This document shows, piece by piece, positions 1 through 64,000 of a stretch of 64,000 nucleotides of DNA (its first letter is position 1; every line of letters begins with the position of its first letter). A model generated the notes under the pieces. That model searched no databases and had not been told where the DNA came from. It saw nothing but the letters and a program-made list of their open reading frames with translations. Where the stretch lies: assembly GCA_000999025.1 (NCBI GenBank), contig LCFM01000005.1:71087-135086 (forward strand). Direction: 5' to 3'. The stretch is from Parcubacteria group bacterium GW2011_GWA2_43_13. Its GTDB lineage: Bacteria > Patescibacteriota > Patescibacteriia > UBA9629 > GWA2-43-13. The translations under genes were made by a program, and so were the position numbers.

Positions 1-1102
1 AGAGGTTCGGGATACGAAATTGGGACCGGAAATGATTACGCGCGATATTCCGAATGTCGGTGAAGAGAAGTTGAAGGACTTGGATGAGGAAGGTGTTATC
101 CGTATTGGCGCAGAACTGGCGTCAGGCGATATTTTAGTCGGCAAAATTACCCCTAAAGGCGAAACGGAATTGTCTGCGGAAGAAAAATTACTTCGCGCTA
201 TTTTTGGAGAAAAAGCAAAAGATGTCAGGGATAGTTCTTTGTACCTTGAGCATGGTGAACATGGGAAAGTGGTGAATATTAAGATTTTTTCTCGCGATAA
301 TGGAGATAAACTTCAGGCCGGAGTGCTGAAAGTCATTCAAGTTTCAGTTGCCTCACTTCGTAAGGTACAGGTGGGCGATAAAATGGCCGGTCGGCATGGA
401 AACAAGGGGGTCATTTCGTGTGTTGTGCCAATTGAAGATATGCCTTTTATGGAAGATGGCACACCTGTTGATATTATTTTGAATCCATTAGGGGTCGCTT
501 CTCGTATGAATTTAGGCCAGATTTTGGAAACGCATTTGGGTCTTGCGGCCTATACGCTTGGGTATAAGGTTGCGACGCCTCCGTTAAACGGGGTACATGA
601 GGAAACTATTAGAGACGAGTTGAAAAAAGCAGGGTTTAGCCCAGATGGAAAGGTGCAGTTATATGATGGGCGTACCGGGATGGCGTTTGATTTTAAAACA
701 ACTGTTGGCATTTCCTATATGCTGAAATTGAATCACTTAGTTGAGGACAAAATTCATCAGCGATCCATTGGTCCCTATTCCATGGTTACTCAACAGCCAT
801 TAGGAGGAAAGGCACAGTTTGGCGGTCAGCGGTTTGGTGAAATGGAGGTATGGGCATTGGAAGCATATGGCGCGGCGCATACATTGCAGGAGATTTTAAC
901 GATAAAATCAGATGATGTTCCTGGAAGATCAAAGGCGTATGAATCTATTATCAAAGGCGAAAAGATTGAAAAACGGAATATCCCTGAATCATTTAATGTG
1001 CTTGTTAGGGAATTGAAAGGGCTTGCTTTAGAAGTCGAGCTTTTGAAAGGCGGAGACAGAATTGAGGTGCCGGAATTAAAAGAAGAAAAAGAAGAAACAT
1101 AA
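1..1102 (+). CDS. rpoB: DNA-directed RNA polymerase beta subunit, C-terminal part (gene continues upstream of the window)
   Basis: The translation carries conserved beta-subunit C-terminal motifs ([55 protein letters not shown]), and rpoC follows directly. Confidence 0.95.
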
Positions 1103-1219
1103 ATTCGGAGCACGAAATTCGAAATAAATTCAAATATATGAAATAGAAAATTTTATTGTTTTTAACTTGTAATTTCGTGTTTCGGATTTCGTGCTTCGAA
1201 TTTCGAATTTAATATATTT
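1103..1219 (+). promoter_or_regulatory. rpoB-rpoC intergenic long-range inverted repeat (ATTCGGAGCACGAAATTCGAAAT ... ATTTCGTGCTTCGAATTTCGAAT), a potential processing or attenuation stem
   Basis: The two arms are read directly from the sequence, are near-perfect reverse complements, and lie about 60 nt apart. Confidence 0.5.
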
Positions 1220-4200
1220 ATGGCTACACCTTCAACCACCAAGACAACGATTTTCTCTTCTGGCTATGATCGGCCTGCGTTGGATTTTGATGCGATTCGA
1301 TTGCGCATCGCCTCTCCTCGCGATATTTTGGAATGGTCGCGCGGTGAAGTGACCAAACCGGAGACAATCAATTATCGCACGCAAAAACCGGAACGGGAAG
1401 GCCTTTTTTCAGAAGTTATTTTTGGTCCAACGAAGGACTACGAGTGTTATTGTGGCAAATACAAACGTGTGCGGTATAAAGGTATTGTGTGCGATAAATG
1501 CGGAGTGGAAGTAACTCGTTCAGTCGTTCGGCGCGAGCGCATGGGTCATATTGCAATTGCTGCGCCAGTTGCGCATATTTGGTTTGTCAGAGGAGTGCCT
1601 TCTAAAATAGGCATGGTACTTAATCTTTCAATGCAAGAAGTTGAAAAGGTGGTGTATTTTGCCAGTTTTGTGGTAACAAAGGTAGATGAAGCTCTTCGCG
1701 AGCAGACCATGGAATCGTTGAAACAGGAGTTTAAAACAATGAAAAAACAGTATGAGAGTGAAGCGCATGTCGAAATAAACCGATGGCGCGCAAGCCAGCA
1801 GAAAGCGCAAGCAGGAGGCGCTTTGGTGGATGAAAAGGAGCTTGGTGTTCTTGAAAAGAAACATGCTGAACGGCTTGCTGATTTAGAGAAAGCCGTGGAA
1901 ACCGCGCGTAAAGAACTTGAAGGATTGCAAGTGCTTGCCATTTTATCAGAACAGGAATATCAGGATCTTTCTTTAAAGTATGGCCATATTTTTGAAGCAG
2001 GCATTGGCGCGGAAGCGATATATGAGCTTCTTGTGAAAATTGATCTTGAAAAAGAAATTGCTGATCTTGAAAAAGAAATAGGAGATGGCAGTACAGTGAA
2101 ACAGAGAAAATTCATGCGTCGGTTGCGATTAATTTCGAGTTTTAAGAAAAACGGTATTCGTCCTGAATGGATGATTTTAACACATGTGCCGATTATCCCG
2201 CCTGATTTGCGGCCAATGGTTCAGCTTGATGGCGGCCGGTTTGCGACCTCTGATTTAAATGATTTGTATCGTCGGGTGATTAATCGCAATAACCGATTGA
2301 AACGGTTGTTAGAATTGAATGCTCCGGAAGTTATTACGCGCAATGAAAAACGCATGTTGCAAGAAGCGGTGGATTCATTGATTGATAATAATGCACGGCA
2401 TGGCAAGACCGTTACTGCTTCAACCGGACAGCGTCGCGTACTGCGTTCCATTGCAGATTTGTTAAAAGGAAAGCAAGGCCGATTTCGCCAGAATTTACTT
2501 GGAAAACGTATTGATTATTCAGGCCGTTCAGTGATTGTCGTGGGGCCTCGGTTGAAGCTTCATCAGTGTGGGTTGCCTAAGATTATGGCGCTTGAATTGT
2601 TTAAGCCATTTGTTATGAGCAAGCTTATCCAGCGTGGCATTGTTCATAATGTCCGTTCGGCAAACAGATATATTGAAAATGGATCGTCAGAGGTATGGGA
2701 TATTTTGGAAGAAAGTACGAAAAAGGCGTATGTGCTGTTGAATCGCGCTCCAACCTTGCATCGTTTGGGCATTCAGGCGTTTCAGCCCATTTTAATAGAA
2801 GGAAAGGCGATCCAAGTTCATCCGTTGGTATGCCCTGCGTTTAATGCCGATTTTGATGGCGACCAGATGGCGGTTCACGTCCCTCTAACAGAAGAGGCGC
2901 GATGGGAAGCGGCCAATCTTATGCTTTCGGCGAAGAATTTGCTCAAACCGGCGACAGGTGATCCGATTACTACGCCGCAACAGGACTTGGTATGGGGCGC
3001 TCATTACATGACTACTATGATTGCTGATACGCGCGATCATCCTAAGTATTATTTCGGGTCATGGGAAGAAGCGCTTACTGCATATCATCAAAAAATTGTT
3101 CATCTTCAAGAGCGCATATATGTCATGATGGATGGCGAGAAATATGAGACAACGGTTGGCAGGATTATTTTTAACCAAATATTGCCGGAGAAATTGCGAT
3201 ATGTTAACACGCTGTTAGATAAAAAATCATTGCGCAAATTAGTCGGTTCGTGTCTTGAACAGTATGGACTTGAACAGACAGCTGAATTTTTAGATGAACT
3301 CATGCAGTTGGCATTCCGGTATGTGACGGTTTCGGGAATGTCATGGGGGATGGGCGATCTTCCGGTGCTCTCTGAAAAGAAGCAGATGTTAGAGGATGCG
3401 CAAAAGAACGTTGATACTATTCATCAGCAGTATGCGATGGGGTTGTTAACAGTTCAAGAACGGCATGATCGTATTATCGAGGTATGGGCTCATGTGAAAG
3501 ATCGCGTAATGGCTCTTTCGCGCGAATTGTTGGGAAAACAAGATAGAAATCCTGTCTTTTCAATGATTGAATCAGGCGCGCGCGGTTCTTGGGGGCAGAC
3601 AACTCAGATGATGGGAATGAAGGGATTGGTAACTTCTCCGTCAGGAGACACGATTGAATTGCCTGTTACGTCGTCATTTCGAGAAGGGTTTGAAGTGTTG
3701 GAGTACTTTATTTCTACGCATGGCGCGCGGAAAGGATTGACTGATATCGCTCTTCGCACTGCAAATGCTGGATATTTAACTCGTCGGTTAGTTGATGTAT
3801 CACAGGATGTCGTGGTTACTGAAACCGATTGCAAGAGCGATGAAGGCGTGACGTTTGGAAAGGAGGAAACAGAGGAAATTGGAAAGGTATTAGGCGATCG
3901 TGCCATGGGGCGGGTTCTTCTTGAAGATGTAGTGGATGCTGATTCAGGCGAGGTGGTGCTTGAAAAAGGCGCATTGGTTTCACGCGCTGACGCAAAGAAA
4001 ATAGATACCGCTCAAGTGGATCATATTACTGTTCGATCCCTCTTAACCTGCCGCGCAAGACGAGGCGTATGTCAGCAGTGTTATGGATATGATTTGGGGT
4101 ATAACAGATTGGTTGAACAGGGGACAGCGGTGGGGATTATCGCGGCACAGAGTATTGGCGAGCCAGGAACCCAGCTTACGATGCGTACGTTTCATACCGG

Positions 4201-5008
4201 CGGTGTCGCAGGAAAGGATATCACTCAAGGGCTTCCGCGTGTTGAAGAAATATTTGAATGTCGAGCTATTCGAAAAGGGGCTCTGCTTTCCGAAGTGACA
4301 GGGACGGCAAAGGTGACTGAAAAAGACAAACAAAAGATTGTAACTGTTTCTCCTCAAGATAAGAGTGAGCCAATAGAATATGTAGTGCCGTCAGGTTTTT
4401 CCATTTTAGTGAAGGATGGAGAATTAGTGAACGTCGGTGATGCGCTCACTGAAGGCAGTCAGGATCTTCATGAGTTGTATCGTTTGCGAGGCCGTCGGGC
4501 AGTGGAAAAGTATGTTATCCGTGAAATTCAGCAAATATATTCTTCACAGGGCCAGGATTTAAACGATAAGCATCTTGAAATTATTATTCGTCAGCTTTTC
4601 TCCCGTGTTATTATTATGAATGAGGGGGGTACGCGTTTTTCACCGGGATCTGTTATTGATCGAACTGCTGTTGAAGAAGAAAATGTGCGCGTGAAAAAAC
4701 AAGGAGGCAAGGGCGCTACATGTCAGGAACTGTTGATGGGGATGACGAAAGCCGCGCTCGCCACATCATCGTTTTTATCAGCGGCATCGTTTCAAGAGAC
4801 AGCGCGCGTGCTTATTGATGCGGCTATTACCGGCAAAATTGATAACTTGAACGGGTTAAAAGAGAATGTTATTATCGGCAGGTTAATTCCTGCGGGAACC
4901 GGATATAAAAGCGGCCGGCTTGAGCGGGAAGTTTTGAAAGCGTCTGAAATAACGCGACAGCAAAAAGCGAATGAGAGAGCGGAATCAATGGCGCTGATAG
5001 AAGAATAA
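1220..5008 (+). CDS. rpoC: DNA-directed RNA polymerase beta' subunit
   Basis: The 1262-aa product has the zinc-binding [23 protein letters not shown] segment and the catalytic [12 protein letters not shown] motif, and sits in the canonical position after rpoB. Confidence 0.97.
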
Positions 5009-5038
5009 TATCGAATAGCATACTGTCTATTGTATTGT

Positions 5039-5064
5039 GGCCCCCGTAGTACGGGGGCTTTTGG
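5039..5064 (+). terminator. Rho-independent terminator after rpoC (GGCCCCCGTAGTACGGGGGC followed by TTTT)
   Basis: A GC-rich hairpin followed by a T-run lies immediately after the rpoC stop. Confidence 0.7.
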
Positions 5065-5123
5065 TACCGGAAAAACGATGGACTCTGGAATCATTATACG
5101 ATATACTACTTTCATATTAGTAT

Positions 5124-7298
5124 ATGTCGTCAGATAAAGGGAAAAAGAAATCAGATCAAAAAGAAGAGGATATTTCATGGCTTTCTCAAGAGGCGCGGGC
5201 CTCTATTTGGGCTGTGATACTTTTGGTGATTTCAGTTGTGTTTGCGTTGTCGTTATTGGATGCGGCCGGAACACTGGGAATATGGGTGAAAAGCGCGCTT
5301 GAGGGATTAGTTGGTTGGGCCGCGTGGGTCGTGCCGCTGTTGTTGATTCTTGTGGTGTATTTGGTGATTATTGGCAAGCAGGCGCATCGGCGCACATATC
5401 ACACATGGGGATTATTGCTGGTATTGTTTGCTATTGCCGGATTATTTCATTCAATTATTCCAATGGATCAGGCCTGGCCTGCGATTGATCAGGGCCGTGG
5501 AGGGGGGTATCTTGGGTTTGCTATGAGTTTCCCGTTTCGGCGGTTGATGGGGTCTTTTGCAAGCGCGCTTTTTTTATGTGCGTTGGGAGTGATTGGCGTC
5601 GTGTTGCTGTTTAATACTCCACTGACTTCACTACTGAAGCCGTGGGAGTTTTGGCGGCGATTGAAAAGGGTAAAGCCGCAGTCATCGCTTGGCGAAGGTG
5701 TCCAGTTGATTGATGATAAAAAGCATGGCGAAACAAAGCCATTTTTACAATCAACTCTTCCAACTGATAAAGGATTTTCCAAGCAAAAAATAGGAATGGT
5801 TGATGTGCCGAATCGCATTCGGCTTCCTAAAATTGATATACCATTAGATTTATTAGAGCGGGCGGAAATTCACCCTCAATCAGGTGATATCCGCAAGAAT
5901 TGTGAAATTATAAAAGGCACGCTTGAAACGTTCGGAATTCAGGTCGAGATGGCTGATGTTCATGTTGGGCCTACAGTAACCCAGTATACGCTCAAACCAG
6001 CCGAGGGAGTGAAATTATCTCAAATTACCGCATTGCAAAATGATTTGGCGCTGGCCCTTGCCGCGCTTTCTATTCGCGTTGAAGCGCCAATTCCCGGGAA
6101 AGCGCTGGTGGGCATAGAAATCCCCAATAAAAGCGTTGCTACCGTTCCATTGCGCAATGTACTTGAAAGCAGTGAGTTTGCGCGCAGAAAATCACCGCTT
6201 ACGATTACTATTGGCCAAGATGTTGCCGGAAATGCGTTTGTCGCCGATCTGACAAAAATGCCCCATTTATTGGTTGCCGGAGCAACAGGATCAGGGAAAT
6301 CCGTGTGCATCAATACCGCTTTGATCAGTTTGTTGTATCAGAATTCTCCTGAGGATTTACGTTTGATTCTTGTGGATCCCAAACGCGTTGAACTTACCAT
6401 GTATAATGGTATTCCTCATTTGTTGACTCCTGTGATTGTAGATGTTCAAAAAACAATCAATGCATTAAAGTGGACTGTCTCTGAAATGGAACGCAGATAC
6501 GAAGTATTGGCAGAGAAGGGCAAGCGGAATATTGAGAGCTTTAATCAAGCAGTTTCGTCTGAAGATTCATTGCCCTATATTATTGTTGTGATTGACGAAT
6601 TGGCAGATATTATGGCAGTCGCGGCGCGCGAGGTTGAAGCGATGATTATTCGGCTTGCGCAGATGGCTCGTGCTGTTGGTATTCACCTTGTACTCGCGAC
6701 GCAAAGGCCATCGGTTAATGTTATTACTGGCCTTATTAAGGCGAATATTACAACCCGCGTTGCATTTTCCGTTGCCTCTGGCGTTGATTCTCGTACGATT
6801 ATTGATTCGTCAGGAGCGGAAAAATTACTCGGCCGTGGAGATATGTTATTCATTTCTTCTGAATTGACAAAGCCAAAACGCGCTCAAGGCGCGTATGTTT
6901 CTGAAGAAGAGGTGAAGCGCGTGGTTGATTTTTTGAAACAAAAAGCTCAACCCCAGTATGTTGAAGCAGTGGTTCAAAAACATACCGTGAGTGGTGGGAA
7001 TGGAATGGTTGGCCTGGGAGATGATTATGATGATGTATTATACCAAGAAGCTCGTACTCTTGTGATTGAAACAGGCAAGGCATCGGCGTCACTCTTGCAA
7101 AGACGATTACGCGTAGGATATGCTCGAGCCGCGCGATTATTGGATTTATTAGAAGATCAAGGAGTGGTTGGGCCGCAAGAGGGTGCGCGTCCGCGCGAAG
7201 TTTTTGTGGCATCGCGCGCTTCTGAAGGATTTGACGTTCAGGATGGGCAGGATTTTGACACGCGCGATAAAGAGCGTATAGAAGATGATTATGAATGA
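5124..7298 (+). CDS. ftsK: DNA translocase FtsK/SpoIIIE
   Basis: The protein has N-terminal transmembrane segments, an FtsK motor domain with Walker A GATGSGKS, and a C-terminal gamma-like winged-helix region. Confidence 0.9.
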   Translation: MSSDKGKKKSDQKEEDISWLSQEARASIWAVILLVISVVFALSLLDAAGTLGIWVKSALEGLVGWAAWVVPLLLILVVYLVIIGKQAHRRTYHTWGLLLVLFAIAGLFHSIIPMDQAWPAIDQGRGGGYLGFAMSFPFRRLMGSFASALFLCALGVIGVVLLFNTPLTSLLKPWEFWRRLKRVKPQSSLGEGVQLIDDKKHGETKPFLQSTLPTDKGFSKQKIGMVDVPNRIRLPKIDIPLDLLERAEIHPQSGDIRKNCEIIKGTLETFGIQVEMADVHVGPTVTQYTLKPAEGVKLSQITALQNDLALALAALSIRVEAPIPGKALVGIEIPNKSVATVPLRNVLESSEFARRKSPLTITIGQDVAGNAFVADLTKMPHLLVAGATGSGKSVCINTALISLLYQNSPEDLRLILVDPKRVELTMYNGIPHLLTPVIVDVQKTINALKWTVSEMERRYEVLAEKGKRNIESFNQAVSSEDSLPYIIVVIDELADIMAVAAREVEAMIIRLAQMARAVGIHLVLATQRPSVNVITGLIKANITTRVAFSVASGVDSRTIIDSSGAEKLLGRGDMLFISSELTKPKRAQGAYVSEEEVKRVVDFLKQKAQPQYVEAVVQKHTVSGGNGMVGLGDDYDDVLYQEARTLVIETGKASASLLQRRLRVGYARAARLLDLLEDQGVVGPQEGARPREVFVASRASEGFDVQDGQDFDTRDKERIEDDYE

Positions 7299-8004
7299 TT
7301 TTATTGAAAAGAAAATTGTTACCCAACGGACGATTGGCGAGACACTGAAGAATATTCGAGAAGGGCTGGGGTATTCATTGGATGATATGGCGCGGCGTAC
7401 CAGCATACGCTCTTTTTATTTAGAGGCGATTGAAAGAGGCGCCTATGATGAGATCCCGGGAGAAGTGTATATTAAAAGTTTTTTAAAAGTATACAGCGAG
7501 TCATTGGGATTGAATGCTGATGATATTATGGAACGGTATTCTTATGAATGTGTCGTGTGGGAAGGGTATATAAAAAATAATCAACCTCGCCATCATGCCG
7601 AAGGGTATGGGAAGCGCGCGATGCTCTTTTTAAGCAATCCCAGAACAATCAGGTATGGCGTGATTGGGACTATTGTGCTGATAATGGTTGCATATATTGC
7701 GTATCAATTGTATGCGATTGTTCGCCCTCCGGAACTGAGCGTTGAATCACCTCCTGATACTATAACAGTATCAGAACGCCTTGTTCATGTGAGCGGAAGA
7801 ACTGACCCTTCCGCTCGCGTTACGATAAATGGAGAAGTGGTGTTTTTGAAAGATGATGGGAGTTTTGCAGAAACCGTTGATATTCTGGTCGGAGTGAATG
7901 TGATCCGCATTGAAGCAAGGTTTAAGTATTCTCGCACGCGAGTGGTAGAGCGCCATGTTTTTGCGACTGGAAGCGAGCGCCCGTTGATTGAAAAAATTGA
8001 GTAA
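7285..8004 (+). CDS. HTH (XRE-type) membrane protein, RodZ-like
   Basis: It has an N-terminal helix-turn-helix (LKNIREGLGYSLDDMARRTSI) and a central transmembrane segment, and overlaps the ftsK stop. Confidence 0.55.
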   Translation: MIMNDFIEKKIVTQRTIGETLKNIREGLGYSLDDMARRTSIRSFYLEAIERGAYDEIPGEVYIKSFLKVYSESLGLNADDIMERYSYECVVWEGYIKNNQPRHHAEGYGKRAMLFLSNPRTIRYGVIGTIVLIMVAYIAYQLYAIVRPPELSVESPPDTITVSERLVHVSGRTDPSARVTINGEVVFLKDDGSFAETVDILVGVNVIRIEARFKYSRTRVVERHVFATGSERPLIEKIE

Positions 8005-8092
8005 GGGAGTATGTATTGTATAGTGTATAAGTCATTTGCTACTTTAGAGGGAATTTGGTAATGTTATTCATTGTGTAGTTAAAATAATTTTT

Positions 8093-9115
8093 ATGGCACA
8101 AGAAAAAACACAAGGAGAAGGGGGGAGTGAACGGGTGAAAGCGGCAGAGGCCGCGATTGCGCAAATTAAAGAACGGTTTGGAGAGGGGTCTATCATGCGG
8201 TTTGGCGAAGCAAAGGCCATGGAGGTTGATGTTATTTCAACCGGCTGTCTGTCACTTGATATGGCTTTGGGCGTGGGTGGGATTCCGCACGGAAGAATTA
8301 CAGAAATTTTTGGGCCTGAAGCGTCGGGAAAAACAACACTTGCCCAGCATGTGGTTGCGCAAGCGCAAAAGATGGGGGGAATAGCGGCTTTTGTTGATGC
8401 GGAACACGCGCTTGACCCTGATTACGCACGCAAAATTGGCGTAAATGTTGACGAACTGTTGATTTCACAGCCAGATACCGGCGAGCAGGCGCTTGAAATT
8501 GTTGAGAATTTAGTGCGCTCAAATGCTATTGATATTATTGTGATTGATTCTGTTGCCGCGCTTGTTCCAAAAGCGGAAATTGAAGGTGAGATGGGAGATC
8601 AGCACATGGGTCTGCAGGCGCGGTTGATGAGCCAGGCGTTGCGGAAATTAACCGGCGTTGTTTCTAAAACGCATACTGCTGTTGTATTTATCAATCAAAT
8701 CAGGCATCAAATCGGCGTGTTTTTTGGCAACCCTGAAGTTACGTCTGGCGGACAGGCGTTGAAATTTTATGCTTCAGTGCGCATCGAAGTGCGTAGATCC
8801 GCGCAAATTAAACAAGCAGAAAAAATTATAGGGAATCGGGTAAAGGCAAAGATTGTTAAAAATAAAGTTGCCGCGCCGTTTCAAACAACGGAATTTGATA
8901 TTATGTACAATGAAGGCATCTCCATGTCAGGCGATTTATTAGATACTGGTGTTACTATGGGCGTGGTAACTAAGTCAGGGAATTCATATAGTTATGAACA
9001 AGAAAAATTTGGCGTAGGGAGAGAAACGGCAAAATCATATCTGCGCGAGCATCCTGAATTGATGGAAACGATACGCGCCCAAGTGTGGGAAAAATTTAAA
9101 GCAAGCGCTAAATAG
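8093..9115 (+). CDS. recA: Recombinase RecA
   Basis: The product has the Walker [11 protein letters not shown] and the conserved RecA core. Confidence 0.97.
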
Positions 9116-9153
9116 ATGAGATTGCTTTGTAGGGACAGCGCTTTGGGGGATAC

Positions 9154-9187
9154 AAAAAAGAACGCTCATGATAGCGTTCTTTTTTGT
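9154..9187. terminator. Bidirectional terminator between convergent recA and efp (AAAAAAGAACGCT-catgat-AGCGTTCTTTTTT)
   Basis: A perfect hairpin is flanked by an A-run on one side and a T-run on the other. Confidence 0.75.
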
Positions 9188-9194
9188 AGTGTCT

Positions 9195-9761
9195 TTAGTT
9201 ATTGACGCGTTCAACGTATTCTCTGGTTTCAGTGTTTACGCGTATGGTGTCGCCCGTTTTGACAAAAATAGGCACTTGAATAGTTGCTCCTGTCTCAAGT
9301 GTCGCAGATTTTGTGACTGATCCTTGCGCAGTGTCTCCTTTGACAGCTGGTTCTGTTTGTTCAACGTCAAATTCCATTTTAATGGGAAGTGATATGGCAA
9401 CTGATTTCCCTTCAAATATGAGGACATCAACACATGCACCTTCTTTTAAGAAATCCAATTGATCTTTGACCTGTTCAATAGGGAGCGAGAATTGTTCGTA
9501 CGAATCATGCTCCATAAAATATGCGTTGTGATCATCTTTATAAAGATAATCAGCTTTTGCTCGAGCAAGGTCTGCTGAATCTATCTTATCGTTTCCTTTA
9601 AATGACAGTTCCAATACTGTTTGTGAAATAAGACCGCGTACTTTGACGCGTACCGTGGCCCCGCCACGTCCCATGTGGCTGTGCGAATACGAGAGTACTT
9701 GGAACGGTTCGTTGGAATGTTTTAAAACAGTTCCTTTTTTGAGATCAGAAATAGAAAGCAT
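9195..9761 (-). CDS. efp: Elongation factor P
   Basis: Its N-terminus (SISDLKKGTVL...GRGGA) and overall length are typical of EF-P. Confidence 0.9.
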   Translation of the reverse strand: MLSISDLKKGTVLKHSNEPFQVLSYSHSHMGRGGATVRVKVRGLISQTVLELSFKGNDKIDSADLARAKADYLYKDDHNAYFMEHDSYEQFSLPIEQVKDQLDFLKEGACVDVLIFEGKSVAISLPIKMEFDVEQTEPAVKGDTAQGSVTKSATLETGATIQVPIFVKTGDTIRVNTETREYVERVNN

Positions 9762-9809
9762 AAGATATAACAAAAACTACAAACTACCCCCTACAACCTA
9801 CAAAGTTAC

Positions 9810-10034
9810 TTACTGTCTGACAAACGGAAGTAAGGCCATGACGCGTGCGCGTTTAATGGCTGTTGCAAGTTTTCTCTGCATTTTAGGCGAGGTGCCGGTA
9901 TATTTGCGTGGCATAATTTTGCCGTAATACGAGATGAACTGTTTTAACAGATCAACATCTTTGTAGTCAATGTCGGTGATATTATTCGCGGCAAAATAAC
10001 ATTCTTGTTTTTTTTGATTGCGTGGTGATGGCAT
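9810..10034 (-). CDS. rpsR: 30S ribosomal protein S18
   Basis: The product carries the S18 motif [26 protein letters not shown]; the start is chosen at MPSPRNQKK. Confidence 0.85.
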
Positions 10035-10123
10035 AGATAAAAGATAGATGAACGTAAGAACGGAAGAACATATAACGAAAGCGTACAAACATTCTTTGGT
10101 TCTCCAGTTTTTTGGGTTTACAG

Positions 10124-10567
10124 TTAAAACGGAATATCTTCAACATTAATTTCTTCTTCAGTAACCTGGCCGTCTGATTGTTGTTCTTGAGGAGCAGGTG
10201 GTTGTGGGGGAGCGAATGAGGAAGGAGGTTGCGATCCGGCGCGGTCAAGCATAATCATGTTTTCCGCGATAATTTCAGTGCGATATTGTTTTTTTCCTGT
10301 TGTTTGGTCGTCCCAATTGCGTGTTTCAAGCCGACCTTCAATAAAGATTTTGCTTCCTTTTTTAAGATATTGCTGGCAGATTTCCGCAAGCCGCCGCCAT
10401 GCGACGATGTTATGAAATTCAACTTTTTCCTGGCGCTGACCTTGCTGGTCTGTCCATGTAAAGTTTGTTGCAATGCCAAAATTTGCAACGGTCTGACCGG
10501 TTGGGGTTGTTCTGACTTCGGGGTCTCGCGTAACATTGCCGATAATCATTGCTTTATTAAGGTCCAT
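10124..10567 (-). CDS. ssb: Single-stranded DNA-binding protein
   Basis: It has an OB-fold N-terminus ([17 protein letters not shown]), a Pro/Gln-rich linker, and an acidic C-terminal tail ending DIPF. Confidence 0.95.
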
Positions 10568-10576
10568 AGAGTACAC

Positions 10577-10663
10577 GGATATACGCGGATTGAACCCGGA
10601 TAGACGCGGAATTGTGCGCTCTTACGAGCATCTATCCGCGTGTCGTCCGCGTAAATCTGCGTT
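10577..10663 (-). promoter_or_regulatory. rpsF-ssb intergenic region with repeated CGCGGAT(A/T) units and inverted copies (GGATATACGCGGAT, GGATAGACGCGGAAT, ATCCGCGTGTCGTCCGCGTAAAT)
   Basis: The repeats are read directly from the sequence; they may be an operator or an RNA structure inside the S6 operon. Confidence 0.35.
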
Positions 10664-11299
10664 TTAAAGAGTATCACTGGTTAAGATTTCATCAAGTTTT
10701 TCATCGAGATCATCGAGTGAGATTTTTGATTTTTTATCTCGTTTCGGTGTTTTTGGTTTCTGTTCTGGTTCTTCAGATGCGTCTGGCGAGTCAGTTGATT
10801 TTTGAGGAGGTTCTTGCTCCGGCTCTTTTGTTTCTGTGTCATGAATATCCTCACGAGATGGAACAGGGATAGGTTCTTGAGTAGTATCTTGGGCAAGAGT
10901 TGGCTGTTCATCATGTGCGACAGGGGCGCGAGGCGTTTCCGTTGTTACTTGTTTTTCTGTGCGTTTGTCAGTGAGAGAATACTGTGGCGCGAGGTCTGTC
11001 ATGCGTGATGGTTGCATCAATACATGTCGCAAGATTGATGTAGTATGAATCAAGGTGGTATTCAACTCATTTATGGCTGATGGATTGGCGTTAAAGTATA
11101 TCAACGTGTAAAATCCATGAGAGTACTGCTTAATTGGATACGCGAGTTTTCTGCGCATCGGCTTATCTTCACGCACAAGCACGCCCTGTTGAGATGTAAT
11201 TAATAAACGGATATGCTCGGCAATGGGATCAATTTCTTGTTCTGAAAGCGATCCGGGAATAAGATACAATAGCTCATAGAGCTTTGTTTCTTCTGTCAT
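10664..11299 (-). CDS. rpsF: 30S ribosomal protein S6 with a long acidic/Pro-rich C-terminal extension
   Basis: It has an S6 N-terminus (MTEETKLYELLYLIPG...) and sits upstream of ssb and rpsR in the conserved cluster; an extended tail of about 100 aa is unusual. Confidence 0.85.
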   Translation of the reverse strand: MTEETKLYELLYLIPGSLSEQEIDPIAEHIRLLITSQQGVLVREDKPMRRKLAYPIKQYSHGFYTLIYFNANPSAINELNTTLIHTTSILRHVLMQPSRMTDLAPQYSLTDKRTEKQVTTETPRAPVAHDEQPTLAQDTTQEPIPVPSREDIHDTETKEPEQEPPQKSTDSPDASEEPEQKPKTPKRDKKSKISLDDLDEKLDEILTSDTL

Positions 11300-11529
11300 A
11301 TACTCTACGCAAAGAAACAACAACGCTGTGGGGTTTCTTTGCACACTACCCCGCGCTGGTCGAAAAAGCGATAGCTTTTCAATTGGTGCGAGGATGGATA
11401 TGACCTTACGTCAGTATCCATATGGATAGTAAAGAATGGCATCACTTTACCATAGGGTTGTGATTTTGGCAAGAGTTTATTGAATAATAAGCCATTTTTA
11501 GGTATACTTAAGGTATCTTTTATGAAAAT

Positions 11530-12708
11530 ATGAAAAAGTTTTTTATTTTAGGGAATCATCCAGAGATTTCTCGGACTGAGCTTGAAGCAGTTAATAGACG
11601 AGATGGGCTTGATTTTGTGTTTTCTCATGTTTCACCGGCAGTGACGTTTGCTGATTGCGATGCAACTCATGCCCCTGATCCTGTATTGCTTATGAGAAGG
11701 TTGGCTGGCGTGGTAAAAGTTGGAACTATTATTGACGAAGTGAAGGAGATAGACGATGTTCCCGCCCTTGCTATGACAGTTTTACCAGAGGATGGCCATA
11801 AAGTGTTTTTGGGTATCAGCATATATGATGCAGGCGCGCCGGCATATGGGATACGAAAAAAACAAAAAGAGATTGGAATGGCAATAAAAGAATTAGCAAG
11901 ACGAAAAGAGATTTCTTTGCGGTTTGTGGTATCGCGCGAGCCAACACTTTCTTCTGTTGTTGTTGCAAAAAATCATTTATTAGATCGTGGCGCTGAAATT
12001 GTTTTATTTGCAACACGCCATTCTTTATTGGTTGGGAAAACAGAAGCAGTTCAGGAATTTGAAGCATATGGTGATCGTGATTTTTCTCGACCTGCTCGGG
12101 ACGCTCAATCAGGAATGCTTCCGCCGAAACTTGCTCATATCATGGTCAATCTTTCAGAATGTCCGTATACTAAAACTATCCTTGATCCGTTTTGCGGGTC
12201 CGGAACAATTCTTCAAGAGGCGCTCATGATAGGGTATACGCATGTTATCGGCACGGATCAATCATCAAAAGCCGTTGCTGATACGCAAAGAAATATTGAT
12301 TGGATGAGAGAGAAAAAAATGATTTCCGATGTGGTAGTGCGAATTGTGCAGTCAGATATCAACGCTCTTGACTCGTTAGGGTTGAAGGAGATAGGCGCTG
12401 TTGCGTCAGAACCCTATTTAGGCCCTCCATTGAGAGGGAATGAGTCAGAGCAGACAATTCGATCACTATACCGACAGTTGGATGAGCTGTATTCATCTGC
12501 TATTGAAAAGATAAGCCACTGTCTTGATCAGTCCGGCACTGTTGTATGGACACTGCCTGAGCTGATGGGATATGCGTTTGATTGGCCTTTGTTTTGGCGG
12601 GTTATTGAAGTGTGCGGTTTTGAGTATGCATCTTCAGATAGTATGAGGTATCAAAGAAGTAATCAGCACCTTGCTCGTATTATTTATATCTTTACAAAAG
12701 CGCTATGA
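11530..12708 (+). CDS. THUMP-domain RNA (guanine-N2 / adenine-N6 type) methyltransferase
   Basis: The product has Class I SAM-binding motifs (DPFCGSGTILQEA, VIGTDQS) in a THUMP-like context. Confidence 0.6.
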   Translation: MKKFFILGNHPEISRTELEAVNRRDGLDFVFSHVSPAVTFADCDATHAPDPVLLMRRLAGVVKVGTIIDEVKEIDDVPALAMTVLPEDGHKVFLGISIYDAGAPAYGIRKKQKEIGMAIKELARRKEISLRFVVSREPTLSSVVVAKNHLLDRGAEIVLFATRHSLLVGKTEAVQEFEAYGDRDFSRPARDAQSGMLPPKLAHIMVNLSECPYTKTILDPFCGSGTILQEALMIGYTHVIGTDQSSKAVADTQRNIDWMREKKMISDVVVRIVQSDINALDSLGLKEIGAVASEPYLGPPLRGNESEQTIRSLYRQLDELYSSAIEKISHCLDQSGTVVWTLPELMGYAFDWPLFWRVIEVCGFEYASSDSMRYQRSNQHLARIIYIFTKAL

Positions 12709-13748
12709 CAAAAACACATATTCAAACATTTTCTTTTTTTATGATTTTTAGTATTGTGTCGCTTGCGTTTGTCTGGATATTGCGGTTTTTTGCCGAACCG
12801 TTGTTGTACGCAGCTCTTATTGCTGTTTTTTCGTATCCCCTGTATACGAAGTTGGTTTCGTTGGTCAAAGGGAAACGTGGGCTTGCCGCGCTGTGTTCGA
12901 TTATTGTGTTGTTTGTATTTATTCTTGTGCCATTGAGCGTTATTGCTATTCTGCTTATTCGTGATTCTCTTGTGTTATATGGCGCCGCGCAAGCGCAGGT
13001 TGGACAGTGGTTTTCCGCGTTTGATTTTGCAACATTAAAACGCATGGAAGAAATCTTGCCTCAATCTGTTCAGCAACAGTTGTCAGCCATTGATTGGAAA
13101 TCATCAGTCATTGATGCTGTGCGAGGAGCGACGAGTTTTGTTTTTTCTCAACTCCAGATTGTGACGAAAAATGTTATCGCCATGGTTGGCATGACATTCA
13201 TTATGCTGTACGCGCTATTTCATTTTTATAAAGATGGAGAGCGATGGGTGAAAAAAATTATTCATTATTCTCCGTTAGACGATTCTGATGAACGAGCTTT
13301 TTTTAATAAGTTTATTATGACAGGCAAGGCGACGTTGTTGGGAACAATCGCAATTGGCGCGGTTCAGGGTGCGCTTGGCGCAATTGTGTTTTGGATGCTT
13401 GGCATTACCGCGCCGATTTTTTGGGGATTAGTGATGATGATCCTTTCGATACTTCCAGTTGTGGGCGCCGCTTTTGTATGGGCTCCAGTGGCATTGTTTT
13501 TGGCGATTCAGGGGCAGTGGTTTGGGGCTATATTTTTAGTATTATTTGGGATTTTTATTATCAGTACAGTGGATAATTTTTTAAGACCGATCCTTGTTGG
13601 GAAACAAACAAAAATGAATCCTTTAGTGGTATTGCTTTCAACCTTGGGAGGGATTGCGGTGTTCGGATTTACCGGCATTATTGTCGGGCCAGTGATTGCG
13701 GCTCTTTTTTTGACGGTTATCGAGATTTATGGAAAAAAGTATTTGTAA
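12705..13748 (+). CDS. AI-2E family (UPF0118, PerM-like) membrane transporter
   Basis: It is a polytopic membrane protein of about 347 aa with the conserved G-rich segments of the AI-2E family. Confidence 0.7.
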   Translation: MTKTHIQTFSFFMIFSIVSLAFVWILRFFAEPLLYAALIAVFSYPLYTKLVSLVKGKRGLAALCSIIVLFVFILVPLSVIAILLIRDSLVLYGAAQAQVGQWFSAFDFATLKRMEEILPQSVQQQLSAIDWKSSVIDAVRGATSFVFSQLQIVTKNVIAMVGMTFIMLYALFHFYKDGERWVKKIIHYSPLDDSDERAFFNKFIMTGKATLLGTIAIGAVQGALGAIVFWMLGITAPIFWGLVMMILSILPVVGAAFVWAPVALFLAIQGQWFGAIFLVLFGIFIISTVDNFLRPILVGKQTKMNPLVVLLSTLGGIAVFGFTGIIVGPVIAALFLTVIEIYGKKYL

Positions 13749-13771
13749 ATTGTCATTGATATTTCGTATGA

Positions 13772-14866
13772 TTATGCTCCATGGCGGAAATGCATAACAT
13801 CTCCATCGCAGACAGCATATTCTTTTCCTTCAACGCGAAGTTTTCCTGAATCTTTTGCGCCTTGTTCGCCATTGTATTCAATAAAGTCCTGATACGCGAT
13901 TACTTCCGCGCGGATAAAATATTTTTCAAAATCAGAATGGATTACTCCTGCGGCCTCTGGCGCTTGCGCGCCTTTTTTAATTGTCCATGCCCTGGTTTCT
14001 TTGGGGCCTGATGTAAAAAATGTTATGAGATCGAGGGTCTCGTATGCTTTTTTGATTAAACGATTCAATCCCGTATCATTGAGTCCCAATTCTTTTAGAT
14101 AGACACTGACTTCTTCTTGATCTAATTCTGAAAGTTCTGCCTCAAGTTTTGCGCAGATGGTAAGTCGTGTGTTGTAGAGACGCCCAAGGGGGGCGTCTTC
14201 GTCTGAGACGCCCAAGGGGGGCGTCTCTACAGGTTGTTCATCACTATTATACACTTCAATAATCGGTTTGAGAGTGAGGAGATTATATGGTTTTAAGAGT
14301 ATCTGTTTGTCGTCAGTGAATGGTTGCGATGAAATAGGAGTGCTATTGTTTAAAATGTGTTCAAGGGTTTGAAATAGTTCAAGCTCTTTGAGCGCGTCTT
14401 TATCTCCGGTTCGCGATTTTGCTTCAAGAGTATCAATACGTTTCAGTACAACAGCAAGGTCGGCCATTGCAAGTTCAGTGATGATGGTTTCGCGATCTGA
14501 TTCTGGATCCACTTTTCCTTCCACATGAATAATGTCGTCATTATGAAAATCACGCAATACATGGCATATTGCATCAACCCCTCTGATGTGAGAAAGAAAT
14601 TGATTTCCCAGACCCTCTCCTTTATGCGCGCCTTTGACAAGTCCGGCGATGTCTACAAATTCGATGGTTGTTGGAATGATTTGAGCCGAATGAGATATGT
14701 CTGAAAGTTTTTGAAGGCGATCATCCGGAACGGCAACAACGCCAACATTCGGGTCAATGGTGCAGAATGGAAAATTTTCCACAGCGACTTGTTTTTTTGT
14801 CAACGCGCGAAAAAGTGTTGATTTGCCAACATTGGGAAGTCCGACGATGCCAATTTGAAGAGACAT
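13772..14866 (-). CDS. ychF: Ribosome-binding ATPase YchF (Obg family), carrying an in-frame palindromic repeat insertion
   Basis: The N-terminus is MSLQIGIVGLPNVGKSTLF, followed by the G4/G5 motifs. A 57-nt hairpin repeat at 14174-14230 is translated in-frame as ...VETPPLGVSDEDAPLGRLYNTR... Confidence 0.9.
   Translation of the reverse strand: MSLQIGIVGLPNVGKSTLFRALTKKQVAVENFPFCTIDPNVGVVAVPDDRLQKLSDISHSAQIIPTTIEFVDIAGLVKGAHKGEGLGNQFLSHIRGVDAICHVLRDFHNDDIIHVEGKVDPESDRETIITELAMADLAVVLKRIDTLEAKSRTGDKDALKELELFQTLEHILNNSTPISSQPFTDDKQILLKPYNLLTLKPIIEVYNSDEQPVETPPLGVSDEDAPLGRLYNTRLTICAKLEAELSELDQEEVSVYLKELGLNDTGLNRLIKKAYETLDLITFFTSGPKETRAWTIKKGAQAPEAAGVIHSDFEKYFIRAEVIAYQDFIEYNGEQGAKDSGKLRVEGKEYAVCDGDVMHFRHGA
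14174..14230. repeat. Family A palindromic element (GTAGAGACG-N-CGTCTCTAC) with an internal tandem duplication, in-frame in ychF
   Basis: The sequence GTAGAGACGCCCAAGGGGGGCGTCTTCGTCTGAGACGCCCAAGGGGGGCGTCTCTAC is read directly. Confidence 0.9.
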
Positions 14867-15023
14867 AAGAGAGGAGACAAATAACAGAAACAAAAAACTA
14901 CAAACAAAAAATAGGTAACATAGGTAACAAGAGACACATAATAAATATCACGAGCAGAGATAAAAAGAAAGTGTGGCCATCCTTTTGTCAGTTTAGGGTG
15001 ACGCGTGTTATGATTTAATAACT

Positions 15024-15215
15024 ATGAAAACATCATCAGAATGGCGGCATGATCTTCGAAGCCCACTTACGGCGATAAAGGGCTATGTTGAGTTTTTATT
15101 GGCGGGAGATGACTGTTCATGCGATGATCAGGCGCAGGAATACATTAAGAATGTTCAGAAGGCGACAGAGAGAATGATTGCTCTGTTGGATGGGTGGAAA
15201 GAAGGTGAGGGATAA
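15024..15215 (+). CDS. Stand-alone histidine-kinase HisKA (H-box) mini-protein, possibly a remnant
   Basis: The 63-aa ORF carries RHDLRSPLTAIKGYVEFL, which matches the phospho-acceptor H-box. It has no ATPase domain, and a repeat element follows immediately. Confidence 0.4.
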   Translation: MKTSSEWRHDLRSPLTAIKGYVEFLLAGDDCSCDDQAQEYIKNVQKATERMIALLDGWKEGEG

Positions 15216-15223
15216 TGAAACAT

Positions 15224-15265
15224 GACACCCCCCCCTCCTTTACAATGAGGGGATAAAGGGGAAGG
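15224..15265. repeat. Family B hairpin element (CCCTCCTTTACAATGAGGGG variant)
   Basis: It lies directly between the mini-ORF and xseA. Confidence 0.6.
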
Positions 15266-15296
15266 TATATGTCATTTGGATTTTGTCATTTCGATT

Positions 15297-16460
15297 ATGC
15301 GTATTTACTCTGTATCAGAATGCGTGCGGGAAATTTCTCTTTATCTTGAACAATTGGGCTCGGTTGTTGTAAAAGGAGAGGTTACTGGATTCAGGCGCGC
15401 GCGCAATGGCCAGTTGGTCTATTTTGAACTCAAAGACGAGGGTTCGCGTTTGCTCTGTTTTTGTTTGGGGTATGAACTGCCAATGGATTTGGAAGACGGG
15501 CAAGAAATTCATGTTGTCGGTGTTCCGCAGTTATTTAAAACAACAGGAGGGTTTCATATTCGCGTGCAAGAAGTGCAGTTGATTGGAGAAGGGGCTTTGC
15601 AACAAGCATATCGAAGGTTATTCGAAAGATTAGAGCGCGAGGGATTATTTGCTCAAGAAAGAAAGAGGTCTCTGCCGCGATTCCCTCAAAGGATTGGCTT
15701 GATTACGTCAGAAGATGCCGCGGCGTATAGTGATTTTATGCGTATTCTTAATAACCGATGGAGCGGTGTTGTGGTACGGTTTTATCCCAGTGGCGTACAG
15801 GGGCCGGGCGCTATCCGACAGATTGTCAATGCGATTGAATATATGAATACGCATGAGCAGGTTGATGTTTTAGTACTCACACGCGGTGGCGGATCACTGG
15901 AGGATTTGCAAGTATTCAATAGCGAGGAGGTGGTGCGCGCGGTGATTGCGTCGCGTGTGCCTGTGGTTGTTGGCGTTGGTCATGAGCGAGACACAACGCT
16001 TGCTGATTATGTTGCTGATGTGCGCGCTTCAACGCCTTCTCATGCCGCAGAACGAGTCGTGCCTGACAAGAGCGTTATTGTACAGGAGATGAGTGATAGT
16101 ATTGTTGCGATGCGATGCGCTATTGCGCGACAGGTTACATTCATATCATCTCGCATATCATATCAGTTGAAAGTGTGCGAACGATGGATGTATTCATTTA
16201 TTTCTGCTGTTTCTCAATACGAATATCTTCTTATTATGAAAATGAGATCATTTGCGCGGATGGCATTAGAGCGTGTCGGAGCATTAGATCGTTTGTTGGG
16301 CTCTCTATCGCCACAGAGTGTTTTGGAGCGAGGGTATTCTATTTCTATAGTGGATGGGAAAGGAATCTGCGATCTTGACGCGTCGTTTGAAGGTAAGACA
16401 ATGGTAACGCGTCTTGCAAAAGGGACACTTGATTCAGTTATTCGTCATGTAAAGTTTTAA
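15297..16460 (+). CDS. xseA: Exodeoxyribonuclease VII large subunit
   Basis: It has an OB-fold N-terminus plus the catalytic domain, and xseB follows. Confidence 0.85.
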   Translation: MRIYSVSECVREISLYLEQLGSVVVKGEVTGFRRARNGQLVYFELKDEGSRLLCFCLGYELPMDLEDGQEIHVVGVPQLFKTTGGFHIRVQEVQLIGEGALQQAYRRLFERLEREGLFAQERKRSLPRFPQRIGLITSEDAAAYSDFMRILNNRWSGVVVRFYPSGVQGPGAIRQIVNAIEYMNTHEQVDVLVLTRGGGSLEDLQVFNSEEVVRAVIASRVPVVVGVGHERDTTLADYVADVRASTPSHAAERVVPDKSVIVQEMSDSIVAMRCAIARQVTFISSRISYQLKVCERWMYSFISAVSQYEYLLIMKMRSFARMALERVGALDRLLGSLSPQSVLERGYSISIVDGKGICDLDASFEGKTMVTRLAKGTLDSVIRHVKF

Positions 16461-16469
16461 GTAAACACT

Positions 16470-16694
16470 ATGCCAAAACAACACTTGCAGGAATTTGATT
16501 TTTCTCACGCGTATCATGAGCTCGAGGGGTTAGTGGCGGAATTCGAAAAAGGAGACATTGAGATTAATCAGGCATTGCCAAAATTTGAGCATGGAGTGAA
16601 ATTAGCGCAAGAGTTGAAAAAATACCTTAAAACAGTTGAAAACAAGGTGGAGAAGATTATACAAGAGAATGACAATAACAATGGAGAAGAATGA
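16470..16694 (+). CDS. xseB: Exodeoxyribonuclease VII small subunit
   Basis: The 74-aa coiled-coil protein sits immediately after xseA. Confidence 0.85.
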   Translation: MPKQHLQEFDFSHAYHELEGLVAEFEKGDIEINQALPKFEHGVKLAQELKKYLKTVENKVEKIIQENDNNNGEE

Positions 16695-16771
16695 ACAGTA
16701 CCTCTAATCCCTTGATATAAGAGGGGTGCTTTTCCGCTCTATTAAGCAAAGATAACACTACGAGTGTTGAC

Positions 16772-16800
16772 TTTTTTATTATAAAGTGCTATAATTGCAC
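16772..16800 (+). promoter_or_regulatory. Consensus sigma70-type promoter (TTGACT - 17 nt - TATAAT) upstream of the secreted-protein gene; a second weaker TTGACG-17-TAGAGT lies about 65 nt downstream
   Basis: Both hexamers and the spacing are read directly from the sequence. Confidence 0.6.
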
Positions 16801-16921
16801 GTTCTCTTGGAAATGCTTTTTTACTCTATTGACGAAAAGGGCGCTTTCAAGTAGAGTAATGTGTTGATTAACCGGTGTTTTATGGCTGATCCAGTCATAA
16901 AAGCGGGATTATACCTTATTT

Positions 16922-18469
16922 ATGAATAAACGTATTCGCATTGCAGGTGTTGGTTTTCTGACACTTGCCATAGTTTTTGCAACAATCGCCATGTCAGCGC
17001 CTCGCGGCAGTGCCGCAGAGCGTGTGTATCACGGTGTGTCAGCGACAACTGTGAATGGCCGCGATATTGTTGTACTCTCAAATCAGCAAGGCATTGAAAC
17101 CTTGGAGATCTCAGGCAATAAGCTGATTAAACGCGGTGAAGCAAACCAACCGGGCAATATTATGGTTGGCGTGTATGCGCGCTCTCAAGGATCAAAAGCT
17201 GAAGCGTATGTCGCCGCCGGCCCGAATATCTTGAAATTTGATATTTCAGATATTAATGCGCCAAAAATGGTTGCTTCTAAAGTGTATTTTGGACATGCCT
17301 ATGATGTTCATGCCGCAGGGCAGAGCGATATTGTGTTCGCAGGAACACGGGGCATAACACTGCATGAAGCCGACTCACTTGATCAGTTGAGCAATTATTT
17401 TGTTCAACCGGCGTATGGCGTTGCGCAGATGAAAAGCGGAGCCATGGTTGTAACAACCGATGATGAAGCATTGGTCATTAAAAAGAATGGCGCAATTACT
17501 CATCGCCAGGCATTAAGCGGAAGCGATAAACGATTACGCAAACCATATGCTGATCAATCTGGAAATAGTTATGCGCCTGGTGATGATATGTTTATCAAGG
17601 TTGGAACAGGAGTGAATTTTTCAAACTGGTCAGGGTATACCTATGCCATGTCAGGCGTTGACAGTGAACCGTATGTATATGGCGTGAACGGGTGGGGAGT
17701 GTATAAATTAGGGAAACAGACACTTGCGCTTGATGATTTTACTTCAATCAATGAGCGCGGCGGATGGGCAACAAATGTTACCGCATTCCCGACATCATCT
17801 GGTATTCGCGTTGTTGTTACTGCAAAACAGCAGGTCTATCTGTTGGATGAGCACTTGAACATTTTGGATACCTATACCTATCAACCATATCCATCAACCA
17901 GCGGAGTGGTGGTGTCTCAGGCGGACTCGCAGATTGAATCACCAAAAGGGAAAGCGTTGAGCGCGTGGGTATCATCTCATGATGTTAGATACAATACCTT
18001 TTTTAGCGCATATGGATCAGGTTTTTGGCCAGGAGAAGAAGTGACTGCTGAATTTGGGCCCTATCACCCTGTGCAGTATCCGCAGACGCCAAGTAAAATT
18101 TATCCGAATCCTGACAATGCGTCTGAAATCGGATGGGCTGACGCAAATGGAAATGTGAAAGTGGCGAATATATATGTAAAAGAATTTCCTCTCATGCGAA
18201 CTGATATTTCGAACGTCATGCAGGTAACATTGTATGGTAAGCAATCAGGGTTAACCTATTCAACTAATATCAATGTTCTTCCTGGCGTAAAGCCCGCAGA
18301 AATAAAGAAAGACGAACCAAAGAAAGATGAAACAAAAAAAGTGGTTGAATCAAGCAAGCGGTGCGAACGTACTATTGAAAAGACCACCGAAGAAATTATT
18401 CGCGATGGCAAGAAAGTGGTGATTGAAAAAGTGGTTGAAAAGGAGACCTGCACACAGGAAACAAAATAA
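16922..18469 (+). CDS. Secreted hypothetical protein (signal peptide, Lys/Glu-rich C-terminal tail)
   Basis: The N-terminus MNKRIRIAGVGFLTLAIVFATIAMSAPRGSAAE is a signal peptide, and the C-terminus is KKDEPKKDETKK...; no family is recognised. Confidence 0.5.
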   Translation: MNKRIRIAGVGFLTLAIVFATIAMSAPRGSAAERVYHGVSATTVNGRDIVVLSNQQGIETLEISGNKLIKRGEANQPGNIMVGVYARSQGSKAEAYVAAGPNILKFDISDINAPKMVASKVYFGHAYDVHAAGQSDIVFAGTRGITLHEADSLDQLSNYFVQPAYGVAQMKSGAMVVTTDDEALVIKKNGAITHRQALSGSDKRLRKPYADQSGNSYAPGDDMFIKVGTGVNFSNWSGYTYAMSGVDSEPYVYGVNGWGVYKLGKQTLALDDFTSINERGGWATNVTAFPTSSGIRVVVTAKQQVYLLDEHLNILDTYTYQPYPSTSGVVVSQADSQIESPKGKALSAWVSSHDVRYNTFFSAYGSGFWPGEEVTAEFGPYHPVQYPQTPSKIYPNPDNASEIGWADANGNVKVANIYVKEFPLMRTDISNVMQVTLYGKQSGLTYSTNINVLPGVKPAEIKKDEPKKDETKKVVESSKRCERTIEKTTEEIIRDGKKVVIEKVVEKETCTQETK

Positions 18470-18552
18470 TAATACTATTGCTTCGTCACCCAAAGGATGA
18501 CTCGCAATGACATCTTTTAAGAGCCCGAGATGTGGCTTCTCGACGCATTCAC

Positions 18553-18583
18553 CCCGACTCCGCCAGCTGGCGGATGTCGGGGT
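18553..18583. repeat. Family D palindrome (CCCCGAC-TCCGCCAGCTGGCGGA-TGTCGGGG)
   Basis: It is a perfect nested palindrome upstream of the GT2 gene. Confidence 0.85.
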
Positions 18584-18603
18584 GTTGTGTTTTTCAGGGG
18601 GGT

Positions 18604-19602
18604 ATGGAAAGATGGGGCGATATGCAATCAGATATTCAGCCAATGGTTTCCATAGTTATCCTTCATTTTCACGATATCAAAGACACATTGTGGTGTTTAA
18701 AATCGTGTATGGAAATGGAGTATGAAAATTTTCAGGTTGTAGTGGTGTGTAATGGCACGCCTGGGAGTGATTTTGACGTACTCAACAATACGGCATATAC
18801 GCACGCACCATGTTTTGTGGTTCAAAATGAAAAGAACCTTGGATATGCAGGCGGTATGAATACTGGGATTGTTGAATCATTCAAAAATACAGATGTTGAG
18901 TATGTGCTGGTATTGAATAATGATGCCGTGCTTGAAAAAAGTGCAGTATCCGAAATGGTTCAATCAGCTGGCTCTGCAGAAGTTGATATGGTTGCTCCTC
19001 GGTTGGTCGGGCTTAAGTATCCGCATCACACTGAATCCATGGGCATGCAACTCAATCGCGGATGGTTCCCATTTTTGAGAAAATCACAAGATGAACACAT
19101 TTTTTGTCCAAGCGGTGGCGCGGCGCTGTACAGTCGCACTATATTAGAGAAATTGTATACTATTGATGGATATTATTTCGATCCTGACTTTTTTTGTTAT
19201 AACGAAGATGTTGATTTGGGCTGGCGCGCTCGTCGTGCAGGGTTTGGGGTATGCACGGCTGTGAATGCTATTGTGTATCATGAGTGGTCTGGCTCAACAT
19301 CTGTGGGAAGTTCATTTAGCGTGTATCATTCCATGCGCAATGTATGGTGGGTTTTGGTCAAGAATATGGGAAAGGGGGATGTATGGCGGTTTGGCTTATG
19401 GATTGCGTTAATTTGGGCTATTTTTGCCTTGCGATACACATTTTCTTCCCGTATTGGGGCATTTTGGCGCGCCCAGATTGATGGCATAAAAGGTTTTTCT
19501 TTAGCCATTTCAAAGCGAAAAGGGCTATATCCAAATATGTCAGCCGAGCGTTCGCCTCGCTTGATTCCTCGCTATCTTATGCGCCCTGGTGGCAATGATT
19601 AG
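18604..19602 (+). CDS. Family 2 glycosyltransferase
   Basis: The GT2 N-terminus (VSIVILHFHD...) and the DxD region (VLNNDAV) are present. Confidence 0.75.
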   Translation: MERWGDMQSDIQPMVSIVILHFHDIKDTLWCLKSCMEMEYENFQVVVVCNGTPGSDFDVLNNTAYTHAPCFVVQNEKNLGYAGGMNTGIVESFKNTDVEYVLVLNNDAVLEKSAVSEMVQSAGSAEVDMVAPRLVGLKYPHHTESMGMQLNRGWFPFLRKSQDEHIFCPSGGAALYSRTILEKLYTIDGYYFDPDFFCYNEDVDLGWRARRAGFGVCTAVNAIVYHEWSGSTSVGSSFSVYHSMRNVWWVLVKNMGKGDVWRFGLWIALIWAIFALRYTFSSRIGAFWRAQIDGIKGFSLAISKRKGLYPNMSAERSPRLIPRYLMRPGGND

Positions 19603-19616
19603 TATAGGTCGTGTCG

Positions 19617-19675
19617 GTACCCCCTCCTTTACAAGGAGGGGTGGCTCTCCGCAGGAGAGACGGGGTGGTTTTTTA
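19617..19675. repeat. Family B hairpin element (CCCCTCCTTTACAAGGAGGGG ... GGAGAGACGGGG)
   Basis: The sequence is read directly, intergenic after the GT2 gene. Confidence 0.7.
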
Positions 19676-19805
19676 TAAGGAGAGAGTAGTGCTTGCCCTG
19701 TCCGTAGCTCGAGGTGAAGTGACGAGGGTGAGGGTATACAAACATTGACAAAATTAGGGCTATATAGTATTATGCCGAGTTCGTAATTTAGCCCTATTTT
19801 GTGAT

Positions 19806-20477
19806 ATGAACAATCGTCTTTTTAGTGTGCAAGATGTGATAAAACCGCTTGTATCGAGTTGGGGAATGCTTGTGCTTGGCACAATGCTTTTTGCGTTGCT
19901 CGTGGTTGGTATTACGCTTATTCAGCCACTGAAATATAGCTCAACGGTTCGGCTTCTTGTGATTCAAAAATCAGACAGCGTTGTTGACCCGTATACATCT
20001 TCTCGCGGAGCGGAAAAAATAGCTCAATTGATTACCCAAATTGTGCATTCTGATTCTTTTATGGAAAAGGTTGTGAGTTCAGGGTTTCAGGTGCGAGATG
20101 ATTATGGTTCTGATCTTGATGCACGGAGAAAAAAGTGGAATAAGACCATTGAAGCGCGGCAGGTTCCGGAAACAGCAATTATTGAATTGTTTGTGTATCA
20201 CATTAGTGTTGAGCAGGCGCGCAATATTGTAAAAGCGGCATCAACTGCATTGCAAACAAAGGCAAGTGAATATCACGGAGCAGGGGAAAATGTGCAGTTG
20301 CGCGAGATTGACGGAGCTGTTGTTTCTCGTTTCCCTATAAAACCAAATGTTATTTTGAATGCTATTGCAGGAGTGATTATTGGGTTGTGTGTAAGCGGTG
20401 GGTTTATTGTCGTGCGCGCGCGAAAACGTGCTGATATGAATGAGGCAGTGCGGATTCGGGTGATGGGGGATGTGTAA
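19806..20477 (+). CDS. Wzz/chain-length-determinant-like membrane protein
   Basis: It has an N-terminal transmembrane segment with a Wzz-type motif (SSTVRLLVIQK) and a C-terminal transmembrane segment. Confidence 0.6.
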   Translation: MNNRLFSVQDVIKPLVSSWGMLVLGTMLFALLVVGITLIQPLKYSSTVRLLVIQKSDSVVDPYTSSRGAEKIAQLITQIVHSDSFMEKVVSSGFQVRDDYGSDLDARRKKWNKTIEARQVPETAIIELFVYHISVEQARNIVKAASTALQTKASEYHGAGENVQLREIDGAVVSRFPIKPNVILNAIAGVIIGLCVSGGFIVVRARKRADMNEAVRIRVMGDV

Positions 20478-20552
20478 CACACCCCTGTATCCCCTCTCAA
20501 GAGGGGATGTCGTCCGCACTCCCTCCTTGAGGAGGGGTTGGGGGAGGTGTTA
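20478..20552. repeat. Family B composite MITE-like element with terminal inverted repeats ACACCC...GGGAGGTGT and two internal hairpins (CCCCTCTCAAGAGGGG; CCCTCCTTGAGGAGGG)
   Basis: The sequence is read directly; it marks the left edge of the high-GC island. Confidence 0.85.
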
Positions 20553-20720
20553 TTGGGGGGATGCAAATGTGCAGGAATATACAATCGCATATTGGTAATG
20601 TGCCATTGTATATCTCTGCAGAACCGTGTTTGTAAAACGGAAAGCAGGGATTGTTTCATTGACAATTTCGTTTTTTTCGTAACAAGGCGCTTCGCGCGCC
20701 GTCACAAGGAGCAATTTCCC

Positions 20721-21440
20721 ATGATAAAGGGGATCCTTCTCGCTCTCGTGGCGCTCCTCGGAGCGCCGGTCTCGGGGTTCGCCGGCGATTACGCCGGATT
20801 CCTGTTCTCGACCGAGCAAACCCCGTACGACGAGCAATCGTTCGTGTCGGGTGTCTTTCTCGGTACGAAGCAGGAAAGTGGTTTCTCCGGTTCGCTCGCC
20901 GTCGGCGCGTTTCAACCTCTACAGGAGGTGACGCGCCAGAAGTCCGACATCGCGGTGATCCCGCGAGTCGGGTTCTCCTATGGCGCGTTCGCGACGTCGT
21001 TACGGATTTTCGCTTCGCCGAAGAACGCGTACCACGGTACGCTGGGCGGCGAACTCTCGATACCTACGGAATGGCCGATTGATGTCGTCATTGACGGTGG
21101 GTATACGTTCGGATGGGGATTGAACTCCCCTGACGGACGATACCGTCTCGATGGCTTGAGCGTCGGCACTGGTGTCGAGTTCGGCGGCGGGTCTGTACGC
21201 GCTAAAATCCTTGGCACATTCGAGGCATCCAACGCCTCAGTAATGTCCAAGGGCAAGTCGGCGGTTTCCACCGCTCGACACTGGCACGTCGGTCCACAGA
21301 CAATAATCGTGTTTCGACCCGAAGGTTCAAACTGGTGCATTCAGCCCTCGATTGGGGTTGGTGTCATCGGGAAGAACCTGAAGGGAGAGGAACTCGATCC
21401 GGAATTCTCGTTCGGTTTCCGGGTCTTCACCCGGCGGTAA
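20721..21440 (+). CDS. Secreted Gly-rich protein, putative outer-membrane beta-barrel-like (high-GC island gene 1)
   Basis: It has a signal peptide MIKGILLALVALLGAPVSGFAG, a repeated amphipathic beta-strand pattern, and a C-terminal FSFGFRVF. GC is about 62-65% against about 45% in the flanks, and the RBS AAGGAG precedes the ATG. Confidence 0.5.
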   Translation: MIKGILLALVALLGAPVSGFAGDYAGFLFSTEQTPYDEQSFVSGVFLGTKQESGFSGSLAVGAFQPLQEVTRQKSDIAVIPRVGFSYGAFATSLRIFASPKNAYHGTLGGELSIPTEWPIDVVIDGGYTFGWGLNSPDGRYRLDGLSVGTGVEFGGGSVRAKILGTFEASNASVMSKGKSAVSTARHWHVGPQTIIVFRPEGSNWCIQPSIGVGVIGKNLKGEELDPEFSFGFRVFTRR

Positions 21441-21452
21441 GGAGTCACGGCG

Positions 21453-22695
21453 ATGAGACGTTTCTCATATCTCGGATTGGCGCTCGTATTCGTCGTCGGG
21501 CTGGCCGGGTGCTGGCCCGACTCTGACATTGACAACACCGAAGTGCCGACCGGTCCGCTCACGCTCAAGGTAGACACCAAGAGCGTTGAGCAGATTGCGT
21601 CGCTCATGCAGAGTGGTGCGCTTGCGGCACCGCCTGCGCGGCCTACGAAAGTCAAGGCGACAACGCGTTGGTTTGACAACGCGAATGTTCGCCAATCGGC
21701 ACAATCAGAGGCGAGCATCGGCGAGCTGATTACAGTCGCTCGCCCCCTCGACCGTTCCTATATCGTCAATGTCGCCGACATGGACAACCGGTCACTGACC
21801 GGGATTGTTCGTATGGCGACTCGGGATGGGCTTCCGAAAGCCGTAATCCCGCAACGCGCTTTTCTTCCGATGATGGAAGGGTTGGTGGTCGCAGAGAAGG
21901 TGGACGGTTCGTTCGACTTCCCTACGGCGCCGATCCAACCAGTCGTTGGTACTGGCGTTGACGGGAAAATCTTCATCCTCGAGTTCGAGGTTGAGGTTCC
22001 TGTCGCGACGGTTACCGCCGGCGGAAACGCGGACACGTTGGTCGCGAGCGCGACCGTGTCCCACGCTCTCGGCGATTCTAGATGCGAAAATTCGGGTTCG
22101 GGTACTCGGCACACGCGACGACGCTGGCGTGATCACGGTGGCCACAGGGGAGTGGGTTACTCTCCCCAAAGTGGACGCTACGATCACTGTGTCTATGGCG
22201 TGGGCGAATGGGGTGATCGTCCCTACGCCTGTAACTCCTGTTTCCGGATTCCGCTGGGAGCTGATCCAAGGCGCCCTCGATCTGCTTTACGCGGCAGATG
22301 GGGGCGGAGGAACTCCCAATCCTCCTACTGGAGGTGCCACTATCGAGGACATCGGCGGAAAATGGCAGATTGCAGGGATCACTGGGGCCGGCAATCTGGG
22401 CAAGAACGTCGCGATGTCCGAGGTTTTGCAGGTTGAGGTGATGTGGAAGGCGGATCCGACCGCTAACCCAACCCTCATCCCTGCGACATTCGCAGTCGGA
22501 GTTGACGGGAAACTGTCAGCGACGACTGCCGATATCGTCCCGCGAGGAGGGGTCGGGAACTTTCGATTCTACCTCAAAGACGGATCGCAAGCGTGGTTGA
22601 ACCGGGATTCGGTAACGAAGATCGGTGCGATACGTTTCGCGAATGTCGGTGGGGTGGAAGGGTTCGCAACCCCCTTGACTAACTCTCACGAATGA
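21453..22695 (+). pseudogene. Lipoprotein (lipobox VGLAGC) disrupted by a +1 frameshift near 22075-22081 (high-GC island gene 2)
   Basis: Frame 0 reads ...ATVSHALGDS and then an Arg-rich nonsense tail. The protein-like continuation ...DAKIRVRVLGTRDDAGVITV... is in the +1 frame and runs to 22695. Confidence 0.6.
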
Positions 22696-23408
22696 AAGGG
22701 TGTGTCGTGAAAGTAAGGATTCTCGCGCTCATGTTCACGTTCGTCGTCGGGCTGGCCGGATGTTGGCCCGGAGCGGACACGCCGTCCGCCCCGCCGATTG
22801 ACGACGGCGGATCCGGCGGGGACAACAGCGACGGATCCGGTGGGGGAGGTGGCGTCATCGTTGGAGACAACGACGCCGCTGAGCTTGCCGGATTCGAAAA
22901 AACTTTCGGGACAGAAACCACGTCGGTGTTCGTGTCGTCATCCGACGGCATGGACACCAGGAGCTATGGCCAATGGCGGAAGGATTCCGCATTTGGTGCC
23001 CCCGCGGCATCTCGGGCTGAGATCGAATCCGTCATCGCGGCCGGTGTCTCTGTCGGGCTCCGGATTGCCGGACCCGACGGCAAGCAGACCGCGACGACCC
23101 CGGCAGGGATCGTTTCATGGTTCCCTGGTGACCGGATGGTCGTCAAGACCTCCGGAATCACCGGCGAGCCCATCGAGACGAAGTATTTGCGCGGGGGGCT
23201 CGAGATTGACCCCGCCACCCGAGTTGGGGAAGGAGCAAACTTTGTCGTCTACCAAAAGGGTAGCGGCCAAGTGCTGTACTGGCTCCTCCTCCACGGCGAT
23301 CCGGATAAACCGGTGCCGTACTTCCGCATCTTCGGCGCGGCGGATTGGATGATCTCCAACCGCAGTGTCGCGGGCAAGCTGGAGTACGGATTCTTTAAGC
23401 GAGAATGA
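22692..23408 (+). CDS. Lipoprotein, paralog of the previous gene (same FVVGLAGCWP signal/lipobox; Gly/Ser/Asp-rich linker) (high-GC island gene 3)
   Basis: The signal-peptide region is nearly identical to the upstream gene, and the GC is high. Confidence 0.6.
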   Translation: MKGCVVKVRILALMFTFVVGLAGCWPGADTPSAPPIDDGGSGGDNSDGSGGGGGVIVGDNDAAELAGFEKTFGTETTSVFVSSSDGMDTRSYGQWRKDSAFGAPAASRAEIESVIAAGVSVGLRIAGPDGKQTATTPAGIVSWFPGDRMVVKTSGITGEPIETKYLRGGLEIDPATRVGEGANFVVYQKGSGQVLYWLLLHGDPDKPVPYFRIFGAADWMISNRSVAGKLEYGFFKRE

Positions 23409-23429
23409 CGCAACGTCATCTCTCACATC

Positions 23430-23490
23430 AACCCGTTCAACTGTGTGCTGAAAACGTTCAGTATTACAGTTGACGGGTTTATTTTTTTAT
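23430..23490 (+). terminator. Terminator after the island (AACCCGTTCAACTGT ... ACAGTTGACGGGTT followed by TTTATTTTTTT), with a nested CTGAA-AACG-TTCAG hairpin
   Basis: The stem-loop plus T-run is read directly. Confidence 0.65.
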
Positions 23491-23561
23491 TGTATAATAT
23501 TTTGTTTTACATGGCCTCCTCAATCCTTCCTTTCGAGAGGATGTAGGGGGTGTAGAGACGT

Positions 23562-23607
23562 GGCGGTGCCACGTCTTGTCGGAGACGTCCCATCGGGACG
23601 TCTCTAC
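23562..23607. repeat. Family A element (GTAGAGACGTGGCGGTGCCACGTCTTGTCGGAGACGTCCCATCGGGACGTCTCTAC), preceded by a family B fragment (23525-23561)
   Basis: The sequence is read directly; it marks the right edge of the island, upstream of the ligase-like gene. Confidence 0.85.
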
Positions 23608-23616
23608 ATACAAAAT

Positions 23617-25206
23617 ATGTCTTCATTTTTTAAAATATATTGGCAGTGGATTGCTATAGGGTTGGTCGCGTCTGGAGGAGTTGTATTGATAGGAGGGAAA
23701 ACAGCTCTTATTGTTTTTGTGTTGGTTGTTATTTCCGCCACACTGTTTATCAAACCAATGTGGCTGATGTATCTATTAGTGCCGTCGCTGTTTTTAGAAG
23801 CAGAGCAGTTTTCAATTTATTTTGGCAACTGGCGTGGGCGCGGGTATCATTTTTTGATTGGAGTGTTGGTTGTGAGGATGGTTTGGGAATTTATAAGCAA
23901 GAGAATAACACCTTCCGCCCCTTCGGGGCACCTTCCTCAAGGAAGGAGCCGTCGAATCCCCTCTCGAGAGGGGGTAGGGGGTGTGTCTGGGTTGGACAAG
24001 GCGTTGATTGCGTTTTTGTCAGTGCAGGCGGTTGCGATTTTGGTTTCGCCTGATAAAATGTTCAGCATAAAAATTTGGGTATTGCAGGTGTTACTTACCC
24101 TGCTGTTTTGGTGTGTTCGATATTTTGTCAAAACATCCACAGAATGGAAACGTTTGCTGAATATCTTTTTAATATCAAGCGTTGTTGAGGCGTTAATCGG
24201 GTTTTGGCAAGTGTTTGCGTTTTATCTTCAAAAAACAACTGGCATAGTTGTGCGCTGGGGAGAGGTGTTTCACGCGCAGATTTTGCAATTTGGTAGGCCG
24301 TACGGCACATTTGTTGAAGCGGACTGGTATGGCGCGTTTATGGCAATTCCATTGATGATGAGTGTTGTTTTGATGGCAGGCGCGCAGTCGAAAAAAACGC
24401 GTGCAGTGTATGGGGTATTAGGTATGGTTTTTGGTATTGCAGTAATCATCTCCGGTGTGCGTGCTGCATGGATCGCGGTGATTGTTGCGAGTGTAGTTGG
24501 TGTGTTTGTGTTGCGGGGCACGAATGGGGCACGAACCCGCCGAATCGGTGGGCGAATACCTCACCCCCCCCCTCTCCTTGTAAAGGAGAGGGGGACGACG
24601 ACACCTCCCTCCCTCCCTCCTCAAGGAGGGAAGATGTCGCATGTATTATACGGAGAGTATAAGCATTTGGTGGGGTTAGGCAGTGTGTGCGCTTTGGTTA
24701 TTGTGGTTCTACTCGCAATAGCATCGCCTACATGGGTTGGGCAGATCGGCGAACGATTTATTAGTATATTTAACCCTTCTACATGGGCGCATGAGCCGCG
24801 GGTCGCGACAACTCAAAAGGCGTTTGAATTGATTGCGCAATCGCCGATTATTGGTCATGGTCCGGGTAGTTATAAAATTTTAGGGATTGTGCCTGATGTT
24901 GATTCATCGCAGTATGATTATTATGGCGTTTATCCGTATTTGACGAATTATTTTTTAACGGTGTTGCATGATTCAGGTATTATCGGTTTTGCTGTGTTTT
25001 TGTGGTTGTTGTGGGAAGGGGTGAAGTTTAGGGCAAGATCTTATAAAGGAGAGGGGGCGGCGGTTGTGATGGGGGTGGTGGTGCTGATGATTGCATATTT
25101 GATTACAACCGGGTTTTGGTTGGGAATGACATGGTTTTTGTTTGCTTTATTATGCACAAATAGCTCACGAACCCGCCGAATCGGCGGGCGAATGGCTCAC
25201 GAATGA
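23617..25206 (+). CDS. O-antigen ligase/polymerase-like (Wzy_C-type) polytopic membrane protein with three in-frame repeat insertions
   Basis: It has multiple transmembrane segments. The repeats are translated in-frame as ...PSAPSGHLPQGRSRRIPSREGVGGVSG..., ...RGTNGARTRRIGGRIPHPPPLLVKERGTTTPPSLPPQGGK... and a C-terminal ...SRTRRIGGRMAHE. Confidence 0.6.
   Translation: MSSFFKIYWQWIAIGLVASGGVVLIGGKTALIVFVLVVISATLFIKPMWLMYLLVPSLFLEAEQFSIYFGNWRGRGYHFLIGVLVVRMVWEFISKRITPSAPSGHLPQGRSRRIPSREGVGGVSGLDKALIAFLSVQAVAILVSPDKMFSIKIWVLQVLLTLLFWCVRYFVKTSTEWKRLLNIFLISSVVEALIGFWQVFAFYLQKTTGIVVRWGEVFHAQILQFGRPYGTFVEADWYGAFMAIPLMMSVVLMAGAQSKKTRAVYGVLGMVFGIAVIISGVRAAWIAVIVASVVGVFVLRGTNGARTRRIGGRIPHPPPLLVKERGTTTPPSLPPQGGKMSHVLYGEYKHLVGLGSVCALVIVVLLAIASPTWVGQIGERFISIFNPSTWAHEPRVATTQKAFELIAQSPIIGHGPGSYKILGIVPDVDSSQYDYYGVYPYLTNYFLTVLHDSGIIGFAVFLWLLWEGVKFRARSYKGEGAAVVMGVVVLMIAYLITTGFWLGMTWFLFALLCTNSSRTRRIGGRMAHE
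23908..23984. repeat. Family B composite element (ACACCTTCC...CCTTCCTCAAGGAAGG...CCCCTCTCGAGAGGGGG...GGGGGTGTG), in-frame in the ligase-like gene
   Basis: Sequence read directly. Confidence 0.85.
24524..24640. repeat. Compound insertion: family C (CACGAACCCGCCGAATCGGTGGGCGAAT) plus family B (CCTCTCCTTGTAAAGGAGAGG; CCCTCCTCAAGGAGGG), in-frame
   Basis: The sequence is read directly; a second family C copy lies at 25163-25202. Confidence 0.85.
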
Positions 25207-25214
25207 GATGACAT

Positions 25215-26549
25215 ATGAAGATTTTACAAATAGATAAATTTTATTATCCAAAATACGGCACTGGAAAACATGTGTTTACTTTGACGCGGGAATTAGAAAA
25301 ACAGGGCCATACGGTGATTCCTTTTAGCATGGAGGATGAAAAAAACGAACCAACGCCGTGGTCAACGTATTTTGTAAGCAATGTTGATGTTTCAAAAATA
25401 TCGTTTTCCTGGAAAGGAATAAAAATCGCGTTTCGTATGATCTATTCATTTGGGGCGCGAAGGAAAATTCGGGAATTGATAGAAAAGGAAAAACCAGACA
25501 TCGCGCATATCCATTTAATTCATCACCATATCTCTCCATCCATTTTATATGAATTAAAAAAACAAGGCATTCCGATTGTGCAAACAGTGCATGATTATAA
25601 ATTGATTCATCCGAATTATTTTATGTGGTGCAATAACGCGCCATGTGAAAAAGTTCGTAAACATCGGTGGAATAAATTGATTTTTCATCGTTGTATGAAG
25701 CATTCGTTGGTCGGGTCAATCTGGCTTGGGATTGAGACCACGATCCATGCTCTTATAGGTGCGTATAAAAAGAGCATTGATGTGTGGATTGCGCCGAGTG
25801 AATTTGTCAAGCGGATGTTGGTGGAGGGTGGGTATCCGGAGGAGAAGATTGTGGTGTTGCCGCATGCCTTGGATATGCACGAATTACTCACGAATGATTA
25901 CGAATTGCGTACAAATAACACCTCCCTTCGTCCCTCCTCAAGGAGGGAGCCCAGTGTTCCCCCTCTCAGAGAGGGGGGAGGGGGTGTGTCAGGGGTGGAT
26001 GGGTATTTGTTGTTTTTTGGACGTTTGTCTCCAGAAAGGGGGGTTGATCGGTTGTTGGATGCTTTGAAAGAAATGCCAGATATGCCGTTGATTATTGCGG
26101 GCGATGGCGAAATGGGAGCGCAACTTAAAGACCAAGTAAAAAAGAATGGACTGCGGAATGTTGAATTTGTTGGATATAAAAGCGGGCAAGAATTAAAACA
26201 GTTGATTCATAATGCACGGGCTGTGGTGGTGCCAACTCTTTCACACGAAATTTTTGGTATGTCCGCATTGGAGGCAATGGCATTAGGCAAGCCGATTATC
26301 GCATCACATAGAGGGGCATTGCCTGAATTAGTTGAGAATGGTAAAAATGGCTGGCTGATTGATCCTGAAAACAAAGATGAATTTCGTATGGCGCTTAAAG
26401 AATGTATGAGTCGTGATGATCTTATTGAACAGTTTGGCAGGGCATCTCAACAGAAAGTAAAAGAGTTGACAATTAATAAATATTGTGCCAAAATAGTCGG
26501 TTGTTATTCAGAGTTAATTACAGCAAAATATGGCAGAGAATCATCATAA
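25215..26549 (+). CDS. Family 4 glycosyltransferase with an in-frame repeat insertion
   Basis: The protein has the GT4 fold (EX7E-type C-terminal region GMSALEAMALGKPIIAS). The repeat at 25920-25988 is translated as ...TSLRPSSRREPSVPPLREGGGGVSG... Confidence 0.8.
   Translation: MKILQIDKFYYPKYGTGKHVFTLTRELEKQGHTVIPFSMEDEKNEPTPWSTYFVSNVDVSKISFSWKGIKIAFRMIYSFGARRKIRELIEKEKPDIAHIHLIHHHISPSILYELKKQGIPIVQTVHDYKLIHPNYFMWCNNAPCEKVRKHRWNKLIFHRCMKHSLVGSIWLGIETTIHALIGAYKKSIDVWIAPSEFVKRMLVEGGYPEEKIVVLPHALDMHELLTNDYELRTNNTSLRPSSRREPSVPPLREGGGGVSGVDGYLLFFGRLSPERGVDRLLDALKEMPDMPLIIAGDGEMGAQLKDQVKKNGLRNVEFVGYKSGQELKQLIHNARAVVVPTLSHEIFGMSALEAMALGKPIIASHRGALPELVENGKNGWLIDPENKDEFRMALKECMSRDDLIEQFGRASQQKVKELTINKYCAKIVGCYSELITAKYGRESS
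25920..25988. repeat. Family B composite element (ACACCTCCC...CCCTCCTCAAGGAGGG...CCCCTCTCAGAGAGGGG...GGGGGTGTG)
   Basis: Sequence read directly. Confidence 0.9.
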
Positions 26550-27717
26550 AAAACGTAAAATTCGTATTGCAATTATGGGCCATCGGGGCATTCCATGCCG
26601 GTATGGCGGTTTTGAGACGTTTGCGGAACAAGCGGCTGTTCGGTTTGTCCGCATGGGGTATGATGTTCGGGTGTATAACCGTTCCCATAATGGCGATTAT
26701 CGTCGGACTTCATATAAAGGCGCAAAAATGATTTATTTGCCAACAGTGAAGAATAAATATTTTGACACATGGATACACTCTTTGTTGTCTGTATTGCATG
26801 CGTTGGTATTTCGCGTAGATGTTATTTTAATGGTGAACGTGGGGAATGCGCCGTTTACCGTGATCCCTCGAATGTTTGGCACGCCGGTTGTGCTGAATGT
26901 TGACGGATTGGAGTGGCAAAGGCGTAAATGGGGGCGGTTGGCGCGGTGGTATTTTTTATTGTGCGAAAAAATGGCTTTGGTTTTCCCTAATACAATTGTG
27001 ACTGATGCACAGGCCATTCGGGATTATTACAAAGAACGGTATGGAAAAGAATCAGTCATGATCCCGTATGGCGCTGAAGTGAGACGAAAGAACAACGCGA
27101 AAGTTTTGAAAAAATATGGATTAATTGCTGGAAAGTATTTTTTGTATGTCAGTCGTTTTGAACCAGAAAATAACGCGCTTGAGGTGCGTGAGGCGTTTGA
27201 AGACGTTTATACTCACATGCCTTTGGTTATGGTTGGAGATGCTCCGTATGCGCAAGAATATGTAAAAAGCGTTCGAGATACAAATGACGAACGTATCCAT
27301 TTTACTGGATTTGTATTTGGTAATGATTATAAAGTGTTACAGCAAAATGCGTATGCGTTTATTCAGGCAACTGAAGTCGGAGGAACTCATCCGGCATTAA
27401 TAGAAGCGATGGGGTATGGAAATTGCGTGCTGGTGCTGAATACGCCGTCAAACAGCGAAGTCGCAGGGGACTCGTGCATATTATTTGAGCAGGAAGAAGG
27501 GGATACGCAGGATTTGGTTCGCAAGCTCCAATGGGTGAGCGATAACCCTGATATTGTGAATCGGTATCGCAAAAAAGCGCAAGAGCGAATTCGCGAAGTG
27601 TACAGTTGGGATGCTGTGATTATTCAATACAGTGAATTGTTTCTTTCGTTATTGAGTAAAAAGATGATAAATCGGATACGAGCAACTGTATCCGGGGTCG
27701 CGCATAAATCGTTTTGA
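26530..27717 (+). CDS. Family 4 glycosyltransferase (second copy, DUF1972-like N-terminus)
   Basis: It has the GT4 architecture and overlaps the previous gene by 20 nt. Confidence 0.75.
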   Translation: MAENHHKKRKIRIAIMGHRGIPCRYGGFETFAEQAAVRFVRMGYDVRVYNRSHNGDYRRTSYKGAKMIYLPTVKNKYFDTWIHSLLSVLHALVFRVDVILMVNVGNAPFTVIPRMFGTPVVLNVDGLEWQRRKWGRLARWYFLLCEKMALVFPNTIVTDAQAIRDYYKERYGKESVMIPYGAEVRRKNNAKVLKKYGLIAGKYFLYVSRFEPENNALEVREAFEDVYTHMPLVMVGDAPYAQEYVKSVRDTNDERIHFTGFVFGNDYKVLQQNAYAFIQATEVGGTHPALIEAMGYGNCVLVLNTPSNSEVAGDSCILFEQEEGDTQDLVRKLQWVSDNPDIVNRYRKKAQERIREVYSWDAVIIQYSELFLSLLSKKMINRIRATVSGVAHKSF

Positions 27718-27725
27718 TAGCGGTT

Positions 27726-27755
27726 ATAGAGAGACGCCCCAGGGGGGCGTCTCTA
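27726..27755. repeat. Family A element (TAGAGAGACGCCCCAGGGGGGCGTCTCTAC) between convergent GT4 and folD
   Basis: The sequence is read directly and may act as a bidirectional terminator. Confidence 0.85.
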
Positions 27756-28658
27756 CGGTTTTGTGATATTGAGACAATTATTCATAGTATTTTTAAGGAG
27801 AAGTGCTACTGTAACCGGACCGACACCGCCAGGTACTGGAGTGATCGCTCCTGCGTGCTTTTTTAGTGATTCAATATCAGCATCTCCTTTAATTGCCGTA
27901 GTTCCGTTATGTTCAATTCTACTAATGCCAACATCAATAATAATGGCATCTTTTTTTGTATATTCTTTTGTGAGAATATGAGGTTTTCCAAGAGCGATGA
28001 TAAGAATATCGTACTGCACACATTTTTTATTCAGCTCTGTAAAATGGTCTGCTTTAATGTTTTGGCGCGAGAGGAGGGTGGCAAGGGGAATAAACAGAAT
28101 ATCTGATTTGCACATAATTGCGGCGGATAACGGCACATCCTTACGCCTCTGGAGAGGGGATACGTCTCCCTTTCCTTTATAAGGAGAGTCCGCGAGCTGG
28201 CGGAGGGGTGAGGTGTTAAGCACATTTTGTAAACATTCCACCACACTCATCACGGTAACTGGTTGCGGGAAGGAAGGGTCTCCTAAGTGTTTGATATTTT
28301 CCGGATGAAATCCGTCTGCATCTTTATCCGGACGAATGCGTTGAATAAGTGTATCAGGATTAAGATGCCCTGGAAGTGGGAGTTGAACAATAATGCCGTG
28401 AATATCAGAGTCATTATTGAGAAAATCAATGCATTCTATGATATCATCTTGGCTATCAGTTGCTTTGAATCGGTACAGATGCGGGGTAATGCCTGCTTTA
28501 TCTGCTGTGTGAATTTTTCTTTTTACATATATCTCTGATGAGGGATCATTGCCAATCAAAATAATCGCAAGTCCGGGAGTCACATTGCGTTCGACAATAG
28601 TGCGCCTGATATCGTGCAAAATATCAGACGCGATTTTTTTACCGTTGATGATGTACAT
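27753..28658 (-). CDS. folD: Bifunctional methylene-THF dehydrogenase/cyclohydrolase with an in-frame repeat insertion
   Basis: It has the FolD N-terminus (ASDILHDIRRTI...GLAIILIGNDPSSEIYVKRK). The repeat at 28148-28218 is translated as ...[26 protein letters not shown]... Confidence 0.9.
   Translation of the reverse strand: MYIINGKKIASDILHDIRRTIVERNVTPGLAIILIGNDPSSEIYVKRKIHTADKAGITPHLYRFKATDSQDDIIECIDFLNNDSDIHGIIVQLPLPGHLNPDTLIQRIRPDKDADGFHPENIKHLGDPSFPQPVTVMSVVECLQNVLNTSPLRQLADSPYKGKGDVSPLQRRKDVPLSAAIMCKSDILFIPLATLLSRQNIKADHFTELNKKCVQYDILIIALGKPHILTKEYTKKDAIIIDVGISRIEHNGTTAIKGDADIESLKKHAGAITPVPGGVGPVTVALLLKNTMNNCLNITKP
28148..28218. repeat. Family B/D hybrid element (CTCCCTTTCCTTTATAAGGAGAG + TCCGCGAGCTGGCGGA)
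   Basis: Sequence read directly. Confidence 0.8.
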
Positions 28659-28768
28659 AAAATGTAAAAATCAAAAAGTAAAAAGCAACATAACAATGCA
28701 AAATGTGAAAATACAAAGTATGCGTACTCTATTTACATTTTGATTTTTACACTTTCATTTCTGATTTT

Positions 28769-30058
28769 TTACAGTTCCTGATAGATTGGAAACCCTTGTG
28801 TGAGTTCTACTACTTTTGTTTTTATTTTCTCCTTCAAAGATGTGTTATGAATATCATGGAGAACGCCTGCAATGAGATTTGCGATAATTTCCATCTCTTC
28901 CTCTTTCATGCCTTGGGATGTGAGCGCTGGGGTGCCAAGACGGATGCCTGACGGATTAAATGGTTTTCTCGTATCAAATGGGATCATATTAAAGTTGGTG
29001 TAGATGCCACATTCAGCGAGCGCGTTTGCGCCGTCTTTCCCACCAATGCCGAGTGATGTACAGTCAATGAGCATGAGATGATTATCTGTCCCGCCGGACA
29101 CAAGCCGCAACCCTTGATGCATAAGTGTTTGTGCGAGCGTTTGAGCATTTTTAACAATCTGATGTTGGTATTCTTGAAATTCCGGTTTTTCTGCTTCGGC
29201 AAATGCCACTGCTTTTGCCGCGATGATATGTTCCAATGGGCCGCCTTGTAAGCCAGGAAACACAGTTGCATCAATAAGTTGAGCAAGAGTTTTTTCACTA
29301 TCAGGGTGGTAGTGTGTTTTTAAGCGATCTTCGATTCTTGATAGAATAATTGCGCTTCGCGGACCTCGAAGTGTTTTGGTGGTTGTTGTCATGACAATAT
29401 CATGAGATGAGACAGGATTGGGGTGATCGCCTGCAAGGCAGAGTCCGACAATATGCGAAATATCAGCCATGGCATACGCATTAATTTCCTTGGCAATATT
29501 TGCGAATGTTTCAAAATCAATGATACGCGGATAAGCAGTTGCGCCTGATAAAATCATTTTAGGTTTTTCTTTCAATGCCAATTGTCGCACTTCATCCATA
29601 TCAATCCGCTCGTTTTCTTGGCTCACTCCATAAGAGATAAATCGGTATGTTTTCCCTGAAAAATTAACAGGATTGCCATGCGTAAGATGGCCGCCATGCG
29701 CAAGATTCATGCCCATAATAGTATCACCTGGCTCAAGCACTGCGCTGTAACATGCCATATTTGCTCCGGATCCGGAATGGGGCTGTACATTGACATGTTC
29801 GGCATTGAATAATTTTTTTGCTCGGTCTATGGCGAGTTGTTCAATTGCATCAATATATTCATTGCCAGTGTAGTATCGTTTGCCTGGGTACCCTTCGGCG
29901 TATTTATTCGTGAGTACTGTTCCTGTGGCTTCCAGCACTGCTTGTGATGCAAAGTTTTCTGAAGGAATCATAACCAGGCCCTCGCGCTGGCGTTTGAGTT
30001 CTTTGTCTAATAGAGTGGCAACTTCTGGATCCTGTTGTCTAATGTGAGGGTATAACAT
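28769..30058 (-). CDS. glyA: Serine hydroxymethyltransferase
   Basis: It has the SHMT N-terminus (DPEVATLLDKELKRQREGLVMIPSENF) and the PLP-lysine region. Confidence 0.95.
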   Translation of the reverse strand: MLYPHIRQQDPEVATLLDKELKRQREGLVMIPSENFASQAVLEATGTVLTNKYAEGYPGKRYYTGNEYIDAIEQLAIDRAKKLFNAEHVNVQPHSGSGANMACYSAVLEPGDTIMGMNLAHGGHLTHGNPVNFSGKTYRFISYGVSQENERIDMDEVRQLALKEKPKMILSGATAYPRIIDFETFANIAKEINAYAMADISHIVGLCLAGDHPNPVSSHDIVMTTTTKTLRGPRSAIILSRIEDRLKTHYHPDSEKTLAQLIDATVFPGLQGGPLEHIIAAKAVAFAEAEKPEFQEYQHQIVKNAQTLAQTLMHQGLRLVSGGTDNHLMLIDCTSLGIGGKDGANALAECGIYTNFNMIPFDTRKPFNPSGIRLGTPALTSQGMKEEEMEIIANLIAGVLHDIHNTSLKEKIKTKVVELTQGFPIYQEL

Positions 30059-30187
30059 AAAATTAAAGATGAAAAACAAAAAGTAAAAATGATGTATGTT
30101 GCCAAATGTCAAGTATCAAATTTCAGTTTTCAAATTATGGTACTTGGCGGAAATATTTGAAAACTGGCAACTGAAAATTGATATTTG

Positions 30188-31897
30188 TTATGAAGTTATA
30201 TGTTTAATCATATATATTTTTTCTAATTCATATCCTAATTTTTTATAGTATTCTCGTGTTCCAATGCCGGAAATGACAGCCATTTTTTTGTAGCCATGAT
30301 CTCGTGCAATGCTTTCTGCTTTTTGGATGAGTTGTTTGCCCAAGCCAGTATGCTGGGAAGTGTACACCTCTTTGCCGTTCAACGGGGTTAGTTGACCATA
30401 ACTATGCACTTCTCGTATGATAGCACATCCTTTAAGTTCTGAAATAAACGGATGGGTGATGTTATCTGGTAGGCGAAGGCGGAGAAATGCGTGGAGGATA
30501 CGGCTTTCGCCCCCCCTCCTGCCCGAGGAGGGGGTAGGGGGTGGTGGGAGGATATTTATTTTTTCATACCTCACCCTACCCTCTCCTATTTTAGGAGAGG
30601 GTGACGACGACGTCTCAAACGATAAAAAGTATTCTTTCCCGCCGGTTGTGTCAATCGGTTCAATGAAACATTCAGCGTTACTTGAATCAATAGATTGATT
30701 TCTTCCCAACTCCTCTCTGCATCGTATACATTTGCACAGCAATCCTTTTTTTTGCATGTGCGCTTGAATATGCTCGCGCAGATTTGAAATTTTTGAACCG
30801 GCAATAATACTGGTCGCCGGAATATCACGGATGAGTCGGGCAATACGGACGTAGGGTGGGATAATGGTATGTTTGACATGCGCAAGAAGGGTTATCAATT
30901 CATCGTCTGTGTATGGTTTCCATATACCATCGCGCCACATTTTTTCCATAATGGGCGTGAAAGAGGGGAGTACTGTGGGGTATATTTTCATTTCATCTGG
31001 TTTAAAATCCGGATGCTGGAAAAGTTCGTTGTACATCTCGGTATCTTTTTGGAGATTTGACCCTGGAAGGTTTGGCATGGTATGGTAATTGATTTTAAAG
31101 CCAGCGTCTTTGAGCCAACGCGTTGCATCACGAACCTGATCCCGAGTTTGGTCACGTTTAATAAGGGTGAGAACATCATCATGCGTTGATTGTACGCCTA
31201 ATTGCACGCGGGTCGCGCCAAGGGCGCGCATCCGTTTTATTTCTGTTTTTGTAATATGATCGGGCCGGGTCTCAAGAGTAAGTCCAACACATCGGTGTTG
31301 CGCTGTTTGGTTGATGTCATGCGTTTCTTTTAGTAGTTGATTATGGGATGAGCGGTATGGTGTACAGTGCGTAGTATCATAATGGAAAATAAAATCATTC
31401 ATTGCCTGAAAACAACGTTTAATAAACCATGTTTGATACCGGCGTGGGTAAAATGACCATGTCCCACCAAGTACAATAAGTTCGATTTTTTCCGGCCGAT
31501 GCCCATTTTCATAAAATGAGTGCAAACGGATGACAATTTGTTTATAGGGGTCAAATTGTTGTTTAAGCGCGCGTGCCGCGGCTGGTTCATTAGAGAGGTA
31601 GCTTTTGGGCATGCCACGCTCTGTAGGGCAGTACACGCACCTGCCGGGGCAAGGGAAGGGCTTGGTAAGCACAGTGACGGGTGCGACTCCTGAAATAGTT
31701 CTGATAGTGCGGCGTTTTAACATGTGCAAAAAAAGCGGGTCTGGCGTAACTTCTCCTTTTTTGATACGTTCATGGTAGTCCTTCAGTAGTGCCCGATTGG
31801 GTGGGATAGGGATATGTAAAGTACGCGCCCATTTGCGTTTTGCCGCATGGAGATCGTTTTTTGTATGGATTGTTTCGGAGAGAAGGTGGATAAGCAT
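30188..31897 (-). CDS. Elp3-homolog: radical-SAM plus GNAT acetyltransferase (tRNA carboxymethyluridine synthase-like), with an in-frame repeat insertion
   Basis: It has a radical-SAM CxxxCxxC (CPGRCVYCPTE) and a C-terminal GNAT fold. The repeat block at 30509-30620 is translated as ...SSSPSPKIGEGRVRYEKINILPPPPTPSSGRRGGESR... Confidence 0.8.
   Translation of the reverse strand: MLIHLLSETIHTKNDLHAAKRKWARTLHIPIPPNRALLKDYHERIKKGEVTPDPLFLHMLKRRTIRTISGVAPVTVLTKPFPCPGRCVYCPTERGMPKSYLSNEPAAARALKQQFDPYKQIVIRLHSFYENGHRPEKIELIVLGGTWSFYPRRYQTWFIKRCFQAMNDFIFHYDTTHCTPYRSSHNQLLKETHDINQTAQHRCVGLTLETRPDHITKTEIKRMRALGATRVQLGVQSTHDDVLTLIKRDQTRDQVRDATRWLKDAGFKINYHTMPNLPGSNLQKDTEMYNELFQHPDFKPDEMKIYPTVLPSFTPIMEKMWRDGIWKPYTDDELITLLAHVKHTIIPPYVRIARLIRDIPATSIIAGSKISNLREHIQAHMQKKGLLCKCIRCREELGRNQSIDSSNAECFIEPIDTTGGKEYFLSFETSSSPSPKIGEGRVRYEKINILPPPPTPSSGRRGGESRILHAFLRLRLPDNITHPFISELKGCAIIREVHSYGQLTPLNGKEVYTSQHTGLGKQLIQKAESIARDHGYKKMAVISGIGTREYYKKLGYELEKIYMIKHITS
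30509..30620. repeat. Double family B element (CCCCCTCCTGCCCGAGGAGGGGG ... CCCTCTCCTATTTTAGGAGAGGG)
   Basis: Sequence read directly. Confidence 0.85.
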
Positions 31898-31902
31898 AGG
31901 GC

Positions 31903-32040
31903 AATCCTAATCTACTAATACATCCTAATCTGCTAATACGAGTGGGATGTCTCGTCTGTAAAGATTGGGGTAAATATTGGGGTAAATATTGTATCTATAG
32001 CGTGTTATTTGTAGATTCGGATGAATTCGTATATTAGGAT
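31903..32040. repeat. Family E intergenic palindromic element (GCAATCCTAATCTACTAAT... / ...TGTAGATTCGGATG...ATTAGGATTG) in the divergent Elp3/Trm9-like promoter region
   Basis: The arms are read directly from the sequence. Confidence 0.75.
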
Positions 32041-32046
32041 TGATTT

Positions 32047-32829
32047 ATGTCAGTAGTAGAAATATATAACCAAATCGCTGCTCAATTTTCTAAAACCCGC
32101 AATAGAAGTTGGGTTGATTTTGATCTGTTTAAAAAAGTTATTCAGAGGCAAGTGGCAATTGTTAAACATCAATTGTCAGTGTTGGATGTTGGGTGTGGGA
32201 ATGGAAGGTTGTATTCGTTTTTTGTAGAGACGGGATTAACCCCGTCTCTACACTATAGAGGTATTGACGCAAGTGTAGGTATGATTGAGCAAGCGAAGAA
32301 GTGGTATCCGGAGTGTGATTTTCGCGTTGCTGATATGCGGGAAGTGCCATGTGATGATAACAGTTTTGATATAGTTTTTGCGATTGCGTCTTTTAACCAC
32401 ATGTTGACCAAGGAAGACCAAGAAAAAGCATTATCAGAAATATTTCGCGTACTAAAGCCGTGCGGGTATGTGTGCATGACAAACTGGAATTTATGGCGAT
32501 TGACATTAAAAGAAAAATCGTGGTGGTATTATGTGTTTTGTAGAGACGTGTCCCTGGCGCGTCTCATTCGGCGAGGTAAAGATGATGATTGTTTACAGAG
32601 AGACGCCGCAGGGGGTCGTCTCTGCGATCATTCCATGAGAGTTGTCTTGACCCGCTGGAACAACCATGAACTCCCATATTACGCGTTTACTTTACGAGAA
32701 TTAAAGCGCATGGTCAAGCAGGCTGGGTTGAGTGTAGAAACGGCATTGTATAGCAAAAACGGACACAAAGCGCATTGGTGGAATGGAAAAAATATCATAC
32801 TGATTGCGCGCAAAAAGCACTTGACATGA
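32047..32829 (+). CDS. Trm9/ALKBH8-like class I SAM methyltransferase with two in-frame repeat insertions
   Basis: The N-terminal motif IYNQIAAQFSKTRNRSW plus LDVGCGNGR is typical of Trm9-type methyltransferases. The repeats at 32224-32251 and 32539-32627 are translated in-frame. Confidence 0.65.
   Translation: MSVVEIYNQIAAQFSKTRNRSWVDFDLFKKVIQRQVAIVKHQLSVLDVGCGNGRLYSFFVETGLTPSLHYRGIDASVGMIEQAKKWYPECDFRVADMREVPCDDNSFDIVFAIASFNHMLTKEDQEKALSEIFRVLKPCGYVCMTNWNLWRLTLKEKSWWYYVFCRDVSLARLIRRGKDDDCLQRDAAGGRLCDHSMRVVLTRWNNHELPYYAFTLRELKRMVKQAGLSVETALYSKNGHKAHWWNGKNIILIARKKHLT
32224..32251. repeat. Family A element (GTAGAGACGGGATTAACCCCGTCTCTAC)
   Basis: It is a perfect palindrome inside the methyltransferase CDS. 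Confidence 0.9.
32539..32627. repeat. Two adjacent family A elements (GTAGAGACGTGTCCCTGGCGCGTCTC ... CAGAGAGACGCCGCAGGGGGTCGTCTCTG)
   Basis: The sequence is read directly inside the methyltransferase CDS. Confidence 0.85.
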
Positions 32830-32860
32830 ATTTTCATTTTGTTATGATGCGATTATATGA

Positions 32861-32967
32861 AAAGCCAATGGATTACTATTTTCTTTAGCACTCCTAACCT
32901 GACGTAGTCAGTCGGCTTTTCATACGTGGCGCAGTGTAAAAGATCCGACTGATGTCGGGTTTTTTGT
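32861..32967 (+). promoter_or_regulatory. Structured leader/terminator region upstream of the DAHP synthase gene (GAAAAGCC...GGCTTTTC outer stem, CTGAC-GTA-GTCAG inner palindrome, then CCGAC-TGAT-GTCGG followed by TTTTTT)
   Basis: The hairpins are read directly; the function is unknown (terminator of the upstream gene and/or an attenuator). Confidence 0.4.
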
Positions 32968-32995
32968 TCCTTTTTTATGAGGGGAGTTTATTCTC

Positions 32996-34141
32996 ATGAT
33001 TGTTCACATGGTTACCGGCATTGGATTGGGCGATGCTCGTGTCAACTGCGTAGTGGAAAAGGCAAAGGCATTGGGACTCAATGCAACGGCAAGAGTTGTT
33101 CATGGGACACATTTCGTTACCGTCGAGGTGTATGTTTTCGACAGTAACGGAAAGAGCGCTGGTGAGTTTTCGACGCATATTTTCGAGAATCTACCTGGCG
33201 TCGAAAGTGTGGCGCGGGTTACGCCGTCGGCGGTCAGGATGGCATGTACAAATCCTGATGATGCCAGGCGTGTTACTATCGGGAAGCATCAAATCGGTCG
33301 CGGTTTGCCGTGTCGGCTTATCACAGGACCGTGTACTGTAACGAGGGACGTTGGCCGATTGATTCCGATGATAGTAGATACGGGGGCGATGTGGATTCGT
33401 GGCGGTTGCTGGAAGCCACGAACCAGAGCCAATTCGTTTCGCGGGTTTGGTGTGTTGGCCGTTGAGTGGCTTCTCACTGCCGCGCGCGAGAACAACGTTG
33501 AAGCTATATTCATCGAAGTCATGGATACACAGCACATTGCCCAAGTGCGGGCAGTGCAAGAGTCCGTCGGCTTTGAAGGCGCGATTGTGCTTTGGGTGGG
33601 CGCGTGGACATCAAATCAGGCCTTGCTCGAAGCGCTTGGCAAGCAGGATAGATACACGGTGATGCTGAAGCATCATCCCTGGGATATCGGGATTGATGGC
33701 ATGATAACGCGAGCCGAATTCGTCCTTGCAGGAGAAATGGAATGGGATGAAAGAGGGGAGTTGATTCCAGAGGCAAGCACACCGCAGGGCAACAGCAATG
33801 TTTTACTGTGCGTGCGGGGAGTCAATAAACCCGAATCAAGCCGACATACCCTGTATCGGTTTATGCCGAATGCGGAATGGATCAGCGCACTTCACCAACG
33901 GTGTTGGGCACCTGTGGTTTGGGATCCGTCTCATATCGCTGGTCATACAGACCTTGTGTGGGGAGTTTTAGCTGAAGGGTTGAGATATCGGCCAGAAGCG
34001 GTCATGGTCGAATGTTGGTTCGACCCCAATGATCCTCGTAAGCCACTGTGCGATGCTGAACAGGCGATTCCGATGAACCAAGTGCCCACGTTGCTAAAGC
34101 TTATTGAGGGACACAACCAAAATCTCACAGAACAAGCGTAA
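32996..34141 (+). CDS. 3-deoxy-7-phosphoheptulonate (DAHP) synthase, type I-beta-like with an N-terminal ferredoxin-like domain
   Basis: The motif GGCWKPRTRANSFRGFG matches the KPRTS-PYSFQG signature of the DAHPS/KDO8PS family. An N-terminal domain of about 90 aa is present, and GC is about 53%. Confidence 0.6.
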   Translation: MIVHMVTGIGLGDARVNCVVEKAKALGLNATARVVHGTHFVTVEVYVFDSNGKSAGEFSTHIFENLPGVESVARVTPSAVRMACTNPDDARRVTIGKHQIGRGLPCRLITGPCTVTRDVGRLIPMIVDTGAMWIRGGCWKPRTRANSFRGFGVLAVEWLLTAARENNVEAIFIEVMDTQHIAQVRAVQESVGFEGAIVLWVGAWTSNQALLEALGKQDRYTVMLKHHPWDIGIDGMITRAEFVLAGEMEWDERGELIPEASTPQGNSNVLLCVRGVNKPESSRHTLYRFMPNAEWISALHQRCWAPVVWDPSHIAGHTDLVWGVLAEGLRYRPEAVMVECWFDPNDPRKPLCDAEQAIPMNQVPTLLKLIEGHNQNLTEQA

Positions 34142-34156
34142 GTGATTGACTTTACG

Positions 34157-34197
34157 CAACCCCCTCTCGTATTCGTTTACGAGAGGGTTGCTTTATT
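34157..34197 (+). terminator. Terminator (CAACCCCCTCTCGTA-ttcgt-TACGAGAGGGTTG followed by CTTTATT)
   Basis: The hairpin is read directly, after the DAHPS gene. Confidence 0.6.
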
Positions 34198-34265
34198 AAA
34201 GGAGTTTTATTAGAATCAAAGGGGATTGTCGCCGAAGGGTACTCGGTTAGAGAATTTTTTTTTCT

Positions 34266-35633
34266 ATGCAATTAGATGAATCAATATTTAAGGCGTATGA
34301 CGTGCGGGGGGTATATCCTACCCAACTCAACGAGGAAATCGCGGAAAAGATGGGCAAAGCGTTTGCGGTGTTTATTAAACAGCAGGTCGGCAAAGAAGAG
34401 GGTATTCGGGTGGCGATGGGTAGGGATACGCGGCTTTCATCTCCTCAACTTTTTGAAGCCGCAATTGCTGGTATTCTTGCGCAAGGTGTTGATGTTGATG
34501 ATATCGGGCTTGTAAGCGCGGATGTGATGTATTTTACTGTCGGACATGGGGAGTATGACGGAGGCATGATGGTATCAGCATCTCACAACCCGAAAGAGTA
34601 TAATGGATTTAAAATGCTTTCAAAGGGTGTTAAATTCATCAGCAGTGTGTTTGGTCTGCCTGATATTAAAGCGTTGATTGTTAAAGATGAATGGAAAGAA
34701 TGTGCGCATGGCACGCGAACTCAAAAAAAGGTTGTTGATGATTATATTGATTTTGTTTTTTCTCATATTTCTGCCACAAAAATCAATCCATTAAAGATTG
34801 TAGTTGATACTGGCAATGGTATGGCAGGGGTTGTTGCGCGAAAGTTGTTTGCCAGATTAAAGGGAGAGTTTGTGCCCTTGTTTGAAGAATTAGACGGGAA
34901 TTTTCCTGGCAGAAATCCAAATCCATTAACTCCTGGCGCATTAGATCCATTATCTACAAAAGTAAGAGAAGTTCACGCGGATTTAGGCATTGCATTTGAT
35001 GCTGATGCCGATAGGTTGTTTGTAGTTGATGATACTGGTGCTGTTATTCGCAATGATTTGGTGTTGGGAATTGTTGCGCAGGTTGTATTGAGGTCTCATG
35101 CTGGCGGGGCTGTTGTATATAGTTTGAACTGCTCGCATACAGCTCCTGAAACAATTACAGAAGCAGGGGGACGGCCTGTCCGCGCGCGCGTTGGGCATAC
35201 ATTTATTAAAGAAACCATGAAAGCGGAAAACGCGGTGTTTGGCGGAGAAGCGTCTGGGCATTTTTATTTTCGTGAAAATTTTTATTCTGAATCAGGATTT
35301 TTAACTGCGTTGGTACTGATGCAGTATATGAGCGAGCAGGGGAAACCGCTTTCGGTATTGGCGCAAGGATTGGATCGGTACGCGTATCAGCCCGAAACTA
35401 ACCGCAGGGTAGAAGATCGCAGTGCTGTGATTGCGCGAGTAAAGGAAAAATATAACAATGGCCGTCAAGATGAAACAGACGGGTTGGTTGTAGAGTATGA
35501 TGATTGGTGGTTTTTGTTGAGGCAATCAAATACCGAACCATTAGTGCGGTTGGTTGTTGAGGCAAAGACAAAAGAGTTGATGCAGGAAAAAGTAAATGAA
35601 TTGCTTGATATCATCGGCGGCGAGCCGGAATAA
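34266..35633 (+). CDS. Phosphoglucomutase/phosphomannomutase
   Basis: It has the active-site serine loop SASHNPKEYNGFK and a Mg-binding DADADR-type motif (FDADADRL). Confidence 0.9.
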   Translation: MQLDESIFKAYDVRGVYPTQLNEEIAEKMGKAFAVFIKQQVGKEEGIRVAMGRDTRLSSPQLFEAAIAGILAQGVDVDDIGLVSADVMYFTVGHGEYDGGMMVSASHNPKEYNGFKMLSKGVKFISSVFGLPDIKALIVKDEWKECAHGTRTQKKVVDDYIDFVFSHISATKINPLKIVVDTGNGMAGVVARKLFARLKGEFVPLFEELDGNFPGRNPNPLTPGALDPLSTKVREVHADLGIAFDADADRLFVVDDTGAVIRNDLVLGIVAQVVLRSHAGGAVVYSLNCSHTAPETITEAGGRPVRARVGHTFIKETMKAENAVFGGEASGHFYFRENFYSESGFLTALVLMQYMSEQGKPLSVLAQGLDRYAYQPETNRRVEDRSAVIARVKEKYNNGRQDETDGLVVEYDDWWFLLRQSNTEPLVRLVVEAKTKELMQEKVNELLDIIGGEPE

Positions 35634-35636
35634 AGT

Positions 35637-35720
35637 AACCTCATCCTACCCTCTCCTTGTAAAGGAGAGGGAGATGACGACTCCCCCTCTCTGATAGCTT
35701 CCGCCAAAGGCGGATATGCC
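35637..35720. repeat. Family B element (CCTACCCTCTCCTTGTAAAGGAGAGGGAG ... TTCCGCCAAAGGCGGATA)
   Basis: The sequence is read directly, between convergent genes. Confidence 0.85.
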
Positions 35721-35765
35721 TATGGTAGTGGCGGATCAGGACGGGCATTTGTAAAGAAGAAGGGA

Positions 35766-36764
35766 TTACAACAATCCGCATTTTTGTTTTACCTCTTTTA
35801 TTGTTTGTTGTGCGATTGCGCGGGCGGTTTCTGTTCCATTCATGATAACCTCGGTAACATATCCTGGATTTTGTTCAAGATTTTTCCGTTTTGTTTGGAT
35901 TGGTTCTACCATGGCAATAACTGTATCTGCCACGGCGGATTTTAAATCTTTATATTGAAGCGTTTTTTCGTTATAGTGTTCCATCAGATTCGCGACAAGA
36001 GATGTTTCTGCTCCGCATGCTGTAAGGATAGTGAAAAGATTTTCCACGCCCGCAGGCATTTTTTTTGCGCCTGCAGAAGAATCAGTTACAGCACTCATGA
36101 TTTTTTTGCGAATAGTATCAGGATCTTCAAACAGGCCAATGTAATGTTTTTCACCACGGCTTTTGGACATCTTTTTTTCCGGTTCTGCCAAACTCATGAT
36201 GCGTGGAGTGGGAGTGAGCATGACTTTGGGCTCGGGAAATGTTTTGCCAAATAGTTTATTGAATTTGCGAGCCACAATGCGTGACAACTCAACATGCTGG
36301 GTCTGATCTTCTCCAACTGGTACGCCGATAGTTTTATATAGCAAGATATCTGCCGCCATAAGCACGGGATAGGTGAGTAGGCCTGCATTGATATTATTTC
36401 GATGCTGATCTGATTTATCCTTGAATTGCGTCATGCGTTCCAGTTCTCCGAGTGGGGTGATGGTGTTGAAAATCCACGCGAGTTCAGTGTGTTCCGGAAT
36501 ATGGGATTGGATAAAGATGTGGCACTTTTCAGGATCAAGCCCTGTAGAAAGGTAAGTGAGAATAAGATTTTTTACCCGTTCAGGCATGTCTTTTGGGTCA
36601 TATTCGATCGTCATTGCATGATAATCAACAATAGTGAAAAAGCACTCATATTCGTGCTGGAGGGCAACCCAATTTTTGAGCGCTCCTAAGTAATTTCCAA
36701 TATGCAACTCACCAGTTGGTTGCATGCCGGAGAATAATATTTTTTGAGAGGTGGAGGGGGGCAT
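35766..36764 (-). CDS. trpS: Tryptophan--tRNA ligase
   Basis: The class I motifs HIGN (TGELHIGNYLG) and KMSKS are present. Confidence 0.95.
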   Translation of the reverse strand: MPPSTSQKILFSGMQPTGELHIGNYLGALKNWVALQHEYECFFTIVDYHAMTIEYDPKDMPERVKNLILTYLSTGLDPEKCHIFIQSHIPEHTELAWIFNTITPLGELERMTQFKDKSDQHRNNINAGLLTYPVLMAADILLYKTIGVPVGEDQTQHVELSRIVARKFNKLFGKTFPEPKVMLTPTPRIMSLAEPEKKMSKSRGEKHYIGLFEDPDTIRKKIMSAVTDSSAGAKKMPAGVENLFTILTACGAETSLVANLMEHYNEKTLQYKDLKSAVADTVIAMVEPIQTKRKNLEQNPGYVTEVIMNGTETARAIAQQTIKEVKQKCGLL

Positions 36765-36844
36765 AGATCTGCAAATTTACTATTCGGATATAGATGGCAC
36801 GTAAGGGTTATTATCAGTTTTCAGTTATCAAATGTCAAATTTGA

Positions 36845-36860
36845 TCCGCCAGCTGGCGGA
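36845..36860. repeat. Family D palindrome TCCGCCAGCTGGCGGA
   Basis: It is a perfect 16-bp palindrome; further copies lie at 18561-18576 and 48644-48659, and a variant at 44575-44590. Confidence 0.9.
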
Positions 36861-36886
36861 GATATTTGATAACTGGCATTTGTAAG

Positions 36887-38710
36887 TTATACTTCAATAA
36901 CCACAGGCAGAATCATAGGTCTGCGTTCGGTTTTTTGGAACAAGTGGATGCCGATGTCATCACGAAGGGCGTTGCGTAAGGGCGACCAATTTTCCACTTT
37001 TTTTGTTGTATGCGCTTTGCAGATATCTTTTACTTTATCAACGGTTTCTTTGATGAGTTTGTCATTGCCTTTCATGTACATGAATCCGCGTGAGATAATT
37101 TCCGGATCGCCAATCAGCGCATGAGTTGAGTGGTTGATAGTAACAATAATAACAAACATCCCATCTTGTGCCATAACCTGACGGTCGCGTAATACAACTT
37201 CGCCAATATCACCAACACCTAATCCATCCACTAATACCGCAGTGTTGGGGATCCTTGTTTTTGAGATGCGCGCGATCACTTCTCGTGTTCGTCCAGCCGC
37301 CATTTCAAGGATACTGCCATTTGAGAGGATAAAGATATTATCGCGTGGAATACCCATGTCTGTTGCAAGTGTTGCGTGCGCTTCAAGCATGTGGCGTTCG
37401 CCATGAATCGGCATGAAATATTTTGGTTTTGTGAGCGCAAGCATGAGCCGAAGATCATTTTGATATCCATGTCCTGATGTGTGGAGATCAAAAATTTTAT
37501 TGTAAATAACTTTTGCTCCAAGCCGAAAGAGTCCATTCATGAGGTTTTGCACAGCGCGTTCATTCCCTGGAATGGGCGATGAGGAAAGCAACACAGTGTC
37601 ACCTTGTTTGATTTTTATCTGTCGGTGTTCGCCTCGCGACATTCTGCCCAATGCGGAATTTTCTTGTCCTTGGCTTCCAGTGGAAATGATTATAACCTTA
37701 TTATCAGGGTAATTATCAATATCTCGCAAGCGAACGAACATATCGCGTTTAACATGCATTGCTCCGAGCTTTATTGAAATATCAATTGTGCGTTCAAGAG
37801 AATATCCTGAAATCGCAACTTTTCGATTATGATGTTCTGCCGCGTCAAAAACTTGTTGAACGCGACTGACTAACGTGGCAAAGGTTGAAACAATCACGCG
37901 ACCCGGAGCTTCTTCAATCAGATGATCAAGGTTTTTGCCAATATCGCGTTCCGAGATAGAAGATCCCGGATGTTCTGCGTTTGTGCTATCTGACATAAGC
38001 ATCAGCACGCCTTCTCCTCCTAATTTTGCTATTTTATGGAGTTCTGCAGGTTGTTCGTCCCGAGGCGTGAAATCAATCTTAAAATCGCCAGTATGCACGA
38101 TTGTGCCTAACGGGGATTTAATGGCAATGCCGACTCCATCGGGGATGTTGTGATTGACTCGAAAGAACGACAGTTCAAACGCGCCTAACTTGATGGTGTC
38201 ATCAGGATGAAACTCTTTTACCATCACAGTTGACGTAAGGTTGAACTCTTCAAGTTTTTCTTGAATCAGCCCGACAGTTAACCGTGTCGCATACACAGGT
38301 GGAGTGCCAATACGTGTAAGCAGGTAAGGGATTGCTCCGATGTGGTCAAGATGGCCATGCGTAATGACAAGCGCTTTGATGCGATCTTGGTGTTGTTGGA
38401 GATAGTGATAATCCGGCACGACATAATCAATGCCAGGCATATCTTCCGAAGGGAACATGAGCCCAAGGTCTACAACAATAATATCTCTGCCATATTCAAA
38501 GGCAGTCATGTTTTTGCCAACTTCTTCAAGTCCTCCCAGTGGAATAACTCGAAGTTGCGATTCTGCACTCGTTGATCGCGGGAATGGGGCGCTACGGTTT
38601 GTTCTGCCGTTTCTTCCGCCTCCAATTCCGGGCGCTCGCCTGCCGCGAGTGATCGGCCTGCGATGGGTGCGCGGATACGCTTGTGTCCGCGCTGGTTCTG
38701 TTGGAACCAT
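36887..38710 (-). CDS. rnj: Ribonuclease J (beta-CASP metallo-beta-lactamase) with an Arg/Gly-rich N-terminal extension
   Basis: It has the HGHLDHIG motif, a beta-CASP domain, and an N-terminal stretch of about 50 aa rich in R and G. Confidence 0.9.
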   Translation of the reverse strand: MVPTEPARTQAYPRTHRRPITRGRRAPGIGGGRNGRTNRSAPFPRSTSAESQLRVIPLGGLEEVGKNMTAFEYGRDIIVVDLGLMFPSEDMPGIDYVVPDYHYLQQHQDRIKALVITHGHLDHIGAIPYLLTRIGTPPVYATRLTVGLIQEKLEEFNLTSTVMVKEFHPDDTIKLGAFELSFFRVNHNIPDGVGIAIKSPLGTIVHTGDFKIDFTPRDEQPAELHKIAKLGGEGVLMLMSDSTNAEHPGSSISERDIGKNLDHLIEEAPGRVIVSTFATLVSRVQQVFDAAEHHNRKVAISGYSLERTIDISIKLGAMHVKRDMFVRLRDIDNYPDNKVIIISTGSQGQENSALGRMSRGEHRQIKIKQGDTVLLSSSPIPGNERAVQNLMNGLFRLGAKVIYNKIFDLHTSGHGYQNDLRLMLALTKPKYFMPIHGERHMLEAHATLATDMGIPRDNIFILSNGSILEMAAGRTREVIARISKTRIPNTAVLVDGLGVGDIGEVVLRDRQVMAQDGMFVIIVTINHSTHALIGDPEIISRGFMYMKGNDKLIKETVDKVKDICKAHTTKKVENWSPLRNALRDDIGIHLFQKTERRPMILPVVIEV

Positions 38711-38936
38711 AGAAAATAATACTGTTTATAATAAATAGAGATGTAAGATTCTCGATACGGGTATCCTATCGTTCCATTTATTATAAAAATAATAATAGAT
38801 GATCATTAGTCAGGAAGCCGTTTGTGTGCGGATTTCTCCGCAAACATACTTGCCTGTCCAATGATAAAGAAACATGTGTTTCGTCTTAAAATACCTTTAG
38901 AAAGGTGTCTCGAGACGAAGTACATGAGTGGAATTT

Positions 38937-39020
38937 TGCCCTCAAGAGGACTCGAACCTCTATGAGCTTGCGCTCACTAGCACCTGAAGCTAGCGCGTCT
39001 ACCAGTTCCGCCATGAGGGC
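38937..39020 (-). tRNA. tRNA-Leu (anticodon CAG), long variable arm
   Basis: The cloverleaf was folded by eye: acceptor GCCCTCA/TGAGGGC, anticodon loop TTCAGGT, T-arm GGTTCGAGTCC. No CCA is encoded. Confidence 0.85.
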
Positions 39021-39090
39021 AAAGCACAATCAAAGATAAGTGTAAAATGAAAAAAAATGTGGTTAAGCTTTTTACATTTTGATTTTTGCT

Positions 39091-40878
39091 CTATTTTAAT
39101 GTTCTTTTTGTTTTGATATACCATTCTGCGATACGCGCAAACCTGTCAGACGGAGTTGCAATACTTGTTTGAGTAAATCCTTTAATTGCTTGAGGAAGTA
39201 CATATGTATATGTCGGCGAGTATAAAAATACTGCAGGAATATCTTGATTGAGAATATCTTGAAATTGTTTATATTTTTCTCCCCGTGTTTCCGGATCAAT
39301 TATTTTTCGCGCTTCTTCAAGGAGCGCGTCTGCCTTTTTATTTGAAAAAAGCGAAAGATTTAATCCCGGTGATTGTATTTGAGATGAATGCCAGAATGGA
39401 TACGGGTCAGGATCAGGTCCTAATACTTCTCCGTAAAGAAGCGCTTCGTACGCGCGTACATTGATAATATCTGATGTAATTTTTTTATGTGAGACCAAGC
39501 GGACGTAGGTAATGATTCCGACGCTTTGTAAATCCGTTCGGATGGTGTTTGCAAGGGCAGTCATTTCCGGCTGATCGACTGTAGTAATGGTGAGAGATAA
39601 CAGAGAACCTTGTTTTATGCGATAGGATGAAATGTCGTCCGGCAGTTGCGGAGCGGTGTCTGATGAAATCGTGTTTTTATTTTCTTCATCTTGAGCGTCC
39701 TCATCTGTTTTTTTACTTGCTTCATACTCATCTTTTGAAATAAGTTTCCACCCGGCTTCTATTAAAAGTTGCTGTGCGCGTTCTGTGTTGAATTCATAGC
39801 GCGTCACACTATCATGGTAGCCGATCGCATTTTTAGGAATAGGCGCGTCAATAATTTCAATGGGCGCCGATCCTGCGGTATTGGCGAGTGCGGGTTTATT
39901 GATTGCGTGAGCAATGGCAGTTCGCACTTTTTTATCTTTGAGAGCGTCATTATTATTTTGATTGAAAAAGAGAGCAGTGTATTGGGGGAGGGACAAGGTG
40001 TGAAAGTTAAGGGAGTTCGCGCCTTTAAGGGAACCTTTTAAATTTGGAGGAAGAAAGCTCAATCCATCTGTACTGCTGTTTTCTAATGCATTCACAGCGC
40101 TTGTGAAGTCAGGATAAAATTTGAATGTGATGTCTTTGAGCATTGGCCCTGTTGCATAGTAATGCGGGTTTCTCTCCAAGGTGTATTGTTTAATTGATCC
40201 GTTGCTGTCTTTGGAAAGAGATTTAAATTGATACGGGCCGCTTCCGATAGGGTTAATAAGGTTAATACGCGCAAGCGTCGCTGACTTTGGATCAATAGAG
40301 CTCCAGATGTGTTCAGGAAGAATACCAACAGTCAGTGTGGAGAGAAACGGAGCAAAGGGTTGTTCTAATTGAAATTGGATTGTCTGCTCATCTATTTGTT
40401 GTATTTTTACGTTTTTAAAATTAGGATATAGCGGACTTTTATAATTTTGATCTTGGATCGCGGCGATGGTGAATAACACATCATTGATAGTCACGGATTT
40501 GCCGTCATGCCAGATGATGTCGGAACGGAGTGTGATGGTATACGTTTTTTGATCATCGGCAATAGTGTATTTTTCCGCGAGATCGGGGATAAATGAAGCC
40601 CCGTCATATTTTAAAAGTCCGGAAAACACCAGATGTGAGATGTCGCTATCCACTTCATTTGATGAGGCGTACAGGGGATTGATGTAGGTTGGTTGCCCAA
40701 CAATGGCTTCAATGTATTTTCCGCCAATAGCAGGAGCTTCTTGTGTATTTTGCCATACAATATGAACAGCAAGAAGCGCAATAAGGATGATGGCGGTGAC
40801 ACTTGTGGTATATAAAATACGCTTTTCTTTTTGCGAAAGAAATCGTGTTAAATAACGAAGTTGTGGAATGCTGGGCAA
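39091..40878 (-). CDS. ABC-transporter substrate-binding protein, family 5 (oligopeptide-binding, OppA-like), membrane-anchored
   Basis: It has an N-terminal transmembrane anchor and SBP_bac_5-type length and motifs; no cognate permease genes are adjacent. Confidence 0.7.
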   Translation of the reverse strand: MPSIPQLRYLTRFLSQKEKRILYTTSVTAIILIALLAVHIVWQNTQEAPAIGGKYIEAIVGQPTYINPLYASSNEVDSDISHLVFSGLLKYDGASFIPDLAEKYTIADDQKTYTITLRSDIIWHDGKSVTINDVLFTIAAIQDQNYKSPLYPNFKNVKIQQIDEQTIQFQLEQPFAPFLSTLTVGILPEHIWSSIDPKSATLARINLINPIGSGPYQFKSLSKDSNGSIKQYTLERNPHYYATGPMLKDITFKFYPDFTSAVNALENSSTDGLSFLPPNLKGSLKGANSLNFHTLSLPQYTALFFNQNNNDALKDKKVRTAIAHAINKPALANTAGSAPIEIIDAPIPKNAIGYHDSVTRYEFNTERAQQLLIEAGWKLISKDEYEASKKTDEDAQDEENKNTISSDTAPQLPDDISSYRIKQGSLLSLTITTVDQPEMTALANTIRTDLQSVGIITYVRLVSHKKITSDIINVRAYEALLYGEVLGPDPDPYPFWHSSQIQSPGLNLSLFSNKKADALLEEARKIIDPETRGEKYKQFQDILNQDIPAVFLYSPTYTYVLPQAIKGFTQTSIATPSDRFARIAEWYIKTKRTLK

Positions 40879-41022
40879 TTTTCTTTTATGGAGCGATCTG
40901 ACGAGTCGCTGATCAAGGGTCGGGCCAGCATTATTATTTTTTCTAAAAATCAGAGGAAAAAACGATACTAAAGAGAGGCCTGCTAAAGATTCGGGCGTAC
41001 TCTTTTTATTGTAATAGTTGAA

Positions 41023-41238
41023 TTATGCAAGAAAGAGTGATGCGAATGCACTACCTGCGAACAGGACGGCGATGACGGTAGTTGCAATAAACAGGACTTT
41101 TTCAGCCCCGCGTTTTGTTCTAAAAACAGTTCCACCTCCTCCGAATACTTCGCCTAATCCAGCACCACGCGATTGAAGCAATATCGAACCGACAAGAAGA
41201 CCTGATAGAATGATTTGTGCTATATAGAGCCATTTCAT
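41023..41238 (-). CDS. secG: Preprotein translocase subunit SecG
   Basis: The 71-aa product has two transmembrane segments and the LLQSRGAGLG-type Gly-rich loop (GGGG). Confidence 0.85.
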   Translation of the reverse strand: MKWLYIAQIILSGLLVGSILLQSRGAGLGEVFGGGGTVFRTKRGAEKVLFIATTVIAVLFAGSAFASLFLA

Positions 41239-41297
41239 ACATTCAAAAATATCATCTATTACTATACCATGAGAATAGTTTACGAGTCAATGTTGTG

Positions 41298-42408
41298 CGC
41301 TGGTTCATATGATAGTATCCACCTAAGGGTTGTTCACCCGTATGAAAGGCAGATACTCTGGAAGCCATATGACTATCTATGGCTCAATCCTCCCAGGCGC
41401 GATTTCCATTGCCCGTTGGGCAAACAAAATCCAGCCTCTCACAGCACAAGCTAAACATACATTAAAGGTACTCGACTGGCACCGCACCCACGGCAACAAT
41501 ATCTCTTTAACCGCGCGTCATTTCTGCCTTACCAGAAAGACGGTTGCCTCCTGGCAGTATAAATTCAGTTGCTATGGTCCAATCGGGCTCAACCAACAAT
41601 CACGAAAACCTAAACACCTCCGACAACCCACTACCTCGAAACAGATAACATCAGAGGCAGTAACCCTCAAAAAACAATATCCAGCTTGGTCTAAATACAA
41701 AATTCAGAAACTCATGGAACACAAAGGTGTTAAAACTTCAGCCAGCACCGTTGGTAGAATCTTTAAGCGTAAAGGATTGATTAACAAAAAAGTGTCTGCT
41801 AAACGAAGGAAAGCCGCTATTCGTCCAAAAGCAAGATTTCCGCGAGGATTCAGGGTTTCCAACCCAGGAGATATGGTTCAAATTGATACGAAACAGGTTA
41901 ATCTTATCGCAGGCAGAAAGCTTTACCAGTTCACTGCCATTGATGTCTTAACCAAGCAGAGAGTGTTACGATACTATCCCTCGCTCTCCTCAAAAAATGG
42001 CTCTCTGTTTTTACAGGAATGCATAGAAACCTTCCCTTTTACCATCAGGGCGGTACAGACGGATAACGGATCAGAGTTCCTTAAATCCTTCCATGCCACG
42101 TGTCTTGAACGAACTATCCCTCATTACTTCATCTATCCTCGCACCCCTAAACAAAATGCATATGTGGAAAATTCCCACGGCTCGGACGAGAAAGAATTCT
42201 ACCTACAAGGCATTGTCTGTTCTAATCTCCTCGTTATGCAAACACGACTGAAACAATGGCAGAATACATGGAATGAAATCAGACCCCATGCCGCACTCAA
42301 CTACCTCACCCCCAAAGAATATTTTATGAAGTGGCAACATGGTAGATTGCCTACAAAAGACACCATAACTTTACAAACCTAACTGGATACTATGTATCTG
42401 AACCTGGA
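41298..42408 (+). mobile_element. IS481-family insertion sequence (single transposase ORF; imperfect terminal inverted repeats of about 20 bp, GGTTCATATGATAGTATCC / GGATACTATGTATCTGAACC)
   Basis: The IRs are read at 41302-41320 and 42385-42404, and the element is inserted between secG and pcrA. Confidence 0.7.
41330..42382 (+). CDS. IS481-family transposase (N-terminal HTH + DDE integrase core)
   Basis: It has an HTH region and an rve core (DMVQIDTK...FTAIDVLTK...QTDNGSEF) in a single ORF. Confidence 0.85.
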   Translation: MFTRMKGRYSGSHMTIYGSILPGAISIARWANKIQPLTAQAKHTLKVLDWHRTHGNNISLTARHFCLTRKTVASWQYKFSCYGPIGLNQQSRKPKHLRQPTTSKQITSEAVTLKKQYPAWSKYKIQKLMEHKGVKTSASTVGRIFKRKGLINKKVSAKRRKAAIRPKARFPRGFRVSNPGDMVQIDTKQVNLIAGRKLYQFTAIDVLTKQRVLRYYPSLSSKNGSLFLQECIETFPFTIRAVQTDNGSEFLKSFHATCLERTIPHYFIYPRTPKQNAYVENSHGSDEKEFYLQGIVCSNLLVMQTRLKQWQNTWNEIRPHAALNYLTPKEYFMKWQHGRLPTKDTITLQT

Positions 42409-42451
42409 CATGTTGGTCTTTTTACCTGCGCATCGTATAATACAGTGTGAT

Positions 42452-44563
42452 ATGAGTATTCTTGATGGATTGAATGAGAATCAACAACGGGCTGTCCAGC
42501 ACGTGGACGGGCCTGTTTTAGTTTTGGCAGGCGCTGGGAGCGGTAAAACTCGCACGCTTGCGCATCGGATAGCGTATATTATTTCTGAAAAGAAAAAGAG
42601 CTCATCTTCGGTGCTTGCGGTAACATTTACGAACAAAGCGGCTCAAGAAATGAGAGAGCGTGTAGTGAAACTCTTGCGTATTCCTGTACGGAGCATGCCT
42701 CGATTCACTACTGATCTTGATCAGCAGATATTTCCAGTAATGGGTACGTTTCATTCCATTAGCGTTCGTATATTAAGGAAAGAGGGAGGATTGTTAGGGT
42801 ATAAACCTGATTATGCGATTTATGATGAGCACGATCAAAAAGCCGCGATAAAACAGGCAATGGATGAGCTTGGTATCTCTCCCAAAGAAATCAATCCGCA
42901 AAATATTGCATGGATGATATCTTCGGCAAAAAATAAACTCTTGACCCCTGTTGATTATGCAGGCAAAGCAGACGGGTTTTTGGAGGAAATCGCATCTCGG
43001 GTGTATCAATCGTATCAGGATATTTTACGCCGTCATCAGGCAATGGATTTTGATGATTTGATTATGAATGTTGTTGGGCTGTTCGAAACATATCCCGACC
43101 TACTTGAACGCTATCAGGATCGGTTTCAGTATATTCTGATTGATGAGTATCAGGACACGAATACTGCTCAGTATCGGTGGGTTTCATTATTGGCGAAAAA
43201 GAATCAAAATATTTTTGTCGTTGGCGATGACTGGCAGGCAATTTATGGGTGGCGCGGAGCGGATTTTCATAATATCTTGAATTTCGAAAAAGAATATCCA
43301 AAGGTGAAAGTATTTTATTTGGAACAGAATTATCGTTCAACGCAACCGATCTTGGATTTGGGTAATTTTATCATCAAGCAAAATACGCATCAAAAAGATA
43401 AGACCTTGTGGACTGAAAATCATTCAGGTGATAAACCGAGAATTATTGAAGTTGAAGACGAGTGGCGGGAAGGGGAATGTATTTTGAACGCGCTTGGAAA
43501 GAAACGCAAAAAAGAAAGCGCATTTGATGATATTGTATATGAATATGATGACGGGAAGCGGGTTGCGGGCATGTCAATTCTTGAGCGCATTATGCAGGAA
43601 CAACGCGCTAAAAAAGATCAAGAGCGCGGTTGGGAAAAACGGTCATATGATATTGATTTTTCAGGGGTTACTCTTTCGGATAGCGTGGTGTTGTATCGTA
43701 CGAATGCTCAATCCCGCGCACTTGAAGAAGTATTGCTGACGTTCGGGGTTCCATATCGCATTATCGGCGGATTAAAGTTTTATGATCGTAAAGAAATTAA
43801 AGATATGCTCGCTCTGTTGCGGTTTGTGTATAATCAGGATGATCTTGTAAGCTTTGATCGAGTAATTGATGTGGTTGGAGAAGGGATCGGGCCGAAAACT
43901 ATTTCAATGGTGCGGCAGTGTTCTCGTACACGAGGATTGCCTGTCATTGAAGTAATGAAGAACGCAGTTGAGTTTATTGATGTGTCTGATGCCCGGGCGC
44001 AGAAATTAGTTGCTTTTGGCGAGATGATAGAAGATTTACTGGTTCGATTAGAAGATACAGGACTGGATGATTTTATTGATATTGTGGGGAAAAGGACAGG
44101 ATATTTTTCTTTGCTTAATGACGGCAGTCCAGAAAATCAGGCACGATTAGAAAATATCGCAGAGCTTAAAACAGTGGCAAAAAAGTTTCGGCAAGAGAAG
44201 GGTGTGCAAGGGCTATCTTTGTTTTTGGAAGAGGTTGCGTTATTGACTGATCTTGATCGGGAAGATGCGCGAGGGGATCAGCTAACATTGATGACGCTTC
44301 ATAGCGCAAAAGGATTAGAATTTAAAACAGTGTTTGTTGCCGGGTGTGAAGAAGGGTTACTGCCTCATTCAAACAGTATGATGAGGCCGGAAGAGTTGGA
44401 AGAAGAGCGGCGATTGTGCTATGTTGGAATCACGCGTGCAAAAGAGAATTTGTATTTAACGCATACGCGGCAAAGAACTATTTTTGGCAAAACCATGGTG
44501 AATCTTCCCTCCCAGTTCATTGCTGATATGCCGGATGAATTGGTTGAGAGGATTATATTATAA
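42452..44563 (+). CDS. pcrA: ATP-dependent DNA helicase PcrA/UvrD
   Basis: The Walker A AGAGSGKTRTL and the UvrD helicase motifs are present throughout. Confidence 0.95.
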   Translation: MSILDGLNENQQRAVQHVDGPVLVLAGAGSGKTRTLAHRIAYIISEKKKSSSSVLAVTFTNKAAQEMRERVVKLLRIPVRSMPRFTTDLDQQIFPVMGTFHSISVRILRKEGGLLGYKPDYAIYDEHDQKAAIKQAMDELGISPKEINPQNIAWMISSAKNKLLTPVDYAGKADGFLEEIASRVYQSYQDILRRHQAMDFDDLIMNVVGLFETYPDLLERYQDRFQYILIDEYQDTNTAQYRWVSLLAKKNQNIFVVGDDWQAIYGWRGADFHNILNFEKEYPKVKVFYLEQNYRSTQPILDLGNFIIKQNTHQKDKTLWTENHSGDKPRIIEVEDEWREGECILNALGKKRKKESAFDDIVYEYDDGKRVAGMSILERIMQEQRAKKDQERGWEKRSYDIDFSGVTLSDSVVLYRTNAQSRALEEVLLTFGVPYRIIGGLKFYDRKEIKDMLALLRFVYNQDDLVSFDRVIDVVGEGIGPKTISMVRQCSRTRGLPVIEVMKNAVEFIDVSDARAQKLVAFGEMIEDLLVRLEDTGLDDFIDIVGKRTGYFSLLNDGSPENQARLENIAELKTVAKKFRQEKGVQGLSLFLEEVALLTDLDREDARGDQLTLMTLHSAKGLEFKTVFVAGCEEGLLPHSNSMMRPEELEEERRLCYVGITRAKENLYLTHTRQRTIFGKTMVNLPSQFIADMPDELVERIIL

Positions 44564-44594
44564 TGCGATCCTAATCCGTCGGCTGGCGGAACGA

Positions 44595-44689
44595 ATAACA
44601 TCTGAATGAATCCGAATATAGCGAATTGCCGTCATTAGGAATATTCGTAGATTCGGATGTATTCGTAGATTCGGATTGCTTCAGATACT
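44595..44689. repeat. Family E intergenic element (…AATCCGAATATAGCGAAT… / …TTCGTAGATTCGGATGTATTCGTAGATTCGGATTGC)
   Basis: The sequence is read directly, upstream of the SDR gene. Confidence 0.7.
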
Positions 44690-45388
44690 ATGAAAACAGC
44701 AATTATTATTGGAGGCACGGGCGGCATTGGTCGCGCGATTAGCCAAATGTTAAGTAAGGAATTTTCCATTGCCGTATCTGGGTTGCGTCAGGAGGAAGTT
44801 GACAAGGTTCTTTCAGAACTTGGTCATGGTTATTGGGGTAGGGCGTTTGACGCAACGTCAAGTAAGGATGTGAACACATTTATTGCTCAAGTCAAAGAGC
44901 GTTATGGTTCAGTGGATGTATTGGTTAATAGTCAAGGGTTGTTTGTGGAAGGCGCAATTGAAACAATGACAGATGAACAGTGGAAAAAGATTATGGAAGT
45001 GAATCTCTCCAGTGTGTTTTATAGCTGTCGGGCCGTTGTCCCGATAATGAAACAGCAGGGGAGTGGGTTTATTATCAATATCAGTTCTATTGCCGGTGAG
45101 GTTGGATTTCCAAATGAAACACTCTATGTGTCATCTAAATTTGCTGTGAATGGGCTTTCAGAGGCCTTGTATAAAGAACTAAAACAGTATAATATCCGCG
45201 TAACTGCTCTGTGTCCGGGGCTTGTGGATACGCCACTTGCTCGACAGGGCTTTGATCTTTCCGAGGATCAATGGAAAGAGGCGCTTGCGCCGATTGATGT
45301 GGCTCGTGTTGTGTATAATCTGGTTACTATGCCAGCAACAACCCAGTTCATATCAAAAATCACCATTGATCCCAAACTGACGTTTTAG
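44690..45388 (+). CDS. Short-chain dehydrogenase/reductase family oxidoreductase
   Basis: It has the TGGTGGIG NAD(P)-binding motif and the SDR catalytic YxxxK. Confidence 0.85.
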   Translation: MKTAIIIGGTGGIGRAISQMLSKEFSIAVSGLRQEEVDKVLSELGHGYWGRAFDATSSKDVNTFIAQVKERYGSVDVLVNSQGLFVEGAIETMTDEQWKKIMEVNLSSVFYSCRAVVPIMKQQGSGFIINISSIAGEVGFPNETLYVSSKFAVNGLSEALYKELKQYNIRVTALCPGLVDTPLARQGFDLSEDQWKEALAPIDVARVVYNLVTMPATTQFISKITIDPKLTF

Positions 45389-45397
45389 GAGAAATCC

Positions 45398-46117
45398 ATG
45401 GCTGATGTCAGAAAAGACCGAATCACGTTCGTGGTTTTCGGTCCCTACGGTAATGTTGGGTTGGCAGTGAGCAGAATGATCGCTGAATACTTCTCAGCGA
45501 GTCGTGTGACTCTGTGTTCACGCGACAGTTGCCGATTAACGGCACTGCGGCGCGATGTGTTTACTGATTCAAAGAGAGTGAACGTGATGGCAGGCGACGT
45601 GGCAGAGCCATCCGTTGCTTTCGACGCCATTCATTCCACGCACAATCAATGTGAATTGTGTGTTGTGATAGACGCATCAGGCACGTGGCGCGGCGTGGAA
45701 GAAGATTTCTCAGCAGAAAGGGTTTTGAGCTACCTTGCGCCAGCCGTCCGTATTTACGAGGCGGTATGTCGCCTGACCAGCTTCTTACCATTGCATTATC
45801 TGTACTTGGCTGGCTCAGTGGCAGGCACGGTATTGCCGTTTTTTCCTGGGCAGTTCGAGTACTCGCTTGCGAAGTTGGCAATGCACCATTGCCTGGTGTC
45901 AGGACATGAACGAGGGGTAGGTTTTACGATATCCATGGCCACGCTCGGCCTGGTTGAGGGTACTGATCTCTCCAAGCTCGGACCTGGAACGCGCGTGACA
46001 GATACTCTCGTGGATCCGCGCGAGGTCGCACATTGGGCACTCGAACGGATCAATAATCCAGAGGGCACTGAGTGGTACAAAACATTTCTTGGCAACTATC
46101 AGGTGGTCGTCGAGTGA
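45398..46117 (+). CDS. Hypothetical NAD(P)-binding Rossmann-like protein (atypical SDR-like)
   Basis: It has a Gly-rich N-terminus (VVFGPYGNVGLAV) and an elevated GC of about 53%. Confidence 0.4.
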   Translation: MADVRKDRITFVVFGPYGNVGLAVSRMIAEYFSASRVTLCSRDSCRLTALRRDVFTDSKRVNVMAGDVAEPSVAFDAIHSTHNQCELCVVIDASGTWRGVEEDFSAERVLSYLAPAVRIYEAVCRLTSFLPLHYLYLAGSVAGTVLPFFPGQFEYSLAKLAMHHCLVSGHERGVGFTISMATLGLVEGTDLSKLGPGTRVTDTLVDPREVAHWALERINNPEGTEWYKTFLGNYQVVVE

Positions 46118-46154
46118 GCCGGAGTATCGGCTTATCTTGTTCTCTATACTGGAA

Positions 46155-46199
46155 TCTGGAAATGCGAAAGAAAGGCGCATTCCCAGATTTATTTTTTTA
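46155..46199 (+). terminator. Terminator (CTGGAAATGCG-aaagaaagg-CGCATTCCCAG followed by ATTTATTTTTTTA)
   Basis: The hairpin plus T-run is read directly. Confidence 0.65.
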
Positions 46200-46339
46200 T
46201 CCGCAGTTTCGCGAGTTTTTTTACAGATGATCCAGATACAATCATTTTGATTTTTTTCTTTTTTTCGCGGCGAGTTATTTTTTGTTCTGTACGTTTTTCT
46301 GTGATGGTTTTGTTTTGCATAGGATTAAATGCGTGGATG

Positions 46340-46400
46340 ATATTTTATGAACGTATACTACGATTCGTAGATTCGGATGTCATGTGTAGATTAGGATTGC
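46340..46400. repeat. Family E element (CGATTCGTAGATTCGGATGTCATGTGTAGATTAGGATTGCC)
   Basis: The sequence is read directly, just downstream of the uvrC stop. Confidence 0.7.
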
Positions 46401-46401
46401 C

Positions 46402-48261
46402 TTATAAATATTCCCGGAACTGCTGTGTTAATTGTTTCCCAAGAATAGGGGAGAGTTCATCATCAGTCGCATTTTTAATGCCACTAATATCGCCAAATAT
46501 TTTGAACAACTTTTTTTTACGCTTTGGACCGATACCTGGGATTGAATCCAAGAGAGAAGGGGAGAGTGATGTTGTATGTTTTTTTCTGTAATATTGGATA
46601 GCGAACCGATGCGCTTCATCACGAATATATTGCAAAATATGGAGTTTTGTGGTGCCTGTGGATAACTTTTTTAATGTGAAAGGGGATTGGGGTCTCCCCT
46701 CTCTCCATGTTGGTAAAAAAATATCTTCTTGTTTTTTTGCCAATGCAATAATTGGGATATCTAAATGTAACGCATGCCATACGCTTATGGCTGATGATAA
46801 TTGCCCCTTTCCCCCATCAATAATAACCAAGTCCGGCTTGGGCCAGATCATCTTTTGCGTGAGACATTCGTTATGATTTGTGATAGGTTTGTGATGATGC
46901 GCAAAGCGGCGTATGAGCACTTCTTTTATCATAGCAAAATCATTTGATCCTTTCACTGTTTTGATAGAGAATTTTCTATATTCGTTTTTTGCAGGTATGC
47001 CATCAATAAACACAACCATCGAAGCAACTGGATACGTTCCTTGGATATTTGAAATGTCATAACATTCAATTCTGTGAGGAATGATAGGAAGAGCCATGTC
47101 CTTCTTTAGCTCTTTCAGTACGCTGGTGTGATTTTTCAATGGTTGATACTGCTCCCAGTCAGGCCGTGATTGTGTGAGATATTCGCATGCATTTTTTTCT
47201 GCCAGTGTAAGGAGTTTTCGTTTTTTTCCCTTTATTGGAACTGAAAAAGTAACGTCAACGCCACACACTGCAGATAGCGCTGACTGTGATAGAGACGGAA
47301 TATAGGGGAGAATGATTTCGCGTGGCAGGTCAGGGGCGTGAGTGTAGTATTGTGATAAAAATGACGCTTCAATATCAGGGAGAGAATCATATCGCGTGTG
47401 GGTGAGTATGAATTGAAATTTTTCAATCACATTCCCCTGTCGAATTTTTAAAAGAGTTACTGCGACCTGATCATGTTCATCATCGCGCACAAAACTGATA
47501 GCATCTTGGCTTACCTTTTTTTGTTGAATGATTGATTGTTGAGTGGGCTCTAATGCCTTGAGCGCGTGAATGCGATCGCGCCACTTCCCGGCTGATTCAT
47601 ATTCTTTTTGAGAGCTTGCGTATTCCATTTTTTGAATAAACAATCGTAACGCGTTATCAGTATCCCCTTGTAAAATCGAAATGATGGCATTGATGATTTC
47701 GTGATATTCTTTTTTAAGATGACTGTTTTGTTCCGCCTCTTGTGTGTGCACGCAGGGTTCTGTGCATCGTTTCATGTAATACTGAAGACATGGACGTGAA
47801 GATCCTTTTTCTTTTGTTCTGTAAGGAAAGATATGTTTTAGCGCGCGAAGTGCGATATGAATGGCGTAGGTTGAAAGGTAAGGACCGAAATACCGCGCCG
47901 TGCGTGTGGAAGTCGGCCTGCGGACAATGGTTACAGTAGGCCATTCTGTTTTTTGCGTTATTTTTATGTATGCGTGGCTTTTATCGTCTTTTAGTATGAT
48001 GTTATGCGCTGGCTGATGTTTTTTAATGAGGATAGATTCCAATATCAATGCCTCGGTTTCATTGGTTGTAACAATGGTTTCGATGTTCGTGATTTTTGAT
48101 ATCATCTGGCGTTTGTGTTCTTTAAGGTTTTGTATGTTTTGCCAATACGAACTCACCCTTTTTTTAAGGTTTTTTGCTTTGCCAATGTATAAGATGGCGG
48201 TTTCATTTTTGAATATATACACGCCTGGAGATGTCGAAATTTTACTTATGTCAGGTAACAT
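46402..48261 (-). CDS. uvrC: Excinuclease ABC subunit C
   Basis: It has the GIY-YIG N-terminus (GVYIFKNETAILYIGKAKNLKKRVSSY), a UvrBC domain, and a C-terminal helix-hairpin-helix. Confidence 0.95.
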   Translation of the reverse strand: MLPDISKISTSPGVYIFKNETAILYIGKAKNLKKRVSSYWQNIQNLKEHKRQMISKITNIETIVTTNETEALILESILIKKHQPAHNIILKDDKSHAYIKITQKTEWPTVTIVRRPTSTRTARYFGPYLSTYAIHIALRALKHIFPYRTKEKGSSRPCLQYYMKRCTEPCVHTQEAEQNSHLKKEYHEIINAIISILQGDTDNALRLFIQKMEYASSQKEYESAGKWRDRIHALKALEPTQQSIIQQKKVSQDAISFVRDDEHDQVAVTLLKIRQGNVIEKFQFILTHTRYDSLPDIEASFLSQYYTHAPDLPREIILPYIPSLSQSALSAVCGVDVTFSVPIKGKKRKLLTLAEKNACEYLTQSRPDWEQYQPLKNHTSVLKELKKDMALPIIPHRIECYDISNIQGTYPVASMVVFIDGIPAKNEYRKFSIKTVKGSNDFAMIKEVLIRRFAHHHKPITNHNECLTQKMIWPKPDLVIIDGGKGQLSSAISVWHALHLDIPIIALAKKQEDIFLPTWREGRPQSPFTLKKLSTGTTKLHILQYIRDEAHRFAIQYYRKKHTTSLSPSLLDSIPGIGPKRKKKLFKIFGDISGIKNATDDELSPILGKQLTQQFREYL

Positions 48262-48325
48262 ATTGACTTTTTTATTGAATTTCAGTATATTGTTGATTAA
48301 CAAACCAGAGAGAGGAGTACTCGCA

Positions 48326-48493
48326 ATGAAGAGTCGCATTCTTGATGCTCTGCGGCGACTCTTTCGGCGGAGCTTGGTTCCTCGGCAACGCACAACGGTT
48401 GCTGAGGAAGTGTTCCGAGGATTGGAGCGGCAGCGCATTCAAGCGCGCATGCGCCATCTTAGGGAACAAGCTTCCGTTGGAAGTAGTCGATGA
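48326..48493 (+). CDS. Small Arg-rich hypothetical protein (55 aa) with its own RBS and terminator, between divergent uvrC and uvrA
   Basis: The RBS GAGAGGAG lies 8 nt before the ATG. The ORF has a local GC of about 55% and is followed by a hairpin plus T-run at 48527-48555. Confidence 0.4.
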   Translation: MKSRILDALRRLFRRSLVPRQRTTVAEEVFRGLERQRIQARMRHLREQASVGSSR

Positions 48494-48526
48494 CGATGCG
48501 AGTTCCAATGCCACTCTCTTGTAGCT

Positions 48527-48555
48527 GTCTCGGGATCCCGAGCGGCTTTTTTTAT
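48527..48555 (+). terminator. Hairpin CTCGG-GATC-CCGAG followed by CGGCTTTTTTTAT
   Basis: Sequence read directly. Confidence 0.5.
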
Positions 48556-48637
48556 ACTTATAATATATAAGGGCTTGTTGGAAAAGGCAAAAAAGAGTAT
48601 AATCAGAAACCGTATTGAGGGCCATACATCACCACTC

Positions 48638-48680
48638 CGCCAGCTGGCGGACGCTCCCTGTAAAGGAGAGGGGGAAAAAG
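48638..48680. repeat. Family D+B element (TCCGCCAGCTGGCGGA + CTCCCTGTAAAGGAGAGGGGG) that supplies the uvrA Shine-Dalgarno
   Basis: The AAAGGAGAGGGGG arm ends 6 nt before the uvrA ATG. Confidence 0.8.
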
Positions 48681-48682
48681 AT

Positions 48683-51550
48683 ATGCAAGATTATATTTCA
48701 ATCAAAGGCGCGCGGGTGCATAATTTAAAAAATATTTCCGTTGATATTCCGCGCAATAAATTAGTTGTTATTACCGGACTTTCTGGATCAGGGAAATCTT
48801 CTCTTGCGTTTGATACGATTTATGCTGAAGGACAGCGGAGGTATGTTGAGTCACTCTCTGTGTACGCACGGCAGTTTTTGGGGTTAATGGATAAGCCGGA
48901 CGTAGATCAGATTGATGGGTTGTCCCCTGCTATTGCCATTGACCAAAAATCAGCATCCCATAATCCGCGTTCAACCGTTGGTACAGTCACAGAAATTTAC
49001 GATTATCTTCGCTTATTGTACGCGCGTGTCGGGATTCCTCATTGCCCGCAATGCGGTCGGCTTGTTGAAAAGCAGACCATTGATCAGATTGTTGAGCATG
49101 TTCTTGCACTGCCCCAAAAAACTTCAATCGCGCTTGCCGCTCCATTGATTAAAGAACAAAAAGGCGAGCATCGAAAGGTGTTTGAAGAATTAAAAAAATC
49201 TGGTTATGCGCGGGTGCGCCTTGATGGAGAACTCCTGTTATTGGAAGAGGCAGAGGATAAAAAAATTGATCCCAAGAAAAAACATTCCATTGAGGTGATT
49301 GTTGATCGTATCATGATCAGTAAAGAAACAGAGCGTGTTCGATTGACTGACTCGCTTGAGATTGCTCTTGATTTGGGGGATGGATTGGTCATTGTTTTGA
49401 ATACTGATACAGGAGAGGAATATGTGTTCAGTCAGCAGTTTTCGTGCCCTGTGTGCGGAGTGAATTTGCCGTTGTTGGAACCGCGCCATTTTTCATTTAA
49501 CAGTCCGCACGGCGCGTGCCCTGAATGTACTGGACTTGGAACAAAACTTGAAGTTGACGAGGAACTGGTTTTGCCAAATAAAAGATTGACTATTGCGGAA
49601 GGGGCTATTCGACCATGGTCCCGCACTGTGAGCAACCAAACATGGTATATTCGTATGCTTGAGGCAGTCGGCCGCCAGTATGGATTTACTGTTCATACTC
49701 CGTTAAAAGATATTACTCAAGAACATATTAAAATTATTTTGTATGGGACAGGCGTTGAATCATATCAAATCGGGGTTTCATCAGAGAAGTTTCGAGGAGA
49801 ATATGAAACATCGTTTGAGGGTGTGATCCCCAACCTCAAGCGTCGCTATCAAGAGACGGACTCTGATTATATCCGGCGTGAAATAGAAACATACATGAGG
49901 ATTGTTGACTGTCCTGTGTGTCATGGAAAGCGTTTGTGCAAAGATGTGTGGAATGTGACTGTAGGTGGCTGGGCACTGCCTGATGTCGTAACGCTTCCTA
50001 TTGATATATGTGTATCGTTATTTCAAGGATTATCGTCTGACAATGAGCATGAATTAGTGAAAGAGCGATTGACTACCAAGCAAAGTGAAATTGCAAAACA
50101 GGTGTTGAAAGAGATTGTTGCCCGGCTGTCTTTTTTGGATAATGTCGGCGTTTCCTATTTGACTTTGGATCGTGCCGCGACAACATTATCTGGCGGCGAG
50201 GCCCAGCGTATACGTTTGGCAACCCAAATTGGATCAGGGTTGACTGGCGTGATTTATATTTTAGACGAGCCGTCAATTGGGCTTCATCAGCGCGATAATG
50301 ATAAATTGATTGCAACACTGAAGAATCTTCGCGATTTGGGCAATACTGTGATTGTTGTTGAACATGATGAAGATACGATACGAACCAGTGACTATGTTAT
50401 TGACATTGGTCCGGGCGCAGGCAAACATGGCGGATCAGTAGTCGCCCAAGGCACTCCTGATGAGATTTCTAAAAACAAACATTCGCTCACCGGACGATAC
50501 ATTGCTGGAATAAAGACGATTCCGCTACATGGCACCTATCGAAAGGGAAATGGGAAGACCCTTCGTATTTCCGGCGCTTCGGAATTTAATTTAAAAAATA
50601 TTACTGTTGATATTCCTTTAGGGACATTTGTGTGCGTAACTGGCGTGTCCGGGTCAGGAAAATCAACCCTTGTTGCAGAAATTTTGGCAAAGGCGTTAAA
50701 AAAACATTTTCATGGGAGCAAAGATCATCCAGGAGCGCATACTGCCATTATTGGATTGGAGTATTTAGACAAAGTCATTGAGATTGATCAGTCGCCTATT
50801 GGCAGGACTCCCCGATCAAACCCTGCGACATATACAGGCGCTTTTACTCCGATTCGTGATTTGTTTTCCGCAACACCTGAGGCAAAGATACGCGGGTATG
50901 CGCCTGGTAGGTTCAGTTTTAACGTGAAAGGAGGTAGATGCGAAGCATGTCAGGGTGATGGAATGGTGAAAATTGAAATGCATTTTTTGCCTGATGTCTA
51001 TGTGGAGTGTGAGGAATGTAAAGGGCGGCGCTACAGCCAGCAGGTCTTGGAAGTGCATTATAAAGGAAAGAATATTTCCGACGTGCTTGCCATGACGGTT
51101 GAAGAAGCCCATGCTTTTTTTGAGAATATTCCGTCTATTAAAAATAAACTTAAAACATTAGAAGATGTGGGGTTGGGGTATATTCAGTTAGGCCAGTCTG
51201 CAACCACGCTTTCTGGTGGCGAGGCGCAAAGGATTAAACTTGCGACAGAGCTTTCCCGCAGAGCTACAGGGAAAACGATGTATATTTTAGATGAGCCGAC
51301 CACTGGATTGCATTTTGAAGATGTGAAACGCCTGCTTGATGTGTTGCATCGTTTGGTGATGAAAGGAAATACCATTGTAGTGATTGAACATAATCTTGAT
51401 GTTATTAAAAGTTGCGATTGGATTATTGACTTGGGGCCTGAAGGCGGCGACAAAGGTGGAGAAGTCGTTGCCGTAGGCACTCCGTATGATATAGTGAAAA
51501 ATACAAAGAGTTTTACAGGTCATTACTTGAAAAGGGTTCTTAAAAAGTAA
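48683..51550 (+). CDS. uvrA: Excinuclease ABC subunit A
   Basis: It has two ABC ATPase modules ([20 protein letters not shown]) and zinc-finger Cys clusters. Confidence 0.97.
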
Positions 51551-51555
51551 GCAGT

Positions 51556-52497
51556 ATGGTTGATACCGCGTTGAATAAAAAAATTGTTCATACACTCCTC
51601 TATTATGATTTATTTGATTATCCGCTCACAGGGGTTGAATTGTGGCAGTATGTGATAAGCAAAGAACGATATGGTTTAGCTGAAGTATTAGAAGCGGCTC
51701 GGAATAATAAAGAGATCGTGGAGGAGCACGGTTTTTTTTGTCTTAAAAAAAGAGAGGCCATTATCAATCAGCGTAAGATTGAGTATCTTTTTGCGCTTAA
51801 ACAAAGAAGAAAGATGCAGAAATGGTTGCCCTGTTTTAAGGTGTTTCCTTGTATGAAAGGGCTTTTTCTTTCCGGTCCTATTGCATTAGATGTTTCACGA
51901 GAGAACAGCGATATTGATATTTTTTCAGTCACAGCAGTCCATCGTTTATGGACTGCAAGATTTTTTGTGGTGATGGTATTAAAAATATTTCGCCAGCGTC
52001 CCGGCTTTATTCCGGTATTAGGAAAAAAGAAAGGATCCAATAGAGGAAAATTTTGTTTTAGTATGTGGTGTACGGAGGCGGATATGGATCTTCAGCGTTA
52101 CGCTCTCTCGGATAATGACATTCATTTTGCTCTCTGGCTGAAGCATTTATCTCCAATATGGACTAATGGTGATAATGTGTATAAAAAATTTGTTCAGACA
52201 AATACATGGGTGCGGCAGTATGGAGAATGGCTGTGTGCAGAGCGCAAGGGTTTTTCTCGGTCTATCATTGCACGTTGCTGTGAGTTGGTGTTGAGCATAA
52301 TCCCTGATGGTGTATTTGAGAGAATTGAATGGCACTTGCTTCCTCGATTGACACGCCAAAAGGCACTGGGTTCCGGAACTGATGTTGTTGTGAGCCATGA
52401 ATGTGCTAAACTGCATATTACAGACAGGAGGGAGGAATATAATCGTGCTTGGAGGGGGCGTATCCAAGCATATGAAAGAACAGAAAGCGTTGTATAA
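51556..52497 (+). CDS. Hypothetical protein, possible nucleotidyltransferase fold
   Basis: The segment GPIALDVSRENSDIDIF resembles the Pol-beta-type NTase G[SG]x9-13DxD motif; the gene is translationally coupled to uvrA. Confidence 0.35.
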   Translation: MVDTALNKKIVHTLLYYDLFDYPLTGVELWQYVISKERYGLAEVLEAARNNKEIVEEHGFFCLKKREAIINQRKIEYLFALKQRRKMQKWLPCFKVFPCMKGLFLSGPIALDVSRENSDIDIFSVTAVHRLWTARFFVVMVLKIFRQRPGFIPVLGKKKGSNRGKFCFSMWCTEADMDLQRYALSDNDIHFALWLKHLSPIWTNGDNVYKKFVQTNTWVRQYGEWLCAERKGFSRSIIARCCELVLSIIPDGVFERIEWHLLPRLTRQKALGSGTDVVVSHECAKLHITDRREEYNRAWRGRIQAYERTESVV

Positions 52498-53869
52498 TAG
52501 AGGTGCGCGTATTTTTCATGTACTGATGAATGTTTTTTTGGTTTTAGCCTGCGTAGTGCTTCCTTTTCAAACGCGGTGGATTATTGTGCCTGCTTTTCTT
52601 CATGGCGGATATTGGGAATATGGCACGATATCTTTGTACGCAAGTGAGGGTATTGTATGGTGCGCTTTTGTTGCATGGCTTTTTGCGGATGGTCTGAAGA
52701 AATGGAATAAACAGAGCCCTTGGTTACAAGAAATGATGCATTTTTTGATACGGCGCTGGTGGGTGCGTGGAGGTGTTATGGTATGGATTGTGTTGCAATT
52801 GTTATGGGCGCCGAGAACTGTGGCCGAGATCTCATGGCTCATTCATGCCATGAGTGTTTTTGTATTCTATGTTTTACTAACAAAAAGTCAGATACAACTC
52901 AAGGTAATTATTTTGGCCATTGCAATCGGGCTGTCTTTTGCCGGGAGTATGGGGATTGAGCAGTTTGGATCACAACACATTGAAGCGAATACAGTACTGG
53001 GCATTTCAGCGCAAAAGCCAGAAGATGGCGGGGTTTCTGTGATTGAGACGCCGATCAGAAGATGGTTGAGGGCGTATGGCACCTATCCGCATCCGAATAT
53101 ATTAGGAGGTATGATGGTTTTGGGTCTTTTTTGTTGGCTATTATTTTTTATCCTTGCGGACGATTTGGTTGATCCAATTGATTATTGGGGTAGGTTAATC
53201 GGGATTGTCGGAGTTATCGCGACATCATCTGGATTGTGGCTTTCGTTTTCTCGAAGCGCGTGGTTGGGCTGGCTCACAGGCGGAATCTGTGTGTGGGTCG
53301 TGGTGGTTATAAAAAAACGGCATTGGTTTATTCCTGTTTTAAAATGGACAGCGATAAGTGTTGTGGTGTTGGTTGTTGTTTCGTACGCGTTTGATGAGCC
53401 GTTCAGGGCGCGAACATCATTTTTAGCGCGTGAGCCGGTATATGGATATCGGTTGGAAAATCAATCAAATGTTATTCGTATGGCGCAGTGGAAAGAAGCG
53501 TATGAAATTGGTATTATACGGACGTTCGGTGCCGGAACAGGAGTTGGTAATTACACCGCATGGGTAGGTATTATATATCCCTCTCTTCCGGTCTATAACC
53601 TTCAGCCATTTCATGTTACCCTTTTGTTAATGCTGGCAGAACTTGGGCTGATTGGCTTTATCGGAATTGGTGTTCTTGTTGTTCAGTGGATACGACGGTA
53701 CGGTACACATGCATGGGCGGTTTCAATACTCATCGGCTTTGCGGTTATGAGTGTGTTTGATCATTATTGGTGGACGCTTTTTCCCGGTATGGTTGGTGTT
53801 GCTCTTTTCGCATGGCTTATGACGCAAAAGATTTCGACACAGGTGCAATTGCGAATATTTGGGAAATAG
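52472..53869 (+). CDS. O-antigen ligase-like (Wzy_C-type) polytopic membrane protein, second copy
   Basis: It has 10-12 predicted transmembrane segments with a large periplasmic loop, and its start overlaps the previous gene. Confidence 0.55.
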   Translation: MKEQKALYNRGARIFHVLMNVFLVLACVVLPFQTRWIIVPAFLHGGYWEYGTISLYASEGIVWCAFVAWLFADGLKKWNKQSPWLQEMMHFLIRRWWVRGGVMVWIVLQLLWAPRTVAEISWLIHAMSVFVFYVLLTKSQIQLKVIILAIAIGLSFAGSMGIEQFGSQHIEANTVLGISAQKPEDGGVSVIETPIRRWLRAYGTYPHPNILGGMMVLGLFCWLLFFILADDLVDPIDYWGRLIGIVGVIATSSGLWLSFSRSAWLGWLTGGICVWVVVVIKKRHWFIPVLKWTAISVVVLVVVSYAFDEPFRARTSFLAREPVYGYRLENQSNVIRMAQWKEAYEIGIIRTFGAGTGVGNYTAWVGIIYPSLPVYNLQPFHVTLLLMLAELGLIGFIGIGVLVVQWIRRYGTHAWAVSILIGFAVMSVFDHYWWTLFPGMVGVALFAWLMTQKISTQVQLRIFGK

Positions 53870-53907
53870 GGGGGATCTCTGGTGGTTTTTTCATGATTGG
53901 ACATGAA

Positions 53908-53934
53908 TTAGCACTCATACTTGACAAGTGCTAA
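53908..53934 (+). promoter_or_regulatory. CIRCE operator (HrcA binding site) TTAGCACTC-N9-AAGTGCTAA
   Basis: It matches the TTAGCACTC-N9-GAGTGCTAA consensus with one mismatch, upstream of groES. Confidence 0.85.
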
Positions 53935-53948
53935 TTTTTGTTTATAAT
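53921..53948 (+). promoter_or_regulatory. groESL promoter TTGACA-16 nt-TATAAT overlapping CIRCE
   Basis: Both hexamers are read directly from the sequence. Confidence 0.7.
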
Positions 53949-54033
53949 AACCTGTGCATTTTAAAGTATTTTTTAACGAGTCAATAGTGGGGGCTTTACT
54001 TGGTTCTCGCTGATGATGAGTAGTAGTTTTTCT

Positions 54034-54333
54034 ATGGCAGTAACATTAAAGCCTTTGGCTGATCGGGTAATTGTTAAGCCCGAATCACAAGAGGAAGTAA
54101 CAAAGTCAGGCATTGTTCTTCCGGATACAGCACGTGGCGAGCGTCCGGAAAAAGGAGAAGTGATAGCAACAGGGCCGGGTAAGATTCTGGAAAATGGAGA
54201 ACGCCAGTCAATGAGTGTCAAAGTTGGTGACACTATTGTCTTTACAAAATATGCTCCTAATGAAGTGAAGATAGATGATCAAGAACTGCTGATTATTCGT
54301 GAAGACGATATCATGGCAGTGGTTGAGAAATAA
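54034..54333 (+). CDS. groES: Co-chaperonin GroES
   Basis: The 99-aa product begins LKPLADRVIVKP. Confidence 0.95.
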   Translation: MAVTLKPLADRVIVKPESQEEVTKSGIVLPDTARGERPEKGEVIATGPGKILENGERQSMSVKVGDTIVFTKYAPNEVKIDDQELLIIREDDIMAVVEK

Positions 54334-54342
54334 TTGATAGGT

Positions 54343-56082
<1,740 letters not shown>

Positions 56083-56109
56083 AACAGAGCAAAGAATGAT
56101 ACTTATTTT

Positions 56110-56148
56110 GGAGAGACGCATCGTTGATGCGTCTCTCCTTTTTTTTGG
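56110..56148 (+). terminator. Terminator GGAGAGACGCATC-gttg-GATGCGTCTCTCC followed by TTTTTTTT (the stem contains the GAGACG/CGTCTC core of family A)
   Basis: The hairpin is read directly. Confidence 0.8.
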
Positions 56149-56227
56149 ATGTTTAGAGTTGTATAAACCGAGTATAAAGAGTACAATAGGCACGTCTTTT
56201 TTGTTTTCATAAAACGAAGGAATCTTC

Positions 56228-57004
56228 ATGAATGATCAATCTGCAGGCGACGTGACTGTTGTTCTTTCTGACCTTCATCTTGGTGATGTGCTGTGCAGGG
56301 CAAAACTGTTGCTCGATTTTTTGTGTAATCGGCACTTTTCTCTGCTTATCTTAAATGGCGATATATTCGCTGATTCTGAGATCGAATGGAGAGATCTTCC
56401 AGCTTATCACAAAAAGGTGCTTGTCAAAATCGGTGAGCTCATGCGTCAGGGTGTTCGTGTCGTGTGGGTTGCTGGGAATCATGATCTGAATATTGGTGAG
56501 ATTCTTCGGCGTTGCTCAGGGCATATGGGCATCATGGATGAGAATCTCTCAATGTGCACAGATTCCTACGCATGGGAACATGAGCGCGTATCGTGTATCG
56601 CGACTCATGGTCACCAGTGGAATCCTCTTGATCAGCTCAACGGGTGGTTCACAATCCTCATCTTGTTGATGTTTGATTTTCTCAAGAAGATTGATGTCAT
56701 TACAGGATGGCGACTCACCCGTCTTCTGAGTCGCAATGCGTTTTTTTGGAAGCGATCCAATCGGTTGGTCCAAAATGGCGCACTCAAGTTCACTCGAAAG
56801 GACAATCCAGAGGTTGTGTGTTGCGGACACACGCATGACCGTGTGCTCTTCAAAATCGACGGGGTAATCTATGCCAACACCGGATGTTGGACAGATCGAC
56901 TTCCGACCGCGCTTATCCTCACAAAGAGTGATATCATCCTGTATGCCTACTCATGGATACATGGATGGCGTGTGCGCGCTCACATCCCCCTCCAGAAGTG
57001 TTGA
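56228..57004 (+). CDS. Calcineurin-like metallophosphoesterase
   Basis: The metal-binding motifs DLHLGD, GDIFAD, GNHD and GHTH are present in order. Confidence 0.75.
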   Translation: MNDQSAGDVTVVLSDLHLGDVLCRAKLLLDFLCNRHFSLLILNGDIFADSEIEWRDLPAYHKKVLVKIGELMRQGVRVVWVAGNHDLNIGEILRRCSGHMGIMDENLSMCTDSYAWEHERVSCIATHGHQWNPLDQLNGWFTILILLMFDFLKKIDVITGWRLTRLLSRNAFFWKRSNRLVQNGALKFTRKDNPEVVCCGHTHDRVLFKIDGVIYANTGCWTDRLPTALILTKSDIILYAYSWIHGWRVRAHIPLQKC

Positions 57005-57094
57005 CCATCTGGAGGTCTTTTTATTTTATCTTCAAGGTCGTTTATCGGATGTGTTGAAATTTTAATTGAGTGTGGTACAGTATGTATGCATTCT

Positions 57095-58537
57095 ATGTAT
57101 CGAAATACAAAAATTATTTGTACAATCGGGCCTGCGACAGAGTCGCAAAAAATGATTGAACAGTTGGTTAAAAACGGCATGAATATCGCGCGGTTGAATT
57201 TTTCGCATGGCACTCATCAGTATCACAAAACGCTGATTCAAAATATCCGCGTTGTTTCAAAGCGCTTGCATCAGCCCGTTGCTATTTTACAGGATTTGCA
57301 AGGACCGCGAATTCGCATCGGCATACTTACTGAACCGGTTGAGGTAGTGCGCAATGAAAAAATCATAATAGTACCTGAATCAGAATTTAAGTCGCTTGCA
57401 GGAAAGCGCGGTCTTGGGAAAATACTTCCTGTGCAATATGAGGAGTTATACAAAGATCTTCACAAAGACAGTACGATTTTGATTGACGAAGGGTTTATAG
57501 AACTGGAGGTTGTAAAAATAGTAGGGTCTCATATTCACGCGCAGGTTGTTACGTCTGGGATAGTGAAAACCAATAAAGGCATCAACACCCCGGGAAAAGA
57601 ATTATCCGCTGACCCGCTTACTAAAAAAGACAGAGATGATATTCGCTTTGGTATTGAGCACGGAGTTGATAGCATTGCGCTTTCGTTTGTTTCATGCGCT
57701 GATGATATGGTTGTGTTGAAGAAGGAAGTCATGAAGCGTGCGAGGGGTGGCATTACTCCTGCATTGATAGCAAAGATTGAACGCCAAGCGGCAATGGATG
57801 ATATTGAAAATATTATTGTAGAGTCAGATGCCGTGATGGTTGCGCGGGGTGATCTTGCCTTAGAGTGTTCTGCGGCAGAAGTGCCGGTTATGCAAAAGCG
57901 CATTGTTGGCGCGTGTATCAGAAATGCGAAGCCGGTCATTGTTGCCACTCAAATGCTTGATTCCATGATTGAAAATCCGCGTCCGACGCGGGCAGAGGTG
58001 TCTGATGTCGCAAATGCCGTGATTGACCATGCCGATTGCGTGATGCTCTCTGGTGAAACGGCGAGCGGTTCATATCCTCTTGAAGCAGTTGCGATGATGG
58101 AAAAAATTATTGAAGAAACAGAGGCGTCGCCGTATGATGATGCTCCTCGTGAATTTGCTCGTATGTTTCATATGAGCGGAGATCGGCATGCTATTGCCGA
58201 GGCGGCTGTTGATATCGCAATCACGGAACAGGCGTCCGCTCTTGTGATTGCCTCTCTGACCGGCGCAACTATTCGAGCGGTTGCCCAATTAAGACCCGCA
58301 ATGAGGATATTAGGGTTGGTGACTGAAGAGGCGTTAGCTCGGCAATTGATTTTTTCATGGGGAGTGAATCCGTTGGTCATTGCAAAACAGCAGAGTGTCG
58401 GAAAATTAATTGAGGTATGTTTGTCAACTCTTGAAAAAACAAAAATAGCGAAAAAGGGAGATAAAATAGTATTGGTTGCTGGCCAAAAAGTTGGTATCCC
58501 TGGGACTACGAATTTTGTGCAAGTGCAGGAACTGTAA
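57095..58537 (+). CDS. pyk: Pyruvate kinase
   Basis: The N-terminus is TKIICTIGPAT, followed by the conserved PK domain. Confidence 0.92.
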   Translation: MYRNTKIICTIGPATESQKMIEQLVKNGMNIARLNFSHGTHQYHKTLIQNIRVVSKRLHQPVAILQDLQGPRIRIGILTEPVEVVRNEKIIIVPESEFKSLAGKRGLGKILPVQYEELYKDLHKDSTILIDEGFIELEVVKIVGSHIHAQVVTSGIVKTNKGINTPGKELSADPLTKKDRDDIRFGIEHGVDSIALSFVSCADDMVVLKKEVMKRARGGITPALIAKIERQAAMDDIENIIVESDAVMVARGDLALECSAAEVPVMQKRIVGACIRNAKPVIVATQMLDSMIENPRPTRAEVSDVANAVIDHADCVMLSGETASGSYPLEAVAMMEKIIEETEASPYDDAPREFARMFHMSGDRHAIAEAAVDIAITEQASALVIASLTGATIRAVAQLRPAMRILGLVTEEALARQLIFSWGVNPLVIAKQQSVGKLIEVCLSTLEKTKIAKKGDKIVLVAGQKVGIPGTTNFVQVQEL

Positions 58538-58640
58538 TAGCAATCCGAATCTACAAATACCATCCTAATCTACTAATCTACGAATGGCTGAGCTATGAGG
58601 TATTGGTAGATTCGAATGATATTAGTATATTAGGATTGCT
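58538..58640. repeat. Family E palindromic element (GCAATCCGAATCTACAAATACCATCCTAATCTACTAAT ... GGTAGATTCGAATGATATTAGTATATTAGGATTGC) between convergent pyk and mutL
   Basis: The inverted arms are read directly. Confidence 0.8.
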
Positions 58641-60410
58641 TTATGGGCGTTTAAACCACTTTCGCAATTCTTTATCTGAAATCTCAATTGAACACGGTCT
58701 GCCATGGATGCAGGATTGATTGTGCGGAGTGTTGTGCCATTCTGAAATAAGCGCTCTTTGTTGATCATGTGTGAGTACATCTCCAAATTTTATTGCGGTT
58801 TTACATGCGACGGCTTTCATAAGCGCGTCTTTTTTTTGTTCAAGTGTTGATTCCGCTGTTTGATCTGATCTGATATCGGAAAAAAGAGAAGCAATAGTAT
58901 CATGAATATTTTCTTGTACCATGATAGACGGAAGAGCTGAAATACTGATTGTTGTTGATCCGAATGGCTCAATGTCAAATCCCAAATCTTGCATGAGAGG
59001 ATAGTATTCTTCAAACAGCGCGTACTCCTGCGGAGATAATTCAATTGTGATGGGAATCGCGCACGCTTGAGAAGTGTTCTGTAGAGTATCGCGTTGTTTC
59101 ATCTGATGATAATTGATACGCTCGCTGATTGCGTGTTGGTCTATGAGGAGTATTCCTTCCTGCGTTTCGATAATGAGGTATGATGCGTGTATTTGTTCGA
59201 TAAGGCGCCAGTTATGAGGGATGGCATTTTTTTCAATGACAGATTCTTGGTTTGAATTTTTTGAAAGTGGCGTGTGTGTGAATTCTTGATGTGATAGATG
59301 TTTGTAGAAATTGAACGATTGGGCACTGTCTGCTTTATTAAGTGGCTGCTGAAAACCACGAGGCGATGAGTACGGTGTGCGTTGAGGAGAGCGAGTATAT
59401 GCGTCAATGTCAGTGGGAGAGCTTTGTATGTTTTTTTGAGCAAGAATTTTGCTGATAATATTTTTTATGTTTGAAAAAATAAATTGGGGGTCGCTATATT
59501 TTACTTCGAGTTTTCTGGGATGCACATTTACATCCACTGTTTTGGGATCAATGGTGATATTGATTATGCATGGAGGGTAGGTGTTTTTTGCAATCAGCGA
59601 CCCATACCCATCTTTCACTGCTTTGAGTACAAAATAATCATTCACCGGACGTTTATTGACAAATATGTATTGATTTTCGCGCGTGAAAGTGGCAGAGCGA
59701 GGATGCGCGATAAATCCTTCTATGCTTAGCCGTTCGCTCTGAACAGTGAGAGGGAGTATGTTTTTACTGCGTTCGTTTCCCAACAAAAGCGAAACACGGT
59801 CATGCCACGCTGTATGCGCGGGTAGTGTAAGAACCGGCTTTGAATTGTGAAACACATGCCATTCAACTTCTGGTGTAATGAGCGCGAATTGAGTGATGAG
59901 TTCTATGCAGTGGCGATATTCTGTGTGAGGTGATTTGAGAAATTTTTTTCGAGCAGGGACATTATAAAAAAGGTCCGCGATTGTTATATCAGTCCCGCTA
60001 TTCATTGCATATTCTGTTATCGTGATGCCTTCGTCATCGTGTTTGAGCTCAACGCCAGTATCAGATTCTTGTTTCCGTGTTCTCAAGGTAAATCTGCTCA
60101 CACTTGATATGCTGGATAACGCCTCGCCTCTGAATCCGAATGTTGCGATAGAAAATAAATCATCTAAAGATGAGAGTTTACTCGTTGCGTGTGGCTCAAT
60201 AGATACACGCGCGTCATCAGGTGACATCCCAGCGCCATTATCACTCACATGGATTTTTTTCATTCCGCCTTCTTCAAGTTCAATACTAAAAACAGTCGCA
60301 TGCGCATCAAGCGAGTTTTCAATCAATTCTTTTACAACAGAGGCAGGCCGTTCCACCACCTCTCCTGCCGCAATTTTATTAATGAGTTCTTGTGGGAGTT
60401 TGTGAATCAT
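58641..60410 (-). CDS. mutL: DNA mismatch repair protein MutL
   Basis: It has the GHKL ATPase N-terminus (INKIAAGEVVERPASVVKELIENSLDA). Confidence 0.95.
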   Translation of the reverse strand: MIHKLPQELINKIAAGEVVERPASVVKELIENSLDAHATVFSIELEEGGMKKIHVSDNGAGMSPDDARVSIEPHATSKLSSLDDLFSIATFGFRGEALSSISSVSRFTLRTRKQESDTGVELKHDDEGITITEYAMNSGTDITIADLFYNVPARKKFLKSPHTEYRHCIELITQFALITPEVEWHVFHNSKPVLTLPAHTAWHDRVSLLLGNERSKNILPLTVQSERLSIEGFIAHPRSATFTRENQYIFVNKRPVNDYFVLKAVKDGYGSLIAKNTYPPCIINITIDPKTVDVNVHPRKLEVKYSDPQFIFSNIKNIISKILAQKNIQSSPTDIDAYTRSPQRTPYSSPRGFQQPLNKADSAQSFNFYKHLSHQEFTHTPLSKNSNQESVIEKNAIPHNWRLIEQIHASYLIIETQEGILLIDQHAISERINYHQMKQRDTLQNTSQACAIPITIELSPQEYALFEEYYPLMQDLGFDIEPFGSTTISISALPSIMVQENIHDTIASLFSDIRSDQTAESTLEQKKDALMKAVACKTAIKFGDVLTHDQQRALISEWHNTPHNQSCIHGRPCSIEISDKELRKWFKRP

Positions 60411-60418
60411 AGTAGGTA

Positions 60419-62992
60419 TTATGTGAGGTGTTGTTTCAGCTCATCGAGTTTTTGGAGAGCTTCTATTGGAGTGAGGGTATTTGGATTGATATTTTTGAGT
60501 TGTTCTATCAGGTTCTGATGAGCGCAGGCCGAAAATAAGTGGGGTTGAATAACTACCGTAGAGACGGGGTTAACCTCGTCTCTACGCGTTTGGGTGTTAT
60601 TTTGTTCTAAATTTGTTAGTATCATTTTTGCTTGTAAAATGACCTCTTTGGGTAATCCGGCAAGCCGAGCTACTTCAATGCCGTAGGATTTATCTATACC
60701 GCCAGGCACAACTTGATGTAAAAATAATACCCCTTCTTGCTCATTTTCTTTTACTGCTACGCGATAATTGTGGCATCTTTCTAATTGTTCGCCGAGTTCG
60801 ATGAGTTCGTGATAATGCGTAGCGAACAAAATTTTTGTTCGGCTTGTTGTATGAAAATATTCAATCACTGCCCATGCAATAGACACGCCATCATACGTTG
60901 ATGTCCCTCTGCCTAATTCGTCAAAAATGACTAAACTATTATCAGTCGCATTGCTTAAAATATACGCCGCCTCCTGCATTTCGACCATAAAGGTTGATTG
61001 TCCACGCGCAAGATCATCTGATGCGCCAACGCGCGTGAAAATGCGATCAATAATACTGATAGATGCGTGGTCTGCAGGAACAAAAGAACCTATTTGTGCC
61101 ATCAATACAATCAATGCGTTTTGCCTGAGATATGACGATTTTCCACTCATGTTTGGCCCGGTAAGAATGATGATTTGCTGATCAGTAGAATTAAGAGCAA
61201 GATCGTTTGGGATATACTGTTGGGAAATAATTTTTTCTATCACCGGATGTCGTCCGTTGCGGATAGTAATAATTGAATCAGAAGTAATATGTGGCTTTGT
61301 ATAGCGATAAGAAATGGCATTGTGCGCAAACGCGCAATACACATCAACTTCCGCTATCGCTTTACCGATGTTTTGTATTGTTTTAAGATAAGGCGTAAGA
61401 AAAGAAATGCATTGATCAAAGAGTTCTTTTTCAAGTATCAGTATTTTTTCTTCTGCTGTTAAGACCTTTTCTTCATATATTTTTAAATCAGGGGTAATAA
61501 AACGCTCTGCATTTACTAATGTTTGGCGGCGTTCAAAATAATCAGGAACTCGAGTCAACTGGCCTTTGGAAATTTCAATAAAGTAGCCAAAAATTTTATT
61601 GAATTTTATTTTTAAATTGTCAATGCCTGTTTTTTTACGTTCTTCTTCTTGGTAGCGCGAGAGCCATTCTTTGCCTCCATAGGCAATATCGCGCCATTCA
61701 TCTAATTCCGGGCTGTATCCTTTGCGTATCACTCCTCCGTGGTCAAAGAGAGCTGGCGGATTATCAGAAATCATCTGATTGAGAATGGAAAGCGGTTCTG
61801 TGTATGTTTGCTGATCAAAAAATGTGTTCAGTTCTTGAATTCGAGTGGAATGCATCTGCGATGCCATATCACATAATTGTGGGATCTGATCAAATGTGGT
61901 TCGGAGAGCGTGGAGATCCCGCGGTCCTACCCTATTTGCTCCAATTTTTGCCGCAATTCTTTCCAAATCGTTCATACGAGTAAGATGTGGTATGAGTCGG
62001 GTGATTATTGACATTGATTGGGTCATATCTTCCACTGCTTCTATACGCATTTCAATGGATTTTTTATTCAACAGGGGATGCATCAGCCACGATCGCAACA
62101 TTCTTCCGCCCATAGGCGTTTTGGTTGTATCTAAAACATCAAATAAAGAACCTGTGGTGTCATGCGATCTTACGGTTGTGAATAATTCAAGATTGCGGAT
62201 AGTGGTTTCATCTAACAGCATGGTCTCGTTCCATTGGTACTGTTTGATAGTGGTAATATGGGCGAGTGATGTTTTTTGCGTTTCTTTTAAATACACAATC
62301 AAACGCGCGGCCGCTTCTGTTTGTTGATCATTCTTTTGTAATCCAAAGGAATCAATTGAATTGATATGAAAATGGCGAGTGATGGTTTCATCAGCAGACA
62401 ACGTCAGGATTGGCGTTGTTACAAGGTAATACGCGCCAAGTTCTTGCGAAGGCATGGTAACGAGTGATTCATGAACCAGCACTTCTGACGGTTCAAGCCG
62501 TTTCAGCAGTGTATACGCGATATGCGTTGGTGCTTGGCAGACAAAAAAATCACCAGTGGTGATGTCGCAAAACGCCAATCCCGTGTATTCTTCGCCTTGA
62601 ATGAATGCGGCGCAGTAATTATTTTTTTTACCTTTCATCACAGCTTCGGAAAACGTTGTGCTTGGCGTGATTATGCGGACAACTTCCCGTTGTACTATTT
62701 TTCCTTGCTCTGGTTCTGTGGTTTGTTCCACAATCGCGACTCGTTTACCCGCTTTTGTGAGTTCCGCGATATATGCTTCAGCCGCATGGTGAGGTATGCC
62801 TGCCATGGGTATTTCATGTGGTGTGTTTTTGAATCTGGCTGTAAGCGTTAAATCCAAGATCCGTGATCCTTCAAGCGCGTCTTGTCCAAACATCTCGTAA
62901 AAATCGCCCAAACGAAAAAACACAATCGCGTCCAGATGTTGATTTTTAATAGCCCAATATTGTTCCAGTAACGGAGTGGTCTCATTCTGCAT
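60419..62992 (-). CDS. mutS: DNA mismatch repair protein MutS, with an in-frame family A repeat near the C-terminus
   Basis: It has the mismatch-binding N-terminus and the Walker A GPNMSGKSS. The repeat at 60557-60584 is translated as ...TRRDEVNPVSTVV... Confidence 0.95.
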   Translation of the reverse strand: MQNETTPLLEQYWAIKNQHLDAIVFFRLGDFYEMFGQDALEGSRILDLTLTARFKNTPHEIPMAGIPHHAAEAYIAELTKAGKRVAIVEQTTEPEQGKIVQREVVRIITPSTTFSEAVMKGKKNNYCAAFIQGEEYTGLAFCDITTGDFFVCQAPTHIAYTLLKRLEPSEVLVHESLVTMPSQELGAYYLVTTPILTLSADETITRHFHINSIDSFGLQKNDQQTEAAARLIVYLKETQKTSLAHITTIKQYQWNETMLLDETTIRNLELFTTVRSHDTTGSLFDVLDTTKTPMGGRMLRSWLMHPLLNKKSIEMRIEAVEDMTQSMSIITRLIPHLTRMNDLERIAAKIGANRVGPRDLHALRTTFDQIPQLCDMASQMHSTRIQELNTFFDQQTYTEPLSILNQMISDNPPALFDHGGVIRKGYSPELDEWRDIAYGGKEWLSRYQEEERKKTGIDNLKIKFNKIFGYFIEISKGQLTRVPDYFERRQTLVNAERFITPDLKIYEEKVLTAEEKILILEKELFDQCISFLTPYLKTIQNIGKAIAEVDVYCAFAHNAISYRYTKPHITSDSIITIRNGRHPVIEKIISQQYIPNDLALNSTDQQIIILTGPNMSGKSSYLRQNALIVLMAQIGSFVPADHASISIIDRIFTRVGASDDLARGQSTFMVEMQEAAYILSNATDNSLVIFDELGRGTSTYDGVSIAWAVIEYFHTTSRTKILFATHYHELIELGEQLERCHNYRVAVKENEQEGVLFLHQVVPGGIDKSYGIEVARLAGLPKEVILQAKMILTNLEQNNTQTRRDEVNPVSTVVIQPHLFSACAHQNLIEQLKNINPNTLTPIEALQKLDELKQHLT
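60557..60584. repeat. Family A element (GTAGAGACGGGGTTAACCTCGTCTCTAC)
   Basis: It is a near-perfect palindrome inside mutS. Confidence 0.9.
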
Positions 62993-63162
62993 AGCACAGG
63001 GTATTGTATGGGGTTTGATGTATTCATGCAACCAAAGGAGTTGACTTTATGATGAGAAGATTTTAATGTATAGATATTCTGTGACAACAGCGGAAGAGTG
63101 ACATTGAGGGTGTTGTCTCTTGTCGCTTTTCCTTGTTGTTCTCTTTTCACCTCGAGGAGCCG

Positions 63163-63324
63163 GTAATGCTGGATCACAGCACCTTACGCTACGTCGAGAC
63201 CGGGGACGGGTGTTTCATTTACGATCCCCTGCATGTTCGTGGAGAGATTGATCACGATGACTCTCACGATGACGACGTAGATAAGGAGCAGGATGATGCG
63301 TTGTCGGAAGAATCAGATCAGTAA
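63163..63324 (+). CDS. Small highly acidic hypothetical protein (53 aa)
   Basis: The RBS GAGGAG lies 6 nt before the ATG; the ORF has elevated GC and a downstream terminator. Confidence 0.3.
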   Translation, partial: VMLDHSTLRYVETGDGCFIYDPLHVRGEIDHDDSHDDDVDKEQDDALSEESDQ

Positions 63325-63414
63325 CCTTCGCGCTCTTGATGGTAGGGTACGGGCGCGTAATCGCTGGTATCGGTCTAAGTGGTACCAACGGATGCGTTGA
63401 TCACAATGGAGGTT

Positions 63415-63458
63415 CGGGAGGGGACATGGCGACGGCTTGTCCCCTCTTCCTTTTTTTT
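63415..63458 (+). terminator. Terminator AGGGGACA-tggcgacggct-TGTCCCCT followed by CTTCCTTTTTTTT
   Basis: The hairpin plus T-run is read directly. Confidence 0.65.
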
Positions 63459-63537
63459 AGTATACGATTTAAAATGCTGACAGATTTGTACGGGCGCGGT
63501 GTTCCGCGTCTTTTATCAGCGAGTACAATCCCGATAA

Positions 63538-63622
63538 GGAAAGGTGGCCGAGTGGTCTATGGCGCACGCTTGGAAAGCGTGTGTGGGGAAACTCACCGTG
63601 GGTTCAAATCCCACCCTTTCCG
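63538..63622 (+). tRNA. tRNA-Ser (anticodon GGA), long variable arm
   Basis: The cloverleaf was folded by eye: acceptor GGAAAGG/CCTTTCC + G, D-loop GCCGAGTGGTCTATGGC, anticodon loop TTGGAAA, T-arm GGTTCAAATCC. Confidence 0.85.
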
Positions 63623-63637
63623 TTTTGGTCTAAAAAG

Positions 63638-64000
63638 TATGCTATTTGATATTTTTAAAGCCGTTATTTTGGGGATTGTAGAAGGGGCAACAGAGTTTTT
63701 ACCCATTTCCTCTACTGGTCATTTGATTATTGTAAATCAATGGTTGTCTTTAAGTGGCGACGTTACAAAAATATTTGATATTGTTATTCAAGGAGGCGCG
63801 ATAGTTGCGGTTTTTTTTTATTTTCACAAGCAATTAATTCCTATCGGCAAGAATAAAGGCGCAGTGCTTCACATATGGGTAAAAGCATTGATTGGGACGA
63901 TTCCCGCTCTCATTCTTGGGGTTATCGCGGGAGAGAGTGTTCAAAAAGCGTTATTTCATCCTTTTGTCGTATCAGTGGCATTAATTATTGGAGGCATCGC
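63638..64000 (+). CDS. uppP: Undecaprenyl-diphosphatase (BacA/UppP), 5' part (gene continues past the window end)
   Basis: The N-terminus is AVILGIVEGATEFLPISSTGHLI. Confidence 0.9.

Follow-up and report, generated by a model that had tools for sequence, protein, structure and literature searches.

Palindromes in a Jacksonbacteria genome segment as probable GTAG-tagged double-foot REPs of the RAYT subclass 2.4 type

The palindromes scattered through the 64-kb window (the whole stretch of DNA that was analysed) are best read as GTAG-tagged double-foot REPs cognate to the RAYT transposases of TnpA_REP subclass 2.4 (RAYT group 4), a reading to which we assign a probability of about 0.8. The arm GTAGAGACG has 10 exact matches on the two strands of the window, against 0.03 expected, and none of 100 shuffles reached 10. 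Every one of these copies is part of an inverted pair, giving 10 hairpins at 8 loci; hairpins of the form AGACG-N8-13-CGTCT also number 10, against 0.13 expected (200 Markov simulations, maximum 2). The family is non-random, and the observation made in an earlier sequence-only reading holds. The loci picked out in that reading are real, but the intergenic doublet begins at 23552 rather than 23562, and the mutS copy had been placed off by one (Table 1).

The unit is 28 nt long, with GTAG/CTAC feet, and its conserved arm is 9 nt (GTAG plus AGACG), so that the foot stands on both ends and is base-paired; doublets bear GTAG on their outer sides only. The gap from arm to arm is 10 nt in singles and 38-39 nt in doublets, and not a continuous range such as N(8-30). 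The variable centres seen at first reading were confirmed: the upper stems found in the window include CCCC/GGGG, TCCC/GGGA, TGGC/GCCA and CATC/GATG, and the centres are heterogeneous, covary, and differ from the CACGGCCGTG centre found beside most RAYT genes. As REPs, these elements would consist of 5' GTAG and 3' CTAC feet, a lower stem (AGACG/CGTCT) that is conserved and an upper stem that is free to change and covaries, occurring either as single 28-nt units or as head-to-head, REPIN-like dimers. Rfam covariance models gave no match at the palindromes (the gathering score was reached in the window by 2 tRNAs only, and in 18 loci by 1 riboswitch only), and flanking direct repeats of 2-6 nt were not above chance, so that target-site duplications of the MITE/IS type were not seen.

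Table 1. Palindromic elements of the window, with their positions and contexts
Feature	Position	Strand	Context	Details
Head-to-head REP doublet	14174-14230		In frame in ychF (minus strand)	GTAG-hairpin 14178-14198, 7-nt spacer, hairpin 14206-14226-CTAC
Head-to-head REP doublet	23552-23607	.		Upper stems differ: TGGC/GCCA and TCCC/GGGA
Single REP, left foot degenerate (ATAGAGAGACG)	27726-27756	.	Between convergent glycosyltransferase and folD	
Single double-foot REP	32224-32251		In frame in class I methyltransferase	GTAGAGACG-GGATTAACCC-CGTCTCTAC
REPIN-like dimer	32540-32627		In frame in methyltransferase	GTAG-hairpin 32540-32565, 34-nt spacer, hairpin-CTGC 32597-32627
REP-derived intrinsic terminator, probable	56110-56146	+	After groEL	
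Single double-foot REP	60558-60585		In frame in mutS (minus strand)	Linker after MutS domain V

Genic copies account for 5 of the 10 window hairpins (4 of the 8 loci, in ychF, the methyltransferase and mutS), an unusual share for palindromes classed as extragenic, although at viral loci 36% of the palindromes lie within long ORFs vs 76% of random positions. All are in frame, as had been claimed: the frame is open through every intragenic copy, and the conserved domains downstream are intact. The ychF doublet encodes VETPPLGVSDEDAPLGRLY in a variable linker and over 14170-14234 forms one long hairpin (-43.9 kcal/mol). YchF homologues of 352 aa are without ~14 aa at this site, an 87% relative retains them, and an 83% relative bears a different palindrome there (alignment A1). 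In the methyltransferase, the single REP encodes VETGLTPSL within the loop after motif I, which exceeds that of most homologues by ~6-8 residues (alignment A4). The dimer in the same gene encodes CRDVSLARLIRRGKDDDCLQRDAAGGRLC and also folds as a single long hairpin (32536-32630, -42.3 kcal/mol); its whole 29-aa segment is present in an 81%-identical homologue (P0241) and missing in a 61%-identical one (P0242). The mutS REP encodes RRDEVNPVST. It is also present in an orthologous mutS (L269, 89% identical), where its TTAA centre holds another palindrome, of 30 nt, nested within it. Lying in frame is a matter of survivorship and not a property of the element, since two of the three foot frames are stop-free (GTA-GAG-ACG, giving VET, and xGT-AGA-GAC-G, giving xRD) and copies survive only where a linker is permissive.

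The palindrome family was already known and is not confined to this genome. Exact matches to the 28-29 nt form GTAGAGACG-N10/11-CGTCTCTAC were found in at least 120 viral stretches and at least 120 stretches of species genomes. Among the matches listed, the GTAGAGACG arm is identical across many phyla whose genomes span 31-74% GC, and N is 10 or 11 in 229 of 234 unique copies. At centre pairs 1-3, complementarity is 89-97%, with 3-4 different pair types, so that stem pairing is kept through complementary changes, as is typical of REPs. The earlier proposal of dispersed hairpins with a centre open to change is supported. The symmetry runs as far as the dyad axis (89% complementarity at pair 5), which selection for a hairpin alone does not explain. 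A published suggestion for such symmetry is that an inverted dimer collapsed through a central deletion.

The association with a transposase is seen in other genomes. In 6 of 120 listed genome loci, all chosen by the palindrome alone, a RAYT-like HUH/Tyr transposase gene touches or contains the palindrome. Comparison with E. coli RayT (phmmer) gave E-values of 2e-7 (L141) and 7.8e-5 (L140) and non-significant values of 0.011-0.11 for L203, L237 and L228; L174 was unmatched and was recruited through an ORF cluster. Matches of these genes to Pfam Y1_Tnp are weak, and their best NCBIfam match is NF047646 (REP_Tyr_transpos), with E-values of 1e-15 (L141) and 3.5e-9 to 3e-17 (four database homologues), none of which reaches the curated cut-off. 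The proteins share the motifs MPNHLH, YHDHIIRN and NYIxNNPxNW. Palindromes flank the L141 gene on both sides, lie at the gene start in L174 and L228 and 77 nt upstream in L278, and stand in frame within the gene, between HuH and Tyr, in L140, L203, L237, L245, L246, L279 and L281. The same in-frame placement between the HUH and Tyr motifs is encoded by 87 of the 120 best enzyme homologues (VETHGRASL; VET...SL or RD...VST).

As a separate observation, a type I restriction-modification locus hosts the RAYT in 4 of 6 contexts read: the gene adjoins hsdS and/or hsdR in L245, L246 and L279, and hsdS fragments lie beside it in L280. This RAYT clade may be functionally coupled to type I restriction-modification loci.

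Site occupancy differs between related genomes, which is the presence/absence polymorphism that the sequence-only reading had asked about. Besides the methyltransferase segment described above, a syntenic stretch of 17 kb holds no copy in L243 and 1 copy, at a different site, in L244; L269 has an additional copy after mutS; and the sites of L099 and L045 are empty where those of L014, L043 and L100 are occupied. Jacksonbacteria-like metagenome loci contain 62 hairpins in 252 kb, or ~1 per 4 kb (~1 per 8 kb without the 31 copies by which the loci were selected), and head-to-head doublets are frequent among them.

We did not detect a RAYT in the 64-kb window, L243, L244 and 31 related metagenome loci (L247-L277). 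These amount to ~350 kb, drawn from several relatives and equal to perhaps a third of a single genome, in which only ~1.5 RAYT hits are expected at the rate of 6 per 120 loci. The HUH/IS200-type transposase envisaged at first reading is therefore found with the palindrome in other genomes and not in ~350 kb of Jacksonbacteria-like DNA, and for this reason we infer, rather than observe, a RAYT acting now or formerly in this lineage. The one CPR-labelled RAYT (P0150, 'Paceibacterota') may owe its label to a binning error, since all of its named close relatives are Bacteroidota.

By analogy with the E. coli enzyme and the IS200/IS605 paradigm, a RAYT would bind the folded hairpin together with GTAG on single-stranded DNA, for example on the lagging-strand template, and would then cleave and rejoin the DNA, allowing copies to spread. 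To our knowledge, binding and cleavage of REPs as single-stranded DNA are known only for E. coli TnpA_REP (subclass 2.2), and we know of no published RAYT activity on this REP type. Copies would be kept where they are harmless, either in intergenic spacers, where some may now serve as terminators or supply stop codons, or in flexible protein linkers, provided that the net insertion preserves the frame and a stop-free foot frame is used.

A different possibility, which we regard as unlikely, is that the copies spread or persist without a resident RAYT, either as relics of a lost RAYT, or generated or homogenised through replication template-switching at inverted repeats, or mobilised by an enzyme of phage or host origin. 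The lack of a RAYT in the related DNA sampled fits this, as do the symmetry up to the dyad axis, the slippage-like tandem arrays of half-elements (L185, L210, L163, L148, L235 and, at 4531-4587, L245) and the abundance of palindromes in Mu-like phage contigs; genomes with REPs but no tnpAREP have also been noted (PMC6006769). However, the sample is small relative to the number of hits expected, and conservation of the 9-nt arm across phyla argues for a conserved protein that recognises it. We consider it similarly doubtful that subclass 2.4-linked REPs proliferated, to ~1 hairpin per 6-8 kb, in a ~1-Mb CPR genome without a RAYT of its own, also within ychF, mutS and a tRNA-modification methyltransferase gene, mobilised in trans (by a phage, host or neighbour enzyme) or by template switch.

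Several copies lie between genes. A Wzy-like gene most likely starts ~10 nt downstream of the 23552 doublet, at an ATG (23617) that direct reading of the sequence places in frame with ORF 23470-25206; the Wzy gene of L244 is not orthologous to this gene, so that comparison of the two is uninformative on the start. The copy at 27726 is terminator-like on the plus strand, and folD takes its stop codon from the right foot of this copy (TAG, the reverse complement of 27753-27755). After groEL, a hairpin at 56110-56138 has a 13-bp stem (GGAGAGACGCATC / GATGCGTCTCTCC), a 3-nt loop and a T8 tail. Its feet are GGAG/CTCC, not GTAG/CTAC, and its membership of the family, judged only by the shared AGAGACG...CGTCTCT core, is probable.

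The intrinsic-terminator-like scores of the copies at 56110 and 27730 could mean that the hairpins work mainly at the RNA or DNA level, as terminators, stabilisers of mRNA 3' ends or operon punctuation, and are kept by selection, not being selfish mobile repeats. In keeping with this, copies in phages and Bacteroidales sit tightly between consecutive genes, and G-T pairs are present in some stems. We nevertheless find this explanation quite improbable: the mid-gene copies in ychF, mutS and the methyltransferase cannot terminate, the elements are strand-symmetric, and identical 28-mers recur at many unrelated loci while varying among close relatives. REPs are moreover known to take on such a role secondarily, which is in agreement with the double-foot REP reading.

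It is very improbable that the paired GAGACG/CGTCTC motifs are the target of a Type IIS restriction-modification system or other site-specific double-strand nuclease cutting on both sides of the hairpin, as had been entertained at first: the arms do hold head-to-head CGTCTC sites, but conservation spans 9 nt including GTAG, beyond the 6-bp site, no restriction-modification gene was found among the ~20 window ORFs scanned, and the family, which is found in phages and in many phyla, occurs together with RAYT genes. The resemblance to an Esp3I/BsmBI target appears incidental, since outside the elements GAGACG/CGTCTC occurs at chance frequency (14 vs 17.8 +/- 4.1 expected for the whole window), neither avoided nor enriched.

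The class of REP is a known one, seen here in a Jacksonbacteria genome. The published double-foot REP type (RAYT group 4) is far more widespread than one would gather from the 2018 survey, which dealt with cultured genomes, being present in phages, in many uncultured bacterial phyla and apparently in CPR/Patescibacteria too. For annotation, odd VET...SL or RRD...VST peptides in CPR and Bacteroidota proteins are to be read as REP insertions in linkers, and neither as functional motifs nor as assembly errors. If the lineage truly has no RAYT, it would be a good system in which to study the spread and persistence of REPs without one.

Among known systems, the Rickettsia palindromic elements (RPEs), for which we know of no transposase, are likewise in-frame palindromes in protein genes of a reduced genome, but they are 100-150 bp long and unrelated in sequence to the window palindromes. 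RPEs are tagged with CGTC (PMC3733652). REPINs (Bertels and Rainey 2011, PMC3116915) consist of two inverted REPs that form one long hairpin, as at 14174, 23552 and 32540; the spacers here differ in being 5-7 nt or 34 nt, and the single 28-nt units resemble collapsed dimers. The GTAG-tagged REP super-family (Di Nocera, De Gregorio and Rocco 2013, PMC3733652) shares with the window elements the GTAG tag and stems of 6-13 bp in which changes are complementary. It is described, as here, as including head-to-head dimers with units separated by 1-5 bp or 20-100 bp and in-frame intragenic copies in replication and repair genes (here mutS), and the TAG of its foot can be the stop codon of a flanking ORF, as here in folD. 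In contrast, the tag here is on both ends and base-paired, and CPR is not among the phyla listed for the super-family; nor was the window palindrome sequence found in the text or supplements of that paper, as far as these were available.

The double-foot REP of Quentin, Siguier, Chandler and Fichant 2018 (PMC6006769; grouping of Bertels et al. 2017) is defined by a 5' GT[AG]G foot with its reverse complement 3', and the 5' GT[AG]G and 3' C[TC]AC feet on a long hairpin are alike here, a match by description, as the paper's text gives no sequence. The hosts of subclass 2.4 are Cyanobacteria, Bacteroidetes and various phyla (PMC6006769), whereas the host here is a CPR bacterium with no RAYT found in ~350 kb of its own and related DNA, half of the window hairpins are intragenic, and their upper stems are unusually varied. 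The enzymes of subclass 2.4 bear the motifs NH[IFV]H, WQ and YIxNNP, with REPs in frame in tnpAREP (PMC6006769); likewise, in the other genomes analysed here, the palindrome accompanies an enzyme with these motifs and lies in frame between its HuH and Tyr.

The palindromes of the window are built from one repeat unit that can be read from the sequence as a hairpin, made up of a GTAG foot, an invariant lower stem (AGACG/CGTCT), an upper stem and an apex of 3-6 nt. The upper stem varies yet stays complementary (CCCC/GGGG, TCCC/GGGA, TGGC/GCCA, CATC/GATG and GGxTT/AAxCC). We found 10 matches to GTAGAGACG in the 64-kb window, compared with 0.03 expected, and all 10 are arms of an inverted pair; the resulting ten hairpins, at 8 loci, compare with 0.13 in Markov simulations. 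The palindrome family proposed in the sequence-only reading is thus borne out, with coordinates correct to within 1-10 nt. An Rfam scan of the window and 18 palindrome-bearing loci gave no match at the palindromes. The window also holds other long imperfect inverted repeats, intergenic and with arms of 33-35 nt, which have no relation to the GTAGAGACG family.

Other genomes have the family too. A search for exact matches to GTAGAGACG-N(8-39)-CGTCTCTAC found at least 120 stretches in IMG/VR and at least 120 in GTDB contigs, a set with one genome per species. The genomes among the matches listed span 31 to 74% GC and include Nostocales and other cyanobacteria, Bacteroidota, Chloroflexota, Spirochaetes, Omnitrophota, Zixibacteria, Geobacter, Acidobacteria and Rhodothermales. 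In the 234 unique copies the centre is 10 or 11 nt long in all but five (229/234), its pairs 1-3 are 89-97% complementary with three or four pair types each, and the symmetry reaches the dyad axis (pair 5, 89% complementary). An outermost pair that seemed to covary was not real (31% complementarity). A sequencing adaptor or artefact is ruled out by the presence of copies in finished isolate genomes and by the covariation of the centres. We could not find a target-site duplication or a flank consensus around the unique copies; the flanks show only that A is disfavoured at position -1 and T at position +1.

In the viral loci listed, 36% of copies lie inside long ORFs as compared with 76% of random positions, indicating avoidance, and in those read the copies are often squeezed between consecutive genes. 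In one set of related phage contigs, a site that is occupied in some is empty in others. Many palindrome-bearing viral contigs (L001-L120; for example L003, L005, L008 and L021) are Mu-like phages (Mu portal, Mu F, gp36), in which palindromes flank the capsid gene on both sides or separate structural genes. In Nostocales (L130, L138, L144, L155, L156, L206, L210, L225) the palindrome is part of a conserved repeat that extends beyond it, ...AACCCTT-palindrome-ATTCTTTTC..CAGATGTCTA..., which suggests a composite, MITE-like element. Several loci carry, ahead of one complete palindrome, two to three tandem copies of a half-element that consists of foot, arm and half the centre; these arrays look like slippage at microhomology between flank and centre; the array in L245 is translated as VETHGRVETHGRVETHGRAS.

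Intragenic copies in the window lie in ychF, in a class I SAM methyltransferase gene adjoining an Elp3-like gene, and in mutS, each in a variable protein segment. The window's YchF shows 100% identity with its counterpart in the CPR/Patescibacteria metagenome-assembled genome Candidatus Jacksonbacteria bacterium RIFCSPLOWO2_02_FULL_43_9. YchF homologues of 352 residues lack about 14 residues at the doublet site; an 87% relative keeps the doublet, and in an 83% relative another palindrome, CCCTCTCCTC-ATA-GAGGAGAGGG, occupies the same place. The 29-residue segment encoded by the methyltransferase dimer is missing in a 61% homologue and present in an 81% homologue, and the MutS copy, C-terminal of domain V, is shared with the orthologous region of L269, a locus with an 89%-identical mutS. 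The Elp3-like radical-SAM/GNAT gene stands in divergent orientation to the methyltransferase (30188-32829), which fits the earlier label 'Trm9-like', as for a tRNA wobble-uridine modification pair.

That these copies are in frame, as had been claimed, is correct in that in all three genes the reading frame stays open across the element and the downstream conserved domains are intact. Elements are translated in two frames (VET... and xRD...) and on both strands, and the third frame holds the TAG of the foot, so 'in frame' reflects a survivorship filter rather than a design feature. The same two frames and both strands rule out a protein-level motif. folD has its stop codon in the TAG of the 27726 copy.

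The arms do carry real head-to-head CGTCTC sites, the basis on which a Type IIS restriction target had been considered. This reading is rejected: conservation in the arm extends beyond the recognition site, GAGACG/CGTCTC occurs 14 times outside the elements versus 17.8 +/- 4.1 expected for the whole window, and no restriction-modification (R-M) genes were found among the window ORFs scanned. The Type IIS resemblance looks incidental.

The other half of that proposal, a mobile hairpin with an HUH transposase, gained support. All-against-all ORF clustering of the 120 viral and 120 genome loci listed gave shared phage structural genes (Mu-like portal and others) and no universal neighbour gene; a cluster of RAYTs (TnpA_REP), the HUH-tyrosine transposases tied to repetitive extragenic palindromes (REPs), was noticed only after all ORFs were probed with E. 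coli RayT. Probe and cluster together yielded six RAYT-like ORFs in 6 of the 120 genome loci listed, each touching or containing a palindrome. For five of them the RayT E-value lies between 2e-7 (L141) and a non-significant 0.11 (L228), the L174 ORF having been taken in through the cluster without one. The six share the motifs MPNH[LF]H, Y[HN]DH[IV]IR and NYIxNNPxxW; Pfam Y1_Tnp matches are weak, and the best NCBIfam match of the L141 gene and four database homologues is NF047646, 'REP-associated tyrosine transposase', below cut-off. With a profile search we recovered at least 7,986 homologues (JGI name 'REP element-mobilizing transposase RayT'), and among the best 120 of these, 87 contain VETHGRASL, encoded by GTAGAGACGCACGGCCGTGCGTCTCTAC.

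A short way downstream of the L228 gene lies a tandem array of seven hairpins (AGACGCCCGGCCGTGCGTCT) that lack the foot and recur every 57 nt. In RAYTs P0124, P0126, P0132, P0207 and that of L203 (812-1600), the in-gene REP is bordered by short tandem DNA repeats whose translation gives low-complexity runs (HDSHDS..., HGTHGT..., SPEQSPEQ...); P0207 matches the His-Xaa-Ser repeat model NF038313. Four of the six RAYT (subclass 2.4) contexts read lie inside a type I R-M locus, and a link between this clade and such loci is possible.

Features of the window and of compared loci
Feature	Locus	Coordinates	Remark
Single 28-nt palindrome	window	32224-32251	perfect or near-perfect
Single 28-nt palindrome	window	60558-60585	perfect or near-perfect
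Single 28-nt palindrome	window	27726-27756	perfect or near-perfect
Tight doublet	window	14174-14230	GTAG and CTAC on outer sides only
Tight doublet	window	23552-23607	GTAG and CTAC on outer sides only
Doublet	window	32540-32627	34-nt spacer
Terminator-like derivative	window	56110-56146	followed by T8
Other inverted repeats	window	10573-10662, 30103-30187, 36822-36875	
Half-element array	L185	1419-1463	
Half-element array	L210	882-927	
Half-element array	L163	1733-1778	
Half-element array	L148	4324-4372	
Half-element array	L235	1472-1514	
Half-element array	L245	4531-4587	
Second family	window	24570-24592, 30579-30601, 35649-35671	
Second family	L243	3292-3314, 8575-8597	
Second family	L248-L277		8 more copies
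Third family	L269	4550-4579	
Third family	L243	9038-9067	
RAYT-like gene	L141		classic REPtron: palindrome on both flanks
RAYT-like gene	L174, L228		palindrome at gene start
RAYT-like gene	L140, L203, L237		palindrome in frame, between HUH and Tyr motifs
Footless hairpin array	L228	5218-5580	
RAYT gene	L245	3178-3798	adjoining hsdS and/or hsdR
RAYT gene	L246	10001-10681	adjoining hsdS and/or hsdR
RAYT gene	L279	6001-6660	adjoining hsdS and/or hsdR
RAYT gene	L280	6001-6690	beside hsdS fragments
RAYT gene	L278, L281		among housekeeping genes

Occupied sites differ between relatives. L243, a syntenic relative (YchF 83% identical), has 0 copies in 17 syntenic kb; L244, also syntenic (YchF 64%), has one at a different site; and L269 has an additional copy directly after mutS. 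The L244 comparison made for the start of the window's Wzy-like gene carries no information on it, because the two Wzy genes are not orthologous. Scanning metagenomes for the GGRTTAACCY centre yielded 31 loci whose GC content is CPR-like. Their 252 kb contain 62 hairpins, many of which form head-to-head doublets. We could not find a RAYT in the about 350 kb of the window, L243, L244 and these loci, an absence that is not significant since only about 1.5 matches are expected at the rate seen elsewhere; we infer that a RAYT acts, or acted in the past, in this Jacksonbacteria lineage. The sole RAYT labelled 'Paceibacterota' (P0150, in L245) has five palindromes in 9.5 kb, 4 of 5 in frame in genes. 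Its named close relatives are all Bacteroidota, so that its CPR label may be a binning error.

Two further hairpin families were observed. The second, CCCTCTCCTT-N3-AAGGAGAGGG, often with CTA directly 5', has one copy within the Elp3-like gene and, in L243, one in the YchF linker that carries the doublet in the window. The third is a 30-nt palindrome, TCCGCC-N4-GCGGATCCGC-N4-GGCGGA; its L269 copy lies inside the mutS palindrome, exactly at the TTAA centre, where its 30 nt amount to 10 codons and preserve the frame. The window also has a 55% GC block at 20000-23400, in a 43% GC genome, with ORFs overlapping on both strands; Pfam had no match for ORFs 20538-21440, 21453-22436 and 22692-23408, and Rfam nothing in the block.

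A literature search by sequence for GTAGAGACG, CGTCTCTAC and GTAGAGAC with RAYT returned only primers and shRNAs, and the palindrome is not in the text or available supplements of Di Nocera et al. 2013 (PMC3733652). GTAG REPs are described in that study, together with head-to-head dimers, REPs located inside repair genes, and stop codons supplied by the foot's TAG; REPINs were described by Bertels & Rainey 2011 (PMC3116915). TnpA_REP subclass 2.4, which is Bertels' RAYT group 4, has the motifs NH[IFV]H, WQ and YIxNNP, is plentiful among Cyanobacteria and Bacteroidetes and scattered in other phyla, and is unique in carrying REPs in frame within tnpAREP, between HuH and Y (Quentin et al. 2018, PMC6006769, a text in which the word 'restriction' is absent). 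Its REPs have a 'double foot', 5' GT[AG]G and 3' C[TC]AC, that could stem from central deletion of an inverted dimer (PMC6006769), which would account for palindrome symmetry up to the axis. Since these texts print no exact consensus, identification rests on architecture and enzyme motifs. The window elements show every testable defining sequence feature of double-foot REPs and so belong to a known kind: judged by sequence, they are GTAG REPs, double-foot and dimeric, from the family of RAYT group 4, in a CPR genome.

Follow-up and report, generated by a model that had tools for sequence, protein, structure and literature searches.

In-frame palindromic repeat units in a Candidatus Jacksonbacteria genome and their association with DUF559 genes in other phyla

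Our results suggest that a 64,000-nucleotide stretch of DNA (the window, analysed as a whole) from Candidatus Jacksonbacteria, a tiny-genome groundwater bacterium of the CPR, carries a family of short, non-autonomous repeats that would be REP/MITE-like selfish DNA. We consider it likely, as an explanation taken whole, that these repeats are filtered by selection and copied in trans by a nuclease. The census of the window gave 23 element loci, 11 of them inside ORFs. The repeats, previously noticed in a sequence-only reading, were confirmed: every copy then listed is present, at or within a few bases of where it had been placed, and the testable parts of the interpretation were all supported, including the attribution to a reduced-genome lineage.

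The elements are not assembly artefacts, because six near-identical assemblies (separate samples or records, at least 99.9% identity) carry them all in identical form; no presence/absence polymorphism within the population was seen among these six. The window contains 56 perfect, GC-rich hairpins with a stem of at least 6, compared to 11.6 ± 3.3 in block shuffles, and the composites mostly fold better than their own shuffles (z -2.3 to -7.6). The FolD copy folds no better than its shuffles (z -0.7). An Rfam scan of the window returned two tRNAs and no other family at gathering score.

The basic unit, about 25–35 nt long, combines a C-rich tag, in which a pyrimidine run follows ACA (ACAYC…, for example ACACCTCCC or ACCTCACCC), with a GC-rich hairpin, the two being separated by a spacer of 2–5 nt. 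The 5' arm of the hairpin is made of pyrimidines and the 3' arm of purines, and in many units the tag is a mirror of the arm. Singlets, head-to-head doublets and tandem arrays are all found, as are units nested in one another, and these combinations produce the 70–118-bp composites that had been noticed. What had been described as a 70–115 bp family is instead a mosaic of such units, in which the 70–80-bp ACACC...GGTGT elements are head-to-head doublets. The described termini (ACACCTCCC...GGGGGTGT) and internal hairpins match the sequence, but further hairpin types (GTAGAGACG..CGTCTCTAC, TCCGCCAGCTGGCGGA and CCCGCCGAATCGGCGGG) and additional intragenic copies (in Wzy, YchF, the methyltransferase and MutS) had been missed. 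The loci are as follows (a dot marks those without a strand; z, fold against shuffles):

14170..14231, -: 62-nt nested perfect palindrome of the GTAGAGACG..CGTCTCTAC type in ychF (z -7.6)
15224..15262, +: imperfect unit, ACACCCCCC + CCCCTCC..GAGGGG, intergenic, upstream of xseA
18546..18590,.: long hairpin CACCCCGAC-TCCGCCAGCTGGCGGA-TGTCGGGGTG, upstream of where GT2 probably starts
19606..19667,.: intergenic composite with two hairpins, CCCCTCC..GGAGGGG + CTCTCC..GGAGAG
20477..20552, -: intergenic head-to-head doublet ACACACCCC...GGGAGGTGT between wzz and a high-GC island, its first base being the last of the wzz stop codon (z -2.3)
23545..23610, +: GGGGGTGT end, then a pair of GAGACG..CGTCTC hairpins, shortly before the start codon of Wzy_C
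23908..23984, +: head-to-head doublet in the Wzy_C (O-antigen-ligase-like) ORF (insert 1), ~20 extra aa TPSAPSGHLPQGRSRRIPSREGVGGV; in order, an ACA-CCTTCC tag, a nested GCCCCTTCGGGGC hairpin, a CCTTCC/GGAAGG hairpin, a CCCCTC/GAGGGG hairpin and the GGGGGTGT end (z -2.7)
24524..24640, +: tandem composite in Wzy_C (insert 2), ~40 aa; CCCGCC..GGTGGG hairpin, ACCTCACCCC tag with CCTCTCC/GGAGAGG hairpin, ACACCTCCC tag with TCCCTCC/GGAGGGA hairpin (z -4.9)
25037..25079, +: truncated remnant of a CCTCTCC/GGAGAGG unit in Wzy_C
25150..25200, +: CCCGCCGAATCGGCGGG hairpin with CACGAA flanks in Wzy_C, encoding the C-terminal tail SRTRRIGGRMAHE
25918..25988, +: head-to-head doublet ACACCTCCC...GGGGGTGTG in the GT4 gene, ~24 aa (z -2.3)
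27724..27757,.: hairpin GAGACGCCCC..GGGGCGTCTC that separates the convergent genes for GT and folD and overlaps the stop codon of folD
28143..28214, -: decayed three-hairpin composite in folD; ACACCTCACCCC tag, TCCGCC..GCGGA, CTCTCC..GGAAAG, CCCCTC..GAGGCG
30503..30620, -: two-module composite in the Elp3-like radical-SAM/acetyltransferase gene, 34 aa (z -5.5)
32224..32251, +: hairpin of the GTAGAGACG..CGTCTCTAC repeat type in the UbiE-type methyltransferase gene
32530..32626, +: two GAGACG..CGTCTC hairpins in the UbiE-type methyltransferase gene (z -3.8)
34162..34187,.: intergenic hairpin CCCTCTCGTA..TACGAGAGGG
35637..35714, +: composite in the intergenic space downstream of the gene for phosphoglucomutase; AACCTCATCC tag with CCCTCTCC hairpin, then TCCGCC..GGCGGA hairpin (z -4.4)
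36832..36860,.: intergenic TCCGCCAGCTGGCGGA hairpin
44562..44590,.: TCCGTCGGCTGGCGGA hairpin, whose first two bases close the stop codon of the ORF upstream
48623..48675, +: composite of ACATCACCAC tag, TCCGCC..GGCGGA and CTCCC..GGAGAG, shortly upstream of where uvrA probably starts
56106..56139, +: after groEL, hairpin GGAGAGACGCATC..GATGCGTCTCTCC with a T-run behind it, terminator-like
60558..60585, -: GTAGAGACG..CGTCTCTAC hairpin in mutS, in the linker before the C-terminal domain (E. coli MutS alignment)

The composite upstream of uvrA, whose product has its Pfam domains, is 84% complementary to the FolD copy. The GT2 domain begins at aa 40 of its long ORF, and a 319-aa product is called in other assemblies.

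Comparison with orthologs, including DNA comparison with two related Jacksonbacteria loci (L007 and L008), showed that the intragenic copies in FolD, Elp3, Wzy and GT4 are insertions; that the inserts are ancestral residues is contradicted for FolD, Elp3 and Wzy by orthologs that do not have them. The folD composite is an exact 72-nt (24-aa) insert relative to the empty site of the syntenic, 76%-identical L007 ortholog, with no target-site duplication found, and more distant FolDs lack it too, while the 82%-identical L008 ortholog carries a better-preserved variant. It aligns between E. coli FolD residues ~150 and 158, and the AlphaFold model places it in a low-confidence loop (pLDDT ~51–53, versus 91.7 overall) of an otherwise confident prediction. 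The 34 residues in Elp3, encoded by units lying opposite to the gene, fall between the adjacent residues 354 and 355 of the Dehalococcoides Elp3 structure 5L7J. Three related species have three different module sets at this site, L008 having the CCTCTCC module alone and L007 one ACACCTCCCC..GGGGGTG unit.

Wzy insert 1 is missing in the closest ortholog (P0122/L008) and in distant ones, and a longer composite occupies its site in P0123. Insert 2 is found in L008 with a 21-nt difference, and is missing in P0123 (62% identity) and in distant orthologs. The remnant at 25037..25079 has lost its 5' half relative to L008, in which a complete tagged unit stands opposite a 30-nt gap in the window. The Wzy_C tail is common to L008 and P0123, distant orthologs having other tails; just upstream of the gene, 11-nt periodic CACGAAT repeats take the place of 23545..23610 in L008. 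The GT4 insert lies in the interdomain linker directly before the C-terminal Rossmann domain (domain start at aa ~263), and the GT4 of L008 has 72 nt (24 aa) more, nested inside the element. The place of the hairpin at 32224..32251 is taken in L007 and L008 by a different P/G-rich segment (SPLFYKEGVGGG); the hairpins at 32530..32626 also occur in L008, and L007 differs there. Both relatives have different module sets at 35637..35714. Compared to the solved YchF, the ychF palindrome stands in place of a segment of similar length and adds none.

All 11 intragenic copies are stop-free and keep the frame, and in every case the flanking protein aligns in frame on both sides, as the sequence-only reading had claimed. 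The element-linked coding indels are all multiples of three (72, 12, 57, 60, 21, 30 and 72 nt); for one intergenic spacer, the differences from its counterparts are 45 and 56 nt. Translation of the inserts, as loops rich in P/S/G/R/E, we infer from the intact frames. One and the same unit is found read in two frames and in both orientations, and thus there is no conserved peptide: the element is DNA-level rather than peptide-level. The intragenic copies lie in a loop, linker or tail. Surface loops had been proposed as targets; surviving copies do sit in loops or linkers (FolD, GT4, MutS), but targeting was overstated, and selection after random insertion fits this location equally well. Units have been gained, lost, swapped and eroded since the split from relatives with ~80% protein identity. 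At some sites the modules differ from one relative to the next; an insert that was ancestral and later remodelled cannot be told apart there from repeated hot-spot insertion, as either would give such sites.

The same unit is present in other phyla. An exact pattern of 25 specified bases, matched in the window by the doublet at 20477..20552 (- strand), was found at 46 loci in genomes of Bacteroidota, Ignavibacteriota and Chlorobiota (the FCB group), where an arithmetic estimate gives ~0.001 by chance, and the cross-phylum identity extends to a 31-nt unit. Most of these loci (42/46) are outside long ORFs, and no target-site duplication was found at 12 full copies. The neighbour clusters annotated were DUF559 and IleRS; DUF559 was the sole recurrent neighbour abutting the units, with 7 such genes spread over 6 of the 46 loci, all of them flanked by units on both sides. 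Moreover, among 80 metagenome loci picked by DUF559 homology alone, 70 have a GC-rich hairpin at most 130 nt from the gene, and hairpin density is 6.8 per kb near the gene versus 0.85 per kb away from it. Tagged units at DUF559 genes face inward in 36 cases and outward in 6, the background for inward-facing units being 1 in 110 kb, and the upstream and downstream stems are alike within the locus in 25 of 55 cases (7.9 expected). Note that a strictly defined tag plus hairpin is present at only 25 of 71 DUF559 loci. In the FCB genomes and the metagenome contigs alike, the flanking pattern is a stereotyped one of inverted unit copies with their tags toward the gene.

These associations suggest that the DUF559 gene, encoding a small Vsr-like PD-(D/E)xK nuclease, is perhaps what copies the repeats. 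The Vsr/DUF559 clade includes a homing endonuclease (PMC3424549). The gene could instead be cargo that landed in the repeats, or could act against them. A tblastn search brought up no DUF559 gene, either in the window or in Jacksonbacteria loci L001–L010, and none was called in an extra ~9 kb upstream of the window; with no such gene in ~73 kb of genome read, the copies here would therefore be orphan or trans-dependent. In the explanation that we favour, insertion would be blind to frame and disruptive copies would be purged by selection, while surviving intragenic copies would be translated, in either orientation and more than one frame, and would decay with time, FolD being a probable example. 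Units would be copied in trans by a structure-specific nuclease, not by a DDE transposase, and the best candidate may be the DUF559 (Vsr-like PD-(D/E)xK) protein, whose gene between inverted units is analogous to the RAYT genes between REPs. Mobilisation by this nuclease we infer from the association in other phyla.

Another possibility could be that the P/S/G/R/E-rich segments are ancestral low-complexity linkers maintained at the protein level, their DNA similarity being incidental. The MutS linker and the YchF segment, where orthologs have variable linkers of similar length, would suit it; however, orthologs at 62–82% identity are cleanly without inserts, the same DNA units are also intergenic and in other phyla, and a peptide read in different frames and orientations is not conserved, which makes this extremely improbable. 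Intron-like or intein-like excision from mRNA or protein, leaving mature enzymes without the elements, would agree with the stable folding of the composites, but we regard it as very unlikely: excised elements would need neither open, frame-keeping copies nor indels in multiples of three, they are just 28–118 nt long, with no match at gathering score in the Rfam scan of the window beyond the two tRNAs, no intein motifs were noticed on reading the translated inserts, and decayed copies such as FolD have lost their fold in a gene that is intact. That the hairpins are mainly RNA or DNA signals (terminators, mRNA stabilisers, translation control), with the intragenic ones as by-products, we think unlikely. 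Several intergenic copies do stand where a gene ends or where two genes converge (27724, 44562, and 56106 with its T-run); the 27724 hairpin, probably a bidirectional terminator, is kept in L008, and unit arms (GGAGG/AAGGAG) lie at Shine-Dalgarno distance from the starts at 20563 and 48688, the second being the 3' arm AAGGAG of the uvrA composite, before an ATG. Yet copies inside ORFs, turnover between relatives and the cross-phylum 31-nt identity are left unexplained, and this reading is no true alternative to selfish repeats, being compatible with their occasional co-option.

Concerning the mover, REP/REPIN elements (REPtrons) resemble the window repeats in several respects (PMC3733652): a hairpin of 20–40 nt bears a short conserved tag on one side; copies stand singly, as inverted doublets or in arrays; duplications are lacking; some copies are intragenic and in frame, repair genes included; and a small gene lies between inverted units. 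This fit, together with the GTAG tag borne by the GAGACG..CGTCTC hairpins, would point to a RAYT (Y1 HUH) transposase elsewhere in the genome, which seems to us quite improbable: the main family has ACAYC plus a pyrimidine run, often mirroring the hairpin arm, not GTAG or CGTC; the abutting gene in other genomes is that of the DUF559 PD-(D/E)xK nuclease, not a Y1 HUH transposase, with no other recurrent family among the annotated clusters; and no RAYT-like ORF was noticed in the window among 20 ORFs scanned against Pfam. The GAGACG..CGTCTC hairpins may be an unrelated family, and at least two look like ordinary terminators. That the repeats are classical MITEs and owe their movement to a DDE transposase, such as that of the IS481-like gene at 41330-42382, is highly improbable as well. 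The repeats share with bacterial MITEs (Correia, ERIC, Nezha) a short, non-autonomous form with terminal inverted repeats (here ACACC...GGTGT) and occasional in-frame fusion to host ORFs, and the window does contain this rve-family transposase. However, target-site duplications are absent at the 12 full FCB copies and the FolD site, no matching IS was found and no matching inverted repeats around the IS481-like gene, DDE transposases do not recur beside units in the 46 FCB loci, and the common singlets and tandem arrays, as well as the unit-level modularity and nesting, are unlike MITEs.

The small dispersed repeats of heterocystous cyanobacteria (Elhai et al. 2008) are reportedly ~20–30 nt palindromic mobile repeats that nest in one another and in short tandem repeats, like the window units, but they differ in lineage and sequence; frequent in-frame coding insertion is not known to be one of their features. 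The Vsr-fold homing endonuclease I-Bth0305I, which shares a protein clade with the Vsr repair nuclease and DUF559, is a precedent for a selfish, mobility-promoting role (PMC3424549). It is encoded inside a group I intron, whereas the DUF559 gene is free-standing between hairpin units and encodes a putative nuclease. Finally, the earlier comparison with the Rickettsia palindromic elements (RPEs), drawn by behaviour alone, stands for behaviour and not for membership; we would call the repeats RPE-like rather than RPEs. In both cases palindromic repeats in a reduced genome are found, many of them in frame in unrelated housekeeping genes, where they are retained in loops and then decay (PMC10969869). 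RPEs are single elements of ~100–150 bp with a conserved encoded peptide (PMC10969869), whereas the window repeats are mosaics built from GC-rich units of 25–35 nt; these are read in several frames and in either orientation, are common to distant phyla and have a candidate partner nuclease.

The repeats are real. The window encodes a FolD protein identical to that of Candidatus Jacksonbacteria bacterium RIFCSPLOWO2_02_FULL (GCA_001818055.1, contig MHJP01000013), a Parcubacteria/CPR genome from the Rifle aquifer, and six assemblies (L001-L006), drawn from different samples or records, align to the window with at least 99.9% identity across 13-21 kb, all elements included. Since all six carry every element, these are not assembly artefacts. 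No element was polymorphic for presence or absence among L001-L006, and the assemblies differ at elements only by stretches of N. In the window, 56 perfect hairpins (stem of at least 6, loop of 2-7, stem GC of at least 60%) were counted, compared to 11.6 +/- 3.3 in block shuffles, and the repeat finder showed that they fall into families. Folded as single-stranded DNA, the composites gave z = -2.3 to -7.6 relative to dinucleotide shuffles, the exception being the visibly eroded FolD copy (z -0.7). Our census comprises 23 element loci, 11 in intact ORFs and 12 between genes or in contact with the end of one, and 18 of them lie between 14 and 37 kb of the window.

A sequence-only reading of this DNA had described palindromic elements inserted in frame into host genes, and reading the window located the described sequences at the coordinates it gave. 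Its list was correct but incomplete: copies in YchF, a UbiE-type methyltransferase and MutS had been overlooked, as had two more sites in Wzy besides the two listed and, among the hairpin types, GTAGAGACG..CGTCTCTAC, TCCGCCAGCTGGCGGA and CCCGCCGAATCGGCGGG.

The composites break down into units, each made of a C-rich tag starting with ACA (ACACCTCCC, ACCTCACCC or ACATCACCAC), a short spacer and a hairpin with a pyrimidine 5' arm and a purine 3' arm. The units are arranged as follows.

Arrangement of units in the window
20477: head-to-head doublet, tags outward (ACACC...GGTGT), sequence reading
23908: head-to-head doublet, tags outward, sequence reading
25918: head-to-head doublet, tags outward, sequence reading
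24524-24640: tandem units, sequence reading
23908, the FolD copy and 48623: small hairpins (GCCCCTTCGGGGC, TCCGCC..GGCGGA) nested between a tag and its hairpin

The doublets thereby end in terminal inverted repeats, ACACC[TC]CCC ... GGG[GA]GGTGT. A strict unit definition was matched in the window at 24601, 25918, 20521 (minus strand) and 28189 (minus strand), and by no sequence in the reversed-tag control; across loci, 64% of the tag matches are followed by a hairpin, compared to 5% for the control. The consensus unit is open in three of the six frames, and the intragenic copies observed use open ones. The frame ACA-CCT... is read in Wzy and in the Elp3 of the syntenic relative L007, the frame shifted by one (A-ACA-CC...) in GT4 and FolD, and the Elp3 copy of the window lies in reverse orientation. 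Because the units are read in several frames and both orientations, with no single conserved peptide, they are a DNA element and not a peptide module. Note that the tag core CACCTCC is the anti-Shine-Dalgarno sequence of 16S rRNA. Its complement GGAGGTG, together with the hairpin arm AAGGAG, stands at Shine-Dalgarno distance from the ATGs at 20563 and 48688 (20536-20566 and 48660-48690).

Comparison with two syntenic Jacksonbacteria relatives, L007 (FolD 76% identical) and L008 (82%), and with more distant orthologs confirmed that the intragenic copies are insertions in FolD, the Elp3-like protein, Wzy_C and GT4. The FolD of the window has 24 residues more than that of L007, which carries no insert; in the DNA this is a clean 72-nt gap, with its edge between ...AAC and AAAGATGTG. 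L008 has a better preserved 60-nt variant without the TCCGCC hairpin, and the insert is absent from the more distant FolDs compared. It maps between residues ~150 and 158 of E. coli FolD. In the AlphaFold model (mean pLDDT 91.7) the insert, at ~51-53, is predicted as a loop that joins a helix to the NADP domain's first strand. In GT4 the insert lies directly before the C-terminal Rossmann domain, and in the Elp3-like protein 34 residues are added between positions 354 and 355 of Dehalococcoides Elp3 (5L7J).

The units turn over and decay at these sites. The window, L007 and L008 carry three different module sets at the Elp3-like site. Insert 1 of Wzy_C is missing from the closest ortholog and from distant ones, with a longer composite in the 62% ortholog, and insert 2 is common to the closest ortholog and missing from the 62% ortholog and distant ones. 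At a third Wzy_C site the unit is complete in L008 but half deleted in the window, and the GT4 element of L008 has 72 nt extra nested within it. At one site in the methyltransferase the window has a GAGACG hairpin and both relatives a P/G-type segment. Module content also varies between relatives in the intergenic arrays.

The preservation of the reading frame, also claimed previously, held throughout: all the element-linked coding indels (72, 12, 57, 60, 21, 30 and 72 nt) are multiples of three, and the protein sequence to either side stays aligned. Such a pattern is expected under selection for a translated insert, while excision at the RNA level needs no such rule. Excision of the inserts from RNA or protein is therefore unlikely, given the constraints on frame and stop codons and the existence of decayed copies, and the idea that the segments are ancestral linkers is contradicted by the gaps in the orthologs. 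The inserts would thus be translated as part of the host proteins. A self-splicing intron or intein finds no support: two tRNAs are the sole Rfam families in the window that reach the gathering score, and the elements measure just 28-118 nt.

Some features of the host genes deserve mention. In ychF, a 62-nt nested perfect palindrome (14170-14231, z -7.6) encodes VETPPLGVSDEDAPLGRLYN. It adds no residues but stands in place of a segment that is about as long in solved YchF structures; an insertion offset by a deletion, or a conversion, could have produced it. The FolDs of the window (folD, 27753-28658) and of its Jacksonbacteria relatives read CKSDILFIPL where other FolDs have the dinucleotide-binding motif GRSNIVGKPM, and four residues are missing just past it. 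Judging by this motif, cofactor use may differ in Jacksonbacteria. The copy at 48623-48675, upstream of uvrA, is 84% complementary over 50 nt to the FolD copy (28165-28214), and if read in the long uvrA ORF its peptide would be nearly that of the FolD insert.

We also looked for the family in other genomes. The exact pattern ACACCTCCC-N5-CCCTCCTCAAGGAGGG specifies 25 bases, with a calculated chance expectation of ~0.001 in 596 Gb, and was found at 46 loci in the species-representative genome collection, none of them in a CPR representative. Bacteroidota, Ignavibacteriota, Kapaibacterium and Chlorobiota account for all except three, so that the family crosses phyla; of the remaining loci, one is in a Gammaproteobacteria MAG and two are in one unclassified MAG. 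The usual unit at these loci is ACACCTCCCTTAATCCCTCCTCAAGGAGGGA, and a partner ...TCCCCTTGAGGGGA..ATAGGGGTGT is often found 20-100 nt off (doublets are seen, for example, at L032, L035 and L040). No target-site duplication was detected at 12 complete FCB copies or on comparing the filled and empty FolD sites. Just four of the 46 loci have the copy in a long ORF, and it is thus the host genome, rather than the element, that accounts for the high share of intragenic copies in Jacksonbacteria. Three of these four share one site in isoleucyl-tRNA synthetase, in three Flavobacteriaceae genera, where the unit is read SLLEEGLREV.

In-frame units in isoleucyl-tRNA synthetase
L012, 7762-7791: unit
L013, 2378-2407: unit, with an additional module
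L026, 2711-2740: unit

Clustering of the ORFs of the 46 loci revealed no transposase cluster beside the units. The largest cross-genome cluster, present at six loci, is a protein of 125-180 aa that belongs to Pfam DUF559 (PF04480; E 2e-28 to 2e-30), of Vsr-like PD-(D/E)xK fold. All seven DUF559 genes at the FCB loci have units on either side, and in two of the seven the stop codon is the TAA within the tag. In the reciprocal test, 80 metagenome loci were chosen with DUF559 homology as the sole criterion. A GC-rich hairpin lay within 130 nt of the DUF559 gene at 70 of these 80 loci, and on both sides at 48; hairpin density was 6.8 per kb near the gene, falling to 0.85 per kb at distances over 300 nt. 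The loci follow a stereotyped layout (hairpin-GGGGGATGT, DUF559 gene, ACATCCCCC-hairpin), with the tags, mostly ACAT, facing the gene, and tandem arrays of units are frequent downstream. Under the strict definition, for which the background held 1 unit in 110 kb, an inward unit was present at 25 of 71 loci, with 36 inward and 6 outward units in total. Moreover, the upstream and downstream stems of a locus match at 25 of 55 loci, compared to 7.9 expected.

The Vsr/DUF559 clade includes a group I intron homing endonuclease (PMC3424549). The family has at least 7,997 database matches at E<=1e-10; the best 120 profile matches are FCB-type or nameless, and have no bearing on CPR. With tblastn, neither the window nor the relatives' loci L001-L010 gave a DUF559 gene, and gene calls for a further ~9 kb upstream likewise include none (~73 kb of this genome read). 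Among the DUF559 relatives P0131-P0250, many are on contigs of just 0.6-3 kb, as would follow if their flanking repeats interrupt assembly, and one named match comes from a Rickettsiales MAG. DUF559 proteins are often labelled 'very-short-patch-repair endonuclease' or 'DNA methylase'; the latter, on several relatives, looks like a misnomer.

Past the invariant ACA, many tags mirror the pyrimidine arm and are thereby complementary to the purine arm in the parallel C.G/T.A sense.

Examples of the mirror pattern
ACA-CCTCCCT-TAA-TCCCTCC-TCAA-GGAGGGA
ACA-TCTCCCCT-AAA-TCCCCTCT-TCGA-AGAGGGGA
ACA-CCTTCC-...-CCTTCC-TCAA-GGAAGG (window)

Perfect mirrors made up 55% of the tag-selected units, compared to 9.6% in non-cognate pairings. 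With both strands of the informative hairpins read, the mirror model was perfect in 14.1%, the direct-repeat model in 6.6% and the permutation in 2.3%, which favours the mirror; in low-complexity stems (reduced to CCCCC/GGGGG) the mirror and direct-repeat models score alike. ACAT tags pair with purine arms starting with A and ACAC tags with arms starting with G (L011-L136 and the window units). GAGGGG-type hairpins do not follow the mirror rule. Going by base order, the pattern would permit an intramolecular triplex in which the tag is Hoogsteen-compatible with the purine arm.

How do these units relate to known systems? The earlier comparison to Rickettsia palindromic elements (RPE) stands as regards behaviour, a palindromic element in frame within protein genes, as at 11 of the 23 loci here. 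RPE membership is not supported. A conserved encoded peptide is an RPE trait, and the window units are read in different frames and orientations. REPs and REPINs share the imperfect palindrome of 20-40 nt and its occurrence as singlets and inverted doublets. However, their end tag is GTAG or CGTC, compared to ACA[CT]C... in the main window family, and they have a Y1 (HUH) RAYT gene between repeats, while the gene that abuts the units among the 46 FCB loci is DUF559. Intragenic REPs match in behaviour and differ from the units in the same two respects. Mobilisation by a RAYT thus fails for the main family, as both tag and flanking gene are wrong, and is possible for the GTAG-tagged GAGACG hairpins. 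The terminal inverted repeats at the doublet ends would suit a MITE of DDE type, but this origin lacks support, since neither the target-site duplication nor an autonomous IS with the same ends was found. An IS481-like gene of the window (41330-42382, HTH_32 and rve) was discarded as partner, because it has no inverted repeats related to the units. For some intergenic copies (27724 and 56106) a regulatory role is plausible, and compatible with a selfish origin.

Insertion is probably blind to frame, with selection acting afterwards, and the units are probably mobilised in trans by a structure-specific nuclease. A more tentative reading, which we consider possible rather than probable, is that the ACA-tagged units are substrates of DUF559 (Vsr-like) nucleases and that both form an undescribed REPtron-like class of mobile DNA, found in many uncultured lineages as well as in Bacteroidota, Ignavibacteriota, Chlorobiota and CPR. 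Recognition would rely on an unusual fold: in the many units whose tag mirrors the pyrimidine arm, the tag could pair with the hairpin as its Hoogsteen third strand (Py-loop-Py-loop-Pu). The essential enzymes of compact CPR genomes would then be remodelled from within. Full-text searches outside subscription journals found no prior account of the DUF559-repeat association, the unit sequences or CPR palindromic inserts, and both the in-frame palindromic repeats of a CPR genome and the DUF559-flanking family appear to be undescribed in the searchable literature. The tolerance of selfish palindromes inside essential proteins, as in Rickettsia, extends to the Candidate Phyla Radiation, where intergenic space is scarce and unexplained protein inserts often hamper annotation and structure prediction. 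The link also ties a very large orphan family to a defined DNA repeat, offering a testable hypothesis for the function of DUF559 and for the spread of one REP-like class of repeats. Finally, the nearly identical unit that CPR and Bacteroidota-type genomes share marks an exchange of DNA between the two groups.

The window contains a second hairpin family, (GTAG)AGACG-loop-CGTCT(CTAC), which carries the GTAG tag typical of RAYT-associated REPs. The hexamer CGTCTC/GAGACG is present in every copy, and the copies occur within ORFs and also as terminator-like intergenic hairpins.

14178, 14205, 23556, 23582, 27730, 32224, 32539, 32600, 56110 and 60558: GTAG-tagged hairpins

The region 20001-23500 is an island of 54-56% GC, compared to ~43% elsewhere, with lipoprotein-like ORFs without a Pfam match. 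Repeat elements border it (20477-20552 and 23545-23610), and its right end is also found in L008 with 86% identity. Within it, at 22080/22081, the window is without 110 nt carried by four other assemblies of the same population (112 nt in L001). As a result, a 450-aa ORF (L002, 14435-15787) is broken up in the window into the overlapping frames 21453-22436 and 21946-22695. The gap reflects a true deletion variant or else a fault of the assembly.

CACGAAT/TACGAAT motifs, spaced by 10-11 nt, occur directly 5' of the GT4 element (25879-25906). In L008 they occupy Wzy site 1 and the stretch before the Wzy start (near 15100-15200), two places where the window has hairpins; across the window, ACGAAT is not enriched (44 vs 36 +/- 6). 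Intergenic repeats of the type ATTCGTAGATTCGGAT...ATTAGGATTG adjoin ORF ends at 31895-31938, 32006-32045, 44642-44699, 46363-46405 and 58602-58644. The first three lie directly upstream of start codons, and these repeats may be a promoter or operator motif.

Follow-up and report, generated by a model that had tools for sequence, protein, structure and literature searches.

Comparison with known systems

The concept of amelioration, by which compositionally atypical gene cassettes are interpreted, is reportedly that of Lawrence and Ochman, and surface-polysaccharide loci are classical hotspots of exchange. Another class of small foreign units is formed by phage morons, such as lom (an OMP barrel) and bor (a lipoprotein) of lambda. 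For CPR bacteria (Patescibacteria), a life in attachment to other cells is assumed, and hardly any of their surface proteins have been characterised.

The window analysed here, a stretch of DNA of 64,000 nucleotides in its whole length, contains a GC-rich segment at positions 20690–23410 with three genes, here called A, B and C, situated between a Wzz-like and a Wzy-like gene. It is probably an old foreign operon of the chromosome of Candidatus Jacksonbacteria (Parcubacteria/CPR), since then vertically inherited, that specifies an envelope module. The segment resembles horizontally acquired genomic islets in the sharp step of composition at gene boundaries, in atypical GC3 and tetranucleotides, in coding for accessory proteins predicted to be exported, and in its apparent insertion in a surface-polysaccharide locus. 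In contrast to such islets, its borders have neither an integrase or tRNA nor direct repeats or an insertion sequence, and no donor and no empty-site relative were found for it. It is also old and, within its clade, conserved, with a decay of GC lower than that predicted by free amelioration.

The likeness to phage morons lies in a self-contained unit with its own terminator and a GC content different from that of the neighbours, as well as in the putative envelope proteins that it encodes (a beta protein with a signal peptide and lipoproteins). In contrast to morons, the island is not located in a prophage, the neighbours at the locus being the chromosomal genes xseAB, folD, and glyA and those of glycosyltransferases. 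It has no match in PHROGs, a tblastn search of B against phage records and two scans of IMG/VR returned nothing, and no similarity to Ail/Lom or Bor is present. The identity of a phage moron was ruled out by this housekeeping context together with the absence of phage homologues.

Composition and borders of the GC-rich segment

The segment 20690–23410 is a genuine compositional island of ~2.72 kb, with a GC content of 59.8% (0.598) compared to 43.5% (0.435) in the rest of the window. Every sliding window of 300 nt between 20700 and 23400 has a GC of 0.57–0.64, whereas the flanks vary between 0.36 and 0.53, and the count of 39 G or C in the 60 nucleotides of 20761–20820, given in the first-pass annotation, is exact. 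The four coding segments of the island have a GC of 0.585–0.618 and a GC3 of 0.62–0.72; in the same window, the 40 remaining ORFs with 150 aa or more have averages of 0.439 (sd 0.027) and 0.403 (sd 0.046), respectively, which places the island segments at z of 4.8–7.0. The elevation of GC extends to all three codon positions of the island genes. The tetranucleotide L1 distance of 20701–23400 is 0.632, whereas the median of the window is 0.195 and its 95th percentile 0.337, and the island is the strongest tetranucleotide outlier of the 64-kb window. Both the abrupt rise of GC and the bias of third positions to G and C, which had been noticed in the letters of the sequence, are thus borne out by sliding GC, GC3, and tetranucleotides, the segment being a clear outlier in the sliding-window GC as well as in the tetranucleotide comparison.

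The borders of the compositional change are sharp and coincide with the first start codon and the last stop codon. The initial description placed the beginning of the island directly after a composite repeat, which does not hold, as the step in GC is found ~170 nt 3′ of the repeats, with a conserved low-GC leader in between, and the repeats themselves are distributed over the whole genome and differ between lineages.

Flanking genes and non-coding elements

All genes and signals described below are on the forward strand. The gene preceding the island (19806–20477) encodes a Wzz-like polysaccharide co-polymerase of 223 aa (Pfam Wzz, 2.7e-06; GNVR, 3.9e-05) and has a host-like GC of 0.44, whereas the gene that follows the island (23617–25206) encodes a Wzy_C/O-antigen-ligase-like membrane protein (Pfam Wzy_C, 6.1e-08). 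The Pfam assignments agree with the placement between genes of these two kinds that had been proposed before. GC-rich hairpin repeats adjoin the stop codon of the Wzz-like gene (20478–20552, with hairpins at 20489–20508 and 20521–20536), and repeat hairpins are also present at 23529–23604, so that copies on both sides of the island (20489–20536 and 23529–23604) are indeed found. Similar GC-rich hairpin repeats are located in frame within the Wzy-like gene, at 23958, 24568, 24614, and 25172.

A REP-like family of GC-rich hairpins, present genome-wide, includes the flanking repeats. In a second sequence lineage, represented by contig L011, other repeats follow the Wzz-like gene, yet the junction is conserved. 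A role of the repeats as att-like borders of the island was rejected in view of their genome-wide occurrence and of the difference between the lineages. No integrase, tRNA, or border-specific direct repeats were found at the island borders; the nearest tRNA is located at 38936 and the nearest gene of an rve integrase at 41330.

The low-GC leader 5′ of gene A (20565–20700) includes, at 20570–20620, a hairpin, or palindrome, that is long and imperfect (fold z = −4.2). The leader is nearly invariant between the two lineages, whereas the flanking coding DNA is just ~78% identical, and by inspection the hairpin includes one compensatory pair, A-U to G-C. The conserved stretch may function as an operator or, at the level of RNA, as a leader; an Rfam search with the leader and the repeats gave only a sub-threshold match to whalefall-1. 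The Shine-Dalgarno sequence AAGGAG of gene A (20706–20711), correctly read in the first pass as a canonical ribosome-binding site, is separated by 9 nt from the ATG at 20721 and is kept in L011. AAGGAG also precedes gene B, the stop codon of B and the start codon of C overlap in ATGA, and a conserved terminator follows, which is the layout of an operon. The terminator (23430–23490), the strength of which had also been recognised, has a host-like GC and consists of a long hairpin (23430–23479) and a U-run; the fold of 23405–23500 has an MFE of −33.3 kcal/mol (z = −6.25), and the element is kept 3′ of gene C in each of its four versions. A promoter-like site for the Wzy-like gene, TTGACG-17-TATAAT (23470–23498), matches the consensus in 11 of 12 positions, and its −10 element is kept in 4/4 sequences. 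Genes A, B, and C would be carried by one transcript, extending from the conserved leader to the conserved hairpin terminator.

Assembly integrity

A chimeric join at the flanking repeats had been named as the other possible source of the island. The fragment of a co-occurring high-GC organism would then have been attached to a Jacksonbacteria scaffold, and several features of the assemblies, which break repeatedly at two spots of the island, point in this direction. N-gaps are located exactly at the left junction (20698–20770) in scaffolds L002–L005, one contig strays at this junction into unrelated high-GC sequence, contig breaks recur near 22085, and the window has a deletion of 110 nt of its own near the same position. 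However, contigs free of N and obtained from different samples run through both junctions in identical fashion (the MEGAHIT contigs L021 and L011) or through one of them (L026, the left junction, and L008). The lineage of L011, about 78% identical, has the same junctions although its flanking repeats differ, and the short contigs L016 and L017 have the same right junction with the terminator. Moreover, the borders correspond to a ribosome-binding site with start codon on one side and a stop codon with terminator on the other, in the orientation of an operon. The exact protein C was found on 19 contigs, and the 10 of these 19 that were listed, which come from different samples and assemblies, all have it in the same context; among the listed contigs with the exact Wzz protein, all carry the island except one that ends soon after Wzz. 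With gap-free contigs from independent samples and a second lineage, a chimeric assembly is effectively refuted, and the probability left to it is negligible.

Age, divergence, and selection

Genes A, B, and C are all present at the same Wzz/Wzy site in both the lineage of the window and that of L011, where the island genes have a GC3 of 0.67–0.73. Contigs L016 and L017 include gene C together with the last part of B, followed by the same terminator, and have a GC3 of 0.69–0.70. Between the window and L011, dS is 0.32–1.09 in the island and 0.40–1.15 in the flanks, whereas dN/dS of the island genes is 0.15–0.25 overall (0.15 for gene A) and about 0.1–0.13 in the core domains (about 0.13 for the domain of C). 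The third-position p-distances among the versions of gene C are 0.21–0.51. The one recent event seen is a recombination between lineages, in the 3′ half of C as well as the terminator.

These observations bear on the claim of the first-pass annotation that a surface module had been acquired recently. The strong contrast in composition, with little apparent amelioration, as well as the confinement of the proteins to very few sequences among 5.8 billion, would be expected from such a strain-level transfer. Against it, the whole island is shared by two lineages, with the same site and the same GC, and its 3′ part by two more, with the divergence of C given above; dS of the island and of the flanks is equal; each of the listed Wzz contigs that reaches past Wzz carries the island; the sole recent event is the recombination already described; and the phylogeny of the island is neither incongruent with that of the flanks nor much shallower. 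A recent acquisition is therefore very improbable. What stands of the original claim is the compositional island and, as the best explanation, its foreign origin.

Substitutions in C polarised by parsimony include 80 from GC to AT and 38 from AT to GC. In a stationary simulation, the excess of GC-to-AT changes over all positions is significant (p = 0.001), whereas at third positions GC-to-AT changes make up 69%, compared to the 60% that parsimony bias yields at equilibrium (p = 0.115). The raw parsimony counts were downgraded as a measure of amelioration, since the simulation attributes most of the third-position excess to this bias. The value of 69% is below the 81–91% expected under free amelioration, which suggests that the high GC is more stable than would be expected of a passively decaying foreign segment.

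The stability of GC could also be that of native genes, in which high GC is kept by selection (on codon usage or on the structure of mRNA or DNA) or, at a surface-protein locus subject to recombination, by biased gene conversion. The GC3 of C is nearly constant (0.69–0.73) in four versions despite a dS near 1, its third-position excess is not significant against the stationary model, recombination does happen at the locus, and a donor was not found. However, GC is raised at all codon positions, the tetranucleotides deviate too, and the borders are sharp at the first start and last stop codon. In addition, no other gene of the 64 kb comes near in GC3, the maximum being 0.55 with rpoB/C, recA, and groEL included, and the polarised counts over all positions amount to a net loss of GC. 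Native genes are thus an unlikely source of the island, and the foreign operon is the preferred reading.

Genes B and C

Gene B (21453–22695), which is frameshifted in the window, encodes in its intact form a putative lipoprotein of 450 aa with the lipobox LAGC and Cys20. Gene C (22692–23408), the start of which overlaps the stop of B, encodes a putative lipoprotein of 238 aa with the same lipobox and Cys24. In both of them, B (MRRFSYLGLALVFVVGLAGC) and C (MKGCVVKVRILALMFTFVVGLAGC), a lipobox of the form [LVI][ASTVI][GAS]C follows a charged n-region and a hydrophobic h-region, and the common sequence FVVGLAGCWP, described earlier, is found in each. The signal peptides of C are just 29–58% identical among the four versions, and in the first 34 columns of their alignment Cys is the sole invariant residue besides Met1; the lipobox Cys is also kept in both sequences of B. 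Positive n-region, hydrophobic h-region, L-A-G-C lipobox, and conserved Cys are features shared with lipoproteins processed by Lgt and LspA. In contrast to the latter, the mature domains of B and C match no known lipoprotein family. Both proteins would be exported, lipidated at the invariant Cys, and anchored on the outside of the cytoplasmic membrane. Two observations count against lipidation: lgt and lspA are not among the annotated ORFs of the 64-kb window, and SBP_bac_5, the one typical monoderm lipoprotein candidate of the window, uses a transmembrane anchor, not a lipobox.

B and C had been described as paralogous. In BLASTP, residues 7–25 of B align with residues 11–29 of C (13 of 19 identical), all other matches having E of at least 0.7, and at the DNA level the two genes share a repeat of 40 nt with 85% identity. 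Paralogy over the mature proteins was dismissed, as the common part is confined to signal peptide and lipobox (19 residues), and the mature parts are unrelated.

The N-terminal part of protein B is conserved (residues 61–318, 85–88% identical between the lineages) and is joined by a Gly/Pro linker to a C-terminal domain that has diverged (residues 336–450, 48%). Protein C has a linker of the Gly/Asp/Ser type, and its C-terminal domain of ~175 aa is conserved. It may be suggested that the conserved parts of B and C are close to the membrane, with the fast-diverging C-terminal domain of B directed outward. Among 5.8 billion proteins B has one homologue (72%), and an HMMER profile of B returned only its own sequence from 1.84 billion representatives. 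Scans of B and C with Pfam, NCBIfam, PHROGs, and PADLOC gave only a sub-threshold match of DUF7537, in C, over its signal peptide and linker. The AlphaFold model of C, from an alignment of four sequences, has a pLDDT of 36, and the Foldseek matches with this model are noise.

Gene A and the question of a beta-barrel

Gene A (20721–21440) encodes a protein rich in Gly, Ser, and Phe and predicted to be all-beta, with a Sec signal peptide as had been reported, although its length is 239 aa rather than 240 aa. By inspection, the signal is cleavable, MIKGILLALVALLGAPVSGFA being followed by GD, with probable cleavage after GFA at residue 22, and it is kept in the homologue P0002. One homologue, 78% identical, is present among 5.8 billion proteins. 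Protein A has no family match in Pfam, NCBIfam, PHROGs, PADLOC, or PDB.

Protein A shares with small outer-membrane beta-barrels (OMP_b-brl, OmpA_membrane, OmpW, Ail_Lom), to which it had been likened in the first-pass annotation, its size, the signal peptide, the alternating strands rich in Gly and aromatic residues, and a phenylalanine-rich last strand. It differs from them in lacking HMM or profile similarity, a terminal aromatic residue, and a confident barrel model, and in belonging to a host regarded as devoid of an outer membrane (PMC12102498). If A were a true barrel of the OMP type, the trio could be a Gram-negative outer-membrane module from a diderm donor, with the barrel accompanied by two outer-membrane lipoproteins. 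The signal peptide, the content of 14% Gly, the alternation of hydrophobic and aromatic residues in the strands, and the C-terminal motif FSFGFRVF favour a barrel, as do the ~10 beta-strands arranged in hairpins in the AlphaFold model (alignment of two sequences). However, with a pLDDT of 32, the topology of this model is unreliable, and its best Foldseek matches (TM ≤ 0.22) are not barrels and amount to noise. The period-2 amphipathicity of A is mild (z = 1.8), but exceeds that of all 14 control proteins and lies between the values for OmpX (0.9) and OmpA (3.1).

Further evidence speaks against a barrel. In Pfam and NCBIfam, OMP families included, nothing was matched at E ≤ 0.1 (the Pfam scan showed no similarity to the Ail/Lom family), and among PDB sequences nothing at E ≤ 10; hhalign against manually entered sequences of OmpW, OmpA-TM, and OmpX gave probabilities of 0.1–1.1%. 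The protein ends in ...FSFGFRVFTRR (TRL in P0002), so that an aromatic residue is located three residues from the end and the C-terminal one, a signature of BAM recognition, is absent. CPR/Patescibacteria are regarded as monoderm, without an outer membrane or proteins of outer-membrane complexes (PMC12102498; bioRxiv 10.1101/2021.05.31.446380), and purifying selection in a monoderm host argues for another beta fold, soluble or wall-associated. An OMP-type barrel from a diderm donor is thus unlikely.

Still less probable is that A, as a membrane beta-barrel, forms with B and C a diderm-type envelope module kept under selection by a monoderm CPR episymbiont. We can speculate that A would in such a case be secreted and, for example, inserted into the outer membrane of the host cell; alternatively, the module would be a sign of an unrecognised outer-layer structure in Jacksonbacteria. 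The beta-rich amphipathic strands, the signal peptide, purifying selection, and the lack of homologues are compatible with such a module, and nothing supports it positively.

Origin and proposed function

Genes A, B, and C have no recognisable relatives outside their clade and are ORFans. An HMM search of the three proteins, suggested in the first pass, left OMP_b-brl and the lipoprotein families unmatched and pointed to no donor taxon. Sequence-profile searches of PDB with A, B, and C yielded nothing meaningful, blastn of the island against plasmids nothing at all, and neither a donor nor a remote homologue was found in the databases searched. Paralogues of the three are absent elsewhere in the 64-kb window. 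Two scans of genome contigs (with the Wzz protein and with the alignment of C) and one of metagenomes returned only the same lineage and no empty Wzz–Wzy site.

A foreign origin is the best explanation of the island, insertion being deduced from composition only. A three-gene operon from a much more GC-rich donor would have been inserted between the Wzz-like and Wzy-like genes, before the split of the two lineages with the whole island and probably of all four. Since then, inheritance would have been vertical, with the lineages recombining to some degree and the operon retained under purifying selection. As regards this explanation, the lack of a donor, of an empty site, and of signatures of mobility counts against it. 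Otherwise, the island is an ordinary, if clean, case of an old horizontally acquired islet.

Protein A would be exported via Sec and released by signal peptidase I and, with B and C, probably forms a cell-envelope or surface module, or complex, which may work with the neighbouring polysaccharide machinery or at the contact with the host cell. Behind the function proposed for A, B, and C there is no homology or structure. The lack of relatives in billions of sequences, together with the site in a polysaccharide locus, makes the three proteins concrete candidates for a function in the envelope or in the contact with a host, and the island may also be a clue to a GC-rich partner or donor.

The deposited scaffold itself is cautionary. 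In the window, 110 nt present in every other assembly are missing between 22080 and 22081, and the resulting frameshift splits gene B. A +2 frameshift is present in L001; both it and the deletion may be true variants or errors of assembly. Because assemblies break repeatedly at the two spots of the island, the annotation of the locus is inconsistent across public MAGs.

Composition and Gene Order of the Island

We read the GC-rich segment at 20690–23410 as a genuine, clean, and old horizontally acquired islet, which encodes three exported ORFan proteins (genes A, B, and C) and has been domesticated in a narrow Jacksonbacteria clade. It is embedded in a polysaccharide locus with the gene order GT2, Wzz-like, A, B, C, Wzy_C/O-antigen-ligase-like, GT4, and GT4/DUF1972; the window otherwise carries ordinary chromosome (rpoB/C, ftsK, recA, efp, ssb, xseAB, folD, glyA, uvrABC/D, groEL, pyk, mutSL). 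The GC content of the segment is 59.8% vs 43.5% for the rest of the window. In 300-nt windows it is 0.57–0.64 across 20700–23400, with 0.42–0.51 in the preceding flank and a return to 0.44 afterwards, and none of the remaining 1-kb bins across the 64 kb exceeds 0.53. The coding segments of the island have a GC3 of 0.62–0.72, compared with a mean of 0.403 (sd 0.046) in 40 other long ORFs (z = 4.8–7.0), and their GC1 and GC2 are also elevated. By its tetranucleotide profile (2.7 kb), the island is the extreme outlier in the window, with an L1 distance of 0.632 where the median is 0.195 and the 95th percentile 0.337. The abrupt rise in GC described in the first-pass annotation is thus borne out; its count of 39/60 GC for 20761–20820 was exact, and the AAGGAG site, terminator, and repeats were found at the positions that it gave. 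Two further genes have a moderately raised GC content by the standard of this genome and could be acquisitions that are older or have partly ameliorated, namely a DAHP-synthase-family gene (32996–34141, GC 0.52, GC3 0.53) and one for a short-chain dehydrogenase with a KR domain (45398–46117, GC 0.53, GC3 0.55).

Gene A (20721–21440, 239 aa) is preceded by a Shine-Dalgarno sequence AAGGAG at 20706–20711. Since gene B starts at 21453, 12 nt after A, with an AAGGAG overlapping the A stop codon, and B overlaps gene C (22692–23408, 238 aa) by ATGA, the three genes are predicted to form one operon. The terminator consists of a hairpin at 23430–23479 and a U-run (fold of 23405–23500: MFE −33.3 kcal/mol, z = −6.25).

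Repeats and Leader

The units at 20489–20536 and 23529–23604, first taken to flank the island, are short GC-rich hairpins from a genome-wide family whose copies occur all over the window, with others at 14178–14227, 18559, 19621, 23958, 24568–24631, 25172, 25931–25977, 27730, 30512–30602, 34162, 35649, 36845, 48636, and 56110 (examples are CCCCTCTC..GAGAGGGG, GAGACGCCC..GGGCGTCTC, and TCCGCCAGCTGGCGGA). The window has 30 strong GC-rich hairpins in total, including five inside the island that are chance palindromes. Many of the repeats lie directly 3' of stop codons, and several are in frame within ORFs (the Wzy-like gene, GT4, and a radical-SAM gene), where they give Gly/Pro/Arg-rich peptide insertions, which recalls Rickettsia palindromic elements. 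Strains differ in the copies they carry, the Wzy-like gene being called at 528, 529, 548, or 562 aa. In the second sequence lineage, represented by contig L011, different repeat units follow the Wzz stop codon, and those past the terminator differ as well. Because the units vary while a 135-nt low-GC leader and the GC step are kept, the repeats are not the borders of the island. The leader (20565–20700) is conserved between the lineages far above the surrounding DNA and includes a 50-nt hairpin/palindrome (TATACAAT...ATTGTATA) with a single compensatory change of A-U to G-C. Its fold z-score is −4.2, it has no match in Rfam, and a role as operator or as regulatory RNA is possible.

Assembly of the Junctions and of Gene B

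The alternative of a chimeric assembly join at the flanking repeats is contradicted by public contigs. Both junctions are crossed by the N-free contigs L021 (from a 118-kb contig) and L011, and the left one also by L026, likewise N-free. A protein identical to C is on record for 19 contigs; it has the same neighbours in all 10 displayed, and these represent distinct samples and assemblies (NCBI MAGs, ENA scaffold re-assemblies, MEGAHIT k127/k141, JGI, and Logan). The island likewise lies downstream on every displayed contig with the exact Wzz protein, except L027, which stops shortly past Wzz. The left junction, marked by a perfect 8+8 palindrome GGCGCTCC-TC-GGAGCGCC, is hard to assemble, since four public scaffolds have N-gaps at 20698–20770, exactly at the GC step, and scaffold L002 (L002:7861-7955) runs past the palindrome into unrelated GC-rich sequence, a local mis-extension of that assembly; yet the join itself is reproduced.

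Comparison of gene B with L021:8265-8400 revealed that 110–112 nt, present in all other assemblies between positions 22080 and 22081, are missing from the window. With these nucleotides B encodes a continuous protein of 450 aa, whereas the frameshift created by their loss yields two overlapping ORFs (21453–22436 and 21946–22695). Other assemblies also falter at this spot: a +2 frameshift occurs in L001 and NN in L007, and four MEGAHIT contigs start or stop within ~15 nt of it (GCCGCG/AGCC). Either the site is prone to assembly or coverage trouble, or the polymorphism is real.

Age and Origin

The L011 lineage (matched by L012–L014) is only ~78% identical to the window in DNA across the region. 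Its corresponding site holds A' (241 aa), B' (445 aa), and C' (233 aa), whose GC3 is 0.67–0.73, between host-like flanks of 0.36–0.40. Two short contigs of another project (SRR22388340; L016 and L017) contain the 3' end of B followed by C (GC3 0.70 and 0.69, respectively), the same terminator, and a low-GC flank. Between the window and L011, dS is 0.81 for A, 1.09 for B, and 0.32 for C, against 1.15 for xseA, 0.85 for a 515-aa protein, 0.40 for GT2, and 0.47 for Wzz in the flanks, with dN/dS of 0.15–0.25 in the island and 0.11–0.15 in the flanks. Taken together, these sequence comparisons indicate that the island predates the split of the lineages, is old relative to the clade, and carries functional genes; the "recent" acquisition proposed initially is not upheld.

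The divergence is mosaic. Codons 151–238 of C are identical in the two lineages, and the tract running from mid-C past the terminator to the first part of the Wzy-like gene (23145–23408 and on to about 24100; L011:8396-9566) is 94.6% identical overall vs ~78% upstream, a step that indicates recent recombination from the 3' half of C onward. In B, the C-terminal domain (residues 336–450) is 48% identical, compared with 85–88% for residues 61–318.

A foreign origin is the best reading of the composition, because the contrast affects all codon positions as well as oligonucleotide usage, the borders fall at the start codon of A and the stop codon of C, and no other gene in the window comes near such values. 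Substitutions in C polarised on a four-taxon tree comprise 80 GC-to-AT and 38 AT-to-GC changes (45 and 20 at third positions). As parsimony over-counts common-to-rare changes, a simulation was used as the null. At third positions the observed GC-to-AT fraction is 0.69 vs 0.60 expected at a stationary GC3 of 0.715 (p = 0.115), while free decay towards 0.40 predicts 0.81–0.91; over all positions it is 0.68 vs 0.53 (p = 0.001). The case for GC loss is therefore modest, and the island appears to have retained its GC better than passive amelioration should allow. An rve-family integrase/transposase gene (HTH_28/HTH_32 + rve, 41330–42382) adjoins uvrD, ~18 kb from the island and with no association to it.

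Properties of the Encoded Proteins

The sequence of protein A is that of UV70_C0005G0082 from Parcubacteria group bacterium GW2011_GWA2_43_13, and protein C is identical to proteins in Candidatus Jacksonbacteria MAGs; all of these are annotated "hypothetical". Among 5.8 billion proteins, the homologues beyond their own clusters are one for A (78% identical), one for B (72%), and three for C (70–87%), all from this same island. A profile of B recovered only itself from 1.84 billion representatives, nothing was found in Pfam, NCBIfam, PHROGs, PADLOC, PDB profiles, phage records, plasmids, or IMG/VR, and the three proteins have no paralogues within the window. AlphaFold models built on shallow alignments reached pLDDT of 32 and 36, and Foldseek matches to them were discounted as noise. 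Added interest comes from the total absence of homologues, from a host that belongs to the CPR, and from a GC content more persistent than expected.

Protein A has a Sec signal peptide and a mature part rich in Gly/Ser/Val/Phe, and was at first likened to small outer-membrane β-barrels. Its 14% Gly, its last strand (FSFGFRVF), and the ~10 strands in hairpins suggested by a low-confidence AlphaFold model would suit such a fold, as would a period-2 hydrophobic moment of z = 1.8, which exceeds 14/14 control proteins and lies between OmpX (0.9) and OmpA (3.1), for which approximate sequences were used. However, A matches no OMP family, its hhalign probability is ≤1%, it lacks a terminal aromatic residue, and the CPR/Patescibacteria are regarded as monoderm, lacking outer-membrane components (PMC12102498; bioRxiv 10.1101/2021.05.31.446380). 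An outer-membrane barrel is thus quite improbable, and A is likely an all-β secreted protein.

B and C are the sole lipobox proteins in the 64 kb, both with the canonical VVGLAGC, which in C is followed by a Gly/Asp/Ser linker and a domain of ~175 aa. They had been regarded as paralogues, but their BLASTP alignment covers no more than 19 residues, 13 of them identical, in the signal peptide and lipobox, a stretch corresponding to a 40-nt DNA repeat of 85% identity. The Cys of C is invariant in four versions despite signal peptides only 29–58% identical, which argues that lipidation may matter in this host; neither lgt nor lspA lies within the 64-kb window. Solute-binding proteins of monoderm bacteria usually carry a lipobox; the SBP_bac_5 protein encoded at 39091–40878 (−) has an N-terminal transmembrane anchor and no lipobox. 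The three island proteins probably have a role at the cell envelope or surface. Directly upstream of the polysaccharide genes, the 515-aa signal-peptide protein (16922–18469), with a Lys/Glu-rich tail and no Pfam match, is conserved at 84% identity in the second lineage and likewise ranks as an uncharacterised candidate for a surface protein.
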